Shown here: positions 1-58,217 of the stretch, piece by piece
How the letters are laid out: the number at the start of each line of letters is the position of its first letter
Position numbering within the stretch: the stretch's first letter is position 1
Sequence record: OR589135.1
DNA length: 58,217 nt
Source: Pseudomonas phage UF_RH7
Strand: one strand, 5' to 3'
Program-made: the position numbers and the translations under genes
Notes under the pieces: generated by a model
The model's database searches: none
What the model was told of the DNA's origin: nothing
Seen by the model: only the letters and a program-made list of their open reading frames with translations

Positions 1-38
1 GACTTTACTACTGATTTTATTATCTTTTTACCTATTTA

Positions 39-226
39 CCCTAAGTACCCTAAGTTAAGAAGAAATTAAGCGTGTATACAGAAAGAAGAAGTAAGGTCAT
101 CACATGATGTCGTGTCGCATTACGCGTATACGGAATTTTTGCAACTTAGGGCACTTAGCAGATCACCCCATAAATGTTTATATTCAACAACATAACGTGC
201 CCTAAGTTGATTTTCGGCACTTAGGG
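39..226. repeat. Left-end non-coding repeat cluster: 8-bp motif CCCTAAGT / ACTTAGGG in 5 copies (39-46, 48-55, 144-151, 200-207, 219-226). An 11-bp perfect inverted pair lies at 144-154 / 197-207.
   Basis: Read directly from the sequence. Non-coding genome end. Candidate packaging (cosB-like) or protein-binding sites. Confidence 0.7.
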
Positions 227-364
227 TGATCGGCAGGAAAATGACGAAAACATGGAAAATTTGGAAAATCGAATCAGGAAGTTTTTGTTTCCTGTTAACG
301 ATTATCTAGTATTGATCATTGAAAAACCGGCCATAGCACCAGTCTGTTTTTCGCAGAAAAAGAA

Positions 365-392
365 AAACCGCCCGAAGGCGGTTCTTTTTATC
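365..392. terminator. Bidirectional rho-independent terminator: aaccgcc-cgaa-ggcggtt hairpin flanked by T-runs on both strands.
   Basis: GC stem with U-tract immediately downstream of the primase-helicase stop (407) on the minus strand. Confidence 0.6.
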
Positions 393-406
393 GACGAAAT
401 TTCCAA

Positions 407-2992
407 TCAAAGATCGTCATCGACGTCTTCGAACGCAGTTTCCTCATTTTTATTGTGCTCAGCGAAGTGCAAACGCACCTTTTCCGGGTCTGGATTTCCG
501 TCTTCCTTCATCCATTTTCTCGGGTCTAACGCGTAAACATAGCCTTCCTCTCCATCCACCCTGACGCGAGACCAGGATTTCGTCCCGACCTTCTTATACC
601 CGAGGTCGGAAAGGCGGCGGTTGATAGCACTGGTACGGCCGATTTCCCGTTCTGGGATAGCATCCACGATGAACTTTTTCAGGTCTGGCAGGAAAATGAG
701 TTCGTTGCTGACGCCGCGAATCTTCCCGCTGTACGTCGCCTCTTTAATCGACCGCGTGATGTCGTCCACTGCGTAGTCGATCATGTAGTCGCGAGCTGCA
801 GTATCCCGCGGAGCCTGGCCGGCGTCGTGGGCAAACCCTTCGCTGAACTCCCATTCCGAAAACCACTTACGCAAAGCCCCAGGGTAGCGGCGGAACGCGG
901 CATCCATGCGACGGAAGAAGTTCGGGTCACTGCGCTTGAAGGCGTTCAACACTTCGGTATTCGTGAAGTAGGATTCGACGATCAGCCACCGACGGTCTTC
1001 GTTGTCGATCGGCAGCGCCGCCGGGTCGTTGGTGAAGGCGATATATGACGCGGTGTTCCTGATCTCGAAGGAGTCCACGCCTTTCCTTTCGCACGGAATG
1101 AATGGGTTCGTGATCTTGTCCTTCAGGTCGTTTATGACGTCATATTTGTGGCGCGGCACGGAGACTTCCTCGAGCACCTTGACCAAACCGCCTTCAGTCC
1201 ACCCGGTGAACTTACCCTGGAAAATCTTGTTGTTCACGACGTCGACGTTTGTGTGGCCAAGCAAGCATTTCAGCATCGAGGCGATGATCGATTTACCGGA
1301 GCCTTGCGTGCCGCGGATGACCAGAGCGTAGTCTACGCGCCGGCCGGGGTTTGCGATGACCCAGGCCAGCCAGTCCATGACATAGCGGCGCTCCTTGTCG
1401 TCCGGGAACTGGACGAAGAAGAAGTCCTTGAGCGTGTTGATCGCTTTCAGTTCCTGCTTCGAGTAGGACTCAGGCATCTTAGCCAGGGTATCCGGGTTGA
1501 AGGTGTTCAGGAACGTCCGTCCCAGCTCGTCTTTGAACAAGTCGGTGCCAGGCAGGCGCCAGTGACGCTTCCATTCGTTGTTCGGCAGGTCGCCGTGATG
1601 CAGCGGGTCATAGCGCTGGCCATCCACAACCGGAACCGGGAATATTTTCGTGGCCAGATCCACCGGCAACGCGCCGCCCTCTTTGTCGGAGGAAACGAAA
1701 CGCTGGTTTGCCATGTTGAAAGCGCCCGGCAAAACCTCGATGGCGTTATTCCGGTTGACGAACGCGCCGGCAACCTGGTCCAGGACCCACGGCTTCAGCC
1801 ACTCCGGCAGATCGTCGGAGTTCGGGCGGTAGTCCAGATAAGATTTCGCCTCGGCTTTATCCAGCGGGCGGTTGAATATGCGTTTGAACGCCTCAATGGC
1901 CACCGCGCGCACGTCGTTTCGAGCGACGCCGAAAATTGCCTCGCGTTTCAGGCGGTCAGCGGCTTCCAGCCATTCTTTTTTGGACGTGGCCATGTCGAAA
2001 AGCGGCATAAGCTCTTCTGCAACAACGGCCGCCTGCTCTTTTTCGATCTCGCGGGCTTGTTTTATGAACGTAGCCAGGGTGATCAGGCTATCGCCATCGT
2101 GGTGGAAGCCCTTCTGCCACTTGTCTTCGAAGGCGTCCATGTCGAAATTGAAGGCCTGCGCCGACCATTTCAGGGCAATATCGTAGGCTAAATCCTGATT
2201 TTCAACGCTTATTTGCAGCGCCGCAATCATCTCAATCCAGGTCTGGTAGTCCTCATACCCCGGAATGAGCATGACCAAACGCTCCAGTTCTTCGTCAGAA
2301 CCTTCCCATTTGCGCACCAGATCAGCGTCTGACAGGCCAAAAGCGTCATCATCGCCGATGCTGGTGGCCGCCGGCCGCGATTTTTTGGCCTTCAGCTTTC
2401 TCACCCAACCCGCTTCCTCTGCCATCTGGTCGAAGGCATCGCAAATGGCGCGCGCATCCTCCGGCGTCAGCGTTGGAAGTTCATCGACCGCCGTGTTCGT
2501 CGGGTCTTTTCCGTCAACCCACCAATACGGCTCGTCGGTGTCCGGGTGAATGCCGAAAGCCACCAGCTGCTGGCCATCGCCGAGGATTTCTACCTTGCTG
2601 GCGTGCCCGCTTGGCGAAGTCCAGGTGCCGGAGGTAATTTTGGTGAACGGTTCATCGGTTCTGAACAGCATCAACCGCTTCGGCGCCATGCCGAAACGAA
2701 CCGGCGCCATGCCGTAGTCGAACTCTACCAGCTCCTGAACCGCAGAAGCCATGGCGTCGTCGTAAACGTCAATATCAACAGCCGGGGTATAGGCGGTATT
2801 CAGGCCTGCGCCGCCATTTTTGAACTCTTTTTCCCAGCGTTTCGCCAGTTTTGAGTCCGCTTGATAGGTCGTCCATTCGTCAAATGGCGGCCGTTTTGTC
2901 TTGAATCGCAGAGGCAGAAAGTTATAGCCGTTCTCTAAAAGGTCGGGCCATACCTCTGCCAGTTTGGTTTTGTGCAGATTATCGTCCATCAC
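407..2992 (-). CDS. Bifunctional primase-polymerase (Prim-Pol N-terminus) / SF3 helicase (P4-alpha / D5-like); C-terminal acidic tail ...DVDDDL.
   Basis: 861 aa. N-terminal Prim-Pol-like region (LPLRFKTKRPPFDEW). Walker A RGTQGSGKS. P4/D5-family helicase core. SD-like gtggggcgg upstream of the ATG. Confidence 0.8.
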   Translation of the reverse strand: MMDDNLHKTKLAEVWPDLLENGYNFLPLRFKTKRPPFDEWTTYQADSKLAKRWEKEFKNGGAGLNTAYTPAVDIDVYDDAMASAVQELVEFDYGMAPVRFGMAPKRLMLFRTDEPFTKITSGTWTSPSGHASKVEILGDGQQLVAFGIHPDTDEPYWWVDGKDPTNTAVDELPTLTPEDARAICDAFDQMAEEAGWVRKLKAKKSRPAATSIGDDDAFGLSDADLVRKWEGSDEELERLVMLIPGYEDYQTWIEMIAALQISVENQDLAYDIALKWSAQAFNFDMDAFEDKWQKGFHHDGDSLITLATFIKQAREIEKEQAAVVAEELMPLFDMATSKKEWLEAADRLKREAIFGVARNDVRAVAIEAFKRIFNRPLDKAEAKSYLDYRPNSDDLPEWLKPWVLDQVAGAFVNRNNAIEVLPGAFNMANQRFVSSDKEGGALPVDLATKIFPVPVVDGQRYDPLHHGDLPNNEWKRHWRLPGTDLFKDELGRTFLNTFNPDTLAKMPESYSKQELKAINTLKDFFFVQFPDDKERRYVMDWLAWVIANPGRRVDYALVIRGTQGSGKSIIASMLKCLLGHTNVDVVNNKIFQGKFTGWTEGGLVKVLEEVSVPRHKYDVINDLKDKITNPFIPCERKGVDSFEIRNTASYIAFTNDPAALPIDNEDRRWLIVESYFTNTEVLNAFKRSDPNFFRRMDAAFRRYPGALRKWFSEWEFSEGFAHDAGQAPRDTAARDYMIDYAVDDITRSIKEATYSGKIRGVSNELIFLPDLKKFIVDAIPEREIGRTSAINRRLSDLGYKKVGTKSWSRVRVDGEEGYVYALDPRKWMKEDGNPDPEKVRLHFAEHNKNEETAFEDVDDDL

Positions 2993-3001
2993 CGCCCCAC
3001 T

Positions 3002-3295
3002 TTATTGGTCGATTTCATTAGGCAGACGTTCAAAATCATCCCTGGAAATCACATCCTTCCCGACGATCGCTTCGATCGCCAGCGGCACCGCCGGCGGAAT
3101 CGTCCGTCGATTGAGTGCGGAGTATAAAGCATTGTCACTCGCGTATCCGCACGCGCGACAAACAGATGAAATGCCGCCTTTTTCGCCGAGATAGGCTGCG
3201 GCTATGCGAAACATAAAACGGCATCTTGCCAGGTATCGCTCCGATGGCGATAACGTCGGGTCAGTGACCCACGCCGGCAGCGGGAAGTTCTTCAT
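3002..3295 (-). CDS. Small HTH DNA-binding protein (putative early regulator).
   Basis: 97 aa. Helix-turn-helix-like segment SSVCRACGYASDNALYSALNRR. First gene of the leftward operon from the divergent hub. Confidence 0.45.
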   Translation of the reverse strand: MKNFPLPAWVTDPTLSPSERYLARCRFMFRIAAAYLGEKGGISSVCRACGYASDNALYSALNRRTIPPAVPLAIEAIVGKDVISRDDFERLPNEIDQ

Positions 3296-3472
3296 GCACT
3301 ACCTCTCTTTCTCTCTTTTAGCAGTAATGTGAAACATCCTACTCTAGAAGAAATATCAAAATCAATGTGAAAAAGTATTTGACAACAATTTCAGGTTAGG
3401 CCATTCTGATTTGGCGGCGAACGAGAGTCGCCATTTTACAAAAACTGTTAATCATTTTTCGGAGAAGAAACC
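3296..3472. promoter_or_regulatory. Divergent intergenic control region: perfect -35 TTGACA at 3379-3384 and direct repeats AATGTGAAA at 3326-3334 and 3364-3372.
   Basis: 177-bp gap between divergent genes. Consensus -35 hexamer but only a weak -10. Repeated 9-mers are candidate operator sites. Confidence 0.4.
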
Positions 3473-3856
3473 ATGTCTGAAGTTACCGTTAAAATCGAAA
3501 TTGTAGGCCTGGCTGACCTGATCGGCGCACTGAACACCCACACCCAGGCTCTGGCCGGCGGTGCTGCACCGACCGAAACCAAAACCACCAGCACCAAAAC
3601 GACTCCGGCCAAGGAAACCAAGCCGAAAGTCACCAAACCTAAAGCCTCCAAAGCTGAAGTGAGCACCGCCCTGGGCGAAGTGAAAGCGGCCTTCGGCATC
3701 GACGCTGCTCGCGAAATCATGTCCGAAAACGGCGGCTTCGCTAAAATGGCGGACATCACTCCTGAGCACTACGATGCTATCGTTGCTGCCTGTGCTGCAA
3801 AAATCGCGGAAAACGATGACGGCGCCGGCACCGAAGAAGAAGGCGACGGTCTGTAA
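3473..3856 (+). CDS. Hypothetical protein with Lys/Thr/Pro-rich linker and acidic C-terminal tail ...EEEGDGL.
   Basis: 127 aa. Strong SD (ggagaag) before the ATG. Low-complexity TETKTTSTKTTPAKETKPKVTKPK linker. Confidence 0.6.
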   Translation: MSEVTVKIEIVGLADLIGALNTHTQALAGGAAPTETKTTSTKTTPAKETKPKVTKPKASKAEVSTALGEVKAAFGIDAAREIMSENGGFAKMADITPEHYDAIVAACAAKIAENDDGAGTEEEGDGL

Positions 3857-3877
3857 GGCCTGATCTCTTCATCTTAG

Positions 3878-3906
3878 CAATAAACAAAGCCTGCCATCCG
3901 GCGGGC
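3878..3906 (+). terminator. Hairpin aaagcctgcc-atcc-ggcgggcttt followed by gtt (weak terminator or attenuator).
   Basis: Read from the sequence. The T-tract is poor, so this may be a partial terminator or RNA-processing hairpin. Confidence 0.35.
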
Positions 3907-3907
3907 T

Positions 3908-5227
3908 TTGTTCCAGAAGGGGGTAGTCTTGACCGAGCATAAGCTAGACCTGGATAAACTTGTAGCCGATCGAAACGGCCATTCCGTTTTCGGGCCATCC
4001 GGCAGTGCTATGTGGTCGACCTGCGCCGGCTCGCTTATCCCCAACTTGCTCGCTCCTGATGAAACGTCGTTCGAAGCCGCCGAAGGCACCGTGGCGCACG
4101 CCATAGCTGAGGAATGGCTGAAAACAGGCATCAAGCCCAAGCACCACCTGGGCACGACGCAAATAGTCGAAGAAAACGGCCTAAGATTCGAAATTGTGAT
4201 CGACGTCATAATGTTCGATTACATCAAATCGTATGTCGACTGGGTTCGCTTCCTTCCCGGTCAGCATTATGTCGAAAGGCGGGTCGATTTTTCCCGGCTT
4301 ATGCCGATACCGAAGCAAACGGGTACTGCCGATTTCATCGCGCTGGAGCACGGCAAGATGTGGATCAGAGACCTGAAATACGGCGCTGGCGTATACGTTG
4401 AGGTCGAAAACAACACCCAGGCGCTGCTGTATGCCCTCGGGGCGTTCTACGAATACGATGAAATCTATGATATTCAAGAGATTGACATCGGAATCGGCCA
4501 GCCTCGAATGGATAATTTCAGCACCTGGACCATTTCACGCGAAGAATTGCTGTCATGGGAACCGTATTTCAGGGAAACTGCAGCAGCGGCATGGAAAGTC
4601 AACGCGCCGCGCCATCCTTCAGTGAAGGGTTGCCGGTGGTGCAAGGTCAAAGCGACCTGCGGCGCCCAGGCTAAACTTCAGGAAGAGCTGGCAACGTTGG
4701 CGTTTGACGACCTGGCGGAAGACAAAACGGAACAGGACATCGAAGCGTTGAAAAACAGGATTACGGACGACCTTGAGCCGTATAAACTGGAGTTCGTCTC
4801 TCCGAGTGACCTTACCGTGGAGCAGATGGCCATCCTCGTACCGTATCGCCGCCTGGCGGAAATGTGGTGGAAGTCAATCGAGGATGAACTGGAAAAACGC
4901 CTGCAGGAAGGGGCGAAAGTGCCAGGCTATAAACTTGTCGATGGGCGAAAGTCGCGAGACTTCATCAACGAGAAAAAGGCAGCAGAGGAATTGGAGTGGC
5001 TAGGCCTCGAACCGGGTGAGATTTTTGAGCGTAAAATGATCTCGCCGGCGGAAGCTGAAAAACGTCTTCGCAAAAAGGGGTATCGCATGGCTGACATGCC
5101 GTCCCTTCTGAAAAAGATCGTTTATGCCAAGCCAGGGAAGCCAACGATGGCACCCGAAAGCGACAAAAGGGAAGCAGTGCAAGACATGGCCGGTGACGCG
5201 TTCGAAAGTATGGACGACGACCTGTAG
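3908..5227 (+). CDS. PD-(D/E)XK Cas4/RecB-like nuclease (DUF2800-like) with C-terminal Cys cluster; acidic tail ...SMDDDL.
   Basis: 439 aa as listed in the ORF track, which uses a TTG start at 3908. The real start is probably TTG at 3929 with SD aaggggg, because 3908 lies inside the upstream hairpin. CRWCKVKATC Cys motif. Paired with a gp2.5-like SSB as in DUF2800/DUF2815 modules. Confidence 0.6.
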   Translation: MFQKGVVLTEHKLDLDKLVADRNGHSVFGPSGSAMWSTCAGSLIPNLLAPDETSFEAAEGTVAHAIAEEWLKTGIKPKHHLGTTQIVEENGLRFEIVIDVIMFDYIKSYVDWVRFLPGQHYVERRVDFSRLMPIPKQTGTADFIALEHGKMWIRDLKYGAGVYVEVENNTQALLYALGAFYEYDEIYDIQEIDIGIGQPRMDNFSTWTISREELLSWEPYFRETAAAAWKVNAPRHPSVKGCRWCKVKATCGAQAKLQEELATLAFDDLAEDKTEQDIEALKNRITDDLEPYKLEFVSPSDLTVEQMAILVPYRRLAEMWWKSIEDELEKRLQEGAKVPGYKLVDGRKSRDFINEKKAAEELEWLGLEPGEIFERKMISPAEAEKRLRKKGYRMADMPSLLKKIVYAKPGKPTMAPESDKREAVQDMAGDAFESMDDDL

Positions 5228-5280
5228 CCAGAAAACCAGAAACCGTGAAAATCACGAAACCCGAATAGAAGGAATATCAC

Positions 5281-5880
5281 ATGGCTTTAGAAGTCGCTAA
5301 GAAAGTAAAAAACGCCGTTCTGTACACCAACGGCTGCATTCGCATCGACGGCGTTCGCGCTTCGTTCCCTCACCTGGATAAGCCATACGCAGGTGAAGAC
5401 GGCGGCACACCGGCTTACGGTTTGGTGAGCCTGCTGGACAAAACCACTCACAAAGAGGCGAAAGATCTCATTGTTGAGCGGATTAACGAAGTCCTGGCGC
5501 AGAACAAAAATGCGAAAGTTGCTGCTGATCGCAAATTCATCCGCAACGGCGACGACTCTGCCCGCGATGAAGAGAACGGCCATTGGACAGTATCCGCGCG
5601 CGAAACCAAGCGCCCTAGCATCCGCGATAAGGATAAGTCGGTGCTGTCACCTGAAGAAGCCCTGGATAAGATCTACGGTGGCTGCTTCGTAAACGTGCTT
5701 ATCCGTCCGTGGTTCCAGGATAATAAGTACGGCAAGCGCGTTAACGCAGGTCTGGTAGCGGTTCAGTTCCTCCGAGACGGCGAGGCCTTCGGTGAAGGTC
5801 GCATCGACGACGAAGAGGCGTGGGATGATGTCGACGACGGAAATGAAGGCTTCACCGACGATGATGAAGACGGCCTGTAA
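5281..5880 (+). CDS. T7 gp2.5-like single-stranded DNA-binding protein (DUF2815-like) with acidic C-terminal tail ...DDDEDGL.
   Basis: 199 aa. Pattern similarity to T7 gp2.5 (YGLVSLLDK...LIVERINE; GCFVNVLIRPWFQ...VNAGLVAVQFL). Acidic tail as in gp2.5, but the terminal residue is Leu instead of Phe. Confidence 0.65.
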   Translation: MALEVAKKVKNAVLYTNGCIRIDGVRASFPHLDKPYAGEDGGTPAYGLVSLLDKTTHKEAKDLIVERINEVLAQNKNAKVAADRKFIRNGDDSARDEENGHWTVSARETKRPSIRDKDKSVLSPEEALDKIYGGCFVNVLIRPWFQDNKYGKRVNAGLVAVQFLRDGEAFGEGRIDDEEAWDDVDDGNEGFTDDDEDGL

Positions 5881-5957
5881 TACAGGGCGCTGAACCGCCG
5901 GTCTGCCAGCCGCCGTGGAGAAGTTTTCTCCGACGAATGACCGATGGAAGTTCTATT

Positions 5958-5985
5958 GCCCTCCTAACCGAGGGCATTTTTATTT
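5958..5985 (+). terminator. Rho-independent terminator gccctc-ctaacc-gagggc + tttttattt.
   Basis: Downstream of the SSB gene, before the strong SD (aaagggggagg) of the polymerase gene. Confidence 0.5.
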
Positions 5986-6000
5986 CGAAAGGGGGAGGCC

Positions 6001-8106
6001 ATGTCCCAAACCGTAATCAACCTTGACTACGAAAGTAAATCGCCGGTTAACCTAAAGACGGAAGGGTTAGACCGGTATTCCGCGCATCGAGATACCGAAG
6101 TGATGATGGCCAGCTGGTCAATTAACGAAGGTACTGTCCAGCACTGGGATTACAACAACGGCCGCATGCCAGGCGAACTTCGCGAAGCGCTTGAAGATCC
6201 TGACGTGGAGAAGTGGGCATTCAACGCTCAATTCGAACGCATCATGACCCAGCGCGTTCTGAAGATAAAAACGCCATACGAGTCTTGGCGCTGTACGATG
6301 GTGCTGGCCTACATGCAAGGTTTCTCCGGCACGCTTGAACAGGTAGGCCGCAACGTCGGTCTACCGGATGACAAGCAGAAAATGGCAGACGGCAAACGCC
6401 TTATCCGTCTATTTTGCACGCCCCAAAAGCCCACAAAAAACCAGCCGCATATCTGGCGCGATCTGCTTACCGACCCAGACGAGTGGGAGCATTTCTGCCT
6501 GTATAACATCCGAGACACCGAAACCGAGATGGCCATCAAGCGCCGGCTGATAAAGTACCCAGTCCCGGCCTCCGAGTGGGCCCTGTACGCGCTTGACCAA
6601 CAGATCAATGACCGCGGAGTTCCGGTCGACATGGATTTCGTCAACAATGCAATCTGGATGGCGGCGCGCCGAAAAAAGGAACTCATTGCAGACCTGAAAA
6701 AGATCACGAAACTCGCTAACCCAAACTCCACGCCTCAGCTGCTCCCGTGGTTAAAAGAACGCGGATACCCGTTTGACGACATCCAGAAAGATACGGTGAA
6801 AAAGGTTGTTTCGATCCCTCTCGGAAAGCTGAAGCGCCAGCTGGATATTCGCCAAATGCTCAGCGTCGACGAGTACCTCGATGCAGATGACCCAGGAACT
6901 GTTCCTGTTGAAAAACAGCAGGAGATGAATCGCGCGCTGGACGTTCGGAAGAATGCCTCGCGCATCAGCATTAAAAAATACAACGCCATCGAGGCGGCGC
7001 GCGGCGAAGATGACCGGTTCCGGTTCTCTCTGCAGATGCACGGAGCCAGTCGGACAGGCCGATGGGCCGGGCGCCGGCTGCAGACGCAAAACCTTCCCCG
7101 GACGCCGAAGTTCCTGGAGGAAGACGAGGACTTGGAAATCGCTACCGAGATGATTCGCGCCGGCGAGTATGACATGTTCCAGCTCTATGTCGGGGAGCCG
7201 ATGGAAGCCCTGGTTGGCCTTGTACGATCGTCAATCCGCGCGTCAGAAGGCCGTGAACTCCGGGTGTGCGACCTTGCCTCGATTGAATCCGTGGTTATCG
7301 GCTGGATGTGCAAATGTGCGTGGCTAATGGGCGTTCTCGACCGCGGGCACGATATTTATCAGTCGTTCGGTGTCCATTTGTTCGGCAAGCCGTATGAGCG
7401 GGTAACGAAGGCAGAACGAAACATCTCCAAACCACCAACACTCGGCTGCGGCTACCGCCTTGGCGGCGGCGAGATGCGAGACGGAAAGAAAACCGGCCTG
7501 TGGGGCTACGCAGAAAACATGGGCGTAAACATGACTCAAGACGAGTCGATTTACGCAGTAAAAGTCTTCCGTGAACTCTGCCCGGAAATCGTTCAGACCT
7601 GGTATGACCTCGAAAGGGCTGTAGAGAAATGCGTCAGAACCGGGGCAACCGTTCAATGCGGTGTCATTCGGTTCGAGATGAAAAAACCGTACCTTTGTGC
7701 CGTCCTGCCGAGCGGGCGCCGCCTCTACTACTTCAAGCCGAGGATCGAAACCAAGCAGTTCGAGGGTAAAACCGGTCCATACACCAAGAAGAGCTTCAGC
7801 TACGAGGGCCAGGATCAGAAGACAGGCCAATGGACGCGAATTTACTCCCACGGTGGTAAGCTGGTGGAAAACTTCGTTCAGGCGATCGCCCGTGACATCA
7901 TCAAGGCCGGCTTGCTTCGCGCAGACCGCGCGGGCTTCGACATCGTGATGCACGTTCACGATGAAATCGTCACCGAGCAGCCGAAGAACGATGACGTTCG
8001 CACAGTGGCGCTTCTGTCCGAGTGCATGACGGCACCGATCAGCTGGGCGCCAGGACTTCCGCTCAAGGCCACCGGCTGGGCGGGGCAGTTTTACAAGAAG
8101 GACTGA
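6001..8106 (+). CDS. Family-A DNA polymerase with 3'-5' proofreading exonuclease domain; no acidic tail.
   Basis: 701 aa. Exo I DxE (LDYESK). Pol motif A (VCDLASIESV), motif B-like (KPPTLGCGYRLGG), motif C (MHVHDEIV). Confidence 0.85.
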   Translation: MSQTVINLDYESKSPVNLKTEGLDRYSAHRDTEVMMASWSINEGTVQHWDYNNGRMPGELREALEDPDVEKWAFNAQFERIMTQRVLKIKTPYESWRCTMVLAYMQGFSGTLEQVGRNVGLPDDKQKMADGKRLIRLFCTPQKPTKNQPHIWRDLLTDPDEWEHFCLYNIRDTETEMAIKRRLIKYPVPASEWALYALDQQINDRGVPVDMDFVNNAIWMAARRKKELIADLKKITKLANPNSTPQLLPWLKERGYPFDDIQKDTVKKVVSIPLGKLKRQLDIRQMLSVDEYLDADDPGTVPVEKQQEMNRALDVRKNASRISIKKYNAIEAARGEDDRFRFSLQMHGASRTGRWAGRRLQTQNLPRTPKFLEEDEDLEIATEMIRAGEYDMFQLYVGEPMEALVGLVRSSIRASEGRELRVCDLASIESVVIGWMCKCAWLMGVLDRGHDIYQSFGVHLFGKPYERVTKAERNISKPPTLGCGYRLGGGEMRDGKKTGLWGYAENMGVNMTQDESIYAVKVFRELCPEIVQTWYDLERAVEKCVRTGATVQCGVIRFEMKKPYLCAVLPSGRRLYYFKPRIETKQFEGKTGPYTKKSFSYEGQDQKTGQWTRIYSHGGKLVENFVQAIARDIIKAGLLRADRAGFDIVMHVHDEIVTEQPKNDDVRTVALLSECMTAPISWAPGLPLKATGWAGQFYKKD

Positions 8107-8108
8107 CC

Positions 8109-8378
8109 ATGACTATCAGAGAATCAAAGGTCGAAAGCGATATTCGGAAATATGCGGAAAAACGCGGCTGGTGGCAGTGCAAGTTCACGTCTCCAAGCCT
8201 GCGCGGCGTGCCAGATCGGATATTTATTCGAGCAGGCAGACACGTTTTCATCGAGGTGAAGAGACCCGGCAAAAAGGCAACAGCTCAGCAGAAAAAGCGC
8301 CACGTTGACATGCGTGAAAAAGGTGCTGAAGTTTACGTCATCGACTGCGTGGAGGATGCATATGCGATACTCGAGTGA
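8109..8378 (+). CDS. VRR-NUC domain nuclease.
   Basis: ATG at 8109, 2 nt after the polymerase stop. Motif RGVPDRIFIRAGRHVFIEVKRPGKK (PD-(D/E)XK, VRR-NUC-like). The ORF-track start at 8022 lies inside the polymerase gene. Confidence 0.7.
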   Translation: MTIRESKVESDIRKYAEKRGWWQCKFTSPSLRGVPDRIFIRAGRHVFIEVKRPGKKATAQQKKRHVDMREKGAEVYVIDCVEDAYAILE

Positions 8379-9876
8379 CCTTTACGAGACAATCCGGCGC
8401 CGGTTCGCTGGTGTTGAGCTGCAGGAAAATCAGCTACACCTCTATCAGGAGGACGCGATAGACTTCCTCGATACGAACCGTTATAGCGCGCTGTTCATTG
8501 ACATGGGCTTGGGGAAAACGATCATCTCCCTGACGCTGGCGTCCCGGCTTTTGAACGACTTCAAGGCCAACAGAGTCCTGGTCATAGCACCACTCCGCGT
8601 GGCCAATACCACCTGGCCGAACGAAATACGCTTGTGGGAACACACGGCTGGGTTCGATTTCACGGTGCTGACCGGCAGCGCTGAAGAGCGAATGACCGCG
8701 CTCAAGGAAGGCATGCACCGCAACTGCCCGATATTCATCATCAATCGCGAGCAGATCGAATGGCTGGCCGACATCTACGGCAACAAATGGCCGTTCGACA
8801 CCGTGTTTGTCGATGAAAGCTCGTCGCTGAAGGATCACACGACAAAACGTTTTAACGCGCTGAAAAACGTGCGCCGGTACATCCGCCGTTTGCACGAACT
8901 CACCGCGACGCCGGCGGCCGAGACATACTTGCACCTCTTCGCCCAAATTTACCTCCTGGATCAGGGAAAGCGCCTTGGCAAAGACATGCGTAATTTCACT
9001 GATAAATATTTCACATACAATCATTACAATCGCAAGTATAAGCTCCGCCCCGGCGCCGAAGAGGAAATCGTCAACCTGATTTCCGACATTTGCCTCGTCA
9101 TGAAGCGAGAAGACTACCTGGAATTCCAGCAGCCGATCTTCCACAACGTGATGATCGACATGTCGGCTAAGCAGCAGGCGCTATACAAAACGATGGCAAC
9201 CGAGTTCATCGTCGAACTGGATAACGGCGTTGAGGTCGAAGCAGAAACCGCCGCCGCTCTATCGAGCAAGCTGCTGCAGATGGCCTCCGGCGTCCTTTAC
9301 GATACCGTCGATCTGGAAGACGCCACCACCGGCGACGTAAAGCAGTTGAAAAAAGTCTACGAGCTGCACCGGCATAAAATTGACGAACTGGAGCGAATTT
9401 ACGAAGAGGCGAACGGCGAACCGATCCTGGTATCCTACCACTTCAAATCGTCACTCGACCGGCTGAAGAAGGCCTTCCCGAAAGCGGTGGCGATGGACAG
9501 AGAAGGCAAGGCTGTCGCGCAGTGGAACAAGAAGAAAATCCCGATGCTCCTGGTCCACCCGCAGAGCGCCGGGCACGGCCTTAACCTCCAAAAGGGAGGC
9601 CATCACATCGTGTTCTACGACATCCCATGGTCGCTGGAGCTGTACCTGCAGCTGATAGGCCGACTCGACCGCCAGGGGCAGCAGCACCCGGTAATTGTCC
9701 AGCACCTGATTTGCAGAGGCACGGTCGATAACCTGGTTATTGCAGCGCTGATGAAGAAAAACGATGCGCAGGATGCGCTGTTCAGGATGCTGAAGCGCGC
9801 GAGAGCCAAACTGAAGAAAGACCGTGCGGCCAAAGTCGACCTGGCCACCGAGGCGTTTGACGACGACGATCTGTGA
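8362..9876 (+). CDS. SNF2/SWI2-family helicase (SF2 ATPase); acidic tail ...AFDDDDL.
   Basis: Walker A DMGLGKT. DEAH-like VFVDESS. Helicase C motifs (QSAGHGLNLQ). Start chosen at ATG 8362 (GGAGG 6 nt upstream), overlapping the VRR-NUC end. Confidence 0.8.
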   Translation: MRYSSDLYETIRRRFAGVELQENQLHLYQEDAIDFLDTNRYSALFIDMGLGKTIISLTLASRLLNDFKANRVLVIAPLRVANTTWPNEIRLWEHTAGFDFTVLTGSAEERMTALKEGMHRNCPIFIINREQIEWLADIYGNKWPFDTVFVDESSSLKDHTTKRFNALKNVRRYIRRLHELTATPAAETYLHLFAQIYLLDQGKRLGKDMRNFTDKYFTYNHYNRKYKLRPGAEEEIVNLISDICLVMKREDYLEFQQPIFHNVMIDMSAKQQALYKTMATEFIVELDNGVEVEAETAAALSSKLLQMASGVLYDTVDLEDATTGDVKQLKKVYELHRHKIDELERIYEEANGEPILVSYHFKSSLDRLKKAFPKAVAMDREGKAVAQWNKKKIPMLLVHPQSAGHGLNLQKGGHHIVFYDIPWSLELYLQLIGRLDRQGQQHPVIVQHLICRGTVDNLVIAALMKKNDAQDALFRMLKRARAKLKKDRAAKVDLATEAFDDDDL

Positions 9877-9956
9877 TTGACGGCCGCGCGCCGGTGGCAT
9901 ATTATCAAACCACTTCCCCGCACCCCACGCGGAGAGGCCATAGATAGGTTTCCCTT

Positions 9957-9984
9957 TTAACCCGCTTCGGCGGGTTTCTTTTTG
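9957..9984 (+). terminator. Rho-independent terminator aacccgc-ttcg-gcgggtt + tctttttg.
   Basis: Strong GC hairpin with T-run after the replication operon. Confidence 0.7.
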
Positions 9985-10029
9985 CCTGCAGTTGCCAGAC
10001 TGAAGATATGTGATATGTTCATTGCATAT

Positions 10030-10275
10030 ATGAGGACGCCTGCAGTGAACCAAACCCTGACCCAGTTCGAAGACCACATCGCCATGGGGCCAACATTCGC
10101 AGCGCGTTTGCTGGGGGTCGCCTACGCCACTTACGCCCAATACCGGAGCGGCCACCGCCGATTGCAGAAATACCACCAGCGCCACATCCAAGCGCTGATG
10201 CTGCTGAGCGACGAAGACCTGCAGAACTTAATAACGGAGCATATCCACAATGACCCAGGCAAAAAAGCCAGCTAA
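10030..10275 (+). CDS. Small hypothetical protein upstream of the terminase (possible DNA-binding protein).
   Basis: ORF 9982-10275, likely ATG at 10015 or 10030. Overlaps the small terminase start. Confidence 0.35.
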   Translation: MRTPAVNQTLTQFEDHIAMGPTFAARLLGVAYATYAQYRSGHRRLQKYHQRHIQALMLLSDEDLQNLITEHIHNDPGKKAS

Positions 10276-10825
10276 AAACAGCCTCGACGAAACGAGTTCC
10301 TCGATGCTTTATCAGGGCTGCAATTTATCGCAGCTCGGCATCTTGTTCCGCCGAGACCACCGAACTATTGTTGAGCGCATCCACGGCATAAAGCCGGCCG
10401 GCACGCGCGGCGGCCATAGCATTTATCAGGTTCACGAAGTTGCGCCGTACCTGGCCGACATTCCGCCGGACATCATTGAAGACCGCATCACGCGCATGCA
10501 CCACAATGAGCTGCCGAAGATGTTGACGAAAGAGTTCTGGGCCGGTCAGCGGAGCAAGCAGCTCTTCCAGCTGGAGGCCGGCGACCTTTGGCCGACCAGC
10601 AAGATCATCGATAAAGTCGGCGAGGCGTTCAAAACCTGTAAGATGTCGATCATGCTGCTGAGCGACGCGGTTGAGCGCGAGACCGAATTCACCGATCGGC
10701 AGCGCGAAAAGCTACGAGAATTAATTGACGGGACGCTCACCGATTTACACAAGTCGTTGGTTGAGCGCTTAACAGCGGACGATGGAGACGACAATGGCGA
10801 AAGTGACGAAGACGAAGACCTTTAA
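10250..10825 (+). CDS. Terminase small subunit, lambda Nu1-like (N-terminal wHTH); acidic tail ...SDEDEDL.
   Basis: 191 aa. Position immediately upstream of the gpA-like large terminase. N-terminal pattern resembles Nu1. Confidence 0.55.
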   Translation: MTQAKKPAKNSLDETSSSMLYQGCNLSQLGILFRRDHRTIVERIHGIKPAGTRGGHSIYQVHEVAPYLADIPPDIIEDRITRMHHNELPKMLTKEFWAGQRSKQLFQLEAGDLWPTSKIIDKVGEAFKTCKMSIMLLSDAVERETEFTDRQREKLRELIDGTLTDLHKSLVERLTADDGDDNGESDEDEDL

Positions 10826-12887
10826 GACGATCGGCAGCATCATCGCCGACCTCGCCGAACTCTTCCGTCCGCCGGAGCGCCTCTCCGTATCCCAAGCGGC
10901 GGAGAAATACGTCTACCTGAACACACCGGGCGCCTACGTCGGTCCGTACAAAAACGAAACCGCGCCGTACATGGTGGAGCCGATGGACACGATGACCGCA
11001 CGCGACAAAAGCGGCATTGCTTTCGTCGGGCCGGCCCAGTGTGCCAAGACGCAGTGTCTCCTGCTGAACTTCGCGGCATACAGCATCAAGGTCGACCCCA
11101 TGGACATGATCCTGTATTGCCCGACAAGCACGGCGGCGCGAGATTTCTCCATGCGCCGTATCGACCGCATGCACCGCTACAGCAAAGAAGTCGGTGCGAT
11201 GCTTATGCAAAAACGCGACTCCGACAACACGTTCGACAAGCACTACACCACCGGGCAGATCCTGACCATGAGCTATCCGTCAGTGACGGAAATGGCGGGG
11301 CGCCCGGTAGGCCGTATTATGCTGACGGATTTCGACCGCATGCCGGAAGACGTCGACGGCGACGGTAACCCATACGACCTGGCATCCAAGCGAACTACCA
11401 CATTCGGTTCATTCGCCATGACCGTTGCAGAAAGTTCCCCGAGCCGGCCGATAACCGACCCCAAGTGGATTCCAACGTCGCTGCATGAAGCACCGCCGAC
11501 GACCGGCATCCTGGCGCTCTACAACCGCGGCGACCGACGGAAGTGGTACTGGCCGTGTCCGCATTGCGACGAGTATTTCGAAGGTAAATTCAAACTGCTG
11601 GTGTGGGATGACAGCCTCGATAATAACCTGGATAAGGCCGAGACGACTCGCATGGCATGCCCGCATTGCGGTTGCCTGATTCACCCTGACGACCGATTCG
11701 AAATGCAGTTGTGGGGCCGCTGGGTCAAAGATGGCCAGGCGATCGATAAAAACGGACGGATTTATGGCCCGCCGATTAGAACGGCGATCGCGTCATTCTG
11801 GCTTAACGGCACGGCGGCCGCCTTCACCACCTGGAAAAAGCTGGTGAACGACTACCTGACGGCGCTGGACGAATATCACCGGACAAACAGCGAAGAGTCG
11901 TTGAAGAAATTCTTCAACAACGACCTAGGCGAGCCGTACTACCCGAAAAGCGACGGCGACGTCCGCTTCCCGGAACACCTGAAGAGCATGGCGTTTAAAC
12001 TGCCAGAGCGGGAGATACCAGAAAGCGTTCGTTTCCTGGTGGCCAATATCGACGTTCAGCGTTCTAGTTTTATCGTTCAGGTGCATGGCATATCGCCGGG
12101 CACGCCGTTCGACATCACGGTCATCGACCGCTTTGAAATCAAGAAATCCGATCGCGTCGATTCGGACAACGACCCGTTGCCGATAAAGCCGGCCAGTTAC
12201 CTGGAAGACTGGCGGAAGATCGAAGAGCTGGTCATGAACAAAACCTACCCGCTCAGCGACGGCAGTGGCCGCCGGATGGCGATAATGATGACCAGCTGTG
12301 ACTCCGGTGGTTATTCGAAAGGCAAAGGCGAGTCCGTTACAACCAAGGCCTATGATTTTTATCGTCTGCTGAAGAGCGAAGGGAAGCACGGCCGATTCGT
12401 CCTGATCAAAGGCGACTCGAAAAATAACCAACCTCGCACGCGGGTGACGTTCCCTGACGCGCAGAAGAAAGACGACAAGTCGGCCGCGCGCGGCGACGTA
12501 CCGGTTCTGTTCTTCAACTCCAACCTGCTGAAGGACGATCTGGACGGCCGACTGGATTGCGTCGAACCGGGTAAGGGGATGTTCATCACCCCGGACTGGT
12601 TATCCGACGACTTCTATCGCGAGCTTTGCGCCGAGACGCGAACGCCGCAGGGGTGGAAAAACATCGGCGGGGCACGGAACGAAGCCTGGGACTTGGCCTA
12701 TTATTGTATAGGGCTGTGCATTTCGAAATTCATCCGAATCGAGGTTATTGATTGGAACAACCCGCCGAGCTGGGCAGCGCCGTGGGACAATAACTTCCAT
12801 GTGTCAAGTGTTGACGACCCTGAAACATTTGCACAAACCAATGATAGCGGATACGATTTCGCTAAATTAGCGGAAACCCTTGCCTGA
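10782..12887 (+). CDS. Terminase large subunit, lambda gpA-like.
   Basis: 701 aa. LFRPPER (gpA LFRPEP). CPHCDEYFEGKFKLLVWDD Zn-ribbon-like segment as in gpA. Confidence 0.85.
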   Translation: METTMAKVTKTKTFKTIGSIIADLAELFRPPERLSVSQAAEKYVYLNTPGAYVGPYKNETAPYMVEPMDTMTARDKSGIAFVGPAQCAKTQCLLLNFAAYSIKVDPMDMILYCPTSTAARDFSMRRIDRMHRYSKEVGAMLMQKRDSDNTFDKHYTTGQILTMSYPSVTEMAGRPVGRIMLTDFDRMPEDVDGDGNPYDLASKRTTTFGSFAMTVAESSPSRPITDPKWIPTSLHEAPPTTGILALYNRGDRRKWYWPCPHCDEYFEGKFKLLVWDDSLDNNLDKAETTRMACPHCGCLIHPDDRFEMQLWGRWVKDGQAIDKNGRIYGPPIRTAIASFWLNGTAAAFTTWKKLVNDYLTALDEYHRTNSEESLKKFFNNDLGEPYYPKSDGDVRFPEHLKSMAFKLPEREIPESVRFLVANIDVQRSSFIVQVHGISPGTPFDITVIDRFEIKKSDRVDSDNDPLPIKPASYLEDWRKIEELVMNKTYPLSDGSGRRMAIMMTSCDSGGYSKGKGESVTTKAYDFYRLLKSEGKHGRFVLIKGDSKNNQPRTRVTFPDAQKKDDKSAARGDVPVLFFNSNLLKDDLDGRLDCVEPGKGMFITPDWLSDDFYRELCAETRTPQGWKNIGGARNEAWDLAYYCIGLCISKFIRIEVIDWNNPPSWAAPWDNNFHVSSVDDPETFAQTNDSGYDFAKLAETLA

Positions 12888-12904
12888 CCTAACGGAGACA
12901 CAAA

Positions 12905-13135
12905 ATGACGCCAGAAACCTGCCGGTCTTTACTGGAGGACGCCCGGAAAGCGTACCACAACCTTGTTACCGGGCAGATGGCGCGCGTCGTCGTCGATAAG
13001 GACGGTTCTCGGGTTGAATTTACAGCGGCCAACAAAGAGGCGCTCTACAACTACATCCTCCGCCTCGAAGCGATCTGCGGTTGTGGCGGTGCTGGCTCTA
13101 TGTCGCCAGGCGGTCCAGCGGGGTTCCTGTTCTGA
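12905..13135 (+). CDS. Head-tail joining protein, lambda gpW-like.
   Basis: 76 aa. RVEFTAANKE and C-terminal GPAGFLF versus gpW RVEFTATS and GPAGFYV. Confidence 0.8.
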   Translation: MTPETCRSLLEDARKAYHNLVTGQMARVVVDKDGSRVEFTAANKEALYNYILRLEAICGCGGAGSMSPGGPAGFLF

Positions 13136-14769
13136 TGAAAATCAACAAAGCCAATGTTCAGCCACTCCAGGAAAACGCCATCGGCGGCGGCCTGGAAGGG
13201 GCAGAAAGGACATCACGGGAAACGCTCCTGTGGAATCCTTCAAATCGTTCGGCAGACGCGCTGATTAACCCGGTCAAGGACATGGCAGATAACCGTGCCC
13301 GCGACATCGTTCAGAATGACGGGTACGCGCTCGGTGCCGTGGCCATCCACCGGGACAGCATTGTAGGTTCGCAATACCGGCTAAACGCCCAACCAAATAA
13401 CCGCGTCCTGAACGCCCCAGACGGCTGGGCAGAAGAGTTCCAGAAGGTAGTCGAAGCCCGATTCAACTTGGTGGCCGACTCCCCGGAAAACTGGTTCGAC
13501 GCCCAACGAATGGGCACCCTGACCGACATGATTCGCCTGGCAGTCGGCGGCATGGTCATGTCTGGCGAAGTGCTGGCCTCTGCAGAATGGATCACCGACG
13601 ACCCCCGCCGGCCGTTTAAAACCGCAATCCAGATGATCGCCCCGTCTCGCCTGTCAAACCCGGACGGGGTGAGCGACTCCAAAATACTGCGCCGCGGTGT
13701 GGAATGTGATCGCCGCGGGCGCCCGATTGCGTATAACTTCAGGAGTTCGCACCCAGGAGACGTTTACTGGGACACTGACCTTTTCACCTGGAATCGCGTT
13801 CCGGCGGAAACCCCATGGGGGCGCAAACAGGTCATCCACATCATCGAGCGGCTGATGCCAGACCAACACCGCGGTATCGCAGATATGGTCGCCACGCTCA
13901 AACAGATGCGCATGACCAAATCGTTCCAAGAGGTCGTTCTCCAGAACGCGGTTATCAATGCCAGCTATGCTGCGGCCGTAGAATCCGAACTGCCGTCCGA
14001 ACTTATCTGGAAAACGCTCGGCGCTCCTGGCCCGAATGATGCTAAAGACCCGATTAAGCAGATGCTGGGGTCGTACCTCGATTCCCTGGCCGCGTATTCC
14101 CGCGGCGGCAACAACATCGCGATTGACGGCTCTAAGATTCCGCATCTTTTCCCAGGCACCAAGCTCAACCTGAAGCCGATCGGCACACCTGGCGGCGTTG
14201 GCACCGGGTTCGAAGAGTCGCTGCTGCGCCATATCGCTTCGTCTCTCGGGCTGTCCTATGAGCAGTTCAGCCGTGACTACAGCAAAACGAACTACAGTTC
14301 GGCGCGCGCCTCGATGGGCGAAACGTGGAAATACATGCAGTCGCGAAAAAAAGTGGTGGCCGACCGCCTGGCGAGCCACATTTACGCTTTGTGGCTGGAG
14401 GAAGAGATTTCGGCCGGCAACGTTCCGCTACCACCGGGTGCCCGGCGTGACACGTTCTTCTACAAGCCGATGCACAAGGACGCCCTCTGCCAATGTTCTT
14501 GGATTGGGGCTTCCCGCGGCCAGATTGACGAACTGAAAGAGACCCAGGCGGCGCTGCTCCGCATCAACGCCGGCTTCTCTACTCGCGAGAAAGAGATCGC
14601 CCGCCTTGGCGAGGATTTCCGCGAAGTATTCGACCAACTGGCACGCGAGCAGAAACTGGCAGACGACCTTGGCTTGACGTTTGCTATTGACGCGCAGAAA
14701 CCGGGCGCTAATATGGCGCAGCAGACACTGACCGCCAACAACAAAAACGAGGACAACGCAAATGAGTGA
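13135..14769 (+). CDS. Portal protein, lambda gpB-like.
   Basis: ATG at 13135 overlapping the gpW stop (TGATG). About 544 aa; size and position match gpB. Confidence 0.8.
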   Translation: MKINKANVQPLQENAIGGGLEGAERTSRETLLWNPSNRSADALINPVKDMADNRARDIVQNDGYALGAVAIHRDSIVGSQYRLNAQPNNRVLNAPDGWAEEFQKVVEARFNLVADSPENWFDAQRMGTLTDMIRLAVGGMVMSGEVLASAEWITDDPRRPFKTAIQMIAPSRLSNPDGVSDSKILRRGVECDRRGRPIAYNFRSSHPGDVYWDTDLFTWNRVPAETPWGRKQVIHIIERLMPDQHRGIADMVATLKQMRMTKSFQEVVLQNAVINASYAAAVESELPSELIWKTLGAPGPNDAKDPIKQMLGSYLDSLAAYSRGGNNIAIDGSKIPHLFPGTKLNLKPIGTPGGVGTGFEESLLRHIASSLGLSYEQFSRDYSKTNYSSARASMGETWKYMQSRKKVVADRLASHIYALWLEEEISAGNVPLPPGARRDTFFYKPMHKDALCQCSWIGASRGQIDELKETQAALLRINAGFSTREKEIARLGEDFREVFDQLAREQKLADDLGLTFAIDAQKPGANMAQQTLTANNKNEDNANE

Positions 14770-16078
14770 ATCAGCAGCACGCGCCGCGTTATCTCGGATG
14801 AACATGCGACCTGCCGCCATTGCGCCCGTATACACCGAACTGGCCAGTGACCTGCAGAAATTGTCGCAAGTAACTCCGCAGCGCGCGAAAGAAATGCAGC
14901 TCGAAGTCCGGGCTGGTCTGGCCGCGCAATACGGCGATGACGAAAATGATTACGAAGAAGAAACCCAGAAGCCGTTCTACTTTTCGTCAGGCATGGCCAT
15001 CATCCCGATTTCCGGCTCACTGATTAACCGCTTCGGCGGCTGCTATGGCTGGATCACCGGCTACAGCTACATCCAGCGCCAGCTGAATCTTGCTCTCGGC
15101 GACCCGGATGTGAAAGGCATCATCTTCGACGTCAACAGCTACGGAGGGGAAGCGGCAGGGTGTTTCGAACTGGCAGATATGATTTTTCAAGCAAGATCTA
15201 TCAAGCCATCTATGGCGGTTGTTGATTCTAACTGCTATTCTGCCGCTTATGCACTTGCGAGCGCCGCCGGAAAGGTCGTTGTAACACCAACAGGCGGGGC
15301 TGGCAGCATCGGTGTAGTTGCTATGCACGTCGACTATTCTAAAATGATGGAAGAGTGGGGTCTGAAGGTCACCTTCATTTACGCAGGCGCCCACAAAGTC
15401 GACGGTAACCCATACGAAGAGCTGAGCAGCGATGTCAAAGCTGACATCCAGGCCAGCGTGAACAAATCGTATGAGATGTTTGTGAACGAGGTGGCACGGA
15501 ATCGCAACCTCTCTGCTGAGGCAGTGAAGGCCACGGAAGCGCGGGTGTACCGCGCAGATGAAGCCATGAGCCTCGGACTGATAGACGCCGTTGCCACGCC
15601 TACCCAGGCGCTGCAGGGGTTCTATAACGAGCTTTCCGGCTCGACAATTCAACTGGAGAACAGCAAGATGCCTCAAGAAAATCTCGAAACCAAGCCGGCC
15701 GTTGTAGACCAAGCGGCACTGGACCAGGCGACTCGCGCTGGCGCAGTGGCGGAACGTGCGCGCATCGGCGAAATCCTCGGCCACGAAAGTGCCCAAGGTA
15801 AAACCAAGATGGCCCAATTCTTCGCTTTCAAAACCGACATGTCGGTAGCGGATGCGGTAGTTGGCCTGGAAGCAGCAGCACTGGAAGTTGCTGCAGCGCC
15901 GGCGAAGGATGAAAAAGCGGAAACCACCCCGCTGGAGCAAGCCATGGCCAAGACCAAACAGCCGAACGTTGAAGCCGATGGCTCTGACGTGGATGGCGAA
16001 GGCAAGGAGAACATGTCCGCCGCCGACCGCATCCTGGCGAACCAACGTGTCGCCAACGGCACCGCTGTTAAACACTGA
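14762..16078 (+). CDS. Prohead protease, lambda gpC-like (S49/ClpP-family peptidase).
   Basis: 438 aa (gpC is 439). S49 peptidase core, with a scaffold-like Ala/Glu-rich C-terminal third. Confidence 0.8.
   Translation: MSESAARAALSRMNMRPAAIAPVYTELASDLQKLSQVTPQRAKEMQLEVRAGLAAQYGDDENDYEEETQKPFYFSSGMAIIPISGSLINRFGGCYGWITGYSYIQRQLNLALGDPDVKGIIFDVNSYGGEAAGCFELADMIFQARSIKPSMAVVDSNCYSAAYALASAAGKVVVTPTGGAGSIGVVAMHVDYSKMMEEWGLKVTFIYAGAHKVDGNPYEELSSDVKADIQASVNKSYEMFVNEVARNRNLSAEAVKATEARVYRADEAMSLGLIDAVATPTQALQGFYNELSGSTIQLENSKMPQENLETKPAVVDQAALDQATRAGAVAERARIGEILGHESAQGKTKMAQFFAFKTDMSVADAVVGLEAAALEVAAAPAKDEKAETTPLEQAMAKTKQPNVEADGSDVDGEGKENMSAADRILANQRVANGTAVKH
15668..16078 (+). CDS. Putative nested scaffolding protein (lambda Nu3-like), in-frame internal start within the protease gene.
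   Basis: In-frame ATG at 15668 (MPQENLETK...). Ala/Glu-rich helical C-terminal segment. Inferred by analogy with lambda C/Nu3. Confidence 0.4.
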   Translation: MPQENLETKPAVVDQAALDQATRAGAVAERARIGEILGHESAQGKTKMAQFFAFKTDMSVADAVVGLEAAALEVAAAPAKDEKAETTPLEQAMAKTKQPNVEADGSDVDGEGKENMSAADRILANQRVANGTAVKH

Positions 16079-16092
16079 TCGGAGAGAAAGAG

Positions 16093-16494
16093 ATGGGATA
16101 CCCAACTTTCGCAGGTTCTCAATCCCAGGCATTCGGTGCCGCGGTTGAGATTTTTTCTGGTGACTCTGACGTGGTTACCACCGACGGCCCAGTGGCCAAC
16201 GACGCAGTTCTGCCGCAATACTCGGTTATCGCGCTGAACGCCACTGGCCAAATCGTCGCGCTGAATCCAGCTGGTGCAGACGCTACCGCTTCTGAAGCAG
16301 TGGCGATCGGCATCACCTGCTACGCAGCAGACGCCAGCGCTTCCGGCGCGCAACGCGGTAAACGCATCGCCTACTACTCCGGCGGCTCGTTCAACCCAGC
16401 TGCTCTGGTATGGCCGGCAGCAATCGACACCCTGGCAGAGCGCACCAAGGCTTTCGCCGGGACTAACATCAACATTCGCGAAGTGCTGGCGTAA
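16093..16494 (+). CDS. Head decoration protein, lambda gpD-like.
   Basis: 133 aa. C-terminal RTKAFAGTNINIREV versus gpD KRTAFAGTAISIV. Confidence 0.8.
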   Translation: MGYPTFAGSQSQAFGAAVEIFSGDSDVVTTDGPVANDAVLPQYSVIALNATGQIVALNPAGADATASEAVAIGITCYAADASASGAQRGKRIAYYSGGSFNPAALVWPAAIDTLAERTKAFAGTNINIREVLA

Positions 16495-16506
16495 AGGAGC
16501 AGTATC

Positions 16507-17562
16507 ATGGCGTTTGAACTCTACGATATGGCGACCCTGGTACAGGTTCGCCGCCAACAAGTCGACGTGCCGGTGTTCTGGTTGAACTTCTTCACCCAGA
16601 CACTGACCTTCGAAACCCCGTACATTGACTTCGAGAAAGTATCTCGTCGTTACAAGAAACTGGCTCCGCTGGTTTCCCCTAACGTACAGGGTAAAGTAAT
16701 CAGCAGCCAAGGCAGCAACGTAATGCGCTTTGCGCCAGGTTACGTTAAGCCGAAGTCGGTGATCGACCCATCCAAAGTGGTAGCACGTCAGCCGGGCGAG
16801 TCTGCCTATCAGCCGATGTCCCTGGCAGCCAAGCGTGATGCCGTGATTGCGGAAACCACCCGCGACCACAAAGCGCGTCACCTGAACCGTCTGGAGTGGA
16901 TGGCCGCCAACGCGGTAATCAACGGCAGCATCACCCTGGAAAGCCCGGACTATCCTCTGTCCACCGTTGATTTCGGACGCGACGCCAGCCTGACTATCGT
17001 GCTGACCGGTGCGAACAAATGGGATCAGACTACTGCGAAACCTCTGACCGACCTGAAGCTCGGTAAGAGCCGTGTGTTTGACCTGAGCCAGCAGAAGCTG
17101 AACCGCTACATCTTCGGCCAAAACGCCTGGGATCTGTTCGCAACTCGCATGGGCTTCGACAATCCGCAAAGCGGCAACCTGCTCGATACTAACTTCCGCG
17201 GCTCTGAAACCAGCATCTCTCGCGTTCTGGATGGTTACCCAGGCGCAGAGTACGTTGGCACCGTGAAAGGTACTGCCGGCCAGGGTGCGATGGAGTGCTG
17301 GGTTTATCACGCGACCTACGAAGATGACGCCGGCGTGGAGCAAGACCTGCTGAACACCAACGACGTTGTTGGCCTGGCGGACATCCAGGGCTTCCGTTGC
17401 TTCGGTGCTATCATGGACGCAGACGCAGGTTACATCGCCACTGAAGTGTTCATGAAGAACTGGCGCGAACAAGACCCAAGCGTCGAATACCTGCTGAGCC
17501 AGTCAGCTCCGCTGATGGTTCCGGGCGAGCCGAACGGTGCATTCCGCATCCGCGTAGCTTAA
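16507..17562 (+). CDS. Major capsid protein, lambda gpE-like.
   Basis: 351 aa. PGYVKPK identical to gpE. C-terminal SQSAPLMVPGEP versus IQSAPLMLLADP. SD aaggag. Confidence 0.9.
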   Translation: MAFELYDMATLVQVRRQQVDVPVFWLNFFTQTLTFETPYIDFEKVSRRYKKLAPLVSPNVQGKVISSQGSNVMRFAPGYVKPKSVIDPSKVVARQPGESAYQPMSLAAKRDAVIAETTRDHKARHLNRLEWMAANAVINGSITLESPDYPLSTVDFGRDASLTIVLTGANKWDQTTAKPLTDLKLGKSRVFDLSQQKLNRYIFGQNAWDLFATRMGFDNPQSGNLLDTNFRGSETSISRVLDGYPGAEYVGTVKGTAGQGAMECWVYHATYEDDAGVEQDLLNTNDVVGLADIQGFRCFGAIMDADAGYIATEVFMKNWREQDPSVEYLLSQSAPLMVPGEPNGAFRIRVA

Positions 17563-17572
17563 CCGATACCTG

Positions 17573-17600
17573 ATCGCCTGCTTCGGCAGGCGTTCTTTCT
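17573..17600 (+). terminator. Hairpin cgcctgc-ttcg-gcaggcg + ttctttct after the capsid gene (probable partial terminator).
   Basis: Read from the sequence. Placement typical of a head/tail expression-ratio attenuator. Confidence 0.5.
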
Positions 17601-17643
17601 ATCGACCGAACGATTACAAGATTTTAATTTAAGGAATTAAGCC

Positions 17644-17901
17644 ATGCCAAAACGTATTGCGGTACACACCCTGGTTCTCACCCGCGACGGTAAACGTGTG
17701 AACGTTAAGCCGGGCACCCTGGTTGACCTGACTGCAGAAGAAGTGAAAGAGCTGAACGCCCTGAACGCGATCCGCCTGCCAGTCAACGAAACCGGCGCGC
17801 CGGAAGACGAAGCGCCAAAGGCAGAAGATAAGAAGTCCGAGGACAAAGCGCCGAAGACTGACGATAAGAAAGCCGGCGCCAAGAAGGAAGAAGACCTGTA
17901 A
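17644..17901 (+). CDS. Small protein in the lambda FI position; acidic Lys/Glu-rich tail ending ...KKEEDL.
   Basis: 85 aa. Sits between the MCP and the FII-like gene. Confidence 0.5.
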   Translation: MPKRIAVHTLVLTRDGKRVNVKPGTLVDLTAEEVKELNALNAIRLPVNETGAPEDEAPKAEDKKSEDKAPKTDDKKAGAKKEEDL

Positions 17902-18260
17902 TGGCCTTTGACTTCTCCGAAGCACTGGGGAAAATGCGGAGAGTGGTGCATGACACCCTCTCCCTTCCCGCCACATACCAGGATCATACTCTCGCTGATC
18001 CTGTCCCTCTGCGCATCCGCTGGCACACTAAACTCAACCTGACCGGCGACCTGGAAAACAACGGCTATGCGCAGTTCATTGAGGGCATCGAGAGTATCAT
18101 CTTTGACCGGACAGAGCTTGCGCTGAAAAACATTACGATCCGCGAACGCGGAAAAGTTACGATCACCGCCCCGAATTTCTCCGGTCAGGTGATTATGATT
18201 GGCCCTAAAGACCCGTTGTATGGGCCGATAGAAGAAGTCTACAAGGTCTCATTGACATGA
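17901..18260 (+). CDS. Head-tail connector, lambda gpFII-like.
   Basis: 119 aa. N-terminal MAFDFSEAL versus FII MADFDNLF. Position. Confidence 0.6.
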   Translation: MAFDFSEALGKMRRVVHDTLSLPATYQDHTLADPVPLRIRWHTKLNLTGDLENNGYAQFIEGIESIIFDRTELALKNITIRERGKVTITAPNFSGQVIMIGPKDPLYGPIEEVYKVSLT

Positions 18261-18880
18261 CGATAAAGGTCTCGGTGGATGGTCTGCTTGACGTACAGGA
18301 ATACTTCGAGCGCATGCCCGAGGCCACCACCATGGCCGCGAGAATGGCCGTGAACGATGTAGCTCAACGCGGTGCCTTAAAACTGGCACGCGACGAGATG
18401 ATGCAAGAAGTTGCCTTCCCCGCGAAGTACCTCGATGACAGCCGCCTCGGCGTAACCAAGAAAGCCCGAAATAACGACCTCGAAGCGATCATCACCGGCC
18501 GCAAGCGCGCCACCAGCCTCGCACGATTCGCCCCTGGCCAAACACCTTCCAGCACGGCGAAACGTGGCGTGTCGGTCACCGTGCAGCGCGGCCGGACGGT
18601 CACTCTTCGAGAAGGCTGGCTGGTTCGCCTGAAGCGCGGGGCGTCATTGACCGAAGACCAGTACAACCTCGGCCTTGCCGTCCGCATTGGTCCAGGCGAG
18701 AAAATCACTGGCAAACACACCAGCCACCAGTCATGGCTTGTTCGCGGGTCGGTCGCCCTGTTGTACGGGCCCTCCGTCGACCAGGTATTCCGTGATGTGA
18801 AAGAGGACATTGCTCTGCCGGTTCTCGATATGGTGGCCACTGAATTCCTCCGACAATTTACGAGGCTGACAAATGGCTGA
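18257..18880 (+). CDS. Tail completion protein, lambda gpZ-like.
   Basis: 207 aa. N-terminal MTIKV...MAARMAVNDVAQ versus gpZ MAIKG...AMAINRVAS. Confidence 0.55.
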   Translation: MTIKVSVDGLLDVQEYFERMPEATTMAARMAVNDVAQRGALKLARDEMMQEVAFPAKYLDDSRLGVTKKARNNDLEAIITGRKRATSLARFAPGQTPSSTAKRGVSVTVQRGRTVTLREGWLVRLKRGASLTEDQYNLGLAVRIGPGEKITGKHTSHQSWLVRGSVALLYGPSVDQVFRDVKEDIALPVLDMVATEFLRQFTRLTNG

Positions 18881-19406
18881 AATCCCACGCCGTCTGCTTA
18901 TCCTGCAGCGGTTAAGCGAACACCTGAAGGGCATCACCCCGCTCAACGGGTATAACTATGACCTGTCCCAGTCCGTCTACCGGGGCAAGCGCATGTTCGG
19001 CGCAGAGACGCAGTTGCCGGCCGTGTCGATCATCGAGTCGCCAAGGCCTGACGTCGGCGTCTATACTGGAACAGGCGACGAGCAGCGCTCCGAGAACTGG
19101 GTATTACTGGTTCAGGGATGGGTAGAAGACACGGACGATCTTGTTAATCCGACAGACGCCGCGTATTATCTGGCTGCTGCCGTTGAGGAAAGGCTCACCA
19201 TGATTATGGCGAAAAAAGCGAAGGGCACCCGGCCTATGCCGGTTTATCCTGACCTATATCGCCTGGGCGGTTTGATTACAGACCTGCAGCTTTCGCCCGC
19301 CGTGGTCAGCCAGCCTCAAGATGAAATCTCCAGCAAAGCCTTCTTCTACCTTCCGGTAAGAATCGGTCTCGCTGCAGATGTCGGCCAACCTTACGTTGAC
19401 GGCTGA
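18873..19406 (+). CDS. Tail terminator, lambda gpU-like.
   Basis: 177 aa. Position between the Z-like gene and the major tail gene. Confidence 0.45.
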   Translation: MAEIPRRLLILQRLSEHLKGITPLNGYNYDLSQSVYRGKRMFGAETQLPAVSIIESPRPDVGVYTGTGDEQRSENWVLLVQGWVEDTDDLVNPTDAAYYLAAAVEERLTMIMAKKAKGTRPMPVYPDLYRLGGLITDLQLSPAVVSQPQDEISSKAFFYLPVRIGLAADVGQPYVDG

Positions 19407-19437
19407 TGATTAATCCAATATTGAAGGAAACAAAATT

Positions 19438-20223
19438 ATGCGTACTCCAGTAGAACCGAACTACGTCATTGGCCGCGGTGAACTGCACTTCAATAAGTTC
19501 GCTACCGGCACTAAAACTGGCACCGGCGAGATGTATTTCGGGAACACCCCGGAGCTGTCCGCCGCATCCAGCATTGATACTCTCGATCACTATAACTCAG
19601 ACCACGGTCTGAAAGAGAAGGACGAGAGCGTCACGCTGGAAGACTCGCAGACCCTGACCTTCTCCACGGATCACATTGCGCCAGAAAACCTGGCTCTGTG
19701 GTTCGGCGGTGACCTCAGCACCCTGGCCATTACTGCCGCCACTGGGCAGACGTACTCCCTGGGTGCGGTAATCCTGGGTCGCTCCTATCAGATCGGAGCG
19801 TCTGCGACAACGCCATCCGGCGCTCGCAAGGTGACCAACGTCGTAGTTAAAAAAGGTGCGACGACTGTTGCCCCCGAAGGCAACTACGAAGTCGACCTTG
19901 AACTGGGCCGCGTCTACATTGAGTCCGATGCTACAGACGTCATCGAAGGCGACGTGCTGGAAGTGACGTTCGATCAGGAGGCCTACAGCCGCCAGGTTAT
20001 CGTCGGCAAGGCGAAGGAAATCCGCGGCGCCCTGCGCTTCATTTCTGACAACCCAGTCGGCAAGCAAAAGGACATGTTCTGGCCATACGTCAAGATCACC
20101 CCGAACGGCGATTACGCACTGAAGGGCGACGAATGGCAGGTAATGTCGTTCACCGTGGAAGTGCTGAAGTTGAACGGCACCACCGAACGTGTCTACATTG
20201 ACATGCGCGACGCCACCGTTTAA
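19438..20223 (+). CDS. Major tail protein (gpV position).
   Basis: 261 aa. Strong SD. Located upstream of the chaperone/frameshift/TMP set. Confidence 0.6.
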   Translation: MRTPVEPNYVIGRGELHFNKFATGTKTGTGEMYFGNTPELSAASSIDTLDHYNSDHGLKEKDESVTLEDSQTLTFSTDHIAPENLALWFGGDLSTLAITAATGQTYSLGAVILGRSYQIGASATTPSGARKVTNVVVKKGATTVAPEGNYEVDLELGRVYIESDATDVIEGDVLEVTFDQEAYSRQVIVGKAKEIRGALRFISDNPVGKQKDMFWPYVKITPNGDYALKGDEWQVMSFTVEVLKLNGTTERVYIDMRDATV

Positions 20224-20234
20224 AGGGGATTCAC

Positions 20235-20681
20235 ATGGGACTGATGGACTATCAGCCGCCAAGTGAAGAAGTCAAGTTTAAAGGGGGGTCCTTCGAATTG
20301 AAGGGCCTTTCTACTCAGGACTTCTCATTGTTGCTGGCGCGGCATTCAGTAGACCTGGAAAAGGTCTTCGATTTGTACGAGAAAGGCGGAGAAGACGGGA
20401 CAGACTTCACTGCCGCAGGACTGGCCAAGTTTGTCATGACGCTGATAAACGACGCTCCCGGATTGGTGGCCAACGCCATCGCGTTATCCGCCGGCGAACC
20501 GAAAGCGGCAGATCATGTCATGAAAACTTTCGGTATCGCGCTGCAGCTGCAGTGCTTAAAAATCGTGGGCCGGCTAACCTTTGAGGAAGCGGGCGGCGTA
20601 AAAAAGTTCGTCGAAAGCCTTCGGGAGATCTACGGGAACGTCCAGATCCCAGGGAAGAACTCAAACGAGCTGGGCGAGTAG
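20235..20681 (+). CDS. Tail assembly chaperone (gpG analogue).
   Basis: 148 aa. Contains slippery heptamer A_AAA_AAG at 20600-20606. Confidence 0.7.
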   Translation: MGLMDYQPPSEEVKFKGGSFELKGLSTQDFSLLLARHSVDLEKVFDLYEKGGEDGTDFTAAGLAKFVMTLINDAPGLVANAIALSAGEPKAADHVMKTFGIALQLQCLKIVGRLTFEEAGGVKKFVESLREIYGNVQIPGKNSNELGE

Positions 20682-20947
20682 ACAGCGAAACACCCGAGCC
20701 GGAGGAAACCCGGCTTATTCAGTTCTATCACTCGCTCCGGCGAGACGTATGCACGCTGTTAGCGGAAGGACATCAGCATGCCATGCACTATCCGTTGTGC
20801 CACGTCTGGTCGGAAGTTGAGTTAGTCAGGCAACGGGTACATCAGCGCATGGCTACTGAGGCTGTGCTACTTCAACAGGCCATTGTCTCTGTCCTCGCTG
20901 GCGGCAAAGATTTCTCGAAATTGCTGAAGGACTTGACCGATGGCTGA
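20235..20947 (+). CDS. Tail assembly chaperone G-T-like fusion (about 237 aa) made by a programmed -1 frameshift at A_AAA_AAG (20600-20606). The -1 frame stays open to a TGA at 20945-20947, overlapping the tape-measure ATG.
   Basis: Manual translation of the -1 frame shows no stop from 20585 to 20944. The heptamer is identical to the E. coli dnaX site. Canonical G/GT/TMP arrangement. Confidence 0.7.
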
Positions 20948-23900
20948 CAATGTGAAGGATGTAGAACTACGGATCAGGGCGAAGGACTATAGCCAGAAAG
21001 ACCTGAAAGCCCTGGTCAAAACTATCGACTCGCTGACGGCCGCAATGGCCGAGCAGCAGACCGCCGCGAAAAAGGGGGAGGCCAGTTCTAAACAACTGGC
21101 CGATTCCTATAAACGCATGGAGCTGGCGGCCAACGCCCTTCTGAAACAATCCGCGTTAATCGACACCTTCAAGCAGCAGGCGAAAGCCGTTGATACAGCC
21201 GCTCAGAAAACTGAGGTGGCGCAGCGCGCTTATGCTTCCCTGGCGACGACAATCGCATCCCTGGAAACGCCGACCAAGAAGCAAATTTCCGACCTGGCCA
21301 AACTGGAGCGGACTGTTTCCAACCTGACCGTTTCTGAGGCGCGCGCCGAAAACACCTGGCGGAACACCGGAACGACGCTGAAGGCCTTGGGCGTCGACAT
21401 CAATAACGTCGCGGCTTCCGAGCAGAAGATAGCGGCGGCATCCCGCACTGCCTCAGCGGCGCTGAAGGAACAAGAGACCGCGATCCTCGGCCTCGATGCA
21501 GCGCAGAAGCGCCTGGCTCAGCAGCAGGCCGCGGCGGCCGAACAAGAAAGGATCCGCGCGCAGCAGTCGCAAGCGGCGGCCAGCACCTATGCATCTTTCT
21601 GGGTGACGGCGCTGAACGCCAAAGAGGCGGCCGAGAAAAAGGCAGCGGCAGATACCGCGCTGCAGCAGGCAGTTACTGCTCAGCGGCAGGCGCTGCAGCA
21701 GGCCGCCAATCAGGCTATCGCTACGGCCAACGGCTACCGCTCACTGGCCAGTACGTTCCGCGATGCGGCCACCGGCGCTAACCCACTAGCCACGGCGCTG
21801 CGCCAAATTATCGATCCAGCTGGGCAGGCGAGAACTAACCTGAACGGCCTGGAGGCTCAGGTGCGCGAATTGGCCACCAGCATCTCCGCCATCCGTGGGC
21901 CAGTGGATAATCTGAAAACCTCGATGCAGCAGCTCGACGCCGCTCAGAAGGCGGCCGGCAGTCTGGCGCAGATGATCGATAGCTACAACCGACAGCTGCA
22001 GGTGTTACGCCAGGCGCGGCAGGAATACTCTGCATCGCGACAGGCGGTTCTACAACTGGCCGAACAGGTCAGGTCTGCCGTATCCCCTAACAACGAGCTG
22101 AACGCATCGCTGGCGGCCGCTCAGGCACGCTTAAAATCGGCATCGCAGGAGATGCAGAACGTCGTCAACACCACGCGGCAAATGCGAGCGGGTTTACAGG
22201 ACGCCGGCGTTAATACGCGAAACCTGCAGGGCGAAGCTGCTCGGCTGACGAATACGGTCAAACAGACCACCACCAGTGCCAACGATCTGACGGCCGCCGT
22301 CAAGCGGTACGGTATCGCCGCCAAGGACGCTGACACGAACACCCGAGCATTCGGCAACGGGGCGCGCCAAAGCCTGTCCTACGTTCAGCGCCTGCGCGGC
22401 GAAGTGCTCGGCATGGCCACGGCGTTCATCGGCATCCAGTCGGCGGTGAAACTGGCAAACGACTCGCTGGAAGCGTACCGCTCAAAACTGGCCATCCAGA
22501 CCCGGTTGTCGGTGCTGGTGGGCAACGATGCCAAAGCGATCGGCAACGAGTGGAACTATCTGCAGGGGCAGGCCGACCGCCTGGGCTTCGGCTTTGAGCA
22601 AATGGCCATGTCCTACTCCAAATTCGCTATCGCCGCCAAGATGTCTGGTTCGACGCTGCAGGAAGCGCGGTTCATCTTCGAAGGGTTCGCCGAAGCGGCG
22701 CGCGCCTCGAAAATGAGCACGGACGATTTCGATGGCTCACTGAAAGCGGTTGAGCAGATGCTCAGCAAGGGCACCATCCAGGCAGAAGAGCTGCGCCAAC
22801 AACTCGGTGACCGACTGCCCGGCGCATTCCAGCTGGCCGCCCGCGCGGCGAACATGAGCGTCGCACAATTCACGAAAGCCATGGAGAACGGGCAGATCAG
22901 TTCCGACTTCGTGGTCAACATCGCCCGCGAGCTGAAAACCGTTTACAAAGACATCCTGCCGACGGCGGTCGATACCATGATTGCCGCTGAAGGACGTCTG
23001 CAGACCGCCTACTACAATTTCCGCCTGTCTATCGCAGAATCCGGTTTGGTGGAAGCCTATTCGCAATTCGTCGCTAAACTTACGAACGTGCTGAAGGGCG
23101 ATCAGGGTGCCGCGCTGGCGGGTCAGCTGTCATCGATGTTCAGCAGCATCGTCTCGCTCCTGGGGTTCATCGCGGATCATGCTGACGTGGCCAAGACGGC
23201 GCTACTGGCGATGGTCGGGATTCAGGTGCTGATGCAGTTCAGCGGATTGGTTATGGCCATCGGCAACATCGGCACCGCATTGAAGACGCTGTACACGGTA
23301 ATCGTCACGGCTACCGTGGCCATGGTGAACTTCCGCACGACTATTGCAACGATCGCCGCGTCATCGTTCATCGTCTGGATGCGCAATGCGGCGGCGGCCA
23401 TGACGGCAGCGACTGCGGCAGCGACGGGACTCAGTGCGGCCACGGCGGCCATCGTCTGGCCGATTGCCTTGGCGACGGCGTTCGCTGGCGCGGTTTACTA
23501 CCTGGTCACCGCCTTCCAGCGCGGCCGGAAAGAGGCGCTTGATTTCGCCAACGCACTGGACGTTTCGGCAGACGCCCTGCGACGCATGACTGCAGCTCAG
23601 CGCACCGCGGCTCTCGATAAACTTGGCGACGCCGCCGACGAAGGCCGTCGTCAGCTGAAAGACCTGACGAGCGAAGTCTACGATCTGGATAAATCTCTGA
23701 AGGAACTGAAGGCGCGGGACAATGGCGGTATCGGGATGAAATCGTCCATCGATGCTCTGCAGCGCAAATACAACGAACGCCGCGCCCAACTGGATGACAC
23801 CGAGAAAACGCTGCGGGATACCGAAGCCAAACAGAAAGCGCTGCAGGACGCGCAGAAGGGGCAGTTCCAATCCACCCCTACAGCGGCCGGCACGGCTGAC

Positions 23901-25424
23901 CCGGGCACTGGTGGCAGCACTGACAACATCACGGCCGCCGCCCTGGAAAAAGAGCTGGCAAAAGCCCGCACCCGAGCTGACAAGAAACTCCACCAGCAAA
24001 GCCTCACGGATGCGAAGCGAAACTGGGAAGAGCGCAAAGCGCTGATTGTCGAAGAATACAAAGTCCAGCAGGACATGATCGACAACCTGGCGAAGACGCA
24101 GCCGGAGAAAGCCAAGAAGTTGAACGAGCAGCTGCAGGGCATCATCAACGACCGCGTTAAGGCCGAAGAGATGGCCTACAACCGGGAAGAGGCGAAGATC
24201 GGTGCCAAGGAAGAAGCGAAGGGCGCACGCCGGGTTCAACTGGCGCAGGAAGTCGCCAACCAGATTTCCGCTATCGAAGATGACCTGGCCAACCGCAATG
24301 CCAAGGTAGACGGGACAGTCTCGTTCGCCGACCGGCGCGCGGCCGCGATTCAGGCCGTCAGCAATTCGTATGATGCGTTGTACGCGAAGATCCAGAAACT
24401 CGGCGGTGCCGAAGGCGCGGCAGCAAAAACGCAGCTCGACGCCCTGGTTAAGCAGCGTCAGGAAGTCGAAGGCCTGAAGCAGGATACCGAGGAAATGACT
24501 CGCCTGCAGAACGTGCTCAACGAGCGCATCAAAACCCGGACAGCGTTACTTGATGTGATCGAGAAACGCCGTGCCGCCGGAACCATCGGCGCCGGGGATG
24601 CGATCGAGCAGACCAAGGGCGTGATGGCGCAGACGGGTCCAGGGATCAACGAAGCGGCCGATGCGGTGACCAAGTTCGCTGAGTCGCTGAAAACGATCAC
24701 CCCAGACCAACTGACGCAGATCAAGGCGGAGATGGAAGGCATCAAGTTGTCGACGGTTGACTCGACCAACGCCATGGCCAACTTCGCCAAGACGGCGGTT
24801 GACTCGCTAGTCGGTAACGCGCAGACCGCGTTTTCTTCAATGTCTGCGGCGCTGGGCGATTTCATTACCGGCATCAAGAGTGGCAAAGAGGCTATCGGGG
24901 AGCTGTGGGCAGCAACCAAACAGTTCTTCGCCAGCTTCCTGGCCGACATTGCGCAGGCGATCATTAAGCAGCTCTTGCTCAACGCCATTCAAAGCGCTGG
25001 CACGGCGATGGGCGGGACGTTCGGCACGGCGATTTCCGGCGCTGCAGCAGCGGTGAACCACGCGGGCGGCATGGCGGGCGGCAGCGGACGGTCGCGCGCC
25101 GTACAGTCCAGCTGGTTCGCCAACGCGCCACGCTTCCACGATGGCGGGTTCCCTGGCCTGAAGTCGAACGAGGTTCCCACCATCCTGGAGCGCGGAGAGG
25201 AAGTCCTGACGGCCAACGACCCGCGCAACGCGATGAACGGTGGTGCAGCGCCGGGTGCTGCTTCAAGCGGCGGACCGACAGCCCCTCCGCAGAACATTCG
25301 CGTGATTAACGCCATCGATTCGGGTAGCTTTATCTCGGCCGGCCTGTCCACCCCGGAAGGCCAGACGGCGATCTATAACTACATCAAGGCGAATGCGTCC
25401 GACTTGAAAACCTTCTTCAAATGA
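20940..25424 (+). CDS. Tail tape measure protein (1494 aa; predicts a tail of about 220 nm).
   Basis: Very long Ala/Gln-rich coiled-coil protein directly after G/T. Hydrophobic central segment. Confidence 0.85.
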   Translation: MADNVKDVELRIRAKDYSQKDLKALVKTIDSLTAAMAEQQTAAKKGEASSKQLADSYKRMELAANALLKQSALIDTFKQQAKAVDTAAQKTEVAQRAYASLATTIASLETPTKKQISDLAKLERTVSNLTVSEARAENTWRNTGTTLKALGVDINNVAASEQKIAAASRTASAALKEQETAILGLDAAQKRLAQQQAAAAEQERIRAQQSQAAASTYASFWVTALNAKEAAEKKAAADTALQQAVTAQRQALQQAANQAIATANGYRSLASTFRDAATGANPLATALRQIIDPAGQARTNLNGLEAQVRELATSISAIRGPVDNLKTSMQQLDAAQKAAGSLAQMIDSYNRQLQVLRQARQEYSASRQAVLQLAEQVRSAVSPNNELNASLAAAQARLKSASQEMQNVVNTTRQMRAGLQDAGVNTRNLQGEAARLTNTVKQTTTSANDLTAAVKRYGIAAKDADTNTRAFGNGARQSLSYVQRLRGEVLGMATAFIGIQSAVKLANDSLEAYRSKLAIQTRLSVLVGNDAKAIGNEWNYLQGQADRLGFGFEQMAMSYSKFAIAAKMSGSTLQEARFIFEGFAEAARASKMSTDDFDGSLKAVEQMLSKGTIQAEELRQQLGDRLPGAFQLAARAANMSVAQFTKAMENGQISSDFVVNIARELKTVYKDILPTAVDTMIAAEGRLQTAYYNFRLSIAESGLVEAYSQFVAKLTNVLKGDQGAALAGQLSSMFSSIVSLLGFIADHADVAKTALLAMVGIQVLMQFSGLVMAIGNIGTALKTLYTVIVTATVAMVNFRTTIATIAASSFIVWMRNAAAAMTAATAAATGLSAATAAIVWPIALATAFAGAVYYLVTAFQRGRKEALDFANALDVSADALRRMTAAQRTAALDKLGDAADEGRRQLKDLTSEVYDLDKSLKELKARDNGGIGMKSSIDALQRKYNERRAQLDDTEKTLRDTEAKQKALQDAQKGQFQSTPTAAGTADPGTGGSTDNITAAALEKELAKARTRADKKLHQQSLTDAKRNWEERKALIVEEYKVQQDMIDNLAKTQPEKAKKLNEQLQGIINDRVKAEEMAYNREEAKIGAKEEAKGARRVQLAQEVANQISAIEDDLANRNAKVDGTVSFADRRAAAIQAVSNSYDALYAKIQKLGGAEGAAAKTQLDALVKQRQEVEGLKQDTEEMTRLQNVLNERIKTRTALLDVIEKRRAAGTIGAGDAIEQTKGVMAQTGPGINEAADAVTKFAESLKTITPDQLTQIKAEMEGIKLSTVDSTNAMANFAKTAVDSLVGNAQTAFSSMSAALGDFITGIKSGKEAIGELWAATKQFFASFLADIAQAIIKQLLLNAIQSAGTAMGGTFGTAISGAAAAVNHAGGMAGGSGRSRAVQSSWFANAPRFHDGGFPGLKSNEVPTILERGEEVLTANDPRNAMNGGAAPGAASSGGPTAPPQNIRVINAIDSGSFISAGLSTPEGQTAIYNYIKANASDLKTFFK

Positions 25425-25432
25425 GGTGCTGA

Positions 25433-28144
25433 ATGGCAGGGGTTAACGATAATAAAATTGTGATGAATAGTTCCGGGCTTGTCGCCCGGAGCTACAACGC
25501 CCCCGGCGGCACAACAGATAGCGGCCTGGTAACTCCGTCGGACGGCACTAGCCTTGACCAGTTCTCGATCATCCTGGGTCTGCTGAACGCCTATGAAACG
25601 ATAGGAGACCCGCGTGCGTTGGTTCGGGCTGAGCAGGCGGTTAATGCCATCCTGCCGATCCTTCTGCGAGGCACCCCAGTCTCCGCCACGGCGAATAACG
25701 TTTTGCCGCATTGGCTGTTCAACGTCAAATACGAGCACGACGGAATCGCCATGGACCAGGTGTTCGAGTCGTTCGGTGGCATCCGTCCGTTGAACGCCGG
25801 CGAGATAAAAGCCGAAATGCGGATGATGTTGGCGGCGCCGCGCGCGCTGAATAAGTTTGCCAGCATCACCGGCAAAACGATGTTCGCTGACATGGCGCAG
25901 GCCATCATAAAGAATGCGCGAGACCTTGCATCAAGCATCGGGGTTATGCCGCGGTGGATCATCCTGAATACGCAGACGGGAGAGAAGTTGCCGAGCGCCG
26001 GATACCCCGTATGGGCGCAGCTCGGTTCCTCGTTTGACATTTCGATGGTGGACACCATAGCGGCGAGATTGCAGACGATGCAGACGTCATGGCAAACCGC
26101 GCTCGGAGAACTCGGGCCATTCGCGCCGATGTTCAACCGCGATACCGGCCAGGGCGACTGGAACACGCTGCTATCATATGACGTCGGCGGCCACGGGCAA
26201 TACTGGGCGTTGACCGACCTATCGCTTCACGTCGCGGCGTCACCTACCGCTCGCGGCATCGTCATCGAGTTCCTCGATTGGCTGGCGACGGACGCCAACT
26301 GGTTGCCGAACGCCCCGTCGTTTAACGATAAACTGACGGCAATGATCAACCGGTCTTCGCTGAACGACTTCCAGTCCTATGATGAAGTTCAGGCGACGAT
26401 CGATGCAGTCACCCTGCCGAAACTCGGACCTCCAGATTTCTACCGGGCAACTGGTGCAGCGCATGTTTCAGACGACCCGTGCTTCGCCGCCATGGTGATG
26501 GAAGCCGCCGTCCACCTGGATAACTATCAGCGCCCGAGCGGAACCGGTTCGATCTACCTGTCAGTAGAGAACGTCATCCATAAAGCCATGGCCATCATGC
26601 AGGTGACCTACCGGAACGCTGGCGAGATGGCCGGCACGTTCGCCGATGGCAACGACTGGACGTCCTACAAACATGGCGCGATGATGTCGGCGATCTCGTA
26701 CACCCTGCAATGGGCACAGAAAACCAAACGTCCGTCTATTGAGACGCTGTGCCGAGAGTGGCTGTCCGGGATGGTGAAGTGGGTGGATGCCAATACCCGG
26801 CGTGCCGGCTCTCCGTGGGGCGCTCGCCCGTGGCCTTTCGAGATTGACTGGGCGTCCGGCATGACGGAGAGCATTGAATTCTCCACCAACGTGATCACTT
26901 CTCGCAGCGGCCGGGAGCAGAGGATTTCCCGTCGCAGGAACTTCCGTCGGCGCCTGTCATACAATTACACGATGCTGACGTCGCAAGAGTCTTCCGATTT
27001 CCAGGCCATTCTCAAGTCTCGACAGAACTCGCCTGCCATGGTTCCGCAGTGGCAGTTCTCCATGGTGGCGGGACAGTTCTCAGCCGCGGGCACAAACGTC
27101 ATTCAACTGGCCGAAACTCCGCCTGACTTTGTAGAGGCGGGGGTCCCGCTTATCATCTCGCAAGGAGGCCTGCAGCAGCTGACTTACGTCCGGGAGATGA
27201 CCGACACGACGCTGACGCTGGAAGACGAACTGGATTTCCCTGTGTTCCCCGGCGGCCTGGCAGTGCCGAGCGTTAACGCAATAATTGACGCATCCACTTC
27301 GTCGACGAAACTCAGTGCATCCTACATGCAGGCGGTTGTTGGGTTCCAGGTTCTGCCGCAGGAAGATTACCGCACCTTGGCCAACCGGCCGCAGCCCGGC
27401 AACTGGATTTCCTTCATATCGACCGCCGGTTTCCTGTGGGCGAAGTACATCAACAATGCATCACTGCTGGAAGTAAAATTGCCGCTGTATTGGCCGGAGC
27501 CGGGTCGGTTCGATTTCCCCATCCCGACGTTCACCGTTGGGTCAGAAACGCGCGAGTTAATCGACCGCCGGCCCAACTGGGCATCCGCTGTTTCCGTTGA
27601 CGACACCTGGTCCTATGACCTGGTTTCCTATGACGCCGGCCCGATAACCCCAATGGGCGGGGAATCATTCGGGCGCCGGACAGTGAAGGCGACATGGACG
27701 TTCTTCACCAAAGAAGACCGGGAAGACTTCGAGTCACTGCTGAAACGCCTGCGCGGTATGCAGGTTGCGTGTTGGATCCCATCCTGGACCCGTGATTTCG
27801 AGATGCAGGCGGACATGACCCTGGGCAACCGCTTGGTTGTTCAGAAGAACGCCTTCATTGACGAAGGGCTGTTCAACGCGGCTTACACTGGGATCTGCAT
27901 CATGACAAAGGGCGGTGGAATGCTTTGCGCCCGCGTGGCATCATCCGTGATAAATGGCGACCAGGCGACGTTAACTCTCGATAGAGACCTCGGCTTCCTG
28001 GTCAAAATGGATGACGTGGCGAAAATCAGCGCGCTGTATCGAGTTCGCCAGGCGTCCGACACGGCAGAAATCCATTACCACACCAAGGCCGTGGCAGAGT
28101 GTTCAATCTCGTTTGTCACAGTAAACGACGGGCCGGTGGCATAA
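25433..28144 (+). CDS. Distal tail protein: about 470-aa N-terminal extension fused to a lambda gpM-like / DUF2460-like domain.
   Basis: 903 aa. Segment FEIDWASGMTESIEFSTNVITSRSGREQRISRRRNF...FQAILKSRQNSPAMVPQW matches the gpM pattern FRWKVKPGMDVASVPSVRKVRFGDGYSQRAP...LESFLEEHGGWKSFLW. Confidence 0.55.
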   Translation: MAGVNDNKIVMNSSGLVARSYNAPGGTTDSGLVTPSDGTSLDQFSIILGLLNAYETIGDPRALVRAEQAVNAILPILLRGTPVSATANNVLPHWLFNVKYEHDGIAMDQVFESFGGIRPLNAGEIKAEMRMMLAAPRALNKFASITGKTMFADMAQAIIKNARDLASSIGVMPRWIILNTQTGEKLPSAGYPVWAQLGSSFDISMVDTIAARLQTMQTSWQTALGELGPFAPMFNRDTGQGDWNTLLSYDVGGHGQYWALTDLSLHVAASPTARGIVIEFLDWLATDANWLPNAPSFNDKLTAMINRSSLNDFQSYDEVQATIDAVTLPKLGPPDFYRATGAAHVSDDPCFAAMVMEAAVHLDNYQRPSGTGSIYLSVENVIHKAMAIMQVTYRNAGEMAGTFADGNDWTSYKHGAMMSAISYTLQWAQKTKRPSIETLCREWLSGMVKWVDANTRRAGSPWGARPWPFEIDWASGMTESIEFSTNVITSRSGREQRISRRRNFRRRLSYNYTMLTSQESSDFQAILKSRQNSPAMVPQWQFSMVAGQFSAAGTNVIQLAETPPDFVEAGVPLIISQGGLQQLTYVREMTDTTLTLEDELDFPVFPGGLAVPSVNAIIDASTSSTKLSASYMQAVVGFQVLPQEDYRTLANRPQPGNWISFISTAGFLWAKYINNASLLEVKLPLYWPEPGRFDFPIPTFTVGSETRELIDRRPNWASAVSVDDTWSYDLVSYDAGPITPMGGESFGRRTVKATWTFFTKEDREDFESLLKRLRGMQVACWIPSWTRDFEMQADMTLGNRLVVQKNAFIDEGLFNAAYTGICIMTKGGGMLCARVASSVINGDQATLTLDRDLGFLVKMDDVAKISALYRVRQASDTAEIHYHTKAVAECSISFVTVNDGPVA

Positions 28145-28166
28145 AGCCGGCTTAGGAGACCTCCGA

Positions 28167-29015
28167 ATGTCCTACGATTCTATCGAGAACAGCATTGACA
28201 TCAGCAAGCCGGTATTTCTTTACGAGGTGGTCTACGGGCCGTCTCCGCAGGACGTTTACCGCTACATCGCCGAAGAACGCGATCAGACCGCCATGGGCGC
28301 CGTATGGAAAGCGCAGAGCATAAAACACGGCGACATCACCAGCGCGGGCACCCTGGATAAACAATCGCTGACCCTGACCGCGCGCCGGGATATTGACGTG
28401 TGGGACCTGTACCGCATCGGGCCGCCGAGTTATGTCGTTCAGCTGCGGATATACCGCGGCCAACTGGACATCAATGAGTTCTCCACGGAATGGGTAGGGC
28501 GGATTTTACTGGCGCAACGCCGCGATTCCGAAGTAGAGTTCAGCTGCGAGCCGATCTCCACGTCTTTGCGAAATCCCGGTTTGCGGCGGAAATATCAGTA
28601 CGGATGCCCTCACGTTCTCTACGACGATCAGAGCTGTAAGGCCGATGTCAACTTACACACGGCCGCCGGTTCAATCATCGCGATTGAGGGGGTCACAACG
28701 CCCGTGGTTCAGTTCGCCGGCGACCAGCATGGCGTAACCGCCGAAAACATGGTGGCCGGTATCTTTCGCACCTACGACTCCAAAGGCCTGATGATCAGGC
28801 GCGCGGTGGTTTCTGCAGAAGACCTGGGAAATCGGCAGTTCCGCCTGCACCTGATGACCTACGCACCGGACATGGCCGTCGGACGCATAGCCAACGTGTC
28901 TAAAGGTTGCCCGCACACCTTCGCCGCGTGCCGGGACACATTCAATAACGTGGGAAATTTCGGCGGATGTCCTAATATACCAACAAAGAATCCGTTTACT
29001 TCGAACCAGTTCTAA
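28167..29015 (+). CDS. Tail tip protein, lambda gpL-like, with a C-terminal Cys-rich (Fe-S-type) motif.
   Basis: 282 aa. NNVGNFGG identical to gpL. Cys pattern GCPHVLYDDQSC...CPHTFAAC...GGCP versus gpL C...C...C. Confidence 0.8.
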   Translation: MSYDSIENSIDISKPVFLYEVVYGPSPQDVYRYIAEERDQTAMGAVWKAQSIKHGDITSAGTLDKQSLTLTARRDIDVWDLYRIGPPSYVVQLRIYRGQLDINEFSTEWVGRILLAQRRDSEVEFSCEPISTSLRNPGLRRKYQYGCPHVLYDDQSCKADVNLHTAAGSIIAIEGVTTPVVQFAGDQHGVTAENMVAGIFRTYDSKGLMIRRAVVSAEDLGNRQFRLHLMTYAPDMAVGRIANVSKGCPHTFAACRDTFNNVGNFGGCPNIPTKNPFTSNQF

Positions 29016-29026
29016 GGAGAAACACG

Positions 29027-29248
29027 ATGCCAGTATGGGCGGTTCAGGTCATCATTGCCGTCGTTATGATGGTGGCCAGTTATCTTCTCACCCCGCGGCC
29101 TAAAACGCCGGAGAACAAACCGCAGGTGTTAGAGGCACCGACGGTTTCTGCCGGCCGGGCTATCCCGGTTCCGTTTGGCCGCGTCAGGGTAAAGTCGCCG
29201 AACGTGCTGTATTTCGGCGGCCAGCGAAACGAGGAAATCAAACGATGA
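29027..29248 (+). CDS. Small membrane-anchored protein (N-terminal transmembrane helix).
   Basis: 73 aa. Hydrophobic N-terminus AVQVIIAVVMMVASYLL. Sits where lambda has K and I. Confidence 0.4.
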   Translation: MPVWAVQVIIAVVMMVASYLLTPRPKTPENKPQVLEAPTVSAGRAIPVPFGRVRVKSPNVLYFGGQRNEEIKR

Positions 29249-29466
29249 CAATTTACGTTAAACCACAAGACCTGCCTAACGCGGGTCTCTGCGTAACTGG
29301 GGCGAAGGACTGGTTCCGCCAGTACAACCTGGATTTCCGCGAATTTATCTTCGGCGAAGGTTGCCCGGTAGAGGTGATGCGCGCTGCGGCGCCTAATGAC
29401 CCTCTCGGCGAACGTGCCTGTCAGGAAGCCGAAGCGCGGCATGCCCGCGAACAGGGAGCTGAATAA
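29245..29466 (+). CDS. Small hypothetical tail-module protein.
   Basis: 73 aa. ATGA-type overlap with its neighbours. Confidence 0.4.
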   Translation: MTIYVKPQDLPNAGLCVTGAKDWFRQYNLDFREFIFGEGCPVEVMRAAAPNDPLGERACQEAEARHAREQGAE

Positions 29467-31748
29467 TGGGTGGTAAGGGCAGCAAAAAGGCCGTCGTCGG
29501 CTACAAATACTTCATAACGATGCATGTGGCTATCTGCCATGGTGAGATCGACGCCATTCGCGGCCTCTGGTGGTCAGATAAAAAAGCGTGGGAAGGAAAC
29601 CTCGGTAAGACATCCGACGGCACCAGCGCGACTTTCTGGCAGACGAACACCGGGCTGTTCGGCGGTGATACGTCGGAAGGCGGCGTTGACGGACTGGTGG
29701 AAGTCGGGTTCGGCGGCGGTAATCAGCAGATGATCGGTATCCTGCCGAACGGCACCTACGACCCAGCGGTAATGCCGACGCTCGGCGGACGGTTCGGGTC
29801 ATACTGGCGTCCAGCGTGGCCGGAAATGGCATGCCAGTATCGCGGCCTCGCCGTTCTTTTCATGCACGGAAATTACATCGGCAACAACGCCTACATGAAA
29901 GAGATAAGTGTCGATGTAGAGCGTTTCTGGCGCGGCTGGTTCCCGGAGGTCGCGACGGTGAATGGCCATGCGAATGCGGCGCACATCATCTATGAATCGC
30001 TGACGAACCGTGTCTGGGGATTGGGGTACGACGTCGACTCCCTGGATGACGCGACATTCCGAGCGGCGGCGCAACGGCTTTACGACGAGGGCGTCGGCCT
30101 ATCGCTGCTATGGGACAGCGAGCAAGACCTGCAGGCCTTCATTGACGACATCAAGTCGTGTATCGACGCCTCGTTCTATCTGAACCGCCGAACCGGCAAG
30201 TGGGAACTGAAGCTGAACCGTCCCGGCGACCCGGTGAAAATGACGATCACCCCGGACAACGCCAAGCTGGTATCGTTCACCCGGAAGTCGCTGGGGGAAA
30301 CCTTCAATGAGATTTCGGTGAAATATACCAATCCCGAAACCGAGGATTACGTCAGCGTCACCGTGCAGGATACCGCGAACATCGAGTCGCAAGGCCGCGT
30401 CGTATCAACGACCAAGGAGTATATCGGCGTCCGGGACGAAGGCTTGGCGGTTCAGTTCGGCCAGCGCGACCTGCAGGTATCCTCGGCCACGTTGGCTACG
30501 GCGGAAGTGCTGTGTAACCGGGAAGCGTATGACATGTACCCCGGCGACGTCGGGCACTTCTCCTGGCCCGAGGACGGAATCATCAACCTTCGCATGCGCG
30601 CCGTCGAAGTTACCGTTAAGGCGGGCGGCGACGACCAGATCTCCATGAAGCTGGTGGAAGACGTCTTCGGCCAGGCGAATGGGTCGTTCAATGGCATCAG
30701 CCCGCCTGGCTGGGTTGACCCGCGCCAAAAAGCCACCCTGTTCGACGTTGTGCAGCCGTGGGAATTCCCGTTCTGGTTCGTTGTCCAGGGTTCGGGGATC
30801 TCCGTTGGTTCGCTGCCGACACTGGCCGCATACGGAACATCGTTTGCCGTCGGAACCAACCCAGACGCGCGGGCAGTGCGCCTGTTCGGCCGCCAGAATA
30901 CCCCGGATGGCGCTGCATGGGTGCTGGAGAACATCGGGCCGCAAACGCCTACCGCGACAACGGCCGCCGTGCTGCCACCCGCGCCGACCTCTACGTTCTC
31001 AATCGACCCCGGAACAGCGCGCCTGTTCAACAATATTGAGACGACCAGCTTCCTGGTGATGATCGGCGGCGGACGCCAAGAAATCATGTTGATCACTGCG
31101 GTATCGTCAGACCTGCAGACGTTCACCGTGATGCGCGGCTTGATGGATACGCACCCGTACAACTGGCCGGCCGGCACCCGTATTTTCTTCATGGGCGAGA
31201 ACTCATTCGTTTCCGATTACACACAGCGCTCGCTGGCAGAAACCGTGCAGTACCGTCCGGCCATGCAAACGTCGATTGACCAGATGGACGTCAACAGCGT
31301 GCCATCGGCGACGATCACAATGCGCGGTCGATACGAGCTGCCTTACTCAGTGGCCAACGTCCGCATTGAGGGGCAATACTGGCCGGCAAGCATTAACGCG
31401 GCCGACGTTTCATTCGAGGTTTCGTGGGCGAGCCGTAACCGCTTGCTGCAGGACGCCGCCACGCAGGTTCCGTGGGACGCCGGAAGCATCGCGCCGGAAG
31501 AAGGGACGCTGACGCACCTTGACCTCCTGGACGCCGGGGGAACCGCGGTAGTGGAGCTTCGGAACCTCACCGGATTGACGGCGGCCGTGCCGACTGACAA
31601 TCTGACGTCTGGTTCTTACACCGTGGTAGTGTGGACTACGCGAGACGGCCGCATGAACTACCAGGCATTCCGCCACACGTTTACCATTGACATCCCAACC
31701 CGCGACACCGGGTATGGCAACAGCTACGGCTTCGATTACGGCGAATAA
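29466..31748 (+). CDS. Tail tip / central fibre protein, lambda gpJ-like N-terminal portion (760 aa; lacks the gpJ C-terminal receptor-binding region).
   Basis: N-terminus MGGKGSKKAVVGYKYF versus gpJ MGKGSSKGHTP. Position after the L-like gene. Confidence 0.65.
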   Translation: MGGKGSKKAVVGYKYFITMHVAICHGEIDAIRGLWWSDKKAWEGNLGKTSDGTSATFWQTNTGLFGGDTSEGGVDGLVEVGFGGGNQQMIGILPNGTYDPAVMPTLGGRFGSYWRPAWPEMACQYRGLAVLFMHGNYIGNNAYMKEISVDVERFWRGWFPEVATVNGHANAAHIIYESLTNRVWGLGYDVDSLDDATFRAAAQRLYDEGVGLSLLWDSEQDLQAFIDDIKSCIDASFYLNRRTGKWELKLNRPGDPVKMTITPDNAKLVSFTRKSLGETFNEISVKYTNPETEDYVSVTVQDTANIESQGRVVSTTKEYIGVRDEGLAVQFGQRDLQVSSATLATAEVLCNREAYDMYPGDVGHFSWPEDGIINLRMRAVEVTVKAGGDDQISMKLVEDVFGQANGSFNGISPPGWVDPRQKATLFDVVQPWEFPFWFVVQGSGISVGSLPTLAAYGTSFAVGTNPDARAVRLFGRQNTPDGAAWVLENIGPQTPTATTAAVLPPAPTSTFSIDPGTARLFNNIETTSFLVMIGGGRQEIMLITAVSSDLQTFTVMRGLMDTHPYNWPAGTRIFFMGENSFVSDYTQRSLAETVQYRPAMQTSIDQMDVNSVPSATITMRGRYELPYSVANVRIEGQYWPASINAADVSFEVSWASRNRLLQDAATQVPWDAGSIAPEEGTLTHLDLLDAGGTAVVELRNLTGLTAAVPTDNLTSGSYTVVVWTTRDGRMNYQAFRHTFTIDIPTRDTGYGNSYGFDYGE

Positions 31749-31760
31749 CAGGAGAGCATC

Positions 31761-32528
31761 ATGGCAGCATCACAAGGCCCTAACCTCGGCATTAACTATG
31801 GCTGGAATCTCGGAGAGAACGGCTGGAAACCCGGCATGGATGCCAACCTGAAAACGGTTGATGCGCTCCTGCACTTGGCTGTTAACGGGGTGGTCAATTC
31901 ACCGAGCGTCACGACGAACGGCACTCGTTATCTGGTATCGACGTCTCCCTCTGGCGACTTCGCGGGCCAGGCGGGGAAAATTGCAGTGCGAGTTGCCGGT
32001 GCGTGGGAGTTCTACGCTCCGAAAGCCGGGATGATAGCGCAGGTGATAAACCAGGAAACAGAGTACCTGTATACAGGTGGCCTGTGGAAACTTCGGTTCG
32101 GTGAGCAGACGCGCCTCGATGTTTCTGACCCGGCTGGGTTCCTGCTGCCGGCATCCAACTTCGCCAAGATCCCCCTGAATACCGTTAACGTCGACAACCG
32201 TTCTGGCTGGGACGCCGGCTCTTCCTCTTACACGCCGCCGCAAGACGGGCTATATTTGCTAACAGGCATCGCGCGCCCACGGAGAACGTCAACCGGAGCC
32301 ATCCCCGATAGCATTCCTTTCGCTCTCGGCGTCGGCGGGACTGCTGCTGACTCGGAAAATGTGGTATATAACTCGGGTCCAGTGGGTGGCGGCATCTTTA
32401 CTGTATCGGTTTCCCGCGTTGCCCGATTGACCACCAGCAGCACTGTTTTCCTGTTTGGACGGCATTACCACTCGGCGTCGGTGGCAGTTGACTCGGCGAA
32501 CCTCACAGTGGTCAGGCTCTCCGCTTAA
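31761..32528 (+). CDS. Tail-associated hypothetical protein (fibre or adaptor candidate).
   Basis: 255 aa. Sits between the J-like gene and the large fibre gene. Confidence 0.4.
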   Translation: MAASQGPNLGINYGWNLGENGWKPGMDANLKTVDALLHLAVNGVVNSPSVTTNGTRYLVSTSPSGDFAGQAGKIAVRVAGAWEFYAPKAGMIAQVINQETEYLYTGGLWKLRFGEQTRLDVSDPAGFLLPASNFAKIPLNTVNVDNRSGWDAGSSSYTPPQDGLYLLTGIARPRRTSTGAIPDSIPFALGVGGTAADSENVVYNSGPVGGGIFTVSVSRVARLTTSSTVFLFGRHYHSASVAVDSANLTVVRLSA

Positions 32529-32557
32529 TCACCAGAACTTATTGGAAGGACTTCAAC

Positions 32558-34630
32558 ATGGCAGACCAAGATTACCCGCAGCTATATCAGCAAATGAAGG
32601 ACTCGGCGCAGGCCATGTCCGATGCTGCCGTGGCCAACAAGCAGATGATGACGGCGGATGAAAACACCGACGTGACGATTCCGGGGTATGGGCCGAAGCC
32701 TTCCTACTCCAAACAGATCCTGGCGATGACGCAGAGTGTCATATCCAACGCGCCGTATTCCTTTGCGGGCAAGGTATACGACACCCCGGCTCAAGGCGTC
32801 ACGCAACCGGGTGGCGTGGGCGAAGGGAAGTTCTACAATGCGCGCGTGCCGGGTAACGAAGACGTCTACATCGGGGAGTACCAGAACATCGGCGGCGTGG
32901 CCACTCCGGTTCTGAACTCTTCCGGCCAGCCCATCATCTACCCGACTGACGTGTTCATCCTGAAGAAGTTCAATCAGGTCGTCGACATGGTGAACATGCT
33001 GCTGCCGAACAACGGCATTTTCAACGTCGCCGGCGAGAATGCGATGGAGATCGCCGGCAGCAACAAGACAACGGCCGCGTCGATCGACAAACTCGGCATC
33101 CTAAATCTGTTCGGCGGGTTGAACGTGCTGGATCTTCAGGTTCTTCCGCTCAACCCCAACAGCGAATACTGCCATGCGTGGGGGTCTAAAACTCAAACCA
33201 TCCTTGGTATCGGTAAGGCAGGATGGATTGAGTTCTTTGGCATGTTCCGTCTGCAGATCGTAGAAGGCCCGAACATTATTGAAATCGTTGACATCAACAA
33301 CAAGATGACCGCAGGCCTGGATAAGGACGGAACGGCGTTTACCAAGGGCGTCGACGAGACACCGGAAGGCGATGCCTTCCTTGACTTCGTTGAGCGCATG
33401 CACCTGATCATCTACGGGCAGTCGCTGTCAAACGGTGCTGTTGGCGTTCCGGTATTGAATACGCCGGTTTCCGACGCCCTGATGTTCAATACCGGGGTTC
33501 GGAGCTATCAGAAAAATCCGGCGTCATTAGTCGACCTGAAAGAAAATCAAGAAGGGACTAACGGCGAAACGATCGCTTCCGGGCTTGTCCATGGTTTTGT
33601 CGCTAAGTGCGGCGGGATGTACGGGCGCAAACTTATCCTCAACGCTGGCGGCGTTAATGGTGCGACAATTCAGCAGATCTCGAAGGGCACGGCGTCCTAC
33701 AACCAAGTCATCACCAACGTCACCTGGACGGCGGGTCTGATGGCTACGGAAGGCCGTCAGTACAGCCCGGACTTCATGCCTTATCTGCAGGGCGAGGCCA
33801 ACATGAACATCGGGACGCCGAAGGAGACCTATAAGACGTTGCTATCCACACTCTACAGCGACTTCAACAACGATCTGCGTCCTGTTCGTGGTTCCGGCCT
33901 GGAGATGGTGATGCTGACCTATCAAACATCATCCCACGGCTACTACAACGGCGCGCCGGGGTTCCCGCCGGAGGATATTGCACAGGGGCAGTTGGAATTA
34001 GCGCTGACTCACTCTCACATTGATATGTGGGGGCCGACCTATATGTGCAAGAAAGGCGACTCGACAACGCCCGGCCACGCCAACGTTCACCACAACAACC
34101 ACGGCTACCGACTGCAGGGTCTGTATGCTCAGAAAGTCATCCGCCACCGCCTGCGCACCCGCAGCGCCGAAAACCCAGAAGGCGAGAAGTACATTCCGGT
34201 GCATGCCAAGTCGGCCAAGAAGATAAACGATACAACCGTGCTGGTGGACGTTCACACCTACCACCCGCCATTGGTGATTGATGCATCTCTGGTCACCGAA
34301 TTGCCGGACGGCAATCACGGGGTTGAGCTTCACGATTCCACCGGCCGTTTAACGATCGCCAGCGTTTCTATTGTCGGCGGTACTAAAATCAAGGTAGTCT
34401 CTCAAACAGCAATCGGCTCAGGCGCGTTCGTGGCGTTTGCCTGGACGCCGGATAACCGCGGCCCGCTTGACGAAAACAATAAATACCCTGAATGGTTCTT
34501 CGGGAGAGAAACTGGGGTGAGAACCACGATCCACGATTCTGACCCGGAGACCACTGATCTGGTCAACGAAAACGGCGCGAACTATCCGCTGTTCAATTAC
34601 ATGGCCATTCAAAAACTGGAGATCGTATAA
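32558..34630 (+). CDS. Tail fibre / receptor-binding protein with a possible SGNH/SASA-like esterase motif.
   Basis: 690 aa. GQSLSNG at about residue 280 resembles the GDS(L)/GQSNM nucleophile block of SGNH and sialate-O-acetylesterase-like hydrolases. Low-confidence domain call. Confidence 0.4.
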   Translation: MADQDYPQLYQQMKDSAQAMSDAAVANKQMMTADENTDVTIPGYGPKPSYSKQILAMTQSVISNAPYSFAGKVYDTPAQGVTQPGGVGEGKFYNARVPGNEDVYIGEYQNIGGVATPVLNSSGQPIIYPTDVFILKKFNQVVDMVNMLLPNNGIFNVAGENAMEIAGSNKTTAASIDKLGILNLFGGLNVLDLQVLPLNPNSEYCHAWGSKTQTILGIGKAGWIEFFGMFRLQIVEGPNIIEIVDINNKMTAGLDKDGTAFTKGVDETPEGDAFLDFVERMHLIIYGQSLSNGAVGVPVLNTPVSDALMFNTGVRSYQKNPASLVDLKENQEGTNGETIASGLVHGFVAKCGGMYGRKLILNAGGVNGATIQQISKGTASYNQVITNVTWTAGLMATEGRQYSPDFMPYLQGEANMNIGTPKETYKTLLSTLYSDFNNDLRPVRGSGLEMVMLTYQTSSHGYYNGAPGFPPEDIAQGQLELALTHSHIDMWGPTYMCKKGDSTTPGHANVHHNNHGYRLQGLYAQKVIRHRLRTRSAENPEGEKYIPVHAKSAKKINDTTVLVDVHTYHPPLVIDASLVTELPDGNHGVELHDSTGRLTIASVSIVGGTKIKVVSQTAIGSGAFVAFAWTPDNRGPLDENNKYPEWFFGRETGVRTTIHDSDPETTDLVNENGANYPLFNYMAIQKLEIV

Positions 34631-35335
34631 ATGACCTTACAAATCGTTGTTAAACAGCCGTTCACCAATCCGCTGTTCCCTCCGTCTGACGCGGTATCGC
34701 TTATTTACCGAGATTCCGCTCAGGGGATTTACGAAATGCTTTCGTCCTATGACCGCAGCGGCAAAGGAAACCACCTGAAGGTGAACGGCCATACGTTCGG
34801 GCCGCAAGGTCTCATTTCCACGCCGAACACCGCGCATTACGCCGACACGGGTATCATGCTGCCGAACACGTTTTCCATGATCTTCTCGCACTACATTGCT
34901 GCGGCGCCGACGGCTACCGGGAACATCTATTCTAACCTGAACCCAGGGGCGAATCCGTTCACCGGTACTCGAATGGCAGTTTCGTCTGCGGGCGGTGCCG
35001 GTAGCTTTGCGATCGGCCAACAAGGCGGATCGGCGTTCTTGTTAAATATTGGCGGCATTGTCTCCGGCTGGACGACTTATTGTTTCTCCGTGAATGGCGG
35101 CCACTACCGACTCACCCGTCAAAACGGACAGACGTTCGAGGGTGATATTCCGGGAACAGTAGCGCCGGGCATTGTTCCGGTTCGCCTGGCTGGTGGGTAT
35201 ATCCCAACCGTGAACATTCCGATGGACGGGATTTTGGGTCTGGCCGGGATTTACTTCGAAGATCTGACGGTAGCTCAGCAGCTTGACCTAATCACAAAGG
35301 CACGGCAAATATTAGCTCGGCGAGGTATTGCTTAA
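34631..35335 (+). CDS. Hypothetical tail fibre-associated protein (possible fibre assembly or second receptor-binding protein).
   Basis: 234 aa. Start overlaps the fibre stop (TAAATG). Gly-rich. Confidence 0.4.
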   Translation: MTLQIVVKQPFTNPLFPPSDAVSLIYRDSAQGIYEMLSSYDRSGKGNHLKVNGHTFGPQGLISTPNTAHYADTGIMLPNTFSMIFSHYIAAAPTATGNIYSNLNPGANPFTGTRMAVSSAGGAGSFAIGQQGGSAFLLNIGGIVSGWTTYCFSVNGGHYRLTRQNGQTFEGDIPGTVAPGIVPVRLAGGYIPTVNIPMDGILGLAGIYFEDLTVAQQLDLITKARQILARRGIA

Positions 35336-35345
35336 ACCAATCAGA

Positions 35346-35372
35346 AAAGCGCTCTACACGGGCGCTTTTTTA
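35346..35372 (+). terminator. Hairpin agcgc...gcgct + tttttt after the tail genes, followed by tandem TATAAT hexamers.
   Basis: Read from the sequence. May separate the tail operon from the lysis cassette, with a -10-like tataattataat just downstream. Confidence 0.45.
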
Positions 35373-35405
35373 TAATTATAATTAGTCCGAATCTTATAAC
35401 ACAGC

Positions 35406-35831
35406 ATGGGCAGGGTGATCATAATGTCAGAACCGATTTCTGCAGGAACGGCCACGGCCGTAGTCGGTGGTGTAGCAACCGCCGGCTGGTATGCCGGTAT
35501 CGACGCCGGCGTGGTTGTTTGTGCATTCGCGGGCGCCGTGTTTTACGTCACCCAGGCAAAGGATATTTCGAAGTGGGCACGGTTAGGTTTCTTCCTGGTG
35601 AGCTTCGTAGCAGGCATCGCCGCCAGCAGACCGGCCGCTGAACTAATCTCAGCCGTTGTTCCGACAAAAAGCCAGATCCCGGAAGCCGTCGGCGCGTTGG
35701 CCGCAGCTGCCTCCGCCGTGAACCTTCTGCTGGCTCTGAATGTCAAAACCATTGGCAGCAAGATTTTAGGTTTCGTCGGCTCGGCCATCGCCAACGGCAT
35801 GAATAAGGGCGGAGGGAACGATGGTAAGTGA
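35406..35831 (+). CDS. Holin-like membrane protein (3-4 TMs).
   Basis: 141 aa. Multiple hydrophobic helices. First gene of the lysis cassette. Confidence 0.5.
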   Translation: MGRVIIMSEPISAGTATAVVGGVATAGWYAGIDAGVVVCAFAGAVFYVTQAKDISKWARLGFFLVSFVAGIAASRPAAELISAVVPTKSQIPEAVGALAAAASAVNLLLALNVKTIGSKILGFVGSAIANGMNKGGGNDGK

Positions 35832-36156
35832 AATCCTCGTAACAGGAACCACGGTCGACGTGGTTCTTATCGCATACAACGCGATTGTGTGCTGCATCAC
35901 CTCCCTGGCGCTGATGTTCTTCGAGCGCAATGGGGCGACGCACCGCCGCTGGGCATCGTGGATTGCATGGGCGCTCTGCGTGTCCTACATGTCATTCCCG
36001 ATCCGATTCCTGTTTGGCCAGGTTCTCGCTATAGACTGGTCAACTCTCGTCATCAACACCGTCTTCTGTGCTGCGATCATCTGCCTCCGGGGCAACGTAG
36101 CGCAGCTATTCAAAAATTCTGGAGCCACGCATGGCACTAACGCAAAAAGATTATGA
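35821..36156 (+). CDS. Second holin/antiholin-like membrane protein (3 TMs).
   Basis: 111 aa. Hydrophobic helices. Directly upstream of the endolysin. Confidence 0.5.
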   Translation: MVSEILVTGTTVDVVLIAYNAIVCCITSLALMFFERNGATHRRWASWIAWALCVSYMSFPIRFLFGQVLAIDWSTLVINTVFCAAIICLRGNVAQLFKNSGATHGTNAKRL

Positions 36157-36715
36157 GCAGGCCGCCGGCCGCCTTTCAATTCAGGTCGCCGCGCTGCGGG
36201 CTTTCGCCGAAGTGGAAAGCAACGGCAGTGGGTTTATTGACGGCGTGCGGCCGAAAGTCCAGTACGAACCGCACGTCATGTATCGACGCCTGGTCCTGAA
36301 TAAAGATCGCGCGTTCGCCAATTACGCCCTGGGCAAGTGGCCGGATCTGGTCTCCACTAAGCCCGGCAGCTATCAGTCGCTGAACAAGGAAGACGAGGAC
36401 ATGGGGCGCGCCGCCAAGTTCATCGACCGTCGAAGCGCGCTGGAGGCATCGAGCTGGGGCGCATTCCAGATCATGGGTTACCACTGGAAAACCTGCGGCT
36501 ACGAAAACATCCAGCAGTTCGTCAACGCGCAATACAGCGACGCTGGCCAGCTCGATTCTCTGGTGCGCTTCCTGTTGGCCAACCCAGGCATCCTGAAAGC
36601 CATCCGCGAGAAGAACTGGGCGCGCGCCGCCGAGCTGTACAACGGTCCTGGGTACAAGGCCAATAAGTACGATACCAAACTGGACGCCGCGTTCAGGAAA
36701 TACGGGGGTGTTTGA
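36131..36715 (+). CDS. Endolysin, N-acetylmuramidase-type (DUF3380 / pfam11860-like).
   Basis: 194 aa. Motif AFAEVESNGSGF typical of phage muramidases. Followed by a spanin pair. Confidence 0.6.
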   Translation: MALTQKDYEQAAGRLSIQVAALRAFAEVESNGSGFIDGVRPKVQYEPHVMYRRLVLNKDRAFANYALGKWPDLVSTKPGSYQSLNKEDEDMGRAAKFIDRRSALEASSWGAFQIMGYHWKTCGYENIQQFVNAQYSDAGQLDSLVRFLLANPGILKAIREKNWARAAELYNGPGYKANKYDTKLDAAFRKYGGV

Positions 36716-37098
36716 TGCAGATAGTTAACTGGAAGGGCTACCTGGCCGCCAGTGCAGCGACAGCGGTCATCACGGCCGCTGTTTGCTTTTGGCTCGCCGG
36801 GCGGCATTATCAGCCGACGATCGATAACCTGAACCGCGAGCTGGGAACCTGCAGCACCGCGCGCCAGTCTGCCGAGAACACCGTCGCTTATCAGAACGGC
36901 ACGATCGAGCGAATGAAGGCCGACGCGGACAAACGGAAGCAGGACGGCGATAAGAAGCAGGATTCCGCGGCCTCAGAAGCCCGTGGAGACTATGCAAAGG
37001 CTCAAGAGGTAATGACGGAAGCCGTGGACATGGCGAACGAGTGTAGAAGCGCTCAGGAAGCCTTTGCGAACGAACTGAAACAGGAGCGCGCCAGATGA
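36712..37098 (+). CDS. i-spanin (Rz-like): N-terminal transmembrane helix plus coiled coil.
   Basis: 128 aa. Single N-terminal TM, charged helical periplasmic domain. Confidence 0.6.
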   Translation: MMQIVNWKGYLAASAATAVITAAVCFWLAGRHYQPTIDNLNRELGTCSTARQSAENTVAYQNGTIERMKADADKRKQDGDKKQDSAASEARGDYAKAQEVMTEAVDMANECRSAQEAFANELKQERAR

Positions 37099-37358
37099 TC
37101 AGAATTGCAGCCGTTGTGGCCATCGCTCTATCGATCGCCGCGTGCAGCACCAAGCCGGCGACGCCGACGTTCGTTGAAGTGAAAGTCCCGGTGACGGTGC
37201 CGTGCCAGGCTAAGCCGGTTGAGCAGCCCGTGTTCGCGGTTGACCTGCTGAAGAGTGATGCCAGTATCTCGGCGATGATGAAGGCTTTGAGGGCGGAGCG
37301 CCACCAGCGCATCGGGTATGAGAGGCAGCTGGTGGCAGCGATCGAGGCGTGTCGTTAA
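37095..37358 (+). CDS. o-spanin (Rz1-like outer-membrane lipoprotein), separate (non-embedded) architecture.
   Basis: 87 aa. Lipobox LSIAAC. Pro-rich mature region. Confidence 0.65.
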   Translation: MIRIAAVVAIALSIAACSTKPATPTFVEVKVPVTVPCQAKPVEQPVFAVDLLKSDASISAMMKALRAERHQRIGYERQLVAAIEACR

Positions 37359-37359
37359 C

Positions 37360-38052
37360 TCAGTCTTCCGCGGTTGTGCTTTCATCGAAATCCGATAGGG
37401 ACTTTTCATACCCGGAGTCCCAATCTCTCGCCTTTTGGTGTTCCTTTTCTCTGCTATACGGATTAATGCTGATCTTACCCGGACTCGCTCTGTCGAAAAG
37501 AAAAGCGTTGTAACCTTCGATCCATTCGCTCGAATTAACCGGCGCCTCTCCCTTATCCATGTAGAAATCAGAACGGGCTTTTTCATACCCGGAGTCCCAA
37601 TCTCTGGCCTTTTGGTGTTCTATCTTATTTTTAACCCTGCTGTATGGGTTAACGTTTATTGTAGTCTCGCTCCGACTATCGAGAAGGAAGGCATTATAGC
37701 CTTCGCTCCATTCTCGCGAATTACCCGGCGAAACGAACACACGTCTTTCGTTGGCTTCTATGGCCGATCTTATGGTGGCACGGCGTTGCGCGTCGAAGGA
37801 GTGGCGGACGGATTCCATCGTCAATTCTATCTTCGGGCCAGCCGGCATCTTGACGAACGTGTTGTACACATGGTTGATGTCCACGTTCGGGAACGGCAGT
37901 TCCATAGTGTCGTTGGCCAGCACCATGAACCAGCCATCTTCTAAACGGGTGATCGTCTGCCACGTTTCCCGAACCGCGTCGCTCGGGTCTTGGAAGAGGT
38001 CTTCGTACTGCTGCAGAGTGATGTCAGTGTCTTTGAAGAACAGATATTTCAT
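37360..38052 (-). CDS. Hypothetical protein with an internal tandem duplication of a ~60-aa module (…EW.EGYNAFL.D…NPYSR.K…HQKARDWDSGYEK..SDF ×2).
   Basis: 230 aa. The repeat is visible at both protein and DNA level (about 190-bp period, 37381-37640). Confidence 0.55.
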   Translation of the reverse strand: MKYLFFKDTDITLQQYEDLFQDPSDAVRETWQTITRLEDGWFMVLANDTMELPFPNVDINHVYNTFVKMPAGPKIELTMESVRHSFDAQRRATIRSAIEANERRVFVSPGNSREWSEGYNAFLLDSRSETTINVNPYSRVKNKIEHQKARDWDSGYEKARSDFYMDKGEAPVNSSEWIEGYNAFLFDRASPGKISINPYSREKEHQKARDWDSGYEKSLSDFDESTTAED

Positions 38053-38549
38053 GATTTAGCTCCAGTTGAAAAGTCCTGCCAGGCACCCCAGCAGTTGACA
38101 ATGGAAACGCCTTGTTTCATGGCGTAGTCCACACAGTTTGATGTGCCGCCTTTTGACCCGTTGTGCAGCGCCAGCAGCATCCCGCAATGGTCGACCATCC
38201 ACTGGTTGCGAATAGACATCTTCCCTGGCGCATAGGCCCCTCTGCTGACGACAACGGTCTGTGCCGCTACCTGAAGCAGTTGACGGTATCCCACCTGGTC
38301 GCCATTATTCCACATGGCTTCCTGCCCGATGAACGGTACTGCGGCGATGAACGGTATCTTCAGCAGCACGCATGCTTCGGCGACAGCCGTGTCCCAGCCG
38401 AGCGCCATGCCGGAAATGACCTTCTCGATGGGATGAACCTTGCCCATGGACTGCAGGCAATCCACGGCGAATTCGCGTAGCTTTTCACGGCTTTCTGCAG
38501 AGTAGCCGCCGAGCTTTTCCGGCCGGTGGCCAGTGGCTGCGATTATCAT
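38049..38549 (-). CDS. YpsA/DUF1273-like SLOG-family protein (Rossmannoid nucleotide-binding).
   Basis: 166 aa. ATGHRPEKLG, GMALGWDTAVAEACV and NQWMVDHCGMLLALHNGSKGGTS match the YpsA pattern (ITGYKPFELG...; NQFIVDHSD...LLYD...GST). Confidence 0.55.
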   Translation of the reverse strand: MIIAATGHRPEKLGGYSAESREKLREFAVDCLQSMGKVHPIEKVISGMALGWDTAVAEACVLLKIPFIAAVPFIGQEAMWNNGDQVGYRQLLQVAAQTVVVSRGAYAPGKMSIRNQWMVDHCGMLLALHNGSKGGTSNCVDYAMKQGVSIVNCWGAWQDFSTGAKS

Positions 38550-39157
38550 TCCCCGCCCCCTTGATAGCTGTCATCGTGCAGCCCGGACTGCTGGCGCTCG
38601 ATGATGATGTGATCCAGGCGGTCGGTCATCGCTTTGTTCTTCAGCGCGCGCCAGTGGGATACCATGGCTGACTTCTCACTACAGGTCACCCACTGTTCCC
38701 AGTGGAAGGACTCCTGACGCCCGGACTGGAAGAAGCGTTTCTCACGCCGGTATTTCTTGCCTTCCAGCTCCACGGTATACATGGGGTGCATCTTCCCTTC
38801 GGTGCCGCGCCAGCCGGTTACCGTTACGATGACCGGGTGGAACTCTTCAGTCAGCGTCTCCGGGTGGAGTATCGGCCGCTCGATCTTGGCCAAGTGGGCG
38901 ACGACCTCATTGTCATACGGCGACACCCGGCGCAGAGAGTAGCCGACCTCTGCCTTTCCGCGCAGCGTGAACGAGGAGTGCTCCACCCATTTGCGTTTAC
39001 GGATGCAGAAGTGACTGCATACGGCACGCGTCTTCGTGATGCGTGTAATTCTCAGGACCAGGTACATGGTGCCGAACGCGCATGGCCCGAAGAACATCAG
39101 GTCGCCGATCTTCGGTTCGCCATGGGCGTCCCAGCGTTTCTGGAAATCTCCGATCAT
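38546..39157 (-). CDS. Hypothetical protein.
   Basis: About 203 aa from ATG 39157 (ATGA overlap with the upstream gene). The ORF extends to 39193. Confidence 0.45.
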   Translation of the reverse strand: MIGDFQKRWDAHGEPKIGDLMFFGPCAFGTMYLVLRITRITKTRAVCSHFCIRKRKWVEHSSFTLRGKAEVGYSLRRVSPYDNEVVAHLAKIERPILHPETLTEEFHPVIVTVTGWRGTEGKMHPMYTVELEGKKYRREKRFFQSGRQESFHWEQWVTCSEKSAMVSHWRALKNKAMTDRLDHIIIERQQSGLHDDSYQGGGE

Positions 39158-39366
39158 AATTCGGTATCCTCTAAAAAGTTGATTAACCCGCATTCACGGC
39201 ACACCACTTCTCGCGGCAGGCCGTTCCAGTAACTGCTGATAACCTCGCAGTTGTAGTGGCTGCAGGCTTCCTGGCGGCGCTGCTCCGCCTCCCGCTCTGC
39301 GTAGTCCAGCGCCTCTTGCTGCCGGCGGCGCTCCTGCCGCATTCTCTGGCTATTGCTCATGGCCAT
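39154..39366 (-). CDS. Small Cys-pair (zinc-ribbon-like) protein.
   Basis: 70 aa. CSHYNC...CRECG. Confidence 0.4.
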   Translation of the reverse strand: MAMSNSQRMRQERRRQQEALDYAEREAEQRRQEACSHYNCEVISSYWNGLPREVVCRECGLINFLEDTEL

Positions 39367-39787
39367 CGTCAGACCCCCAGTCTACGAAGGCACAGCCGTC
39401 CTCCGTTCTGACTTCTGCCGTGCGGCTGCACGCAGGACATTGAACTTCGTCACCTTCGAACAGCAGGAAGGCGTTTCCTTTCGTCGTAAAGGCGTGCAAA
39501 ACACCAAATCCGCAGCTCTTGCATGGCCCGAGCCAGCTAAGCTTGAATTCGTCACGCCGAGGTTCCGGCAGCGGTGCCCATTTGATAGGGGCGATTTGGC
39601 TGGTGCAGAAGGTATCTTTGTTCCCGCACCACTCCCGCCACCTGCCGTCGACAAACCGACATTCGACCCAGGCATTCCCGTTGCGAACCATACCGTTAAC
39701 CGAACGGTCGTATTCGAAGGTGTGGGTCAGGATCAGCACGCAGGTGCCATCAGTTGGCGCGGCGGCCATGTCTTGAACGTTGCTCAT
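39350..39787 (-). CDS. Hypothetical Cys-rich protein.
   Basis: 145 aa. CPACSRT, CKSCGFG motifs. Confidence 0.4.
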   Translation of the reverse strand: MSNVQDMAAAPTDGTCVLILTHTFEYDRSVNGMVRNGNAWVECRFVDGRWREWCGNKDTFCTSQIAPIKWAPLPEPRRDEFKLSWLGPCKSCGFGVLHAFTTKGNAFLLFEGDEVQCPACSRTAEVRTEDGCAFVDWGSDDGHEQ

Positions 39788-39966
39788 AGCTCTTCATCCT
39801 CTTGCCAGTCATTGACCTCATAACCGGCTTCATATGCTTTACGGTAGCCCTGAAAATCAATCGGCTCTACGAGCTGACCGGATTCCAGGATTTCATCGAC
39901 ACGCGCTTCGTCGTGCTCTTTCCATGCGCATTCGCTTTCATGGTGTATCAGGTAGAACGTGGCCAT
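39784..39966 (-). CDS. 60-aa protein with acidic C-terminal tail ...DWQEDEEL (likely true product of ORF 39784-40140 from its internal ATG).
   Basis: ATG at 39966-39964 is coupled to the upstream zinc-ribbon gene via TAATG. Confidence 0.45.
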   Translation of the reverse strand: MATFYLIHHESECAWKEHDEARVDEILESGQLVEPIDFQGYRKAYEAGYEVNDWQEDEEL

Positions 39967-40172
39967 TACGCGTACCCCGAGCCTATGCCGTTTCCATGCC
40001 GACGGTGGCCGACGTGGAATTTCATGCAGAATGGGCACTGGTAGACGTGCAGCTGACCCTGGTGCCCGCGGCTCCTGACGAGCGATATGATCGCCCGCGC
40101 CGCCTTCTCTGCGGTTTCGTGTTTTATCTTCCCTTCGCACGTTCGCCGGCGAAGTCGTCTTTTGCTGGCCAT
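39966..40172 (-). CDS. Zinc-ribbon small protein (…YQCPFCMKFHVGHRRHG).
   Basis: 68 aa. Basic N-terminus, C-terminal CxxC. Confidence 0.45.
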   Translation of the reverse strand: MASKRRLRRRTCEGKIKHETAEKAARAIISLVRSRGHQGQLHVYQCPFCMKFHVGHRRHGNGIGSGYA

Positions 40173-40181
40173 GGCGCGCTC

Positions 40182-40889
40182 CTACAGCAGATTCGAATCA
40201 TCGAGGATGTGCCACCACTCTGTTCGCTTTTTATGCCCCCATGTCTTTTCTACATGGCGAACGTAGGCGCCGTTGATGTCCTTGGCCTTCTCGATCACCT
40301 GCAGCTCGTTGGCCAGTTGGGCATCGTCGTGGATGTTCGAATACGGCGAGATGACTACCGGGTGATTGAACATCGCCTGCCCGTCGGTGATTCCAGCGTG
40401 TCGGCGCTCCAGCGCGCGCTGAAGGACGAACCGGCGCAGCAGCAGGTGATAATCGTCATACTCCGTCGTCAGGCCGGTGGAGTACGGCGCGACCGAGTAG
40501 ATGACGAACTGCAGCTGATCTATCGGCCATTCGTCCATCAGGTCGTTCTCGCTCACAGGTTTCCGGCGCGAGCGGAGGATTCCGTCGAAGATGCAGCCGT
40601 CTTCCCAGACGTCCCGGTCATCGGTCTTGCTGATCATCCAGGTATCTACGCAAGACGGCATGCTGTTGGCCATGGCCATCAGGTGCTCGGCGACGGTCGA
40701 TACCGCGTAGTTGTTCACTTCCGGCGCCCGGCCGGCAGTACCGTTCAGCCACATAATGAAATCGTCAATGTCGATATGCGATTTCACGATCGCCTGGGCC
40801 GGCGTGCCGATTAAAGCCGGCATCATGATCGCCGGATACTCCAGACCAGTGCCTTCGAACGGCAGCGGCTCCTGCAGGTTTATCCTCAT
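40182..40889 (-). CDS. Hypothetical protein (235 aa).
   Basis: ORF with overlap-coupled neighbours. No confident domain. Confidence 0.45.
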   Translation of the reverse strand: MRINLQEPLPFEGTGLEYPAIMMPALIGTPAQAIVKSHIDIDDFIMWLNGTAGRAPEVNNYAVSTVAEHLMAMANSMPSCVDTWMISKTDDRDVWEDGCIFDGILRSRRKPVSENDLMDEWPIDQLQFVIYSVAPYSTGLTTEYDDYHLLLRRFVLQRALERRHAGITDGQAMFNHPVVISPYSNIHDDAQLANELQVIEKAKDINGAYVRHVEKTWGHKKRTEWWHILDDSNLL

Positions 40890-41173
40890 GGCAGATTTCC
40901 TTCAGTGGTCAGCAGGCACCCCAGCGCTTCCAGCATGTCGAAATACTTTTTCTTCTGCTGGTGGCACTGCTTGTTGATCTGCTGCACCTGAAGCTCGGTC
41001 ATCCGGTCTTGCTCCTGGCGGCGCGGGACATAAACGGGAACGGTCCTGGACCCGTATTCCGGCACCAGCAACAGACAGATGTTCCTGCTGTGGCGCGACA
41101 TTCCTACCCGGAGCGAGAATTTCATGCCGCTCGGGTAGGTGCTTATCACTTCTTTCAGGCGTTCAGGGGTCAT
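40886..41173 (-). CDS. Hypothetical protein (95 aa).
   Basis: ATGA coupling to neighbours. Confidence 0.35.
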   Translation of the reverse strand: MTPERLKEVISTYPSGMKFSLRVGMSRHSRNICLLLVPEYGSRTVPVYVPRRQEQDRMTELQVQQINKQCHQQKKKYFDMLEALGCLLTTEGNLP

Positions 41174-41361
41174 AGTTCGTCCCTCAAGTGCTCCCAGGTT
41201 TGTTGTTCACCCCGGTGCGCGGGCGTCAGTGTCGCGCCGCATGCCGGGCATTCGCAAAGGAGAACGTCATCGAGCCGGCCGCTCAGGTCGCTGTGCTCCA
41301 GGGCTTTCAGATGACAGGCTTCCACTTCAAAACGGGTATTGCATGACGAGCAGATTTTCAT
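41170..41361 (-). CDS. Small zinc-finger protein (CxxC…CxC…CxxC), ends ...RDEL.
   Basis: 63 aa. Cys pairs. Confidence 0.4.
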   Translation of the reverse strand: MKICSSCNTRFEVEACHLKALEHSDLSGRLDDVLLCECPACGATLTPAHRGEQQTWEHLRDEL

Positions 41362-41369
41362 AGCATCTC

Positions 41370-41966
41370 CTACTTCGACCGCTTGGTTTTTCCCCGGCTA
41401 CCGCGCTGGCGCTTCTGCTGGTTGTCCTGCAGCTGCATCCAGAAAGGCTTCTGCTTAACCGGCTCCTGCTGATTGTCGGTCAGGTATGTTTCAAGGTCGG
41501 ATAACGTTAAAGGACGGCCGCAGCGGGCAACATCAGCTTTCAAAATCAGAAAGTCTGTTTGCGCTACACGCCGAAATGCTTCTCGCCACTTGGCCATAAG
41601 GACGCCCAGGTCGTCCGGCAAGTGGGCGGTTATCTTCGTCTCAGCGAACCCGTAGGCGACCGTTTGGAATCGTCTTATGTGCTTCACATCGATGGCTCTC
41701 GGCATCTCCTTCAGCTGAGGATAGCGATGCGTCGGCGAAATCCCGCGGACAATTCGAGGACAGCTAGCGTAGATCTCTGCCTGGCTTTTGCCGCCGTGCA
41801 GACGCTCTTCCAGCTCTTCGTGGAGTTCTTCGCCCAGGGCTTTCATTTTTGAGCGGTAGTCGTCATCCGGCAGGCCGTTATGTTCGTAGATGAACTCGTC
41901 GTGGATGACGCGGGGGATTTTGATAGTCACGATATTTCTCCGATTATCTGTAGAAATGAAGGTCAA
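41370..41966 (-). CDS. Hypothetical protein with basic C-terminus (198 aa).
   Basis: C-terminal KRQRGSRGKTKRSK suggests nucleic-acid binding. Confidence 0.4.
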   Translation of the reverse strand: MTFISTDNRRNIVTIKIPRVIHDEFIYEHNGLPDDDYRSKMKALGEELHEELEERLHGGKSQAEIYASCPRIVRGISPTHRYPQLKEMPRAIDVKHIRRFQTVAYGFAETKITAHLPDDLGVLMAKWREAFRRVAQTDFLILKADVARCGRPLTLSDLETYLTDNQQEPVKQKPFWMQLQDNQQKRQRGSRGKTKRSK

Positions 41967-42294
41967 GAGATATGATCGTCTTTACCGGTATATTATCGAT
42001 GTGCTGTTTCTCAGAACAGGTCATGTAGTCCGCTTCTTTCCAGGTGCCGTATGTTTCCTGGTAGGCATAGCTGACCATCATTTTTCGGCGTTCATAAAGA
42101 CGGGTGTCCATTGCGCGGCGACCGAATCCGTTAAACCGGCGAAACCCGTGGATAAGGCCGTTGATGGAGTGCGACCTTTTATTTTCTGAAGTTATGGCCT
42201 GCAGGGCTTCTTTCAGCGCCGAATATTGCCGGAAGAAGTATTCGCCTTTCTCTTTGGCGACGATTGCTTCTGCGGTAGTGGTCAATGTTTTCAT
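41944..42294 (-). CDS. Hypothetical protein (116 aa).
   Basis: ORF only. Confidence 0.35.
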   Translation of the reverse strand: MKTLTTTAEAIVAKEKGEYFFRQYSALKEALQAITSENKRSHSINGLIHGFRRFNGFGRRAMDTRLYERRKMMVSYAYQETYGTWKEADYMTCSEKQHIDNIPVKTIISLDLHFYR

Positions 42295-42345
42295 GGCCGT
42301 CTTTTCTCTTTGAAGAGCGCCCTGTCCGGGCGCCGGGATTTCAGG

Positions 42346-42723
42346 TTAGCGAACGTCAATGTCCGGGATGATGACCGACGGCTTGAACGTGACACGGTAG
42401 AAATACTTGCTGGCCTTGGCGCCGTCGACCTGCTCCATGAACCAGGTCACGTTGTCACTCAGCCCCAGCATGTGCTTTTTGTAGGTCGCCGGCCCGGTCT
42501 GGCAGACGACACCAAGCGTGGTCGCCGTGCTGCTGTTGTCCTTCGAGCACAAGCCCTCGATGGTCAGCAGATACTCGCCGGTGATCCCGTTGTAGAAGAC
42601 AAAGCGGCGATTGACTTCGAAGTTGTCGCTGGCAGTGCTCAGGTTGCGGGAAACGACGTCGGCGTCGTTGACGTCGCAGCCGGCCAGGGCTAACAGAGAC
42701 AGGGCAATCAGGGATTTCTTCAT
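42346..42723 (-). CDS. Lipoprotein (signal peptide + lipobox LAGC); moron-like, candidate superinfection-exclusion factor.
   Basis: Real start MKKSLIALSLLALAGC at 42723. Own promoter (TTGCAA-17-TAAATT, 42802-42774) directly after a terminator. Confidence 0.55.
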   Translation of the reverse strand: MKKSLIALSLLALAGCDVNDADVVSRNLSTASDNFEVNRRFVFYNGITGEYLLTIEGLCSKDNSSTATTLGVVCQTGPATYKKHMLGLSDNVTWFMEQVDGAKASKYFYRVTFKPSVIIPDIDVR

Positions 42724-42773
42724 GGTGTTCCTCGTTTGTTGCGGGTTATCGCCGGTGTGGCGGGTTGATTTAT

Positions 42774-42802
42774 AATTTAGATGATACAAAACTTGTTTGC
42801 AA
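42774..42802 (-). promoter_or_regulatory. Candidate sigma70 promoter TTGCAA-17-TAAATT for the lipoprotein gene.
   Basis: Read from the sequence. -35 TTGCAA followed by a GTTTT tract as in the other putative promoters of this phage. Confidence 0.4.
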
Positions 42803-42826
42803 GGTTTTATTGAAATTAATTTAGGC

Positions 42827-42859
42827 AAAATAAAAGGCCTCTTATCGAGGCCTTCTGTT
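42827..42859 (-). terminator. Rho-independent terminator aggcctc-gataa-gaggcct + ttttatttt (minus strand; also hairpin-competent on the plus strand).
   Basis: Perfect 7-bp GC-rich stem with T-run. Confidence 0.65.
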
Positions 42860-42971
42860 ATCCGAGAAGCCAGACTGCCCACTTCAGGAACAGGCCGACA
42901 ATCGGGATGAAGATGACGATGGCCAGTACCGTGGCCAGCGCCGTTCCGAAGTCAGGTTTTTGCTTTTCCAT
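42858..42971 (-). CDS. 37-aa hydrophobic single-TM peptide (MEKQKPDFGTALATVLAIVIFIPIVGLFLKWAVWLLG).
   Basis: Manual translation. Not in the ORF track (below 60 aa). Ends at the terminator. Confidence 0.35.
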   Translation of the reverse strand: MEKQKPDFGTALATVLAIVIFIPIVGLFLKWAVWLLG

Positions 42972-43176
42972 GTGCCAATCGTCTCCGTGCTGCCGTCAGC
43001 GCAGATCGCACTGGGTGAAGCCGGCGCCGGTTCTCTTCCGCCTGGCGGTCGATGGCCTGCTGAAAAGTTTCAACGCACTCCGGCGGGTCGGGATCGTTGA
43101 CATCCCAAGTCTTGCCGCACGCGCTACAGGATACCTGATCGCTATACTGGCGCGGCTGGCGGTGTGGGTTCTTCAT
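42952..43176 (-). CDS. Small Cys-containing protein (74 aa).
   Basis: CSACGK...PPEC motif. The overlapping plus-strand ORF 42907-43617 is judged spurious. Confidence 0.35.
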   Translation of the reverse strand: MKNPHRQPRQYSDQVSCSACGKTWDVNDPDPPECVETFQQAIDRQAEENRRRLHPVRSALTAARRRLAHGKAKT

Positions 43177-43555
43177 CGTTGGTGTCTCCGTTTTGCTGCA
43201 TGTGATACCACGCTACGAGGTTCTCCAAGTGAGGGAACACCGGGATGCCGCAGTAATGCGCATGATACATTTCATTCCGCGTGCCTACGCTTTTATCATA
43301 GGCATGCGGCTCCGTTAGCAGCACTGCATCGCATTTCCGCATCATCTCCAGCGTGCCCTTCAGGAAATACTCGTCGCTTACCTCCGGCACGTCCAGCTCC
43401 ATGTGGGCAGTGCTCATGTGCGGGACTACCGGGAACATGTTCAGTTGCAACTGGATCACCTGCAGGCCGGTGCGCCGGGCGGCCAGAATATTCTGCTCGA
43501 CAGTCTTCCCGCCTTCGACGTGCCGGTATGGGCCGGCGATGTAGATCAGCATCAT
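43142..43555 (-). CDS. Nucleoside 2-deoxyribosyltransferase-like / dNMP N-glycosidase-like protein (DUF4406-like).
   Basis: About 137 aa from ATG 43555 (ATGA overlap with the upstream stop). Signature MMLIYIAGPY. Confidence 0.5.
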   Translation of the reverse strand: MMLIYIAGPYRHVEGGKTVEQNILAARRTGLQVIQLQLNMFPVVPHMSTAHMELDVPEVSDEYFLKGTLEMMRKCDAVLLTEPHAYDKSVGTRNEMYHAHYCGIPVFPHLENLVAWYHMQQNGDTNDEEPTPPAAPV

Positions 43556-44163
43556 GCTTCGTCTCCCAGGTTCAGGTGGGTGCAGCCTCGCATGCCTTCC
43601 CGGACGATGCGCCATAACACGACGGCCTGATGGCGGGCATCATCGATGCCGATGTGCGGCGTGCCGTCGAATGGGGTGTTGGATCGGAAGCCGGGGAACA
43701 GGGAATTCAGCGTTCTGAAGCACCGGTGACCCCACCATGGCCACGGCGTACCGAGGTCATGTCGTGCATAGGCATTGGCCAGCCATAACGCATCTGCCAG
43801 TTCGTCGTTACTCCACACCTCAACCTGACTGCTATCCACGCCGTGCTTAGCAGAGAGGCGCTCTATCCAGGCGGTCAGTGCAAGCAGAGCTTCTATCTCC
43901 GGGACAGCATTGCGTTGATGATGCGTGATATGCAGGCGCGAAGCGTCACCCTGCCTCATCCACCACAACACGGTTTGCGGGTCGACATGGCCGCCGGAAA
44001 ACGCGCTGTCTATCAGAATATGGCTGTCAAACGTTGAGATGATAAGGTCATGCCGGTTTCCGGCACTAAGGTCGAACGCGACGGCCGAGATAGACAGCAG
44101 GGCAGCATTGGCCTTGGTGCTGAGGCTTTCGCAGTCCAGCATAATTCGCAGCGGGGGAATCAT
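43552..44163 (-). CDS. DEDDh-family 3'-5' exonuclease (DnaQ-like).
   Basis: 203 aa. Exo I MLDCESLS (DxE). Exo III-like HIGIDDARHQAV (H-x4-D). Confidence 0.5.
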   Translation of the reverse strand: MIPPLRIMLDCESLSTKANAALLSISAVAFDLSAGNRHDLIISTFDSHILIDSAFSGGHVDPQTVLWWMRQGDASRLHITHHQRNAVPEIEALLALTAWIERLSAKHGVDSSQVEVWSNDELADALWLANAYARHDLGTPWPWWGHRCFRTLNSLFPGFRSNTPFDGTPHIGIDDARHQAVVLWRIVREGMRGCTHLNLGDEA

Positions 44164-44699
44164 AGTTCATCATCCTCTTCAGGTGCTGGCGCAGCAGCAG
44201 GTTTTACGGCGGGCGGGAATGCCCAGGCATGCAGGTCTGCCAGCAGCTCCATGCCTTCTTTTTCGTCCATCATCGGCAGCGCCAGCAGGCGGCTCTGCAG
44301 CGAATCCGGCAGCTTCGGTTCAACGTTCTCAGCGTCCTTGGCCTTCTGCCATGCGCCTTTCTGCGTTACCGGCGGCTTGACGCTGGCCGGGAATACAGCT
44401 TCGACGCCGTGCAGTGCCGCCTGGGTGGCGAGGTAGTTGAACGACCCTTGGCACTTCTCGGCGGTCTCTTCCAGCAACCACTGCATTTCCTGCAGGTCGC
44501 ACGCCGTGGACTCCAGCAGCTCGTTCTGCAGCATGCCGGTGACCAGGTGGCGGATCGTCGGGTAGAAGCCCACCAGCGCGCGGGTCTCTTCGCCAGGGTT
44601 CTTCGACTCCAGGCCTTTCTCTTTCAGCTGGTGGAGGATGAACTGGTATTTGTCGCTGGTGATGACGTAGGCATCGGCGACGCGGATTTCGATTGACAT
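44160..44699 (-). CDS. Hypothetical protein with acidic tail ...APEEDDEL.
   Basis: 179 aa. Own promoter upstream. Confidence 0.5.
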   Translation of the reverse strand: MSIEIRVADAYVITSDKYQFILHQLKEKGLESKNPGEETRALVGFYPTIRHLVTGMLQNELLESTACDLQEMQWLLEETAEKCQGSFNYLATQAALHGVEAVFPASVKPPVTQKGAWQKAKDAENVEPKLPDSLQSRLLALPMMDEKEGMELLADLHAWAFPPAVKPAAAPAPEEDDEL

Positions 44700-44720
44700 A
44701 TGGATTCCCCTTTATGAGAT

Positions 44721-44773
44721 GTCACCGGAAAGCATAATGCAATAAAAACGTGTTTGCAACGATTTCCGGTGAC
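44721..44773 (-). promoter_or_regulatory. Promoter TTGCAA(44759-44754)-17-TATGCT(44736-44731) embedded in a perfect 11-bp inverted repeat GTCACCGGAAA / TTTCCGGTGAC (44721-44731 / 44763-44773).
   Basis: Read from the sequence. The inverted repeat brackets the promoter, so a repressor operator or hairpin is likely. Confidence 0.45.
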
Positions 44774-44779
44774 TAATTA

Positions 44780-45229
44780 TCAGAACTTCTTGCCGCCTTC
44801 TTTTTCCCGGTTCTCCGGCTTGTGGTCGGCGCGGTCGACGTTGTATCCCCACTTCTCGATCAGCGCACCGCCGACGTCATAACCATGTGCCGCCGCGTAA
44901 TCCAGGATGCGGATAATGGCGTCGGCCAGTTCTACCTCCGGCATCTTGCGGTGAGGAAGATGGTCATCCATCAGGCCTTTCCGCTCACCTTCGAACGCTT
45001 CGACGATTTCGCTGACGATCAGCATCAGCGTCTCACCTTTGTTGCGCAGCACCAGCTGCCCGGACTCGTCCTTTTTCCACCAGCCGGCATTGATGTTTTG
45101 CTGCAGGATGCGTTTCTGCAGCCATTCGAAAGTGGACGCCACTTCGATCAGGTCAACCGGTTGAGCTTCCAGGTTCTCTACTTGTGACAGGCGGCGAGCC
45201 GCCCGGTAAACATTGGTTTCATTTTTCAT
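44780..45229 (-). CDS. MazG-like nucleoside triphosphate pyrophosphohydrolase.
   Basis: 149 aa. EVELADAIIRILDYA motif (MazG E-x2-E-L-A-D). Confidence 0.55.
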   Translation of the reverse strand: MKNETNVYRAARRLSQVENLEAQPVDLIEVASTFEWLQKRILQQNINAGWWKKDESGQLVLRNKGETLMLIVSEIVEAFEGERKGLMDDHLPHRKMPEVELADAIIRILDYAAAHGYDVGGALIEKWGYNVDRADHKPENREKEGGKKF

Positions 45230-45241
45230 TGGTTTTCTCCG

Positions 45242-46765
45242 TTAAAGCTCGTCAGCGGCCAGTTCAGCGTCGAACACGGCGGTCAGGATACGAACGCCGA
45301 TCCAGCGCATCACGTTAACCGCCATGCTGTTTCCCACCGCCTTATAGCGTGACGCGTCAGACGTGTGGCCTTTCTTGTAGGGTATCTTCGTCCAGCCGTC
45401 GGGCATGCCCTGCAGACGCTCGCACTCCACCGGCATCAGGCGCCGAACGGAAAGGTCGCAGTCTTCCTGCCGCACGGCCATGGAAAACACCGCATGGTTT
45501 CCTGCCGTATCAATCGTTGGGCATGGGTCAGTCGGGCGCCCAATGCCAAGACCGTTGGCGCTGCCATCTCCGTTCCGCGTTGGCCCGCCACCTTTGTACC
45601 GGGTGGCCTTGTCATGGATCGGAATGCAGTAGGCGATGCATGGCGCGGCGTCCCCTTTTCCTGTCTCGCCGGCGGTGGCCGTTAACGCGTTCACGATGTC
45701 GCCCATATCCCCGCGGCCATTGCGTGCGATACGCGGCTGGAACGCATGGACGATGGCCGGCGTCTGGCAGCAATTCAGCGCGCCGGAGATGTCATCCAGT
45801 CCGAGCGTCGACGATGTATTGCCGGCCGCCTGGTGGTTGAACGCCAGCACGACGGCCAGGTCAGTAGCGGATTTGTGGTCGCGCGACTGAACCGTGGACG
45901 AGCGCTCGTCATCCTCGTACTTCCCGAACTTCGACAGCCTGAAGGCCTTCTGGCCTATAAGGTGTCCTGCTCGGGCTTGGTTGTCGTCAGCACCACCGAC
46001 TCCAACGCCATTTGAAGTAAGGGCGGCAACGATCTCTCCCGTTTCGCGGCTCGGCTCAAGATCCCTTCGCACGCCGTCGAACTCAAATAATACTTGGGCG
46101 GGATCGATGTCCTTACGAGCACTTGCGACAACGAACACACGTCGGCGTCGTTGGGCCAGTCCGAAATATTGGGCATCGAGGATCCGCCACGCGACTGCCC
46201 TTTGGGGTCCATAGACACAACCAGCGTTTGCCCACTTCGGAACGTGCTTACCGGTTTTCGCGTCCCAGCGCCAATGGGTAGAACTCCGTCCCGATTCAGG
46301 TCGTGGTGATGGTTCGAGTTCATCATCTGCGCCAGCCAGTCCGGCAAGCAGGCATCCGAATGCGTTGGTTTTGTCACTGAGTACCCCCGGTACGTTTTCC
46401 CATACACTGATCACCTCCGGCTTTCCGTCTTCCAGGCGTATGTGATCGATCTCATTGGCCAGTTTGACGTAGGTCAGGGTGAGCTGTCCGCGCGGGTCAT
46501 TCAGGCCTTCGCGCAGACCGGCGATCGAATAGGCCTGACATGGCGTTCCGCCGACAAGGATGGCCGGCGCCGGAATCTCCCGGTTGGCCACCATAAACGG
46601 CAGGCAGGTCATATCGCCGTAGTTCGGCACATCGGGAAACCGTTCGGCCAGGATGGCCGACGGTATTTCCTCGATCTCGCTGAGCCACGCCGCCCGGAAT
46701 CCGAGCGGGTGCCATGCCAAACTGGCAGCTTCGATGCCACTGCATACGCTGCCAAAGTCGATCAT
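45242..46765 (-). CDS. DNA (cytosine-5)-methyltransferase, 507 aa with a long variable region (possibly multispecific).
   Basis: Motif I DFGSVCSGIEA. Motif IV GGTPCQAYSIAG (PCQ). Motif VI ENVPGVLS. ATGA coupling upstream. Confidence 0.85.
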   Translation of the reverse strand: MIDFGSVCSGIEAASLAWHPLGFRAAWLSEIEEIPSAILAERFPDVPNYGDMTCLPFMVANREIPAPAILVGGTPCQAYSIAGLREGLNDPRGQLTLTYVKLANEIDHIRLEDGKPEVISVWENVPGVLSDKTNAFGCLLAGLAGADDELEPSPRPESGRSSTHWRWDAKTGKHVPKWANAGCVYGPQRAVAWRILDAQYFGLAQRRRRVFVVASARKDIDPAQVLFEFDGVRRDLEPSRETGEIVAALTSNGVGVGGADDNQARAGHLIGQKAFRLSKFGKYEDDERSSTVQSRDHKSATDLAVVLAFNHQAAGNTSSTLGLDDISGALNCCQTPAIVHAFQPRIARNGRGDMGDIVNALTATAGETGKGDAAPCIAYCIPIHDKATRYKGGGPTRNGDGSANGLGIGRPTDPCPTIDTAGNHAVFSMAVRQEDCDLSVRRLMPVECERLQGMPDGWTKIPYKKGHTSDASRYKAVGNSMAVNVMRWIGVRILTAVFDAELAADEL

Positions 46766-47061
46766 AAATCGTCTTCCTCTTCGTCGGCGTTGCGGTAAAC
46801 CCGCGTGCCAGGCAGACCGTAGATCTCGTCCTCTTCTACCGCGAGGATGGAAATCTTGATGTTCGCGCTGGCCGCCAGCGGCCGCAGGAATTGCAGTTCC
46901 TTCGGCGCTACGCCTTCAATGAAAAACGATTCGCCCGGCTCTAGGCGCTTCATGCCGTCGCGATAGCGGCGGTTACGCTCGGACATCTGGCGCCCGTTTC
47001 CGGGACGCGATGCTGGGGGCCGGCCGACCCCTTTTTCGATTTTCACGTCCTTCTTGCTCAT
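46762..47061 (-). CDS. Small basic protein with acidic tail ...ADEEEDDL.
   Basis: 99 aa. Overlaps the MTase start. Confidence 0.45.
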   Translation of the reverse strand: MSKKDVKIEKGVGRPPASRPGNGRQMSERNRRYRDGMKRLEPGESFFIEGVAPKELQFLRPLAASANIKISILAVEEDEIYGLPGTRVYRNADEEEDDL

Positions 47062-48131
47062 AGCTCGTCATCCTCCGGGTCGACCTGGTGCTGGCCGAAC
47101 GTGGTTTTCAGGTCAGTGGGGAACGGATCGTCGCCGCACAGCGCCGGGTTGCTGTTCGGGCAACCATCATCGTCTGGTTCTGCGTCCGCTTCGCCGCCCA
47201 TGGCGTCCACGACATCGTTGAGCAGGCTGACCAGCTCGGCCGACACGATCGTGAAGTAGGAGTCAAAACTCTCCCGGCGTTCGTCAGCGTCGCCGCCCCC
47301 GCTCTTCAGGTTCTCGGTCACGATGTCCGGGAACTTGATGCGCTTGAACACGAATTTATCGTTGATAAAGAACTCGCTCTGCACCTCGCCGCGCGTGAAG
47401 TGGCGCAGCTGCACCTCGCGGACAACGTAGTCGTTATCGAGGTAGCTGGTCACCTGCTCGCTGGTCAGGTCTTCGTCCTTCAGGCGCGCGTTACCGCCGT
47501 CGTGGCCGGCCGGCGCATGCAGAGATGCCGCCGTGCCCAGCAGCAGGTTCAGTTCTTCGTCGCCACCGGAGCTGACCAGGCGTGTCAGGACATCGACCGC
47601 CAGCTTGTTGGTGGTGATGGGGGTCACTGGCAAACTGCCGAGCGCGGCGCGCAGTTCGTGCAGGCAATCCTCCGCCACTTTGACGCTGCTGGTCAGCACC
47701 AGGATCAGGTCGTCGATCAGCAGCATGAAGATGGTCTTGCGTTTGATAAACGCGGACTTCAGCAGCGCGGCTTCCGCCAGGTCTTTCAGCTGAGCGTACT
47801 CGTTTTTATAGGCCTTGCGGCCTTCCCGGCGCTCCAGCTCGGCGACGCGCTTACCGACTTCCTCGCGCAGCACCGTGCCCGGCAGGTCACGCAGGTTGAA
47901 CTGCGCCTTGATCAGCGTAGCGCCGCGATAGCCGCGGTAAACGAAACGCTCTTCAGCCGCCCACTCGATCGGCAGCACGATACCGAAGCCGCCGGAGCGC
48001 CAGGCACTGGCCGCCGGGTCTTGGACGTGACGGGCTTCGAGCAGCACTTCCAGCTCGTCTTCGTCCTTCAGCTTCTCGACCGTCTCCGGGTCGGTAATGC
48101 GGTATGCAATGAAATTCTTGAAATCAGCCAT
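47058..48131 (-). CDS. rdgC: RdgC-like recombination-associated protein with an added acidic C-terminal extension ...DPEDDEL.
   Basis: 357 aa. MADFKNFIAYRIT versus E. coli RdgC MLWFKNLMVYRLS. LRAALGSLPVTPIT versus LRKSLGSLPVVPLS. KRIKFPD... versus KRLKFCD... Confidence 0.75.
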   Translation of the reverse strand: MADFKNFIAYRITDPETVEKLKDEDELEVLLEARHVQDPAASAWRSGGFGIVLPIEWAAEERFVYRGYRGATLIKAQFNLRDLPGTVLREEVGKRVAELERREGRKAYKNEYAQLKDLAEAALLKSAFIKRKTIFMLLIDDLILVLTSSVKVAEDCLHELRAALGSLPVTPITTNKLAVDVLTRLVSSGGDEELNLLLGTAASLHAPAGHDGGNARLKDEDLTSEQVTSYLDNDYVVREVQLRHFTRGEVQSEFFINDKFVFKRIKFPDIVTENLKSGGGDADERRESFDSYFTIVSAELVSLLNDVVDAMGGEADAEPDDDGCPNSNPALCGDDPFPTDLKTTFGQHQVDPEDDEL

Positions 48132-48141
48132 CAGAGGCTCC

Positions 48142-48438
48142 TTATAGCGATTTGCCGGTGGTAGTGACCTGCAGGTGTGCGAACGCCTCTAAGAAGCGCT
48201 CACGGGCGGCCTGCAGGTGCTGCTGTTGAAGAGTGAGCAGCGCTTCTTCCGAGATGATCGGGTCTTTGCGCTTATCCTCTTCGCAGGCAGCGTAGAACGC
48301 CTGCAGCGCCATCTCTTCGACGCGCGTCAGCACATCGGATACGGCGTTGCGCACTTCGGCGATGTTCGAGTTCCTGTCCAGGAGAGCCGCGAGGCCGGCA
48401 TCCGTGCCGTACCACTTATTACGGTCGTTCAGGCTCAT
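48142..48438 (-). CDS. Hypothetical protein (98 aa).
   Basis: ORF only. Confidence 0.35.
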   Translation of the reverse strand: MSLNDRNKWYGTDAGLAALLDRNSNIAEVRNAVSDVLTRVEEMALQAFYAACEEDKRKDPIISEEALLTLQQQHLQAARERFLEAFAHLQVTTTGKSL

Positions 48439-49181
48439 GCATCGAGACTCGCGAGGCCGAGCGGGTCGCCGCGGTACTGCAGCATCATGGCGTAGGCAAT
48501 CACGTTGAGATGATCGCCGGTCTCGTCCAGGTGGCGCTGCAGTGCGGCGCGCAGTACGTCGGCACTGCAGTCGTTTTTATCCTGCCAGCCGCCCTTCCCT
48601 TCCATCCGCTTCTCGGCCAGGCGTTGCTTCAGCAGCTGCGCCAGGCGGTCTACCACGGAATTGTCGAACTGGCCGGCGTCAGAGGCATAGCCGTTGGCAA
48701 CACGCTGTTGCTCGATGGCTTCGTCTTTGTGCGTCAGGGTGTACATCAACGCGTCGCCGTTCCCGCTGCGCTTCTCCATGTTGATGTCGAACTGGTTTAT
48801 CAACATGGCCAAATCTGCGGTGGAGACTTCCAGCTGACGCATACCCATGTTCATCATGGCCATGCCGACGGCGAATTTCGAGATGTGCTCGATCTGCTCG
48901 TTGTGCTTGTTCTCAGCATTGGCCACCAGCGTTTCCGCTTCTACCGGCGTCATCAGTGACAGGTGAGCAGTGTCATCTTCCATCGCTGACTTGATGCGGT
49001 CGATGGTCTGCAGCTGCTTCTCCCAGTAGGACATGTCGCCTGGGTCAAGGGAAACGGCGCCGTGTGGATTGCAACAGTCCATGGCGATCAGCACCGCTTT
49101 GCGGAAATCGTCAAGATGGGTAAGCAGGTCTTCCGGCAGGTAGCGCCATTCGTTGGTCGGGATTGCTTTCGGTTCAGTCAT
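48435..49181 (-). CDS. Hypothetical protein (248 aa).
   Basis: ORF, coupled to neighbours. Confidence 0.45.
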   Translation of the reverse strand: MTEPKAIPTNEWRYLPEDLLTHLDDFRKAVLIAMDCCNPHGAVSLDPGDMSYWEKQLQTIDRIKSAMEDDTAHLSLMTPVEAETLVANAENKHNEQIEHISKFAVGMAMMNMGMRQLEVSTADLAMLINQFDINMEKRSGNGDALMYTLTHKDEAIEQQRVANGYASDAGQFDNSVVDRLAQLLKQRLAEKRMEGKGGWQDKNDCSADVLRAALQRHLDETGDHLNVIAYAMMLQYRGDPLGLASLDA

Positions 49182-49402
49182 TTCTTTTTCCTATCGTAGA
49201 TAGTGTCGAATGCCCAGGTGGCTAACGCCGTAGGGACGGTGATTGGCCAGGCGAGCGCGAACACCCAGATTTCCCGTTCGAAATTACGGGTGGAGATCCG
49301 CACCAGAAAATCGGATTTGGTCGCCCAGCGATGCAGGATGGTCAGCACCACGTTTATGATGACTGCCACCACCAGCCAAAGAATAACTATCGTTGGCATC
49401 AC
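49178..49402 (-). CDS. Small membrane protein (2 TMs).
   Basis: 74 aa. Hydrophobic helices. Confidence 0.4.
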   Translation of the reverse strand: MMPTIVILWLVVAVIINVVLTILHRWATKSDFLVRISTRNFEREIWVFALAWPITVPTALATWAFDTIYDRKKK

Positions 49403-49617
49403 AGGCTCCCTTTCGTTATCAGCATGAAGTCTTCCCGGTACGCTGCCTTGAGCGTGCCATCGGACATCAAGGATGGCAGTTCGTGGGTGAACACTGGGCG
49501 CCCGAGACGCTTTTCAACGTCTGCGTGGAACGCGCTGAACTCGCACATCATGATGCCGGTGAATCCGGTCAGGATAATGCCTTGTGCCTGGCTTATCCGT
49601 GGCTCTTTTGTTGGCAT
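49399..49617 (-). CDS. Small hypothetical protein (72 aa).
   Basis: ORF only. Confidence 0.35.
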   Translation of the reverse strand: MPTKEPRISQAQGIILTGFTGIMMCEFSAFHADVEKRLGRPVFTHELPSLMSDGTLKAAYREDFMLITKGSL

Positions 49618-50078
49618 GATGCAGCTCCTTTCATCAGGTCATCGACCAGGTTCATGCGCTGCAGGATCTCCTGCATCCGTGCCCGCTCATGACTGCCTTC
49701 CGGCGTGTCTTTGTAGCACAGCTCAGTAACGTTCCGCGCGGTATTGATCAGCGACGTCAGAATGCCGAGGCGAACCATGCGCGTTTGGCTGTTAGCGAAC
49801 AGGGTACTGAAGTCTTTGTTCAGCTCGACGCCGCGCTCTTCCGGTGACGGCTTCGACTCGAACTTCGGCTGGCACCCCTTGATCCAATAGCGGATGTTCG
49901 GGTTGCGGCCGGTCTTCACGATGCTGCCGTCGCGCGCCAGGTTGGACAACGTGTTCGAAACGTTGGCACCGTTCACACGGCCGGCCAGTGCGCGCCGGAC
50001 GTCGCCTCCATGGCACCCTGGGTTCTCAGCGATAAAGTTCAGAACCAGCGGGCGGTTCGGTGATGGGGGTTTGCTCAT
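49593..50078 (-). CDS. Winged-helix transcriptional regulator-like protein.
   Basis: 161 aa. N-terminal wHTH-like LVLNFIAENPGCHGGDVRRALAG...LSNLARDGSIVKTG. Confidence 0.45.
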   Translation of the reverse strand: MSKPPSPNRPLVLNFIAENPGCHGGDVRRALAGRVNGANVSNTLSNLARDGSIVKTGRNPNIRYWIKGCQPKFESKPSPEERGVELNKDFSTLFANSQTRMVRLGILTSLINTARNVTELCYKDTPEGSHERARMQEILQRMNLVDDLMKGAASCQQKSHG

Positions 50079-50080
50079 GG

Positions 50081-50557
50081 TTACTCTTCCTCTTCGTCAA
50101 AGGGGACTCCGCCGTATGGCGCTGCCATTGCAGGCGACATAGATGTCGCGCGGGGTAGCGCAGCCGGGCTTTCGACCTGTACATCTACTCGGCCTGTTTT
50201 GGTGCTGGGGCCTTCAGTCCATCCGCCCTGTTTCAGTTCCGCCTTCAGAGCACATCCCTGGTCGATCATGATTGCCGACAGCTCCGCCTGCAGCATCAGC
50301 AGTTTGTCTCGGCCGCGAGCCGCAACTTTGCGCAGGAACGCCGACATCAGGTCGCGGTTTTCTTCGGCGCCCAGCAGGTCAATGAAGCGGTGATGGCAAT
50401 CGTATTGACCGATTGGCTCATAGCGCAGGCCTGCTTCGTTATCGCCGGCGTTGATCTTCAGCGTGCCGGGCTTGGCGTTTTCGGTGGCCTTCTGCAGGAA
50501 GTCAAGGTCGCCTTGCAGCTTCTCCACTTCGGCCATTTTCTTCTGTAGTTCTTTCAT
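50081..50557 (-). CDS. Hypothetical protein (coiled-coil N-terminus; ends ...GGVPFDEEEE).
   Basis: 158 aa. Confidence 0.4.
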   Translation of the reverse strand: MKELQKKMAEVEKLQGDLDFLQKATENAKPGTLKINAGDNEAGLRYEPIGQYDCHHRFIDLLGAEENRDLMSAFLRKVAARGRDKLLMLQAELSAIMIDQGCALKAELKQGGWTEGPSTKTGRVDVQVESPAALPRATSMSPAMAAPYGGVPFDEEEE

Positions 50558-50663
50558 CTTAGGTCTCCGACAAGGGTGGTAACGGTTTTGCGAAGGGTCG
50601 ATCCCCTACGCAGGTATCTGGCGGCCGGCGCTGCTCTTCTGGCAGACATCCCGGCGCGCCGGA

Positions 50664-51014
50664 TCACTCAACGCGGATGACAACGATGGACGTCATCGCG
50701 CGGTACTGGGACGACACGAAAGAGCCGGTCTCCACGGTGAACTTGAGTTCGGGATTCGCCTTGGTCAGGCGGCTGGTGGCGTTGTTGATGATGCGGCGGC
50801 GGGTCAGCACCTCGCCCGTCATCCAGTCTCGCATGCCGGCAGATGACAGGCCTTCCGGGGCAATCATCGTTTCGCTGTATGCCTGGCCGACGCCCAGCTG
50901 GCTGATAAGACGATTGCGGGAGGTGGAGTAGCGGTCGGCCTTGCTGACGCCTTCTTCTGGCGACATCATGCTGGCTTCCAGCTCGGTATCCAGGGCAGTT
51001 TTGGTCTCGGTCAT
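50664..51014 (-). CDS. Hypothetical protein, first gene of the leftward early operon.
   Basis: 116 aa. Confidence 0.4.
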   Translation of the reverse strand: MTETKTALDTELEASMMSPEEGVSKADRYSTSRNRLISQLGVGQAYSETMIAPEGLSSAGMRDWMTGEVLTRRRIINNATSRLTKANPELKFTVETGSFVSSQYRAMTSIVVIRVE

Positions 51015-51120
51015 CGGGTTCTCTCTTTCCGTGTTCCTGTTAAACGTGTTTGAAGATTAGCTGCTACAAGTTTTTAATGCAATCTCTTTATGAAACTATT
51101 TATTGTTCATCCGCCATCCT

Positions 51121-51440
51121 GGAATTTTTCAGAACGGGCTGGGTCTGTGAAGTAAGCCTCATTGACCGGCCAGGGTGCTGAAGTAAGCCAGGGCGCCTGG
51201 TCCTGGGTCATTGCGGCATCGAGGACAACCGGCCAGGGTTCTGAAGTAAGCGACGCCAGCCGGCCAGGGTTCTGAAGTAAGCCAGGGCGCCCGGCACCAT
51301 CCAGGCGCATCTCAACTTTCATTTCAAAATAATCGGGAAAATTTTTGGAACGGGCTGGGTCTCTGAAGTAAGCGGCGGGGGTTGGCATTGGCGCCTGCCG
51401 GTTTTTCTATACCGAAAGCCGGGGTGAAGTAAGCCGGGAA
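51121..51440. repeat. Iteron array: six copies of the core TGAAGTAAGC (51148, 51179, 51242, 51272, 51364, 51425). Three sit inside 25-32-bp units CCGGCCAGGGT(G/T)CTGAAGTAAGC(CAGGGCGCC) and two inside 35-bp units AATTTTT(C/G)(A/G)GAACGGGCTGGGTCT(G/C)TGAAGTAAGC. An AT-rich tract lies at 51318-51345.
   Basis: Read directly from the sequence. Non-coding, between the divergent operons. The ORF 51107-51388 is an artefact of the repeats. Confidence 0.75.
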
Positions 51441-51546
51441 CTACCGCATTTCATGGCGCCTGCCTCGCGTGCGTATAAAGGATCACGCGCGCGTTTCACT
51501 ATCCGGCCGGGCGGATTGGTCATTTACAAAAGATTTACGGAAAGGC

Positions 51547-51575
51547 TTGCAATAAAGTTTTTAATGCCCTACATT
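51547..51575 (+). promoter_or_regulatory. Candidate promoter TTGCAA-17-TACATT for the rightward small-gene block.
   Basis: The hexamers and the GTTTTTAATGC spacer motif are shared with other putative promoters (51068, 54964 inverted). Confidence 0.4.
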
Positions 51576-51621
51576 AGTCACATCACCGCAGAACGCGGAC
51601 ACTTAGAAAGAGGGTTTTATC

Positions 51622-51921
51622 ATGGTTAAATTTACCCGCAGTCAGTACATGAAAGGCGAATGCACGCATCAAGATTACTATATGCAATTCGCCACCCCGC
51701 AGATCGTCGCCCGTGTGAAACGCTTTTGTGATTTAAAAGTGCTGCGATCATCCACTGACGAACATCTTAATGATGTTTACCGTCTTACCCACTGGGATAA
51801 TGTGATCGGCGCTTTCCCCGCCGACGTCGCCGCAATGATGCGTGAAGCGGGCGATTATCCAACGCTTGCCGGTTCGGTCAGTCTGGCGAAAGCCGTTGCC
51901 CGTTCACTGATTTCGGAATAA
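51622..51921 (+). CDS. Hypothetical protein (99 aa).
   Basis: SD agagggtt before the ATG. Lower-GC block. Confidence 0.45.
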   Translation: MVKFTRSQYMKGECTHQDYYMQFATPQIVARVKRFCDLKVLRSSTDEHLNDVYRLTHWDNVIGAFPADVAAMMREAGDYPTLAGSVSLAKAVARSLISE

Positions 51922-51931
51922 GGGGTTTATC

Positions 51932-52456
51932 ATGCAATCCATCATTACTAAATATCGCTCTGGTTCACGTCGCATTTCCGCTAAATGCTGGAACGGTCAA
52001 ACCACGCTTGATTATGATTTGGCGTTGAACAGTGAAGATAATCACAAGGCCGCCGCTGAAAAGCTGGTTTCAATTTTGAATAAAGGCCGCAATGTTTCGT
52101 GGGGTATCGTTTCCTCCGCGCCTTTGATTGACGGCGGGCAATGGATTTTCATTATCAATTATGTGCCGGACGTCCCACCGATGCATATGTCGATCACGGT
52201 TAAGTTTCTGCCGTGTAATAATTCCAAACCGGCGCGAATGAAAGTTTTTTCGTGGCTGTATGAAAAAGGTTTCGAGGTCGCATATTCGCCTAGCATTGCT
52301 GATGCCTCGGATATGTATCAATGTGCGCTGTATGCAGCAAACAAAATGCTGGAAGAAGTGAACGGCGTGGCGTTTGAACATAATTGCGAGTATCGCATTA
52401 AAGATTATGTGCATACTTTCGACGGTAACCGCATTTTCACCTTGGAGTTAATATAA
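51932..52456 (+). CDS. Hypothetical protein (174 aa).
   Basis: ORF with SD aagggg. Confidence 0.45.
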   Translation: MQSIITKYRSGSRRISAKCWNGQTTLDYDLALNSEDNHKAAAEKLVSILNKGRNVSWGIVSSAPLIDGGQWIFIINYVPDVPPMHMSITVKFLPCNNSKPARMKVFSWLYEKGFEVAYSPSIADASDMYQCALYAANKMLEEVNGVAFEHNCEYRIKDYVHTFDGNRIFTLELI

Positions 52457-52743
52457 TGGCTACGGTGATTACTTTATCTGAAGCGTGCCCGATTATATAC
52501 GGGCACGAATTGCCGGAAAACGTGCGGGAAGATTATGATTATATTTCCGACGATGAACTACCGGAAACCTCATTCTTTAAAATTGAGGGCGTTTATCATT
52601 GTATATCTGATTTCGTTAAATCGGATACCTACGCGGCGCAAGGTTTCCACGGCATAGCGGGCGAAACTGCGTTTAGTTCAATTCTTATCGGCGTCATTGA
52701 TGGCGATAGTGATCATTTAAAGGTAGGCCGCGTATGCTCATAA
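52456..52743 (+). CDS. Hypothetical protein (95 aa).
   Basis: ATAATG coupling. Confidence 0.4.
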   Translation: MATVITLSEACPIIYGHELPENVREDYDYISDDELPETSFFKIEGVYHCISDFVKSDTYAAQGFHGIAGETAFSSILIGVIDGDSDHLKVGRVCS

Positions 52744-52928
52744 TCGCAATCCTTGGCTATCTGGTCATCGCGCTTTACATCGCGCACGATGTCCGCGCAG
52801 TTATCAAACGTTGCCGCCCGGAGTTGCGCCAATGTTTCGGCCGCAAATCGGTTTACCTGCGTGAACGTAAAACAGGCCGCCTGATCGCCTGTTCCAATAA
52901 CCCTTTTACTTTATTGCTGGTGGCTTAA
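52734..52928 (+). CDS. Small membrane protein (1 TM).
   Basis: 64 aa. Hydrophobic N-terminus. Confidence 0.35.
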   Translation: MLIIAILGYLVIALYIAHDVRAVIKRCRPELRQCFGRKSVYLRERKTGRLIACSNNPFTLLLVA

Positions 52929-52929
52929 T

Positions 52930-53409
52930 ATGAAACTTTCTTCCGTTAATAAAGAGCAACGCCTTTATGTTATCCGCGCTGGCGCAGGTTATTCCTGCTA
53001 CGGGTTCGACTCACTCAACCGCCAAGCGGCTGGCGTTTTAAATTGGCTTAAAGAGCAAGGCCGCACGGCTGAATTATTGTTAGGCGCGCATAAAGTGGAT
53101 GTGAAAAGCCTTTCTATCCCGGAACGCGTCGGCACCAAAAAGCATTTTGAGGCGTGCAATTCAATATTGAACGCTGGTGCTCAATTTTCGCGTGATTCCG
53201 GCATCCGTTGCTTTGCCGAATTGCATCCGCAGTTATTGGGCATGGAAGGAAAGCGGGTAAAGATTATTGATGCCGCAGGAAACCCGCGCAGCTTTATTGT
53301 AGGGCGATCTTCTGGTTGGTTGCCGAATCATCTGGAAATATCACGCCGCGATTCATCCGGTGGCGTGCCGGTTTCGCGTGAATCTTTTCAGTCGGTTTCG
53401 CTGGTGTAA
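52930..53409 (+). CDS. Hypothetical protein (159 aa).
   Basis: ORF only. Confidence 0.45.
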   Translation: MKLSSVNKEQRLYVIRAGAGYSCYGFDSLNRQAAGVLNWLKEQGRTAELLLGAHKVDVKSLSIPERVGTKKHFEACNSILNAGAQFSRDSGIRCFAELHPQLLGMEGKRVKIIDAAGNPRSFIVGRSSGWLPNHLEISRRDSSGGVPVSRESFQSVSLV

Positions 53410-53414
53410 TCGCT

Positions 53415-53591
53415 ATGGAAAAATACAAAGTTGTTGAGAAGAAAAACCCGTTAGCGGTGCATTGCTTAACGTGGTCTAAACAACGGGCGCAGGAATGGAT
53501 CGAGAAGTACGGCGATTCTAAAATGTTCACTGACAAAACGTTAAATCGGGATAGTTTTACGATTGTTTGTCCTGATTCAGATAAAAATTGA
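53415..53591 (+). CDS. Small hypothetical protein (58 aa; below the ORF-track cutoff).
   Basis: Manual translation MEKYKVVEKKNPLAVHCLTW... Confidence 0.3.
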   Translation: MEKYKVVEKKNPLAVHCLTWSKQRAQEWIEKYGDSKMFTDKTLNRDSFTIVCPDSDKN

Positions 53592-53604
53592 TTGGGGGTT
53601 TACC

Positions 53605-54012
53605 ATGGATAAATTAAATATGTCCTACGCGCAGGCCGTTTCGTTTTTCACAATGGGCATGCTTAGCAACCCGGAAAGATTCGGCCGCGCGGTTGATTTG
53701 TACGACGCCGGGCAAATTGAATTCATGGAATCGGTATTGCCGTTAGCCGTTGCGATTGAGCGCGTTTATGATGCGATTGAAGAGCATCACGATAATTGTT
53801 CCGTTGTTTGGGGCTACGATATTTTGGAACCATTCGGCGCGTGGGTAGTTGAATTTATGTCAGACCCTGAAAATTGTGGTTGCGTGCCCGGACAAGAGGC
53901 GATCGACTATTTAGCGCCGCGCTTGTTGGAGGCGTTCAACGTAAGCAATTACCCGGACAAATTCGCTAAACAGGTTGCCGAGGCATTCCGCCACGGTGTA
54001 GGGGCTATCTGA
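53605..54012 (+). CDS. Hypothetical protein (135 aa).
   Basis: ATG 53605 with GGGGG SD. The ORF-track start at 53563 is less likely. Confidence 0.45.
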   Translation: MDKLNMSYAQAVSFFTMGMLSNPERFGRAVDLYDAGQIEFMESVLPLAVAIERVYDAIEEHHDNCSVVWGYDILEPFGAWVVEFMSDPENCGCVPGQEAIDYLAPRLLEAFNVSNYPDKFAKQVAEAFRHGVGAI

Positions 54013-54245
54013 TGGCACGCACCCCGGAGCAACAGCGCAGCGAGGCCGCCCGGTGGCGCGGCTACTGGAAAGCTAAGGGCTTTTCCATGGGTGGCGACCG
54101 TGATCGCGTCGTACTGACGCGCCCGGACTGCCGGATCGAATACAAGCGAGGCGGCTGGCACGTTGCCACTGCTGAAGGCGTTAACAGCATGCGGGCGATA
54201 GGCTGCGCGGAAATGCTGGTCGGCGCGTTAAAACTAGTTCACTGA
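54012..54245 (+). CDS. Hypothetical protein (77 aa).
   Basis: ATCTGATG coupling. Confidence 0.4.
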   Translation: MARTPEQQRSEAARWRGYWKAKGFSMGGDRDRVVLTRPDCRIEYKRGGWHVATAEGVNSMRAIGCAEMLVGALKLVH

Positions 54246-54254
54246 GGGGCTACC

Positions 54255-54482
54255 ATGAAAACTGTAAACGTTACCGCCGAGATCGTCGGCACTGGCGCGA
54301 ATCTGTATAACGTCGAATTAACCCCGGATGGCTGGGATTCGAACGCGCTTTATCTGGCCGCAGGCGATACCCCGGAGCAGGCCGCCGCCGCCGCGCTGGC
54401 TGATCTGAATAGTGACGGCGCAATTGATGGATGCGACGTTGAACAGGCCGTGCATATTATCGGGACTTTTTGCCATGGGTAA
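54255..54482 (+). CDS. Hypothetical acidic small protein (75 aa).
   Basis: SD gagggg. Confidence 0.4.
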   Translation: MKTVNVTAEIVGTGANLYNVELTPDGWDSNALYLAAGDTPEQAAAAALADLNSDGAIDGCDVEQAVHIIGTFCHG

Positions 54483-54768
54483 ACGCATCGTTTTAAACCC
54501 GCTTGTCGTGCGCCTGGCTAACCGGGAAGTAAAATTCCAGCTGGTGCGGGGATCCGTGCCGGGTGAGTACGATTTAGAGCGCTGCGATAGCCTGGCCGGT
54601 TGCGAGGTTGTCGGACGGGTTAGCTTTTGCAGTGGGGCGATGGAACCTTGTTACTTTGTCAAACCGTGGGGGCGGTGGAAGTCCGCGCCCCGTTACATTG
54701 AATCAACGTTGGCGGGCATTTTGGCAAAATCCGCTGAAAAAGAGGTGAAAGGCTATGATCAAATTTAA
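54475..54768 (+). CDS. Hypothetical protein (about 97 aa from ATG 54475).
   Basis: Overlap coupling with the previous stop. Confidence 0.4.
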   Translation: MGKRIVLNPLVVRLANREVKFQLVRGSVPGEYDLERCDSLAGCEVVGRVSFCSGAMEPCYFVKPWGRWKSAPRYIESTLAGILAKSAEKEVKGYDQI

Positions 54769-54964
54769 AATCATGATGATCGTCCGGCTGCTGTTGTCTG
54801 GCGTCGTGGCGGTCGCTGGTCTGGTCATCGCTGGCCGCTATTGGCTAATCGCGGATGACCTTGTGAACGCGGCGATCGTCGTCATTATCGCGGGCGTCGT
54901 CGTCTCAATCTGCGCCCCGGATGCCGCTGATCTGGAAGACTTGCAGCGGTTAATTGAAAAATAG
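54755..54964 (+). CDS. Small membrane protein (2 TMs).
   Basis: 69 aa. Confidence 0.4.
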   Translation: MIKFKIMMIVRLLLSGVVAVAGLVIAGRYWLIADDLVNAAIVVIIAGVVVSICAPDAADLEDLQRLIEK

Positions 54965-54986
54965 CGCATTAAAAACTTGTATCCCT

Positions 54987-55034
54987 CGTTATCTAGTGTT
55001 AGATTTGTTTTAACAGATTTACATTACTAGATAA
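54987..55034 (+). promoter_or_regulatory. 10-bp perfect inverted repeat GTTATCTAGT / ACTAGATAAC bracketing a -10-like TACATT (55019-55024) upstream of gene 55047.
   Basis: Read from the sequence. Architecture parallels the 44721-44773 element. Confidence 0.4.
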
Positions 55035-55046
55035 CAGGGGTTCAAA

Positions 55047-55883
55047 ATGGACATTATCACTTCAGAATCAATCATCAGCCTTTTCCTTTCTTACGCGTCG
55101 AAAGTCCATCATGGCAAGTCGACGATAAAAAATGCCCGTGAACGTATCGCGGCCGAGATGGCTGCATATCAAACGCAAGTCATTTGCCAGTATACCCGCC
55201 GCCGCATTGCGTTTTATGCGGATGCCGTGGCAAACGCCAAGGCAGCACGGAAAAACACGTTTTTCACGTTGCTGGTGGATCTGTCAAACGACGTGCGGGA
55301 AGAGGCGCGCCTGATGGCGGTTGCCCATAGTGAAGCGCTGATCGTCAATGAGTCATACGACGAAACGCCAGAATGCCCGAACGGTAACCGCCTGATCCAC
55401 GCCGTGGCGCGCGTATTCGGTCGCGCTGAATCACTCTCATGGGTTAGTACCGCTGGTGTGGTTAATGTCCGCTTTGATGGCGATGACGGCGTGATCTACA
55501 GCTACGACGAAGATTCAAACGGCAGCGGCACGATCGCCGAGTTTGACGGCGCGGCGTGGCATTTCGTGGGGTGGCTGGAAGTCAAAAACCCGACTGTAGA
55601 AAACCTGCGCGCCGCGCTGCCGAAATCCGCTATTGAACCATGGGGGCGGTTTACCTTGCAGATCGGCAATCACAATTACACGGGGTTCACGTCTGCCGCT
55701 GCGGCGCGTGATGCCTATGACCAAATGCGGGACGAATCCAACAAGGGCGCGCGTGATTGGTGGGTGCATTGCTCAATCACTGACGGCAAGGAACGCGTTT
55801 ACCTGTCTTACAACGGGCGCGCGTGGCGTGACAAGGCGCACACTAAAGAGGTTTTCTTAACGCTGAATACCGGGGGTTTTTGA
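55047..55883 (+). CDS. Hypothetical protein (278 aa).
   Basis: ORF only. Confidence 0.45.
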   Translation: MDIITSESIISLFLSYASKVHHGKSTIKNARERIAAEMAAYQTQVICQYTRRRIAFYADAVANAKAARKNTFFTLLVDLSNDVREEARLMAVAHSEALIVNESYDETPECPNGNRLIHAVARVFGRAESLSWVSTAGVVNVRFDGDDGVIYSYDEDSNGSGTIAEFDGAAWHFVGWLEVKNPTVENLRAALPKSAIEPWGRFTLQIGNHNYTGFTSAAAARDAYDQMRDESNKGARDWWVHCSITDGKERVYLSYNGRAWRDKAHTKEVFLTLNTGGF

Positions 55884-56011
55884 TTATGTGCGTGATTAAT
55901 TATCTGAATCGTTTTTCTAATCGCGGCGTGTGGTTGCACCTGATCGCCTTTTGTCTGGTGTGCCATGCTGCGGCGGCCGCTATCGTTATCAATCTGCTCT
56001 AAGGGGTTATC

Positions 56012-56758
56012 ATGGATCTTAAAAATATTCCCGTCCGTTTCGCGCTTGAGGTCGCCGCGTTTGCTGGCGCTGGGGCGTTGTCCGCGAAAGAGGCGATCGA
56101 AAAAGCGCTACGCGCGGCCGATCGTGATTACAACATGTACGACGCAACAGGCTACGGTGACCGGGAAACCGTTTCTCTGATTGTCCCCGCCGTGGTTTGG
56201 GCTTGTGATTCCCTGTACGGTAACCAACGCTTCAATCCTCCGGCTGATACGCTGATGTGCTACGACTACGTAGAACCTTGCGCCGGATGTTTAGCCGCGC
56301 GGCTGTTGCCTACCCCGGAAACCGGAGATCGTGATTTTGTTGATTTCATCCGGTCTTATGCGCTGGGGTGGATGGAAGACCTTGCTCGTCAGCGCGGCGA
56401 CCTCAAAGAGGAAAACCCGGATGAAATCGCGCCCGGTCTCGGCGTGTTTAAGACCGTGTGCGCATCAACCGATCACCTGCCTTTCGCCGATTATCAGCTG
56501 TTGAAGGCGCACGCGTACCGGGAAGACGTGGAAGCGGCCACCGCGCCGTATTGGATTATCAATCACCCCGTGGGCGTCCAGCTGCAGCCGGTTACCGCGC
56601 CATTGTGGGCGGATGAATTGCGGGAATTCGGCGTTAGTCTGGCAACCGTGAACATGATCCGCGACGTGCTGCGGCTTGGCTATGGCGCGGTGCTGTTCCA
56701 CGAAGACGCCGACGTCTTGGAGGGCGTGCCCGTGGCGCGGGATAACGATGGCGCTTGA
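56012..56758 (+). CDS. Hypothetical protein (248 aa).
   Basis: SD aagggg. Confidence 0.45.
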   Translation: MDLKNIPVRFALEVAAFAGAGALSAKEAIEKALRAADRDYNMYDATGYGDRETVSLIVPAVVWACDSLYGNQRFNPPADTLMCYDYVEPCAGCLAARLLPTPETGDRDFVDFIRSYALGWMEDLARQRGDLKEENPDEIAPGLGVFKTVCASTDHLPFADYQLLKAHAYREDVEAATAPYWIINHPVGVQLQPVTAPLWADELREFGVSLATVNMIRDVLRLGYGAVLFHEDADVLEGVPVARDNDGA

Positions 56759-56867
56759 TTGGGTATTGGCCGCGCTGGGTTTCGAGACGCTCGGCGGCCT
56801 GATTTCGTATGTGTCTATTTTCGTCGCCGTCGGCTTTATCGCGGGCAAGATTTTCAGGAGAAAGTGA
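56749..56867 (+). CDS. 39-aa hydrophobic peptide (MALDWVLAALGFETLGGLISYVSIFVAVGFIAGKIFRRK).
   Basis: ATGA-type coupling on both sides. The ORF-track entry 56676-56867 has a longer, unlikely N-terminus. Confidence 0.3.
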
Positions 56868-57025
56868 TGAAACAATTTTATGCAAATATTCCGGGCGTGG
56901 CGCACGCGCTTAAAGTTTTCGGGCGTGACGAAAAAGAAGCGCGCCAACGCCTGCGAGATCGTGAAGGATATGGCGACCGCCTGCCTGCGGGGACTAAATT
57001 GTATCCGGTTGAAGGGGTCAAATGA
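56867..57025 (+). CDS. Small hypothetical protein (52 aa, MKQFYANIPGV...).
   Basis: GTGATGA coupling. Confidence 0.3.
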   Translation: MKQFYANIPGVAHALKVFGRDEKEARQRLRDREGYGDRLPAGTKLYPVEGVK

Positions 57026-57231
57026 TGATCGTTCAAAAGCACATTTGCGATGTCCGTCCGGGTGACGTTGTGCGCCACGCAGGCGCAGATCGCACAGTCG
57101 GGAATGCCGACCTGAAGTCCGGGTTTATGGGTGTAACGTTATTCGGCGATTCGTACCGCCTCGGTCGCCAGCTGGTAGACGTGGTAGTCATTGAAAGCGC
57201 CATGCCTAACGCCGCAGGGGCGCAATCATGA
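57022..57231 (+). CDS. Hypothetical protein (69 aa).
   Basis: ATGA coupling. Confidence 0.35.
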   Translation: MMIVQKHICDVRPGDVVRHAGADRTVGNADLKSGFMGVTLFGDSYRLGRQLVDVVVIESAMPNAAGAQS

Positions 57232-57434
57232 ATGGCATTTTGTTATCCGCCATGGTGCTGTTGTTTCTGATTTGGGCGGATCTCTTTGTGCTGGATAGTG
57301 CCCGCAAAAAGTGGCAACGCGGCATTATCCACCGCGATCAGTTTCGACGTTTTGAGATAGCGATTCTGGCAAAGGGTTTAGTTATTTACCCGACGTTTGT
57401 TTTCCTTTTCATCCAACTGGTTTTAGCGAGGTAA
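57228..57434 (+). CDS. Small membrane protein (2 TMs).
   Basis: 68 aa. Confidence 0.35.
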   Translation: MNGILLSAMVLLFLIWADLFVLDSARKKWQRGIIHRDQFRRFEIAILAKGLVIYPTFVFLFIQLVLAR

Positions 57435-57436
57435 TC

Positions 57437-57643
57437 ATGATTATTCAATGGGCAATCGTTTTGACTATTTGCACGGCTGGCACGCCGGATAAGCCGGAAA
57501 GCTGCGATGACTGGGTGCGCGATATGCGCCCGACTTATTCCGAATGCGTTAAGGAGTTGCCCAAATATGCAGGGGAACCGGGGTTAGCCGTGGGTGCATG
57601 TGAACGCGCTATTCCGATGCCTGAAGGCACGCCACCCGCCTGA
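57437..57643 (+). CDS. Small secreted or membrane-anchored Cys-containing protein.
   Basis: 68 aa. N-terminal hydrophobic segment, 4 Cys. Confidence 0.35.
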   Translation: MIIQWAIVLTICTAGTPDKPESCDDWVRDMRPTYSECVKELPKYAGEPGLAVGACERAIPMPEGTPPA

Positions 57644-57668
57644 TCGTTTGTCCAAATCGCCACTAATC

Positions 57669-57698
57669 AAGCCCGCCACCCATGCGGGCTTTTTGTTT
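57669..57698 (+). terminator. Rho-independent terminator gcccgc-cacccat-gcgggc + tttttgtttg.
   Basis: Ends the rightward block before the non-coding right end. Confidence 0.7.
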
Positions 57699-57859
57699 GT
57701 GATCTGCAATCCGCATTTCTTCAACGCCTGGCCGCCTCGATTTAAGGGGTGTACAGCCTACCTACACGACGCGATCGCCCCTATAGGCAAGCCGTCATAT
57801 AGCTAACCCAGAATAACGCCGTCTCGGCCTTCTCAGAACGTTTTAAGCGAACATATACC

Positions 57860-58170
57860 CGCCCGCTACCCTGGCCGCCTGGTTTGTGGGGGTGTGGGCT
57901 GGCCGTGGTGCGCATGCATGGCTTGTTGTCTGGCTGTTGCGTGGCTGGGTGTGCTGCATGGCGTGGTGACGGTCTGGCATGGTGCGCATGCGTGGCTTGT
58001 TGCCTGTTGCTCTGATGTTCACGGGGTGGCTACGGCTACATGGTGCGCTGTATGCCCTGCTATCTGCGTATCAATCAACTAACAACGATTTAAATTTATT
58101 TGTCTAGGCTGGCTGGTCACCCGGTAGCGGTCAAAAGGAATCACATCGTAATCGGTCAAAAGGTACTCCT
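57860..58170. repeat. Right-end non-coding region with extreme G+T strand bias (almost no A across about 57880-58020). Direct repeats TGGTGCGCATGC(A/G)TGGCTTGTTG at 57906 and 57980, a partial at 58039, and CGGTCAAAAGG ×2 at about 58128 and 58160.
   Basis: Read from the sequence. The ORF 57894-58082 is judged spurious. Confidence 0.65.
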
Positions 58171-58204
58171 AAGCCCTTGTTTCTGCGGGGCGGGGGCGCG
58201 GAGC

Positions 58205-58217
58205 AGATCGGAAGAGC
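58205..58217. other. Illumina TruSeq adapter remnant AGATCGGAAGAGC at the contig end.
   Basis: Exact match to the universal adapter prefix. Marks a read or physical end. Confidence 0.9.

What the first reader, a model, noticed from the sequence alone, without database searches (positions are those of the whole stretch)
407..48131. A genome-wide C-terminal acidic tail ending in Leu on at least 11 otherwise unrelated proteins
Eleven proteins end in [D/E]3-5 plus a terminal Leu:
- primase-helicase (DVDDDL)
- 127-aa protein (EEEGDGL)
- Cas4/DUF2800-like nuclease (SMDDDL)
- gp2.5-like SSB (DDDEDGL)
- SNF2 helicase (AFDDDDL)
- Nu1-like small terminase (DEDEDL)
- the 85-aa protein in the FI position (KKEEDL)
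- 60-aa protein (WQEDEEL)
- 179-aa protein (PEEDDEL)
- 99-aa protein (EEEDDL)
- RdgC homologue (PEDDEL, on a roughly 40-aa extension absent from cellular RdgC)

The DNA polymerase, the structural proteins and the large terminase lack the tail.

In T7, the acidic Phe-terminated tails of gp2.5 and gp4 dock onto a basic patch of the polymerase. In E. coli, the SSB DDDIPF tip recruits many partners. Here the same logic appears expanded into a phage-wide docking code with an L-terminal tip.

Its presence on the small terminase and the FI-position protein suggests a hub that couples replication, recombination and packaging.
Basis: partly seen in the sequence, partly recalled or inferred. Interest (0 to 1): 0.9.

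Follow-up and report, generated by a model that had tools for sequence, protein, structure and literature searches.

The report
Shared acidic C-terminal docking tail
About a dozen unrelated DNA-handling and packaging proteins of this phage end in the same short acidic tail with a final leucine. In related phages the final residue changes in all of these proteins together (Leu, Val, Ile or Ala-Ala-Gly-Leu), which points to one shared, still unidentified binding partner.

Summary
All 11 tails are at the stated stop codons, and three more proteins end in [D/E]L. In total 14 of 86 proteins end in Leu with at least 3 acidic residues just before it; 0.26 are expected (P about 2e-20).

The window is a Casjensviridae siphophage (Pseudomonas phage UF_RH7), 92% identical to Serratia phage Smarc1.

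In 77 related loci and 8 complete genomes, eight core proteins keep the tail down to about 30% identity: primase-helicase, a 127-aa protein, DUF2800 nuclease, gp2.5-like SSB, SNF2 helicase, small terminase, the 85-aa head-module protein and RdgC.

The last residue switches genome-wide:
- Leu in this genus and in Xanthomonas phage FoX4
- Val in the Chi/Klebsiella clade
- Ile in Aeromonas phage A18P4
- ..AAGL in BcepNazgul, where four unrelated proteins end in DPAAGL with different codons

That argues for one co-evolving receptor.

The receptor is not identified. FoX4 keeps the code with a family-B polymerase, so a T7-style polymerase dock is unlikely. The phage SSB's tail-accepting groove is my best guess.

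Six small minus-strand tails coincide with a Shine-Dalgarno/ATGA gene junction. Two of them are not conserved in homologues outside the genus, and one is already lost in MA12.

I found no published description of this. I rate it a new variant of the known acidic-tail docking principle.

The parts
407..2992 (-). Primase-helicase (Prim-Pol + PriCT_2 + DUF5906), 861 aa. Tail ..AFEDVDDDL, tail codons 410-430. A terminator lies downstream and no gene starts nearby.
   Evidence: Orthologue tails: FDDVDDDL (MA12), PFDDEDEV (Chi clade), NEGDI (A18P4), AEDDEL (FoX4), AGCGL (Nazgul).
3473..3856 (+). 127-aa protein of unknown function (phrog_7721). Tail ..EEEGDGL.
   Evidence: Orthologue tails: EEEEDGL, GEEDDV, TEEEDI, GDGEEM.
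3908..5227 (+). DUF2800 / PD-(D/E)XK exonuclease. Tail ..AFESMDDDL.
   Evidence: Orthologue tails: DDEDDDEV, EDDDDI, LDADEL, TADDGL.
5281..5880 (+). gp2.5-like SSB (Pfam Enc34_ssDNA-bd / DUF2815). Tail ..GFTDDDEDGL on a disordered stretch of about 30 residues. It carries the tail and is also my preferred receptor candidate.
   Evidence: The 120 closest homologues all end in L, I or M. AF2 body pLDDT >90, tail 50-63. Enc34 crystal data.
8305..9876 (+). SNF2-family helicase. Tail ..EAFDDDDL.
   Evidence: Orthologue tails: SDDDEL, EEDDDI, ATAAGL, ADEDDLL. The Chi clade has ..VWDDEE with no aliphatic tip.
10250..10825 (+). Small terminase (DUF1441). Tail ..SDEDEDL. The gene end overlaps the start of TerL.
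   Evidence: 69 orthologue loci. Of 150 family representatives down to about 30% identity, 122 end in L/I/V/M/F and 104 in L.
17644..17901 (+). 85-aa protein directly after the major capsid gene (DUF7443 plus a Lys/Asp/Glu-rich linker). Tail ..KKEEDL.
   Evidence: Orthologue tails follow each genome's own tip: AEDEV, DNDEI, GDGDL, SASGL, DADDDL.
47058..48131 (-). RdgC homologue with a C-terminal extension of about 43 aa. Tail ..DPEDDEL.
   Evidence: the RdgC domain covers residues 3-313 of 356. Orthologue tails: DEDDDEV (SEP13), EEDDGEL (FoX4), GEDDGEI (A18P4). These are not at ATGA junctions.
44160..44699 (-). 179-aa protein with an N-terminal DUF5405 / phrog_154 'replication initiation' domain. 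Tail ..PEEDDEL, encoded on a GAGGAT-N9-ATGA junction.
   Evidence: Conserved in Smarc1 and MA12. No orthologue was found outside the genus.
45242..46765 (-). C5 cytosine DNA methylase. Weak tail ..ELAADEL.
   Evidence: MA12 has ..ELEENEL. Unrelated methyltransferases of FoX4 (GDDDEL) and A18P4 (QQDEEI) also carry their genome's tip.
46762..47061 (-). 99-aa protein (phrog_7200). Tail ..DEEEDDL on a GAGGAA-N9-ATGA junction. An uncertain member.
   Evidence: The homologues in SEP13, A18P4 and SD-13 lack the tail.
39784..40140 (-). Small protein, about 60 aa from the internal ATG or 118 aa from the first GTG. Tail ..WQEDEEL on a GAGGAT-N9-ATGA junction. An uncertain member.
   Evidence: Found only in Smarc1. 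The Smarc1 GenBank annotation has no CDS ending at this stop.
39154..39366 (-). Tail ..FLEDTEL on a GAGGAT-N9-ATGA junction.
   Evidence: Conserved in Smarc1 and MA12.
41170..41361 (-). End ..HLRDEL on an ATGA junction. A weak, uncertain member.
   Evidence: The MA12 homologue ends ..YLDDHR, so the tail is lost there.

Best explanation
The tails are one short linear motif at the extreme C-terminus. It consists of a disordered acidic run of 3-8 D/E (G tolerated), a final aliphatic residue carrying the free carboxylate, and, in the four replisome proteins, an aromatic residue 6-9 positions upstream (AFEDVDDDL, AFESMDDDL, GFTDDDEDGL, EAFDDDDL).

The motif has been placed on a conserved set of DNA-transaction and packaging proteins: primase-helicase, 127-aa protein, DUF2800 exonuclease, gp2.5-like SSB, SNF2 helicase, small terminase, the 85-aa head-module protein and RdgC. 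Lineage-specific additions include methyltransferases, a RusA-like resolvase, a ParB-like protein, a DnaD-like protein and, in FoX4, the portal.

Shown here:
- The motif is massively over-represented.
- It is conserved on orthologues to about 30% identity.
- Its last residue(s) change in concert across unrelated proteins of a genome.
- This holds at the peptide level, not the DNA level.

Inferred: all carriers dock the tail into one receptor pocket, a basic rim plus a small hydrophobic pocket for the last side chain and carboxylate. That receptor co-evolves with the motif, so these proteins are concentrated on replicating and recombining phage DNA and handed over to packaging.

The most likely receptor, at about 0.3, is the tail-accepting concave beta-sheet groove of the phage's own gp2.5-like SSB. 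In that model SSB tails normally chain SSB molecules together, and the other proteins plug into the same site by carrying an SSB-type tail. Other receptor candidates are a host protein (about 0.2), the large terminase (about 0.1-0.15) and the polymerase (under 0.1).
For: Over-representation: 14 of 86 proteins against 0.26 expected, and 14 of 16 acidic tails end in L.

Orthologue conservation: seen in 77 loci with PolA identity of 33-86% and in 8 complete genomes.

Genome-specific tips among ORFs with acidic ends:
- window: 14 L of 22
- Smarc1: 15 L of 20
- MA12: 14 L of 16
- Salmonella Chivirus SEP13: 9 V of 16
- FoX4: 11 L of 14
- Aeromonas A18P4: 11 I of 13

BcepNazgul: 12 ORFs end in GL. 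Four unrelated proteins end in DPAAGL. Their coding sequences differ at synonymous sites, in stop codon and in downstream sequence.

The 120 closest SSB homologues end only in L (104), I (14) or M (2). Of 150 TerS representatives, 122 end in an aliphatic residue or Phe.

Tails of RdgC, the 85-aa protein and TerS in other genomes use different codons and are not at gene overlaps.

The carriers are all DNA-transaction or packaging proteins. Structural and lysis proteins, PolA and TerL never carry the tail.

Controls: in T7 only gp2.5 and gp4 have an acidic tail ending in Phe. A streptococcal prophage with the same PolA/DUF2815 module has no shared tail.

Support for SSB as receptor (paper PMC5686142): in the Enc34 ORF6 crystal the C-terminal segment lies in the concave seven-stranded sheet of the neighbouring SSB and buries 842 A2. 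The same is seen in two other DUF2815 crystals and in T7 gp2.5. Enc34 ORF6 is a Casjensviridae SSB ending WDEDEV.

The SSB is present in every code-bearing genome, including FoX4 where the polymerase is swapped.
Against: - No binding is shown, and the tools could not model complexes.
- AF2 of the SSB does not dock its own tail: pLDDT is 50-63 over residues 170-199.
- In the Enc34 crystal the last 11 residues, which include the tip, are disordered. The crystal therefore supports a tail-accepting groove, not tip recognition.
- No alignment column in SSB, PolA, TerL, portal or eight other families tracks the tip class above control. There are only about 4 independent tip switches, so the test has little power.
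- Some lineages are mixed or eroded. L014 has V, L, I and L. Salmonella phage SD-13_S19 has F, L, I and M tips, and its TerS has no tail. The pocket must therefore tolerate several aliphatic residues.
- Why a small terminase and a head-module protein should bind an SSB is not obvious.
- Six of the window's tails are confounded by a Shine-Dalgarno/ATGA junction.
Confidence: 0.58

Rival explanations
1. By-product of gene-junction signals. The acidic residues are a Shine-Dalgarno sequence (GAGGA = Glu-Asp/Glu) for the next gene read in frame, and the last codon (YTA) exists to build an ATGA start/stop overlap. On this view the 'tail' is a translational-coupling cassette, not a protein feature.
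For: Six minus-strand tails all read GAGGAx / GAn GAn / YTA TGA, with the next ATG overlapping the stop: 39154, 39784, 41170, 44160, 46762 and 47058. SD-like strings shape other C-termini in the same operon, for example ..TGAKS and ..TEGNLP. The tail is not conserved in homologues outside the genus for the 99-aa protein, nor in MA12 for the 63-aa protein, and the ~60-aa protein has no homologue beyond Smarc1.
Against: - The seven plus-strand tails (primase, 127-aa, DUF2800, SSB, SNF2, TerS, 85-aa) use GAC/GAT..CTG/CTT. Apart from the 85-aa protein, they have no downstream start within 40-120 nt, or sit before a terminator.
- The 21 ATGA junctions in the window end in L7, K3, R3, S2, A2, T, E, P and G. 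The junction does not force Leu.
- RdgC, 85-aa-protein and TerS tails persist in SEP13, FoX4, A18P4 and Nazgul with other codons and no overlap.
- A DNA signal cannot explain genome-specific V, I or AAGL tips.
Confidence: 0.05
2. Independent auto-inhibitory tails with no shared receptor. Each DNA-binding protein carries its own acidic DNA-mimic tail that folds back on its own DNA-binding surface to raise specificity. Precedents are T7 gp2.5, T4 gp32 and HMGB1.
For: Deleting the Enc34 SSB tail lets the protein bind dsDNA as well as ssDNA (PMC5686142). All carriers are DNA-binding or DNA-processing proteins. Acidic tails without a tip occur in outlying relatives such as L057 and L077, with ..EEEDDDA and ..LLDDD.
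Against: - Self-binding to different surfaces does not predict the same last residue on 9-15 unrelated proteins of a genome.
- It does not predict a concerted switch to V, I or AAGL between lineages.
- It does not predict four DPAAGL ends with different codons.
- 120 of 120 SSB homologues keep an aliphatic last residue.
Confidence: 0.13
3. T7-like docking on the DNA polymerase. The tails bind basic patches of the phage polymerase, as the gp2.5 and gp4 tails bind T7 gp5/thioredoxin.
For: The SSB and primase-helicase carry the tail, exactly as in T7. The polymerase never carries one and ends in a conserved FY[RK]KD. The T7 precedent is from my own knowledge of the Richardson laboratory's work.
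Against: - FoX4 has 11 L-tails on the same proteins, but its polymerase gp10 shows no similarity to the window's PolA (BLASTP E = 0.25).
- FoX4 gp10 is family B: it hits PDB PolB1 1s5j, Pol alpha and Pol II, and phrog_1252 rather than phrog_17.
- Terminase, head-module protein, portal and methylase carriers are hard to place on a polymerase.
- No PolA column tracks the tip.
Confidence: 0.07
4. A host protein is the receptor. For example, the tails could imitate the bacterial SSB C-terminal tip (DDDIPF) and engage a host protein with an SSB-tip pocket, or some other host hub.
For: The motif resembles the SSB tip: an acidic run, a hydrophobic last residue and a free carboxylate. Tips differ between phages of Enterobacterales, Aeromonas, Xanthomonas and Burkholderia. 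The only phage proteins present in all eight genomes that do not carry the tail are VRR-NUC, TerL and structural proteins.
Against: - Phages of one host genus differ: Salmonella Chivirus SEP13 is uniformly V, whereas Salmonella Lavrentievavirus SD-13_S19 is a mix of L, I, M and F.
- Serratia/Pectobacterium (L) and Salmonella/Klebsiella (V) hosts have near-identical core replication proteins (own knowledge).
- The bacterial tip motif IPF is never used.
- The sliding-clamp motif QLxLF is absent.
Confidence: 0.15
5. Concerted DNA evolution. The tails look alike within a genome because short 3' gene ends are copied between genes by recombination or gene conversion.
For: The tails are short and repetitive (GAY/GAR runs). 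Identical hexapeptides occur within one genome.
Against: The four DPAAGL tails differ at 4-6 synonymous positions, use three different stop codons and have unrelated flanks. The V and I tips use GTT/GTG/GTC and ATC/ATA/ATT. Orthologues keep their tails over long divergence.
Confidence: 0.02

Closest known systems
Phage T7 acidic C-terminal tails of gp2.5 (SSB) and gp4 (primase-helicase) that dock on gp5 polymerase/thioredoxin
   Same: A disordered acidic tail ends in an essential hydrophobic last residue. It sits on the gp2.5-type SSB and on the primase-helicase. The T7 tails read ..ADEDGDF and ..DWSNDTDF. An aromatic residue upstream of the tip is also seen.
   Different: - T7 has two carriers; this phage family has 9-15 per genome, including small terminase, a head-module protein, RdgC, methyltransferases and in one case the portal.
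- The tip is aliphatic (L, V, I or GL), not Phe.
- The tip co-varies genome-wide.
- The polymerase is probably not the receptor, given the family-B swap in FoX4.
Bacterial SSB C-terminal tip (..DDDIPF) interactome
   Same: An acidic run plus a hydrophobic last residue with a free carboxylate serves as a generic docking peptide for many DNA-metabolism proteins.
   Different: The topology is inverted: there, one protein carries the tail and many partners carry pockets, whereas here many proteins carry the tail. The IPF motif is absent.
Sliding-clamp client motifs (T4 gp45-binding C-termini of gp43, gp33 and gp55; PCNA PIP boxes; beta-clamp QLxLF)
   Same: Many functionally different clients (polymerase partners, nucleases, helicases, methyltransferases) share one short, often C-terminal, motif read by a single hub. 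The T4 case couples replication to late functions. This comparison is from my own knowledge.
   Different: The sequence motif differs: there is no Q and no internal Leu/Phe pattern. No clamp gene was identified in the window. The clients include a packaging subunit.
Enterobacter phage Enc34 ORF6 (DUF2815 SSB), crystal structures (PMC5686142)
   Same: It is a direct homologue of the window's SSB: the Pfam family is named after it. It comes from the same phage family, has an acidic tail ending WDEDEV, and its tail lies in the neighbour's beta-sheet groove.
   Different: The paper treats the tail as an SSB property only. It does not mention the same tail on other proteins of the phage.

Membership tests
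T7-type acidic-tail docking system (gp2.5/gp4 tails to gp5) | Disordered acidic tail at the extreme C-terminus of the gp2.5-type SSB and of the primase-helicase | tested here: met
   SSB ..DDDEDGL and primase ..DVDDDL. SSB tail pLDDT is 50-63. T7 tails were read from NC_001604.
T7-type acidic-tail docking system (gp2.5/gp4 tails to gp5) | Aromatic (Phe) last residue | tested here: not met
   The last residue is L, V, I or M. 120 of 120 SSB homologues end in an aliphatic residue or Met. Phe occurs only sporadically, in L054, L039-44 TerS and the SD-13 primase.
T7-type acidic-tail docking system (gp2.5/gp4 tails to gp5) | The receptor is a basic patch of the family-A polymerase or its processivity factor | tested here: inconclusive
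   Binding cannot be tested with these tools. Indirect evidence is against it: FoX4 keeps the code with a family-B polymerase, and no PolA column tracks the tip.
Bacterial SSB-tip interactome | D-D-D-I-P-F consensus at the tip | tested here: not met
   No tail in the window or in its relatives ends in IPF.
Bacterial SSB-tip interactome | One tail-bearing hub, with many partners carrying the pockets | tested here: not met
   9-15 different proteins per genome carry the tail.
Beta-clamp / T4 clamp binding motif | QL[SD]LF- or QxxLxL-type hydrophobic pentapeptide | tested here: not met
   The tails are acidic and lack the Q/L pattern.
Shared C-terminal short linear motif read by one receptor (generic definition) | Over-represented, position-fixed motif on unrelated proteins | tested here: met
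   14 of 86 proteins against 0.26 expected.
Shared C-terminal short linear motif read by one receptor (generic definition) | Conserved on orthologues while the flanking linker diverges | tested here: met
Shared C-terminal short linear motif read by one receptor (generic definition) | Concerted change of the motif across carriers within a lineage | tested here: met
   L, V, I and AAGL genomes. The change is at the peptide level, not the DNA level.
Shared C-terminal short linear motif read by one receptor (generic definition) | Physical binding to a common receptor | not testable with these tools
   Only monomer structure prediction on window sequences is offered.
Casjensviridae (Chi-like siphophages) | Genome of about 58 kb with shared gene order and sequence similarity to classified members | tested here: met
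   92% identity to Smarc1 and 81% to MA11/MA12, which ICTV places in Casjensviridae, genus Newforgelanevirus. Core proteins are 40-60% identical to Chivirus, Nazgulvirus and Sharonstreetvirus.

The most novel reading that the evidence does not exclude
Casjensviridae and their FoX4-like relatives use a genome-wide C-terminal 'address label': an acidic run plus an aliphatic carboxy-terminal residue that has a lineage-specific, co-evolving identity. A single receptor reads it and assembles primase, nuclease, SSB, helicase, RdgC, DNA-modifying enzymes, the small terminase and a head-module protein into one DNA factory. That factory would physically couple replication, recombination, modification and packaging. 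The system would be a viral counterpart of the clamp/PIP-box or SSB-tip hubs, with inverted topology and a receptor that is not the polymerase.
Probability: 0.5. Interest if true: 0.85.

Novelty: new variant of a known kind. Interest (0 to 1): 0.78.

Why it matters
Acidic C-terminal tails are a classic way to hold replisomes together (T7 gp2.5/gp4, bacterial SSB). They are known as a property of one or two proteins. Here the same device appears on 9-15 proteins per genome, including packaging and head proteins, and its last residue changes in concert between phage lineages.

Possible consequences:
1. A ready-made handle to find the organising hub of a widespread phage family, which includes the model phage Chi, using a single peptide pull-down.
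2. A natural co-evolution experiment (L, V, I and AAGL codes) for studying how peptide-pocket specificity drifts.
3. A simple sequence rule for flagging which hypothetical proteins of these phages work on DNA.
4. A testable route to the long-standing question of how replication, recombination and packaging are coupled in phages that package concatemers.

Tried and rejected
1. Shine-Dalgarno/ATGA by-product. It is real for the codon pattern of six minus-strand tails. It is rejected as the general cause.

2. Mis-called ORF ends or chance. Rejected.

3. Gene conversion of 3' ends. Rejected by the synonymous differences.

4. Finding the receptor by covariation. I compared clade consensus columns of 12 protein families against tip class, and looked for Nazgul-specific loss of conserved Lys/Arg. 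There was no signal above control. Only about 4 independent tip switches exist, so this is uninformative rather than negative.

5. AF2 of the SSB with a 120-sequence alignment, to see whether it docks its own tail. The tail stays at low confidence.

6. A natural 'fusion' of SSB and PolA. The two genes share a reading frame, so I tried this as a surrogate complex prediction.

7. A scan of viral contigs with RdgC. It returned only MA12, so the early region was compared through complete GenBank genomes instead.

8. Capsid targeting of the carriers. This is unlikely. The proteomics text of the related phage AchV4 that I searched mentions only structural proteins, including the protein encoded directly after the capsid gene. 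That protein is a positional analogue only; homology was not tested, and I did not read the full table.

9. Literature searches for a genome-wide tail in Casjensviridae or DUF2815/DUF2800 phages. Nothing was found.

Full report
**What the window is.** The 58,217-bp window is a complete siphophage genome. Its SSB is 100% identical to a protein that NCBI names as from Pseudomonas phage UF_RH7, on a contig of exactly 58,217 bp. The DNA is 92% identical to Serratia phage vB_SmaS-Smarc1 and about 81% identical to Pectobacterium phages MA11 and MA12. MA12 is classified in Casjensviridae, genus Newforgelanevirus. Gene order is: primase (minus strand), then the replication module, packaging, head, tail and lysis genes on the plus strand, then a long minus-strand block of small early genes.

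**Checking the observation.** I built a gene set of 86 ORFs. Three more proteins end the same way: 39154-39366(-) LEDTEL, 41170-41361(-) LRDEL and the C5 methylase 45242-46765(-) AADEL. The protein identities hold up under Pfam:
- Primase: Prim-Pol + PriCT_2 + DUF5906 (an SF3-type helicase region)
- Nuclease: DUF2800 + PD-(D/E)XK
- SSB: Enc34_ssDNA-bd (DUF2815)
- Helicase: SNF2
- Small terminase: DUF1441
- 85-aa protein: DUF7443
- RdgC: the domain ends at residue 313 of 356, so the extension is real

The family-A polymerase, TerL, portal, capsid and tail proteins lack the tail.

Fourteen of 86 proteins end in Leu preceded by at least 3 acidic residues among the six before it. The frequency of that pattern inside the same proteins predicts 0.26 (P about 2e-20). 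Fourteen of the 16 acidic-tailed proteins end in Leu, where 11% would be expected (P about 3e-12). Shadow ORFs with acidic ends finish in R, G, T or C, not L.

**A DNA-level confound for part of the set.** The coding DNA separates two classes.
- The seven plus-strand carriers are primase, the 127-aa protein, DUF2800, SSB, SNF2, TerS and the 85-aa protein. They use GAC/GAT...CTG/CTT. Apart from the 85-aa protein, whose stop overlaps the next ATG, they are followed by a terminator or by 40-120 nt without a start codon.
- Six minus-strand tails all read GAGGAx-GAn-GAn-YTA-TGA. That is a Shine-Dalgarno sequence nine bases upstream of an ATG that overlaps the stop codon.

A translational-coupling signal therefore co-determines the acidic residues in these six. 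It does not force Leu: the 21 ATGA junctions in the window end in L7, K3, R3, S2, A2, T, E, P and G. For RdgC the tail survives in other genomes with other codons and without an overlap. For three small proteins the tail is poorly supported beyond close relatives:
- The 99-aa protein's homologues in other genera lack the tail.
- The 63-aa protein has already lost it in MA12.
- The ~60-aa protein has no homologue outside Smarc1.

I treat these three as uncertain members.

**Conservation in relatives.** A scan of viral contigs with PolA gave 77 loci with 33-86% PolA identity and up to 10 kb of flank. I read orthologue ends from stop codons only. The tail is kept on primase, the 127-aa protein, DUF2800, SSB, TerS and the 85-aa protein, and in many clades on SNF2, while the preceding linker diverges freely. 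The polymerase (..FY[RK]KD), TerL, Ad1 and portal never acquire it.

The 120 closest SSB homologues in the large protein collection end in L (104), I (14) or M (2) and in nothing else. Of 150 representatives of the TerS family at 50% clustering, reaching down to about 30% identity, 122 end in L/I/V/M/F and 104 in L. One of the most distant sits next to the same SNF2/PolA module.

**The key result: the tip co-varies within genomes.** The last residue is not the same everywhere, but it is nearly uniform within a genome and across its unrelated proteins:
- This genus and Xanthomonas phage FoX4 use Leu. Among six-frame ORFs with acidic ends the counts are window 14 L of 22, Smarc1 15 of 20, MA12 14 of 16 and FoX4 11 of 14.
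- The Chi/Klebsiella/Enc34 clade uses Val. Salmonella Chivirus SEP13 has 9 V of 16, for example PFDDEDEV, WDDEDDDEV, DWEDEV, VDDDEV, AEDEV and DEDDDEV on RdgC.
- Aeromonas phage A18P4 uses Ile, with 11 I of 13.
- A large metagenomic clade uses Ile (..EPI, ..DDDI, ..VDI).
- Burkholderia phage BcepNazgul has a derived version with few acidic residues. Twelve ORFs end in GL, and four unrelated proteins end in the identical hexapeptide DPAAGL: Nazgul19, the RusA-like resolvase, Nazgul35 and TerS. The helicase ends ATAAGL, a ParB-like protein TAEGL and the 85-aa-protein homologue SASGL.

The four DPAAGL ends differ at 4-6 synonymous positions, use three different stop codons and have unrelated flanks. 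The V and I tips likewise use several codons. The agreement is therefore at the peptide level. It is not a copied piece of DNA.

A PolA tree puts the V clade and at least two or three I lineages inside an L background. The tip has switched several times, each time across many proteins together.

Not every lineage is clean:
- L014 is mixed.
- Salmonella phage SD-13_S19 (Lavrentievavirus) has F, L, I and M tips, and its TerS has no tail.
- In the Chi clade the SNF2 helicase ends ..VWDDEE with no aliphatic tip.

Controls:
- T7 has acidic ends with Phe only on gp2.5 and gp4.
- A streptococcal prophage with the same PolA/DUF2815 module has no shared tail.

**Interpretation.** Three things point to one receptor pocket that reads the motif and co-evolves with it:
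- a position-fixed, over-represented motif on unrelated proteins;
- conservation on orthologues while the linkers drift;
- concerted change of the last residue(s) across the carriers of a genome.

Independent auto-inhibitory tails, junction signals, gene conversion and chance do not predict the concerted switches.

The carriers are all proteins that act on phage DNA: primase-helicase, exonuclease, SSB/annealase, SNF2 helicase, RdgC, methyltransferases, a RusA-like resolvase, ParB-like and DnaD-like proteins, the small terminase and, in FoX4, the portal. The exception in kind is the small protein encoded after the capsid gene. It remains an inference, because no binding has been shown.

**Which receptor?** The T7 analogy points to the polymerase. 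FoX4 argues against it. FoX4 has the same tails on the same proteins, but its polymerase has no detectable similarity to the window's PolA. It belongs to family B, with PDB hits to PolB1 1s5j, Pol alpha and Pol II, and a different PHROG.

Across eight code-bearing genomes, the only universal non-structural proteins that do not carry the tail are VRR-NUC and TerL.

A host receptor is possible. However, Salmonella phages of two genera use different tips, and the bacterial SSB-tip motif (IPF) and clamp-binding motifs are absent.

My preferred candidate, at roughly 0.3, is the phage's own gp2.5-like SSB. In the crystal of the Casjensviridae SSB Enc34 ORF6, the C-terminal segment of one molecule lies in the concave seven-stranded sheet of its neighbour and buries 842 A2. 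The same is seen in two other DUF2815 crystals and in T7 gp2.5. The authors propose tail-mediated chaining of SSB on ssDNA (PMC5686142). Proteins carrying an SSB-type tail could plug into that site and so be recruited to SSB-coated DNA.

Against this candidate:
- The last 11 residues are disordered in that crystal.
- AF2 does not dock the tail of the window's SSB (pLDDT 50-63).
- My covariation screens found no column in any candidate protein that tracks the tip. With only about four independent switches these screens had little power.

**Comparison with what is known, and novelty.** The principle is known from T7 and from bacterial SSB: an acidic tail with a hydrophobic carboxy-terminal residue serves as a docking peptide for replication proteins. 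The idea of many clients sharing one short motif read by one hub is known from sliding clamps.

What is new:
- the scale, with 9-15 carriers per genome;
- the spread to packaging and head-module proteins, RdgC and DNA-modifying enzymes;
- the aliphatic rather than aromatic tip;
- the inverted topology relative to the bacterial SSB hub;
- the genome-wide co-variation of the tip between lineages;
- the indication that the polymerase is not the receptor.

Searches of the open literature found the Enc34 SSB tail but no description of a shared tail across proteins of these phages. I classify the finding as a new variant of a known kind, with high interest. It turns a vague analogy into a sharply testable system in a phage family that includes the model phage Chi.

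Noticed in passing
window 10782-12887 (TerL) and orthologues in L001-L079: TerL has its own conserved C-terminal motif: an aromatic residue, then ..[LF][AG]xx[LM][AG]-COOH. Examples are YDFAKLAETLA, YSFEKLAMALA and FNFAEFGRKMG. It is distinct from the acidic code and may be a second docking peptide, for the portal or another partner.
   Followed up: no
window 12905-13135 (Ad1-like 76-aa protein) and orthologues: The C-terminus is conserved as G-P-x-G-F-x-F in nearly all relatives.
   Followed up: no
L003-L012, L045, L058, L064 (SNF2); L069, L029 and SD-13 (L093/L094) DUF2800; L069 primase: A second kind of tail exists, with Trp followed by acidic residues and no aliphatic tip. Examples are ..VWDDEE, ..IWDDEDD, ..GIWDD and ..QEVWDD. 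It replaces the standard tail on some proteins in some clades.
   Followed up: partly
L010, L013, L020: Two tail variants occur within one genome. Primase and TerS share ..DHGL, while DUF2800 and SSB share ..DDDL. This hints at sub-classes of the code or at two sub-sites on the receptor.
   Followed up: no
L087:7349-9397 (Xanthomonas phage FoX4 gp10): A family-B DNA polymerase sits in the slot where Casjensviridae have a family-A enzyme, inside an otherwise syntenic replication module. The AchV4 paper also lists a PolB in that position.
   Followed up: yes
L046 and L068, TerL ORFs: The TerL reading frames are 1056 and 1078 aa, with an N-terminal extension of about 425-475 aa relative to the 701-aa TerL of the window.
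   Followed up: no
window about 52000-54000: GC content drops to 0.47, against 0.55-0.61 elsewhere. The region lies in a block of small plus-strand genes. No tRNA genes were found anywhere in the window.
   Followed up: no
window 39784-40172; Smarc1 (L001) 40517-40905: The Smarc1 GenBank annotation has no CDS ending at the stop that gives ..WQEDEEL. It annotates an overlapping ORF in another frame instead (40699-40905). Gene calls in this small-gene block are uncertain.
   Followed up: partly
whole window: The genome is named Pseudomonas phage UF_RH7 in NCBI, but it is 92% identical to a Serratia phage and 81% identical to Pectobacterium phages. The host label may deserve checking.
   Followed up: no
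window 20235-20947: The two ORFs before the tape-measure gene (148 aa and 54 aa) correspond to the pair annotated in Smarc1 as a programmed-frameshift 'pre-tape measure' protein, i.e. the usual tail-chaperone frameshift.
   Followed up: no

Follow-up and report, generated by a model that had tools for sequence, protein, structure and literature searches.

The gene train at positions 3473 to 37358 of Pseudomonas phage UF_RH7 raises the question of whether two sources were combined in it, T7-type replication genes and an almost complete set of lambda morphogenesis genes, or whether its layout belongs to a known phage family. The window analysed here is the whole of GenBank record OR589135 (58,217 bp; family Casjensviridae, published 2024). 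The gene order first stated was borne out, as a single train on the + strand; the gene map was accurate, the T7 x lambda label overstated. All gene functions given below were assigned by homology only.

Identity of the genome and its relatives

The window is very probably the near-complete linear cos genome of UF_RH7, a lytic siphovirus of the Casjensviridae (Chi/Nazgul-like) with the ancestral layout of the whole family. Length and family agree with those stated in the genome announcement, which calls the phage lytic; its authors describe the genome as circular. Serratia phage vB_SmaS-Smarc1 (MT952160) shares 88.6% nucleotide identity with UF_RH7 across 92.6% of the window, and Pectobacterium phages MA11 and MA12 (Newforgelanevirus, Casjensviridae) share about 81%; all three are colinear with UF_RH7 over nearly the whole genome. 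Smarc1 and UF_RH7 have an identical 12-nt cos sequence, which Chi matches in 10 of 12 bases. The left end of the record is about 116 bp short relative to Smarc1, and its right end carries two features:

58193-58204, + strand: cos overhang GGGGCGCGGAGC, identical to the annotated Smarc1 cos overhang
directly after the overhang, to 58217, + strand: 13 nt of Illumina adapter, AGATCGGAAGAGC

Salmonella phage Chi is colinear with UF_RH7 from gp2 to gp31: 26 UF_RH7 proteins in a row have their counterparts there, 26-62% identical and in the same order. The tentative Chi-like assignment proved correct at the family level. The order recurs in BcepNazgul, A18P4, ASh-2020a, FoX4 and Stilesk, and the Chi genome paper describes the same layout, in which over 10 kb, holding polymerase, primase and nuclease genes, separates the terminase from cos. 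Because it is common to the whole family the layout is old: it is ancestral to the family and did not arise by recent recombination of T7 with lambda, and UF_RH7 is an ordinary member whose architecture was already known. Positions 3473-37358 cover the conserved left arm of the Casjensviridae (replication cassette, head, tail, fibre genes and lysis cassette), in which the replication cassette separates the terminase genes from the left cos end.

No alignment to Smarc1 was obtained at the UF_RH7 fibre region 32915-35343 and at several short stretches of the right arm. The separate fibre genes predicted after J were found, followed by a lysis cassette whose final ORF has the lipobox IAAC:

31761..35335, + strand: fibre genes encoding a DUF2793 protein, a 690-aa fibre (acetylesterase/SASA family) and a 234-aa protein (Pfam/PHROGs)
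35406..37358, + strand: lysis cassette with two holins, muramidase, i-spanin and o-spanin (Pfam; PHROGs)

Many homologues of the 690-aa fibre protein carry PF03629, and the family is found in Serratia and Klebsiella prophages. The reported host of UF_RH7, P. aeruginosa, is unlike those of Smarc1 and MA11/MA12 and fits poorly with the Serratia/Pectobacterium relatives, the 56% GC and the Serratia/Klebsiella fibre family.

It is unlikely that UF_RH7 is flagellotropic like Chi, even though both belong to one family and their tape measures differ little in length (1494 aa in UF_RH7; 1431 aa in Chi, whose tail measures 230 nm). The habit is not inferable from the Chi-like genome: the C-terminal half of Chi gp30 (580 aa) and gp32-36 have no counterpart in UF_RH7. 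The SASA acetylesterase family of the 690-aa fibre suggests a polysaccharide receptor, and the literature records Casjensviridae that have swapped their fibres and are not flagellotropic (PMC12264135).

The replication module

The replication genes had been described as T7-type. Their products are as follows:

407..2992, - strand: primase-helicase, archaeo-eukaryotic Prim-Pol + PriCT_2 + DUF5906/SF3 helicase (Pfam)
3473..3856, + strand: Chi gp4-like protein with acidic tail ..EEEGDGL (46% identical to Chi gp4; phrog_7721)
3908..5227, start codon uncertain, + strand: Cas4-like PD-(D/E)XK nuclease (DUF2800), ending ..SMDDDL (Pfam DUF2800 1e-81, PDDEXK_1)
5281..5880, + strand: SSB of gp2.5 fold with acidic tail ..DDDEDGL (Pfam Enc34_ssDNA-bd 4e-24; PDB 5odj 1.6e-52)
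6001..8106, + strand: family-A DNA polymerase with an N-terminal DxE exonuclease motif (Pfam DNA_pol_A 4e-11)
8109..8378, + strand: VRR-NUC-type endonuclease (weak Pfam VRR_NUC 0.0077; 56% identical to Chi gp9)
8362..9876, + strand: SNF2-family helicase, ending ..FDDDDL (Pfam SNF2-rel_dom, Helicase_C)

The T7 label holds for the SSB fold and the polymerase superfamily and fails for the remainder. Enc34 ORF6 is structurally equivalent to T7 gp2.5 (PMC5686142), and the predicted gp2.5-like fold and acidic tail are both present, without a direct BLASTP match to gp2.5. A family-A polymerase with exonuclease was likewise correctly recognised and has no match to T7 gp5; it is divergent (Taq/Klenow match only at E=0.004) and ends in FYKKD, with no acidic tail. 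The Cas4-like nuclease was rightly identified, but T7 has no such nuclease. As for the primase-helicase, it lies outside the train in which it had been placed, on the opposite strand, and is of the Prim-Pol type rather than gp4: no match to T7 gp4 was found, and the protein matches the NrS-1 'Primase' (PDB 6k9e, 1.7e-11) and is 37% identical to Chi gp2. No T7 protein, gp2.5, gp4 and gp5 included, matched any window protein at E < 0.1, and no T7-type phage RNA polymerase was found in the window.

Acidic C-terminal tails occur on seven to eleven UF_RH7 proteins, the last residue being lineage-specific; that of the primase-helicase reads ..EDVDDDL.

The domain content suggests that DNA would be copied by the divergent family-A polymerase, with priming and unwinding by the AEP primase fused to the SF3 helicase and single strands coated by the gp2.5-fold SSB. 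The Cas4-like nuclease, VRR-NUC nuclease and SNF2 helicase would process intermediates into concatemers.

The genome is a mosaic in a deep sense, in that the replication genes and the head genes are related to different groups of phages. The relatives of the UF_RH7 PolA are Streptococcus, Staphylococcus, Liberibacter and Jersey-like phages; those of its portal are Rhodobacter phages, N15 and lambda. The replication module is a separate unit: the same nuclease-SSB-PolA-primase/helicase-VRR-NUC-SNF2 set recurs in Staphylococcus phage 47 beside unrelated genes. GC content stays at 0.535-0.569 across 2-20 kb, and the junction shows no step.

Head, neck and tail

The morphogenesis genes had been read as a near-complete set of lambda homologues. 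The packaging and head half comprises:

10250..10825, + strand: small terminase, DUF1441 family (not Phage_Nu1), ending ..SDEDEDL (Pfam); no match to lambda Nu1
10782..12887, + strand: large terminase, lambda gpA type (GpA_ATPase 3e-67; GpA_nuclease 4e-55), 24% identical to lambda A (BLASTP 8e-17)
12905..13135, + strand: gpW-type head-tail adaptor (Pfam gpW 7e-15; lambda W 44% identical, BLASTP 4e-10)
13135..14769, + strand: portal protein, lambda gpB family (Phage_portal_2 1e-87; lambda B 38% identical, 2e-102)
14762..16078, + strand: S49 prohead protease with Nu3-like scaffold C-terminal part (Peptidase_S49 9e-35; lambda C 6e-56, Nu3 1e-7)
16093..16494, + strand: head decoration protein, gpD type (HDPD 5e-13; lambda D 1e-6)
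16507..17562, + strand: major capsid protein, gpE type (Phage_cap_E 1e-46; lambda E 3e-34)
17644..17901, + strand: FI-position protein (DUF7443), ending ..KKEEDL (matches Chi gp18; no lambda FI match)

Homology search upheld the assignments of A, W, B, C/Nu3, D and E, in lambda order (BLASTP 1e-6 to 1e-102, same Pfam families). Seven genes are thereby true sequence homologues of lambda genes: A, W, B, C (with the Nu3-like C-terminal part), D and E. An internal start is possible at Met303 of the protease, an internal ATG with GGAG upstream, and a nested Nu3 is annotated in BcepNazgul. Three of the motifs first called identical occur unchanged in the window and in lambda, namely PGYVKPK (E), NNVGNFGG (L) and GPAGF (W); MGGKGSKK is absent from lambda J, which starts MGKGSSKG.

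By homology to lambda, the DUF1441 small terminase and gpA-type large terminase would cut at the 12-nt cos site and fill a prohead built of gpB portal, S49 protease with nested Nu3-like scaffold and gpE capsid protein, and gpD trimers would stabilise the filled head.

The neck and tail tube are encoded by the following genes:

17901..18260, + strand: neck 'stopper' in the FII position (PDB Chi 8vhx_F 'Neck 2', 5.8e-24); no match to lambda FII
18257..18880, + strand: gpZ-like tail completion protein (PHROG common to lambda gpZ)
18873..19406, + strand: tail terminator in the gpU position (PDB Chi 8vhx_C, 7.8e-43); not in lambda's phrog_37 or Phage_tail_U
19438..20223, + strand: tail tube protein (NCBIfam tail_tube_6XGR 2.7e-64; PDB 8vhx_G, 6xgr)
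20235..20947, + strand: tail assembly chaperones G (20235-20681) and GT (ends 20947) (Pre_tape_measure 1e-44)
20940..25424, + strand: tape measure protein, 1494 aa (TMP_3; 33% identical to Chi gp25)

Sequence and translation confirmed a -1 frameshift between G and GT at A AAA AAG (20600-20606), and the tape measure has the length first given; a tail of about 225-240 nm is predicted. No significant sequence match was found to lambda Nu1, FI, FII, U, V, G, T, H or M (BLASTP, tblastn, Pfam E <= 10, PHROGs, PDB profiles). The proteins in the FII, U, V, G and H positions may still be remote homologues of their lambda namesakes, at a depth beyond the sensitivity of these searches. The "near-complete lambda-type morphogenesis" stands for the head and packaging half except Nu1 and FI; in the tail the likeness lies mainly in gene order and in folds common to siphoviruses.

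The tail tip is encoded by five genes:

25433..28144, + strand: distal tail protein (residues ~466-903) with an all-helical N-terminal domain of ~465 aa (DUF2460 at 470-530; phrog_1082)
28167..29015, + strand: baseplate hub in the gpL position, with Cys4 Fe-S site and NNVGNFGG (Phage_BR0599 1e-12)
29027..29248, + strand: stand-alone homologue of the lambda gpI C-terminal 'insertion/plug' domain, 73 aa (alignment + HMM)
29245..29466, + strand: small tail-assembly protein, 73 aa, Chi gp29 homologue (phrog_1196; alignment z ~8 to Chi gp29)
29466..31748, + strand: J-type hub/central tail protein, 760 aa (Phage-tail_3 2e-9, a family also in lambda J)

The extra N-terminal domain described for M is real, the tail module beginning at about residue 466 of 903, but no lambda M match accompanies it; a Foldseek search with a poor model (pLDDT 47) returned Chi Dit 8vjh_B (1.5e-12), JBD30 8rk3_D (1e-10) and T5 pb9 (0.02). 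The hub, with Fe-S cysteines 147, 157, 248 and 255, matches Chi gp27, JBD30, R4C and RcGTA g13, and its likeness to lambda L is limited, in local alignment, to the Fe-S cysteine/NNVGNFGG end. Of the two 73-aa proteins thought to replace K and I, the first shows gpI to be reduced rather than replaced: it scores 60 against gpI (shuffles 23 +/- 4), and an HMM from 97 members of its family hits lambda I 138-201 (E=1.6e-4), the sole non-Chi match among 84 proteins. The plug is gpI residues 135-223 (PMC10721106), and its Chi counterpart is gp28 (8vjh_U). K is indeed missing, no homologue being found anywhere in the window. J is truncated as predicted, without the C-terminal receptor-binding domains of lambda J, and matches JBD30 8rk3_o (2e-50) and Chi gp30 (2e-46).

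Solved Chi chains matched by sequence are the tube, terminator, Neck 2, distal tail protein, hub, minor tail protein and tail assembly protein 1. By this homology the gpW adaptor, stopper and terminator would form the neck, and the tail would grow on a tape measure held by the G/GT chaperones, from a cone-shaped tip of distal tail protein hexamer, Fe-S hub trimer, J-type trimer and small gpI-like plug.

A junction of T7-type replication with near-complete lambda morphogenesis is improbable. The lambda-type head genes in lambda order, the gp2.5-fold SSB, the family-A polymerase and the T7-like acidic tails on several replisome proteins are what it explains; against it are the failure of T7 proteins to match, the absent RNA polymerase, an AEP + SF3 primase-helicase not of the DnaG + DnaB type, the non-T7 SNF2, VRR-NUC and Cas4-like genes, ten lambda tail/packaging Pfam families unmatched even at E <= 10, the hub and distal tail proteins of GTA/JBD30 type, and the age of a family-wide layout. 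That UF_RH7 is a temperate lambdoid phage, or the window a piece of a prophage, as the lambda-type head genes, the cos site and the integrase of the relative RcPescado might suggest, is scarcely credible: lambda Int, Xis, cI and that integrase have no match in the window, UF_RH7 is described as lytic, and it has its own polymerase and primase instead of O/P-type initiators.

Comparison with known systems

The tail and replication genes of UF_RH7 are only loosely like those of lambda and T7. With T7 it shares a gp2.5-fold SSB with acidic tail, a family-A polymerase and a fused primase and helicase, and the SSB and helicases of both have acidic C-terminal tails whose last residue is hydrophobic. 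The T7 primase/helicase is DnaG + SF4, whereas that of UF_RH7 belongs to different superfamilies, and the SNF2, VRR-NUC and Cas4-like genes are extra.

With lambda, UF_RH7 shares the overall gene order, in the tail too, the -1 frameshift of G/GT, the gpI plug domain, the Phage-tail_3 core of J (the only lambda tail Pfam family matched) and the Cys4 Fe-S end of L. I is reduced to 73 aa, the receptor-binding end of J is missing, the terminase genes lie 10 kb from cos, and there are no lysogeny genes.

By sequence the tail tip is closer to those of Chi, JBD30, R4C and RcGTA than to that of lambda, and the Chi and lambda tips are structurally equivalent (PMC11945409; PMC10721106). Against the RcGTA/JBD30/R4C-type tip (DUF2460 distal tail protein, DUF2163-BR0599 hub, megatron/J-domain protein), UF_RH7 scores below the NCBIfam family cut-offs, has no gp14/gpK-type peptidase and makes its plug as a separate protein. 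Relative to Chi (Chivirus; structures 8VHX, 8VJH), it lacks gp5, its major capsid protein is only 43% identical, its tube protein is about 120 aa shorter, its J-type protein has 760 aa instead of 1296, and its distal tail protein has the extra N-terminal domain. The two phages have their genes in one order, starting at the primase and reaching to the first fibre gene, and share the parts list of neck and tail tip.

Family placement, genome ends and flanking regions

Megablast with the 24.5 kb at positions 3473-28000 of the window as query covered 99% of it in both groups of close relatives: at 90% identity in Serratia phage vB_SmaS-Smarc1 (MT952160; hereafter Smarc1), the nearest one, and at 81% in the Pectobacterium phages MA11 and MA12 (Casjensviridae, Newforgelanevirus). 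The Smarc1 alignment spans 92.6% of the whole window at 88.6% identity, which fits phages of the same genus and different species. The tentative Chi-like assignment thus holds at the family level, in agreement with the genome announcement (PMC11008205; GenBank OR589135: 58,217 bp, 82 ORFs, lytic, Casjensviridae). Besides nucleotide similarity to the classified members MA11 and MA12, the window displays a genome size within the 55-62 kb range of the family (58.2 kb), a 12-nt cos overhang (GGGGCGCGGAGC at the right end), a terminase whose distance from the left end exceeds 10 kb (TerS begins near 10.25 kb, with replication genes between) and 26 proteins matching gp2-gp31 of Salmonella phage Chi in order. 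This layout agrees with that described for Chi in the Chi genome paper.

An assembly chimera is unlikely, the window being colinear with Smarc1 end to end, and so is a temperate lambdoid phage, since no integrase or repressor match was obtained in the window. Most of the original observation holds. The plus-strand gene train at 3473-37358 is present as drawn. The reading of it as a T7-type replication module joined to a near-complete lambda morphogenesis module is sound for the head and for the guess of a Chi-family phage, but neither for the tail nor for replication. Since the architecture is already known, the original finding amounts to a rediscovery of the gene layout of a published phage and has little importance as stated. 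The value of its re-examination lies in the correction of labels: a tail tip of the Chi/JBD30/GTA kind, a primase-helicase unrelated to gp4, a gpI kept as a stand-alone plug, and the absence of gpK.

At 58193-58217, the 12-nt cos GGGGCGCGGAGC, identical to that of Smarc1, precedes 13 nt that belong to an Illumina adapter, AGATCGGAAGAGC. The start of the window lies 128 bp into the Smarc1 map, about 116 bp being missing at the left end. The deposited record, described as circular in the announcement (PMC11008205), is therefore a linear cos genome, contaminated by adapter and about 116 bp short. The fibre region (32558-35335) does not align to Smarc1 despite the 88.6% identity of the two genomes. 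Its 690-aa fibre protein has no Pfam match at E <= 0.01 and has many homologues with a SASA acetylesterase domain, from Serratia and Klebsiella prophages and one Serratia phage. Because of these homologues, a GC content of 56% and the Serratia and Pectobacterium relatives, the reported P. aeruginosa host looks doubtful. Together with the adapter at the cos end of the deposited record, this could matter more than the original finding.

Two distinct ORFs with a slight overlap encode the spanins (36712-37358): the i-spanin has an N-terminal membrane helix and the o-spanin the lipobox IAAC. Unlike lambda Rz/Rz1, they are not embedded. The right arm (37360-51400, minus strand) encodes a 507-aa C5 cytosine methylase, an RdgC-like protein, an Rv2179c-like 3'-5' exoribonuclease, a YpsA/SLOG protein, a Phage_VG64 protein and a DUF7768/DUF1937-type protein whose Smarc1 orthologue is annotated as a nucleoside 2-deoxyribosyltransferase; most other ORFs of this arm have no family match. 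Transcription returns to the plus strand at 52001-54000, where GC is 0.47 as compared with 0.55-0.61 elsewhere.

Head, tail and plug proteins

Every window protein was compared by BLASTP with every lambda and T7 protein.

Lambda proteins matched by window proteins (identity, BLASTP E-value)
A: 24%, 8e-17
W: 44%, 4e-10
B: 38%, 2e-102
C: 33.5%, 6e-56
Nu3 (inside C): 26%, 1e-7
D: 32%, 1e-6
E: 29%, 3e-34

No other lambda or T7 protein matched at E < 0.04, and tblastn with these proteins on all six frames of the window agrees on the absence of further matches. For lambda A, tblastn gave no match below E = 0.1 despite the BLASTP value of 8e-17, and BLASTP and Pfam were relied on. The corresponding Pfam families (GpA_ATPase with GpA_nuclease, gpW, Phage_portal_2, Peptidase_S49, HDPD and Phage_cap_E) were all found far above their curated cut-offs. 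The head genes A, W, B, the S49 protease C with Nu3, D and E thus stand in lambda order as homologues of lambda (BLASTP 1e-6 to 2e-102, same Pfam families). This does not extend to Nu1 and FI: the small terminase belongs to DUF1441 and not to Phage_Nu1, the protein at the FI position belongs to DUF7443, and neither has a BLASTP match in lambda. Among the short motifs said to be identical, PGYVKPK, NNVGNFGG and GPAGF are exact in both phages, but MGGKGSKK is not, lambda J beginning with MGKGSSKG.

A nested scaffold within the protease gene is plausible: Nu3 aligns with the C-terminal part of the protein, an in-frame ATG preceded by GGAG lies at residue 303, and a nested "Nu3 protein" is annotated in BcepNazgul. 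The older BcepNazgul record (AY357582) names Lambda W, Lambda B, Nu3, decorator D, capsid E and a G-T frameshift protein; the lambda-like head of this family was therefore recognised long ago.

Lambda's own tail and packaging proteins fall into the Pfam families Phage_Nu1, Phage_attach, Minor_tail_Z, Phage_tail_U, Phage_TTP_12, Phage_TAC_2, TMP_2 with Tape_meas_lam_C, Phage_min_tail and Phage_tail_L, and lambda J into a set of J domains including Phage-tail_3. No window protein matched these tail and packaging families, even with the FII-, U-, V- and M-position proteins scanned at E <= 10; the sole exception is Phage-tail_3 in the 760-aa J-type protein (29466-31748). The proposed homology of FII, U, V, G, H and M is not borne out, as Phage_attach, Phage_tail_U, Phage_TTP_12, Phage_TAC_2, TMP_2/Tape_meas_lam_C and Phage_min_tail are unmatched and the PHROGs differ. 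Four-sequence profiles of the FII-, U- and L-position proteins, which are shallow, did not reach lambda chains in the PDB. The only PHROG in common with the lambda tail is phrog_27, shared by lambda Z and the gpZ-position protein, yet the latter has no Minor_tail_Z match. Matches were found instead in the solved Chi structures 8VHX and 8VJH.

Chi chains matched by window tail proteins (E-value)
Tail tube: 8vhx_G, 4e-75
Terminator: 8vhx_C, 8e-43
Neck 2: 8vhx_F, 6e-24
Baseplate hub 1: 8vjh_D, 2e-28
Distal tail protein: 8vjh_B, 8e-10
Minor tail protein: 8vjh_A, 2e-46
Tail assembly protein 1: 8vjh_U, 0.4

Further PDB matches of the tail proteins were to JBD30 (8rk3), R4C (8gtc) and RcGTA g13 (6tba/6teh), and among the NCBIfam models for gene-transfer agents, those of the distal tail protein, the hub and the megatron were matched weakly, below threshold. 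Two structural studies (PMC11945409; PMC10721106) describe the Chi tip as built on the same plan as that of lambda, with a distal tail protein, a hub, a central protein and an insertion protein. The tail is thus lambda-like in the plan and order of its parts and, as judged by sequence, of the Chi/JBD30/GTA kind.

Several details of the tail module agree with those first proposed. The G ORF ends at 20681; the heptamer A AAA AAG at 20600-20606 allows a -1 shift into the GT frame, which runs without a stop to 20947, past the point (20940) where the tape measure gene begins. The 903-aa protein at the M position (25433-28144) does carry an additional N-terminal domain: its distal tail module starts near residue 466, with DUF2460 at 470-530 and phrog_1082 covering 466-900. 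Word-index searches with the 73-aa protein and with the 903-aa protein each returned only five relatives. Foldseek with the low-confidence AlphaFold model of the 903-aa protein (alignment of five sequences, mean pLDDT 47) returned the Chi and JBD30 distal tail proteins, the only matches trusted, and more weakly T5 pb9. The N-terminal domain itself (25433-26830, about 465 aa) is predicted to be all-helical and is absent from Chi; its weak fold match to the alpha/alpha-barrel 3k7x may serve as a hint only.

The 282-aa hub at the L position has cysteines 147, 157, 248 and 255, corresponding to Cys146/155/237/244 of Chi and Cys173/182/205/212 of lambda gpL, which hold an Fe-S cluster according to the lambda tip study (PMC10721106). 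The four cysteines and NNVGNFGG are conserved; Phage_BR0599/TIGR02218 is matched and Phage_tail_L is not, and the profile search reaches RcGTA g13, not gpL. The J-type protein is truncated as proposed: its 760 aa lack FNIII-A_GpJ, Ig_J, Phage_Tail_Tip and Ig_GpJ_C, retain the Phage-tail_3 core common to lambda J, and align to the first ~718 residues of Chi gp30. The expected tail length of about 220 nm is reproduced by the 1494-aa tape measure (0.15 nm per residue, 224 nm); with the Chi ratio of a 230-nm tail to 1431 aa, the prediction becomes about 240 nm.

K and I had been considered replaced by two 73-aa proteins. For K the absence stands, gpK (MPN + NlpC/P60) having no match anywhere in the window, but for I the replacement does not. 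The alignment of the first 73-aa protein (29027-29248) to lambda gpI 143-200 scores 60, as compared with 23 +/- 4 for shuffled sequences. An exhaustive profile search for its family yielded at least 808 representatives, mostly stand-alone proteins of about 75 aa, some being fused to the N-terminus of 700-2300-aa proteins. A Pfam scan of 42 longer relatives detected Phage-tail_3 in half of them (21/42), J-type domains alone in the fusions, and Lambda_tail_I in none (0/42). An HMM built from 97 stand-alone members matched lambda gpI 138-201 (E = 1.6e-4), the sole non-Chi match among 84 reference proteins, and it is this segment that is seen as the plug in the lambda tip structure (PMC10721106). 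The C-terminal plug domain of gpI is thus present at 29027-29248 as a protein of its own, full-length gpI being absent: I is reduced to its virion-resident domain and not replaced. With gpK absent, gpK/gpI-type processing would be unneeded in UF_RH7. The second 73-aa protein (29245-29466) is a Chi gp29 homologue.

Replication module

Replication genes of the window
407-2992, minus strand: primase-helicase, Prim-Pol + PriCT_2 + DUF5906; helicase part matches NrS-1 primase structure
3908-5227: nuclease, DUF2800 / PD-(D/E)XK
5281-5880: SSB, Enc34 type, 1.6e-52 to 5odj
6001-8106: polymerase, divergent family A
8109-8378: VRR-NUC, weak match
8362-9876: SNF2 helicase

No T7 protein matched below E = 0.1, either by BLASTP with all window proteins or by tblastn on the six frames, and no match to a phage single-subunit RNA polymerase was found in the window. 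The primase-helicase is not of the T7 gp4 type (zinc-finger/TOPRIM DnaG with DnaB-like SF4), given its domains. The gp2.5-like SSB is T7-type by structural class through its match to Enc34 ORF6 (1.6e-52), direct sequence similarity to gp2.5 being absent. The Enc34 ORF6 structure is classed as a T7-type SSB (RMSD of 1.55 A to gp2.5 at ~15% sequence identity), and the SSB of this family was already so classed in 2017 (PMC5686142). The proposed T7-like polymerase does have a family-A domain but no gp5 match, reaching E = 0.004 to Taq/Klenow at best. From domain content and matches, the T7-type label therefore fits the SSB, and in a loose sense only the notion of a compact replisome encoded by the phage, but not the primase-helicase or the accessory genes.

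The genome is a mosaic in a deep sense. Polymerase tblastn searches returned Chi-like phages first, then Streptococcus, Staphylococcus, Paenibacillus, Liberibacter, Xylella, Bacteroides and Jersey-like phages; portal searches likewise began with Chi-like phages and went on to Rhodobacter phages, N15 and lambda. The nuclease-SSB-PolA-primase/helicase-VRR-NUC-SNF2 set recurs in Staphylococcus phage 47, there beside unrelated genes. The replication-head junction is old, being common to Chi, BcepNazgul, FoX4, A18P4, ASh-2020a and Stilesk, and is accompanied by no GC step.

Acidic C-terminal tails

Ten to eleven window proteins terminate in an acidic run followed by Leu, as compared with about 0.05 expected by chance by our own estimate from residue frequencies.

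Window proteins ending in an acidic tail and Leu
407-2992, minus strand: primase-helicase
3473-3856: Chi gp4-like protein
3908-5227: Cas4-like nuclease
5281-5880: SSB
8362-9876: SNF2 helicase
10250-10825: small terminase
17644-17901: FI-position protein
39784-40140, 44160-44699, 46762-47061 and 47058-48131, minus strand: RdgC-like protein and three small right-arm proteins

Orthologues in other genomes retain the acidic tail, with a last residue specific to each genome: Val in Chi and Stilesk, Ile in Aeromonas phage A18P4, Gly-Leu in BcepNazgul, and Leu in Smarc1, MA11 and the sole two orthologues that the partial locus of 13AC503A offers (TerS and FI-position). FoX4 has mostly Leu and ASh-2020a is mixed. 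The polymerase is never acidic-tailed and always ends in FY(K/R)KD.

Such tails suggest that replisome and packaging proteins share a docking mechanism, which can be tested and could matter more than the original finding; no description of such a docking code was found in the searchable literature. We tentatively consider it possible, on somewhat less than even terms, that a C-terminal code organises the replisome of these phages and links it to packaging, the tails binding one phage-encoded pocket. If true, a principle of T7 would apply here to an entire replisome as well as to the terminase and an FI-like factor. T7 gp2.5 and gp4 end in DF, and their C-terminal tails bind gp5; by analogy, the shared pocket would sit on the polymerase.

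Follow-up and report, generated by a model that had tools for sequence, protein, structure and literature searches.

Organization of the locus

The stretch of DNA analyzed here, referred to as the window, comprises 58,217 nucleotides from Pseudomonas phage UF_RH7 (OR589135.1) and represents a Chi-like siphovirus genome (Casjensviridae). The genes of interest follow one another in the order head-closure, neck, tail terminator (PHROG 5078), major tail protein, G, T, and tape measure, and all features described below lie on the plus strand. The major tail (tube) protein is encoded at 19438..20223 and matches PHROG 807 'major tail protein with Ig-like domain' (E=1.3e-62), and its homologs carry the name major tail protein in the records of Serratia phage vB_SmaS-Smarc1 (Smarc1) and Salmonella phage Chi. 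Next comes the G ORF (20235..20681), whose standard-decoding product is a tail assembly chaperone of 148 aa. The tape measure protein gene (20940..25424, 1494 aa) is recognized by PF20155 TMP_3 (E=7.6e-22) and by PHROG 2335 (E=2e-214). It is preceded by an SD-like AAGGA (20927..20931) that is embedded in the last codons of T. No promoter, terminator, or composition anomaly was found in 20100-21300.

Toward its 3' end the G ORF reads ...GGC GTA AAA AAG TTC... (protein ...EEAGGVKKFVESL...), and the codons GTA AAA AAG at 20598-20606 hold the slippery heptamer A_AAA_AAG (20600..20606) in the X_XXY_YYZ phase of the G frame, 24 codons 5' of the G stop. The -1 frame is free of stop codons across 20585..20947, bounded by a TGA at 20582-20584 and another at 20945-20947. 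The portion of this frame that only shifted ribosomes would read is the T segment (20606..20947), which has 113 codons plus the stop. Within it, 20607..20681 is a dual-coding overlap, where the C-terminal tail of G in the 0 frame and the linker of G-T in the -1 frame occupy the same nucleotides. The predicted G-T fusion, join(20235..20606, 20606..20947), is 237 aa long. The TGA of T and the tape measure ATG at 20940 overlap by 8 nt (ATGGCTGA), and the G and tape measure ORFs share one frame, with T in -1.

A first-pass annotation made from the letters alone had already reported the heptamer, the limits of the open -1 frame, its overlap with the tape measure start, and the relation among the three frames, and all of these were confirmed. 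The T peptide that it quoted (VRRKPSGDLRERPDPREELKRAG...KDFSKLLKDLTDG) is likewise the true -1-frame translation. It had also attributed the failure of simple ORF callers to find the fusion to the frame shared by G and the tape measure, which is the wrong reason. The actual reason is that such programs have no means of modeling frameshifts.

The slip-site arrangement exceeds chance expectation. Heptamers of the X_XXY_YYZ type number 268 on both strands of the window, or ~1 per 434 nt, and AAAAAAG occurs 10 times in the 116 kb of the two strands. The zone in which a shift would be productive, 20585-20681 (97 nt, with ~31 in-phase positions), contains exactly one in-phase X_XXY_YYZ heptamer. The -1 extension that follows A_AAA_AAG is 113 codons, versus a median of 14 for heptamers located in long open stretches. 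Other long -1 extensions were noted elsewhere in the window (-16156, -9957/-9954, +14347). These longer extensions are antisense to, or out of phase with, evident genes and thus are not frameshift candidates.

Conservation of the slip site and of the shifted frame

The phage collection used for comparison holds 50,697 records, with the window genome not among them. Smarc1 is collinear with the window and has 92.2% nucleotide identity to it over 25 kb, while the Pectobacterium phages MA11 and MA12 (Casjensviridae, Newforgelanevirus) have 81.5% identity and Chi is a distant relative. When the fusion was used as a tblastn query, 259 phage records were matched. Coverage of the fusion reached 80% or more in 228 of these, with the match split into two pieces and hence two frames. 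A comparative set of 21 loci was made up of 19 phage loci (at least 15 Casjensviridae genera) and two metagenomic contigs, and the G ORF, the zone with an open -1 frame, and the in-phase heptamers were computed for each locus. An SD-like motif lies 7-10 nt 5' of the tape measure start in all 21.

Profile searches place both parts of the predicted product in one family. G belongs to Pfam family PF23789 Pre_tape_measure (E=1.4e-44; 151.9 bits against a curated cutoff of 27). The predicted fusion aligns collinearly with PHROG 11703, which is a family of fused G-T proteins from Chi-like and Nazgul-like phages, over residues 1-237 to positions 1-232 of 232 (E=5.9e-63). When searched separately, G corresponds to positions 1-130 of this family. 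A homology search with the T segment, which the first-pass annotation had put forward as a check of its reading, returned positions 128-232 of the same family. No Pfam family was found for T.

In all 21 loci an in-phase slip site falls at one alignment column, within the motif (T/L)-F-x-(D/E)-x-G-G-x-K/E-K. The sequence of the site itself is variable, and seven heptamer types occupy this single column: A_AAA_AAG (13 loci), A_AAA_AAC (one), G_GGA_AAG (one), G_GGA_AAA (one), G_GGA_AAC (two), C_CCA_AAA (one), and the near-canonical G_GAA_AAG (two). The retention of the slippery pattern and of its position while the site sequence varies is a comparative signature of function. The same variation bears on a different route to the fusion, in which RNA polymerase would add one A within the A6 run, such that a subset of mRNAs would encode G-T in a single frame. 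Transcriptional slippage is a recognized alternative source of such fusions (PMC5009743). The slip site indeed has six consecutive A residues, and an mRNA with one extra A would give the identical protein (V-K-K-V-R). However, efficient transcriptional slippage in bacteria usually needs runs of ~8-9 or more, and relatives with G_GGA_AAC, G_GGA_AAG, G_GGA_AAA, C_CCA_AAA, or G_GAA_AAG contain no more than 3-4 identical bases in a row at this column. Because X_XXY_YYZ is kept without a long homopolymer, re-pairing of tandem tRNAs fits the pattern and polymerase slippage does not, and we consider the latter very unlikely.

The -1 frame is under coding selection. Compared with MA11, the T-only stretch (20682-20944) has 2/1/15 substitutions at -1-frame codon positions 1/2/3. 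On the 3' side of the slip site, every locus encodes a charged linker that varies among loci and then a conserved T core, LR..V(S)..L...GH..A..YP(L)..(W).E....R. These features must be weighed against the possibility that T is a separate small protein of 54 aa, made without any frameshift from an ATG at 20783. An ATG-initiated ORF does exist at 20783..20947, and stand-alone mini-ORFs of this kind are annotated in many GenBank and RefSeq records, including those of SAKp02, PSTCR9, DoubleBarrel, KPN N137, and BP12C. Against independent initiation, the part of T located 5' of 20783 also shows coding selection, with 0/1/6 substitutions by -1-frame codon position relative to MA11. Furthermore, the conserved core (LR..V..L...GH..A) starts ~20 codons before this ATG, and the alignment with PHROG 11703 begins at T residue 9. 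No ATG, GTG, or TTG occurs in the -1 frame across 20585-20782, which makes 20783 the first possible start.

The putative start codon at 20783 also compares poorly with those of other loci. Its Met column is not conserved, being occupied by R, G, W, T, or C elsewhere, and the first possible starts of T fall at differing places among the 19 phage loci, with no conserved start codon. In addition, the ATG is poorly spaced from the closest purine-rich motif, GAAGGA, at a distance of 12 nt. Separate production of T thus appears highly improbable. The -1-frame peptides encoded 5' of Met 20783 (20606-20782) include AGRVDSETPEPEETR and LIQFYHSLR. The sequence across the G-T junction is ...AGGVKKVRRKPSGD..., and trypsin fragments that span this junction are too small.

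The 0 frame continues to be constrained beyond the slip site. The G tail (KKF.ES.L) is conserved among homologs, with F125, E127, and L129 nearly invariant, and the stop codon is found at a similar place. Since this tail is conserved as well, both products are under selection. These data also speak to the concern that a one-base homopolymer error split a single G/T ORF, or that the -1 ORF is noncoding and open by chance. Homopolymers are error-prone in some sequencing chemistries, and a 113-codon open frame has a nonzero chance probability at 56% GC. However, the two-frame layout recurs in 21 independently sequenced loci and in the 228 of 259 phage records described above, the 0-frame continuation and its stop are conserved, and substitutions in the -1 frame are biased toward the third position. 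An artifact of either kind can be almost entirely discounted.

In an AlphaFold model of full-length G-T, T and the linker have pLDDT values below 55 because no alignment covers them; the homolog search performed for modeling returned G ORFs only. A Foldseek search of the PDB with the G-T model gave no match (best E=0.27), and an hmmsearch of the PDB yielded nothing below E=0.17.

Annotation of the fusion in related phages

The fusion has been annotated before in relatives of this phage. The Smarc1 record contains a two-piece CDS, 'pre-tape measure frameshift protein' (QOI70059.1), that runs exactly from the G start to the T stop, and this region is 97.9% identical to the window fusion. Joined CDSs are present in the records of Smarc1, Chi, Utah, Enc34, BcepNazgul, Sano, and RcJoli, and those of Chi (gene 23) and Utah are labeled 'tail assembly chaperone'. 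Fusions built at the heptamers are the same, residue for residue, as the deposited proteins of Chi (AIU37952.1) and Enc34 (AFB84033.1), and they also equal the deposited G-T proteins of BcepNazgul (AAQ63365.2) and RcJoli (UUV43508.1). The heptamer-built fusions of Smarc1 and Sano had no exact match in the protein collection, a result that is neutral regarding the junction used by the depositors. For Sano, the 'slippage point' feature entered by the depositors coincides with the automatic heptamer call.

The heptamer A_AAA_AAG has also been predicted for the G/G-T pair gp55/56 of Burkholderia phage AH2 (PMC3483164), and the Chi genome paper (PMC4342425) ranks AH2 and BcepNazgul as closest among the distant relatives of Chi-like phages. 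The joined CDSs of Casjensviridae (Smarc1, Chi, Enc34, BcepNazgul, AH2) sit, as in the window, between the genes for the major tail and tape measure proteins. They are orthologous to the window genes, belong to the same family (PF23789; PHROG 11703), and use the same slip column, with A_AAA_AAG in most members. Sequence divergence is the only respect in which they differ from the window, and Smarc1 still has ~92% nucleotide identity. Thus, the feature is already known, being annotated in the closest relatives and published in the family. Biologically there is nothing new in it, and the window adds one more case of the recoding event that is conserved most widely among tailed phages.

The practical consequence concerns how such loci should be recorded. 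The correct annotation consists of two CDSs that share one start, with G at 20235..20681 and G-T at join(20235..20606, 20606..20947). It should include neither a 258-nt "gap" nor a stand-alone 54-aa ORF. Errors of both types persist in the records of MA11, MA12, and many Chi-like phages in RefSeq.

Frameshifting and its possible stimulators

Overall, we assign a probability of about 90% to the interpretation that a programmed -1 frameshift at A_AAA_AAG generates a G-T tail assembly chaperone fusion in this Chi-like siphovirus. A G-T-like chaperone fusion had been the main proposal of the first-pass annotation, and it is supported by synteny, membership in PF23789 and PHROG 11703, the coding pattern of substitutions, slip sites in 21 of 21 loci, and the joined CDSs of relatives. 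This frameshift is of the conserved tail-assembly-chaperone class of long-tailed phages, as outlined by Xu, Hendrix and Duda (2004) and Levin et al. (1993). The -1 frameshifting that produces G and G-T is conserved, and roles for G, G-T, and T have been described (PMC5009743). No direct experimental evidence, such as a fusion peptide or a reporter assay, was found in the searchable literature for this phage or for any member of Casjensviridae.

We infer the slippage itself, and likewise the binding partners of the two products. A minority of ribosomes would have tRNA-Lys in both the P and A sites at AAA AAG (20601-20606), and both tRNAs would move one base back onto A_AAA_AAG (20600-20605). 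Decoding would then restart in the -1 frame at GTT (20606) and continue to the TGA at 20945. The predicted product is the 237-aa G-T, which would consist of G residues 1-124, the charged linker, and a conserved T domain of ~80 aa. The window encodes no tRNA genes, and the slipping tRNA-Lys would therefore be that of the host. By analogy with lambda, G would be the abundant tail assembly chaperone, and the tape measure protein would carry a coat of G and of the G part of G-T. The T domain would recruit the major tail protein such that the tube polymerizes around the tape measure, and presumably neither G nor G-T would be retained in the virion.

The heptamer found here is also the shift site of dnaX, and no heptamer is more prone to shifting in E. 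coli, since a single tRNA-Lys (mnm5s2U34) decodes AAA as well as AAG, with better pairing to AAA (PMC5009743). The earlier description of the site as dnaX-type holds for the heptamer, but not for the downstream stem-loop, which was not found. RNA structure 3' of 20606 had been proposed as something to look for, and none emerged from folds of 20607-20700 and 20570-20660 (z = +0.75 and -0.11 versus shuffled sequences) or from an RNAalifold consensus on 12 A_AAA_AAG loci (0 pairs). A 5-bp hairpin in the minimum free energy fold, CGGCG/CGUCG, would present the heptamer in its loop, and it was set aside because it is not conserved in MA11.

An SD-like GAGG at 20583..20586, 13 nt 5' of the heptamer, is a putative upstream stimulator similar to that of dnaX. 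Its distance from the heptamer presumably agrees with the spacings reported for the SD-like stimulator of dnaX. GAGG is found 10-13 nt 5' of the slip site in ~8 of the 21 loci and is absent in the Chi group, and MA11 has lost it through a synonymous change. Also, the motif coincides with conserved F-E-E codons (Glu), and its occurrence is therefore confounded with protein conservation. Because no stimulatory structure was found, the shift efficiency is probably a few per cent. Such a low value would be consistent, by analogy, with the G:G-T ratio of ~30:1 in lambda (PMC5009743).

Comparison with known systems

Among the known systems compared with the window, lambda has the gene order V-G-T-H and a -1 shift close to the 3' end of G, at an X_XXY_YYZ site whose last four letters are A_AAG. 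The T segment of lambda likewise has no start of its own, and the overlap between its stop and the tape measure start is the identical 8 nt (ATGGCTGA). In the functional logic of the lambda system, as outlined by Xu et al. (2013, 2014) and in PMC5009743, coating of the tape measure falls to G and recruitment of the tube protein to T. The arrangement in the window had been called an exact reproduction of that in lambda, and this description is accurate for the gene order and the 8-nt overlap. It does not extend to the heptamer, which is G_GGA_AAG in lambda and A_AAA_AAG in the window, or to its distance from the G stop, which is 5 codons in lambda versus 24. The fusions also differ in length, with 279 aa in lambda and 237 aa here.

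Homology to the lambda proteins was not detectable. Lambda G and T belong to PF06894 Phage_TAC_2 and PF06223 Phage_tail_T, respectively, whereas the window G is a PF23789 protein and its T has no Pfam family. Neither PF06894 nor PF06223 was matched by G, T, or the fusion of the window, whereas the lambda proteins match. Profile comparison with lambda G/T by hhalign gave a probability of 0.2%, and BLASTP of the window proteins against those of lambda revealed no significant collinear match. Thus, the window G-T resembles lambda G/G-T in the way it works but falls outside the sequence families of lambda G and T. The tail assembly chaperone of HK97 (PDB 2OB9) and YqbN of a B. subtilis prophage (3KLU) are also among the closest known systems.

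The dnaX gene of E. coli has the identical heptamer, A_AAA_AAG, decoded by a single tRNA-Lys, but its shifted frame ends almost at once and yields a shorter protein, whereas the shift in the window adds 113 residues. In addition, the window lacks a stable or conserved downstream stem-loop, and its upstream GAGG is not conserved among relatives. An efficiency far below the ~50% of dnaX is therefore expected.

A block of low nucleotide divergence around T

The within-clade nucleotide conservation of the T region is the only point at this locus that might repay further work. A block of unusually low nucleotide divergence covers 20547..21043, from ~50 nt 5' of the slip site to ~50-100 nt into the tape measure gene, and silent substitutions in it are, depending on which genomes are compared, ~3- to 20-fold rarer than in neighboring genes within three separate clades. 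Compared with Smarc1, the interval between 20546 and 21044 has only two differences (20640 and 20725), and the sequences flanking it diverge by ~8%. Among codons for identical amino acids in this comparison, silent changes affect 1 of 86 in the T-only stretch versus 12-29% in six neighboring gene segments (p=2e-8). The corresponding values against MA11 are 13 of 82 versus 34-48% (p=2e-6), and the Klebsiella phages SAKp02 and KPN N137 differ by silent changes at 3 of 76 codons versus 45 of 233. Across seven Chivirus genomes, silent polymorphism in codons for invariant amino acids is seen at 1 of 79 in the T-only stretch and 0 of 25 in the overlap, and at 17-27% elsewhere. Variable sites in these genomes end at -27 and restart at +372 relative to the heptamer.

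Several properties of the block were evaluated. No thermodynamically unusual structure was found in it (z = -0.68). One candidate role was that RNA of the T region occludes the tape measure SD and AUG and thereby couples tape measure synthesis to that of G-T. This idea was not supported, as accessibility in the 21 loci did not fall below that of codon-shuffled controls (mean z = +0.10). An overlapping ORF hidden within T was rejected, as none of the alternative frames stays open consistently (small ORFs only; minimum 21-26 codons). Promoter, terminator, and composition signals likewise found no support as explanations of the deficit.

One reading of the deficit is that this ~500-nt block carries an additional nucleotide-level function, tied to its being read by shifted ribosomes only. 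One example, if true, would be an RNA element setting the G:G-T:tape measure ratio or protecting a ribosome-poor stretch. We regard this reading as unlikely. The explanation that we favor is recent recombinational homogenization within clades, or a sweep of a block that encodes a highly constrained protein, and homogenization is a more likely cause than a nucleotide-level element. Between genera the deficit is gone, with silent change between Chi and Enc34 amounting to 44% in T and 47% in G, which argues against a fixed nucleotide-level element.

Reduced Silent Divergence around the T Segment

Silent substitutions are scarce around the predicted T coding segment of the G-T tail assembly chaperone fusion. 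Within clades, they are approximately 3- to 20-fold rarer in a block spanning window positions 20547-21043 than in all neighboring genes, with the extent of the difference varying by comparison. This block begins just 5′ of the slippery site (A_AAA_AAG, 20600-20606), runs across T, and ends 50-100 nt inside the tape-measure gene. The deficit is present in three clades, with the comparisons also including the Chivirus loci L005 and L024-L029 and the Yonseivirus loci L004 and L020. When sequences are compared between genera, the silent-site deficit of the block is gone. RNA structure, a hidden ORF, and a promoter or terminator were each sought as its cause, and none of these accounts for the deficit.

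The T/Tape-Measure Junction

At the 3′ end of T, the Shine-Dalgarno-like sequence AAGGA and the ATG of the tape-measure gene are encoded within the final T codons (…K-D-L-T-D-G-stop; 20926-20947). The T/H junction of lambda (positions 1543-1550 of its extracted locus) has the same 8-nt overlap, ATGGCTGA, as that of T and the tape-measure gene in the window, and ATGGCT(A/G)A is found again at this junction in most enterobacterial Chi-like phages.

In the same neighborhood, the center of the major tail protein gene (19550-20000) is the most diverged portion of a 5-kb region compared with Serratia phage Smarc1, with 75-87% identity versus 91-97% in its flanks. This divergence could stem from a mosaic patch, or from variability of a surface or Ig-like region.

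Other In-Phase Heptamers and a Probably Spurious ORF

Two further in-phase heptamers are located a few codons 5′ of gene ends, such that the -1 frame runs on into the next small ORF. The first is TTTAAAG (52716-52722, + strand) in ORF 52456..52743, which is followed by ORF 52734..52928, and the second is GGGAAAA (41394-41388, - strand) in ORF 41370..41966, which is followed by ORF 41170..41361. Because each downstream ORF has its own ATG, both pairs are probably ordinary adjacent genes. In the head/packaging region, an open reading stretch of ~583 codons contains an A7G run, AAAAAAAG (14346-14353, + strand). The run reads in phase as A_AAA_AAA, its -1 extension is only 32 codons long, and the position may be prone to slippage or to sequencing errors. 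Heptamer scans also yielded a false "long -1 extension" produced by a 599-aa ORF (15673-17472) on the - strand, opposite the major capsid region of the + strand (16507..17562). Judging from its low-complexity translation, this ORF is almost certainly spurious.

Public Annotation and Record Quality

Public records disagree in their annotation of the G/T locus, as noted for the MA11 locus (L002/L003), L025-L028, and Salmonella phage 37 (L030). T is left without annotation in Pectobacterium phages MA11 (2780-3037 of its locus) and MA12. In RefSeq, "tail length tape measure protein" is the name given to G and to the mini-T ORFs. In Salmonella phage 37, the tail terminator is named "transposase," and fragments of G and T bear the names "capsid protein" and "capsid assembly protein." Also, unannotated Chi-like major-tail and G-T sequences reside inside the 147-kb record of Staphylococcus phage SA1 (GU169904.1; hits H12 and H57), where the G-T match has 40% amino acid identity and is in two frames. 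The presence of these sequences in a Staphylococcus-labeled phage record suggests a chimeric or contaminated assembly. Finally, the G ORF translation of Aeromonas phage LAh_7 (386-835 of its locus) carries several X residues, and thus the deposited sequence (MK838113.1) has ambiguous bases.
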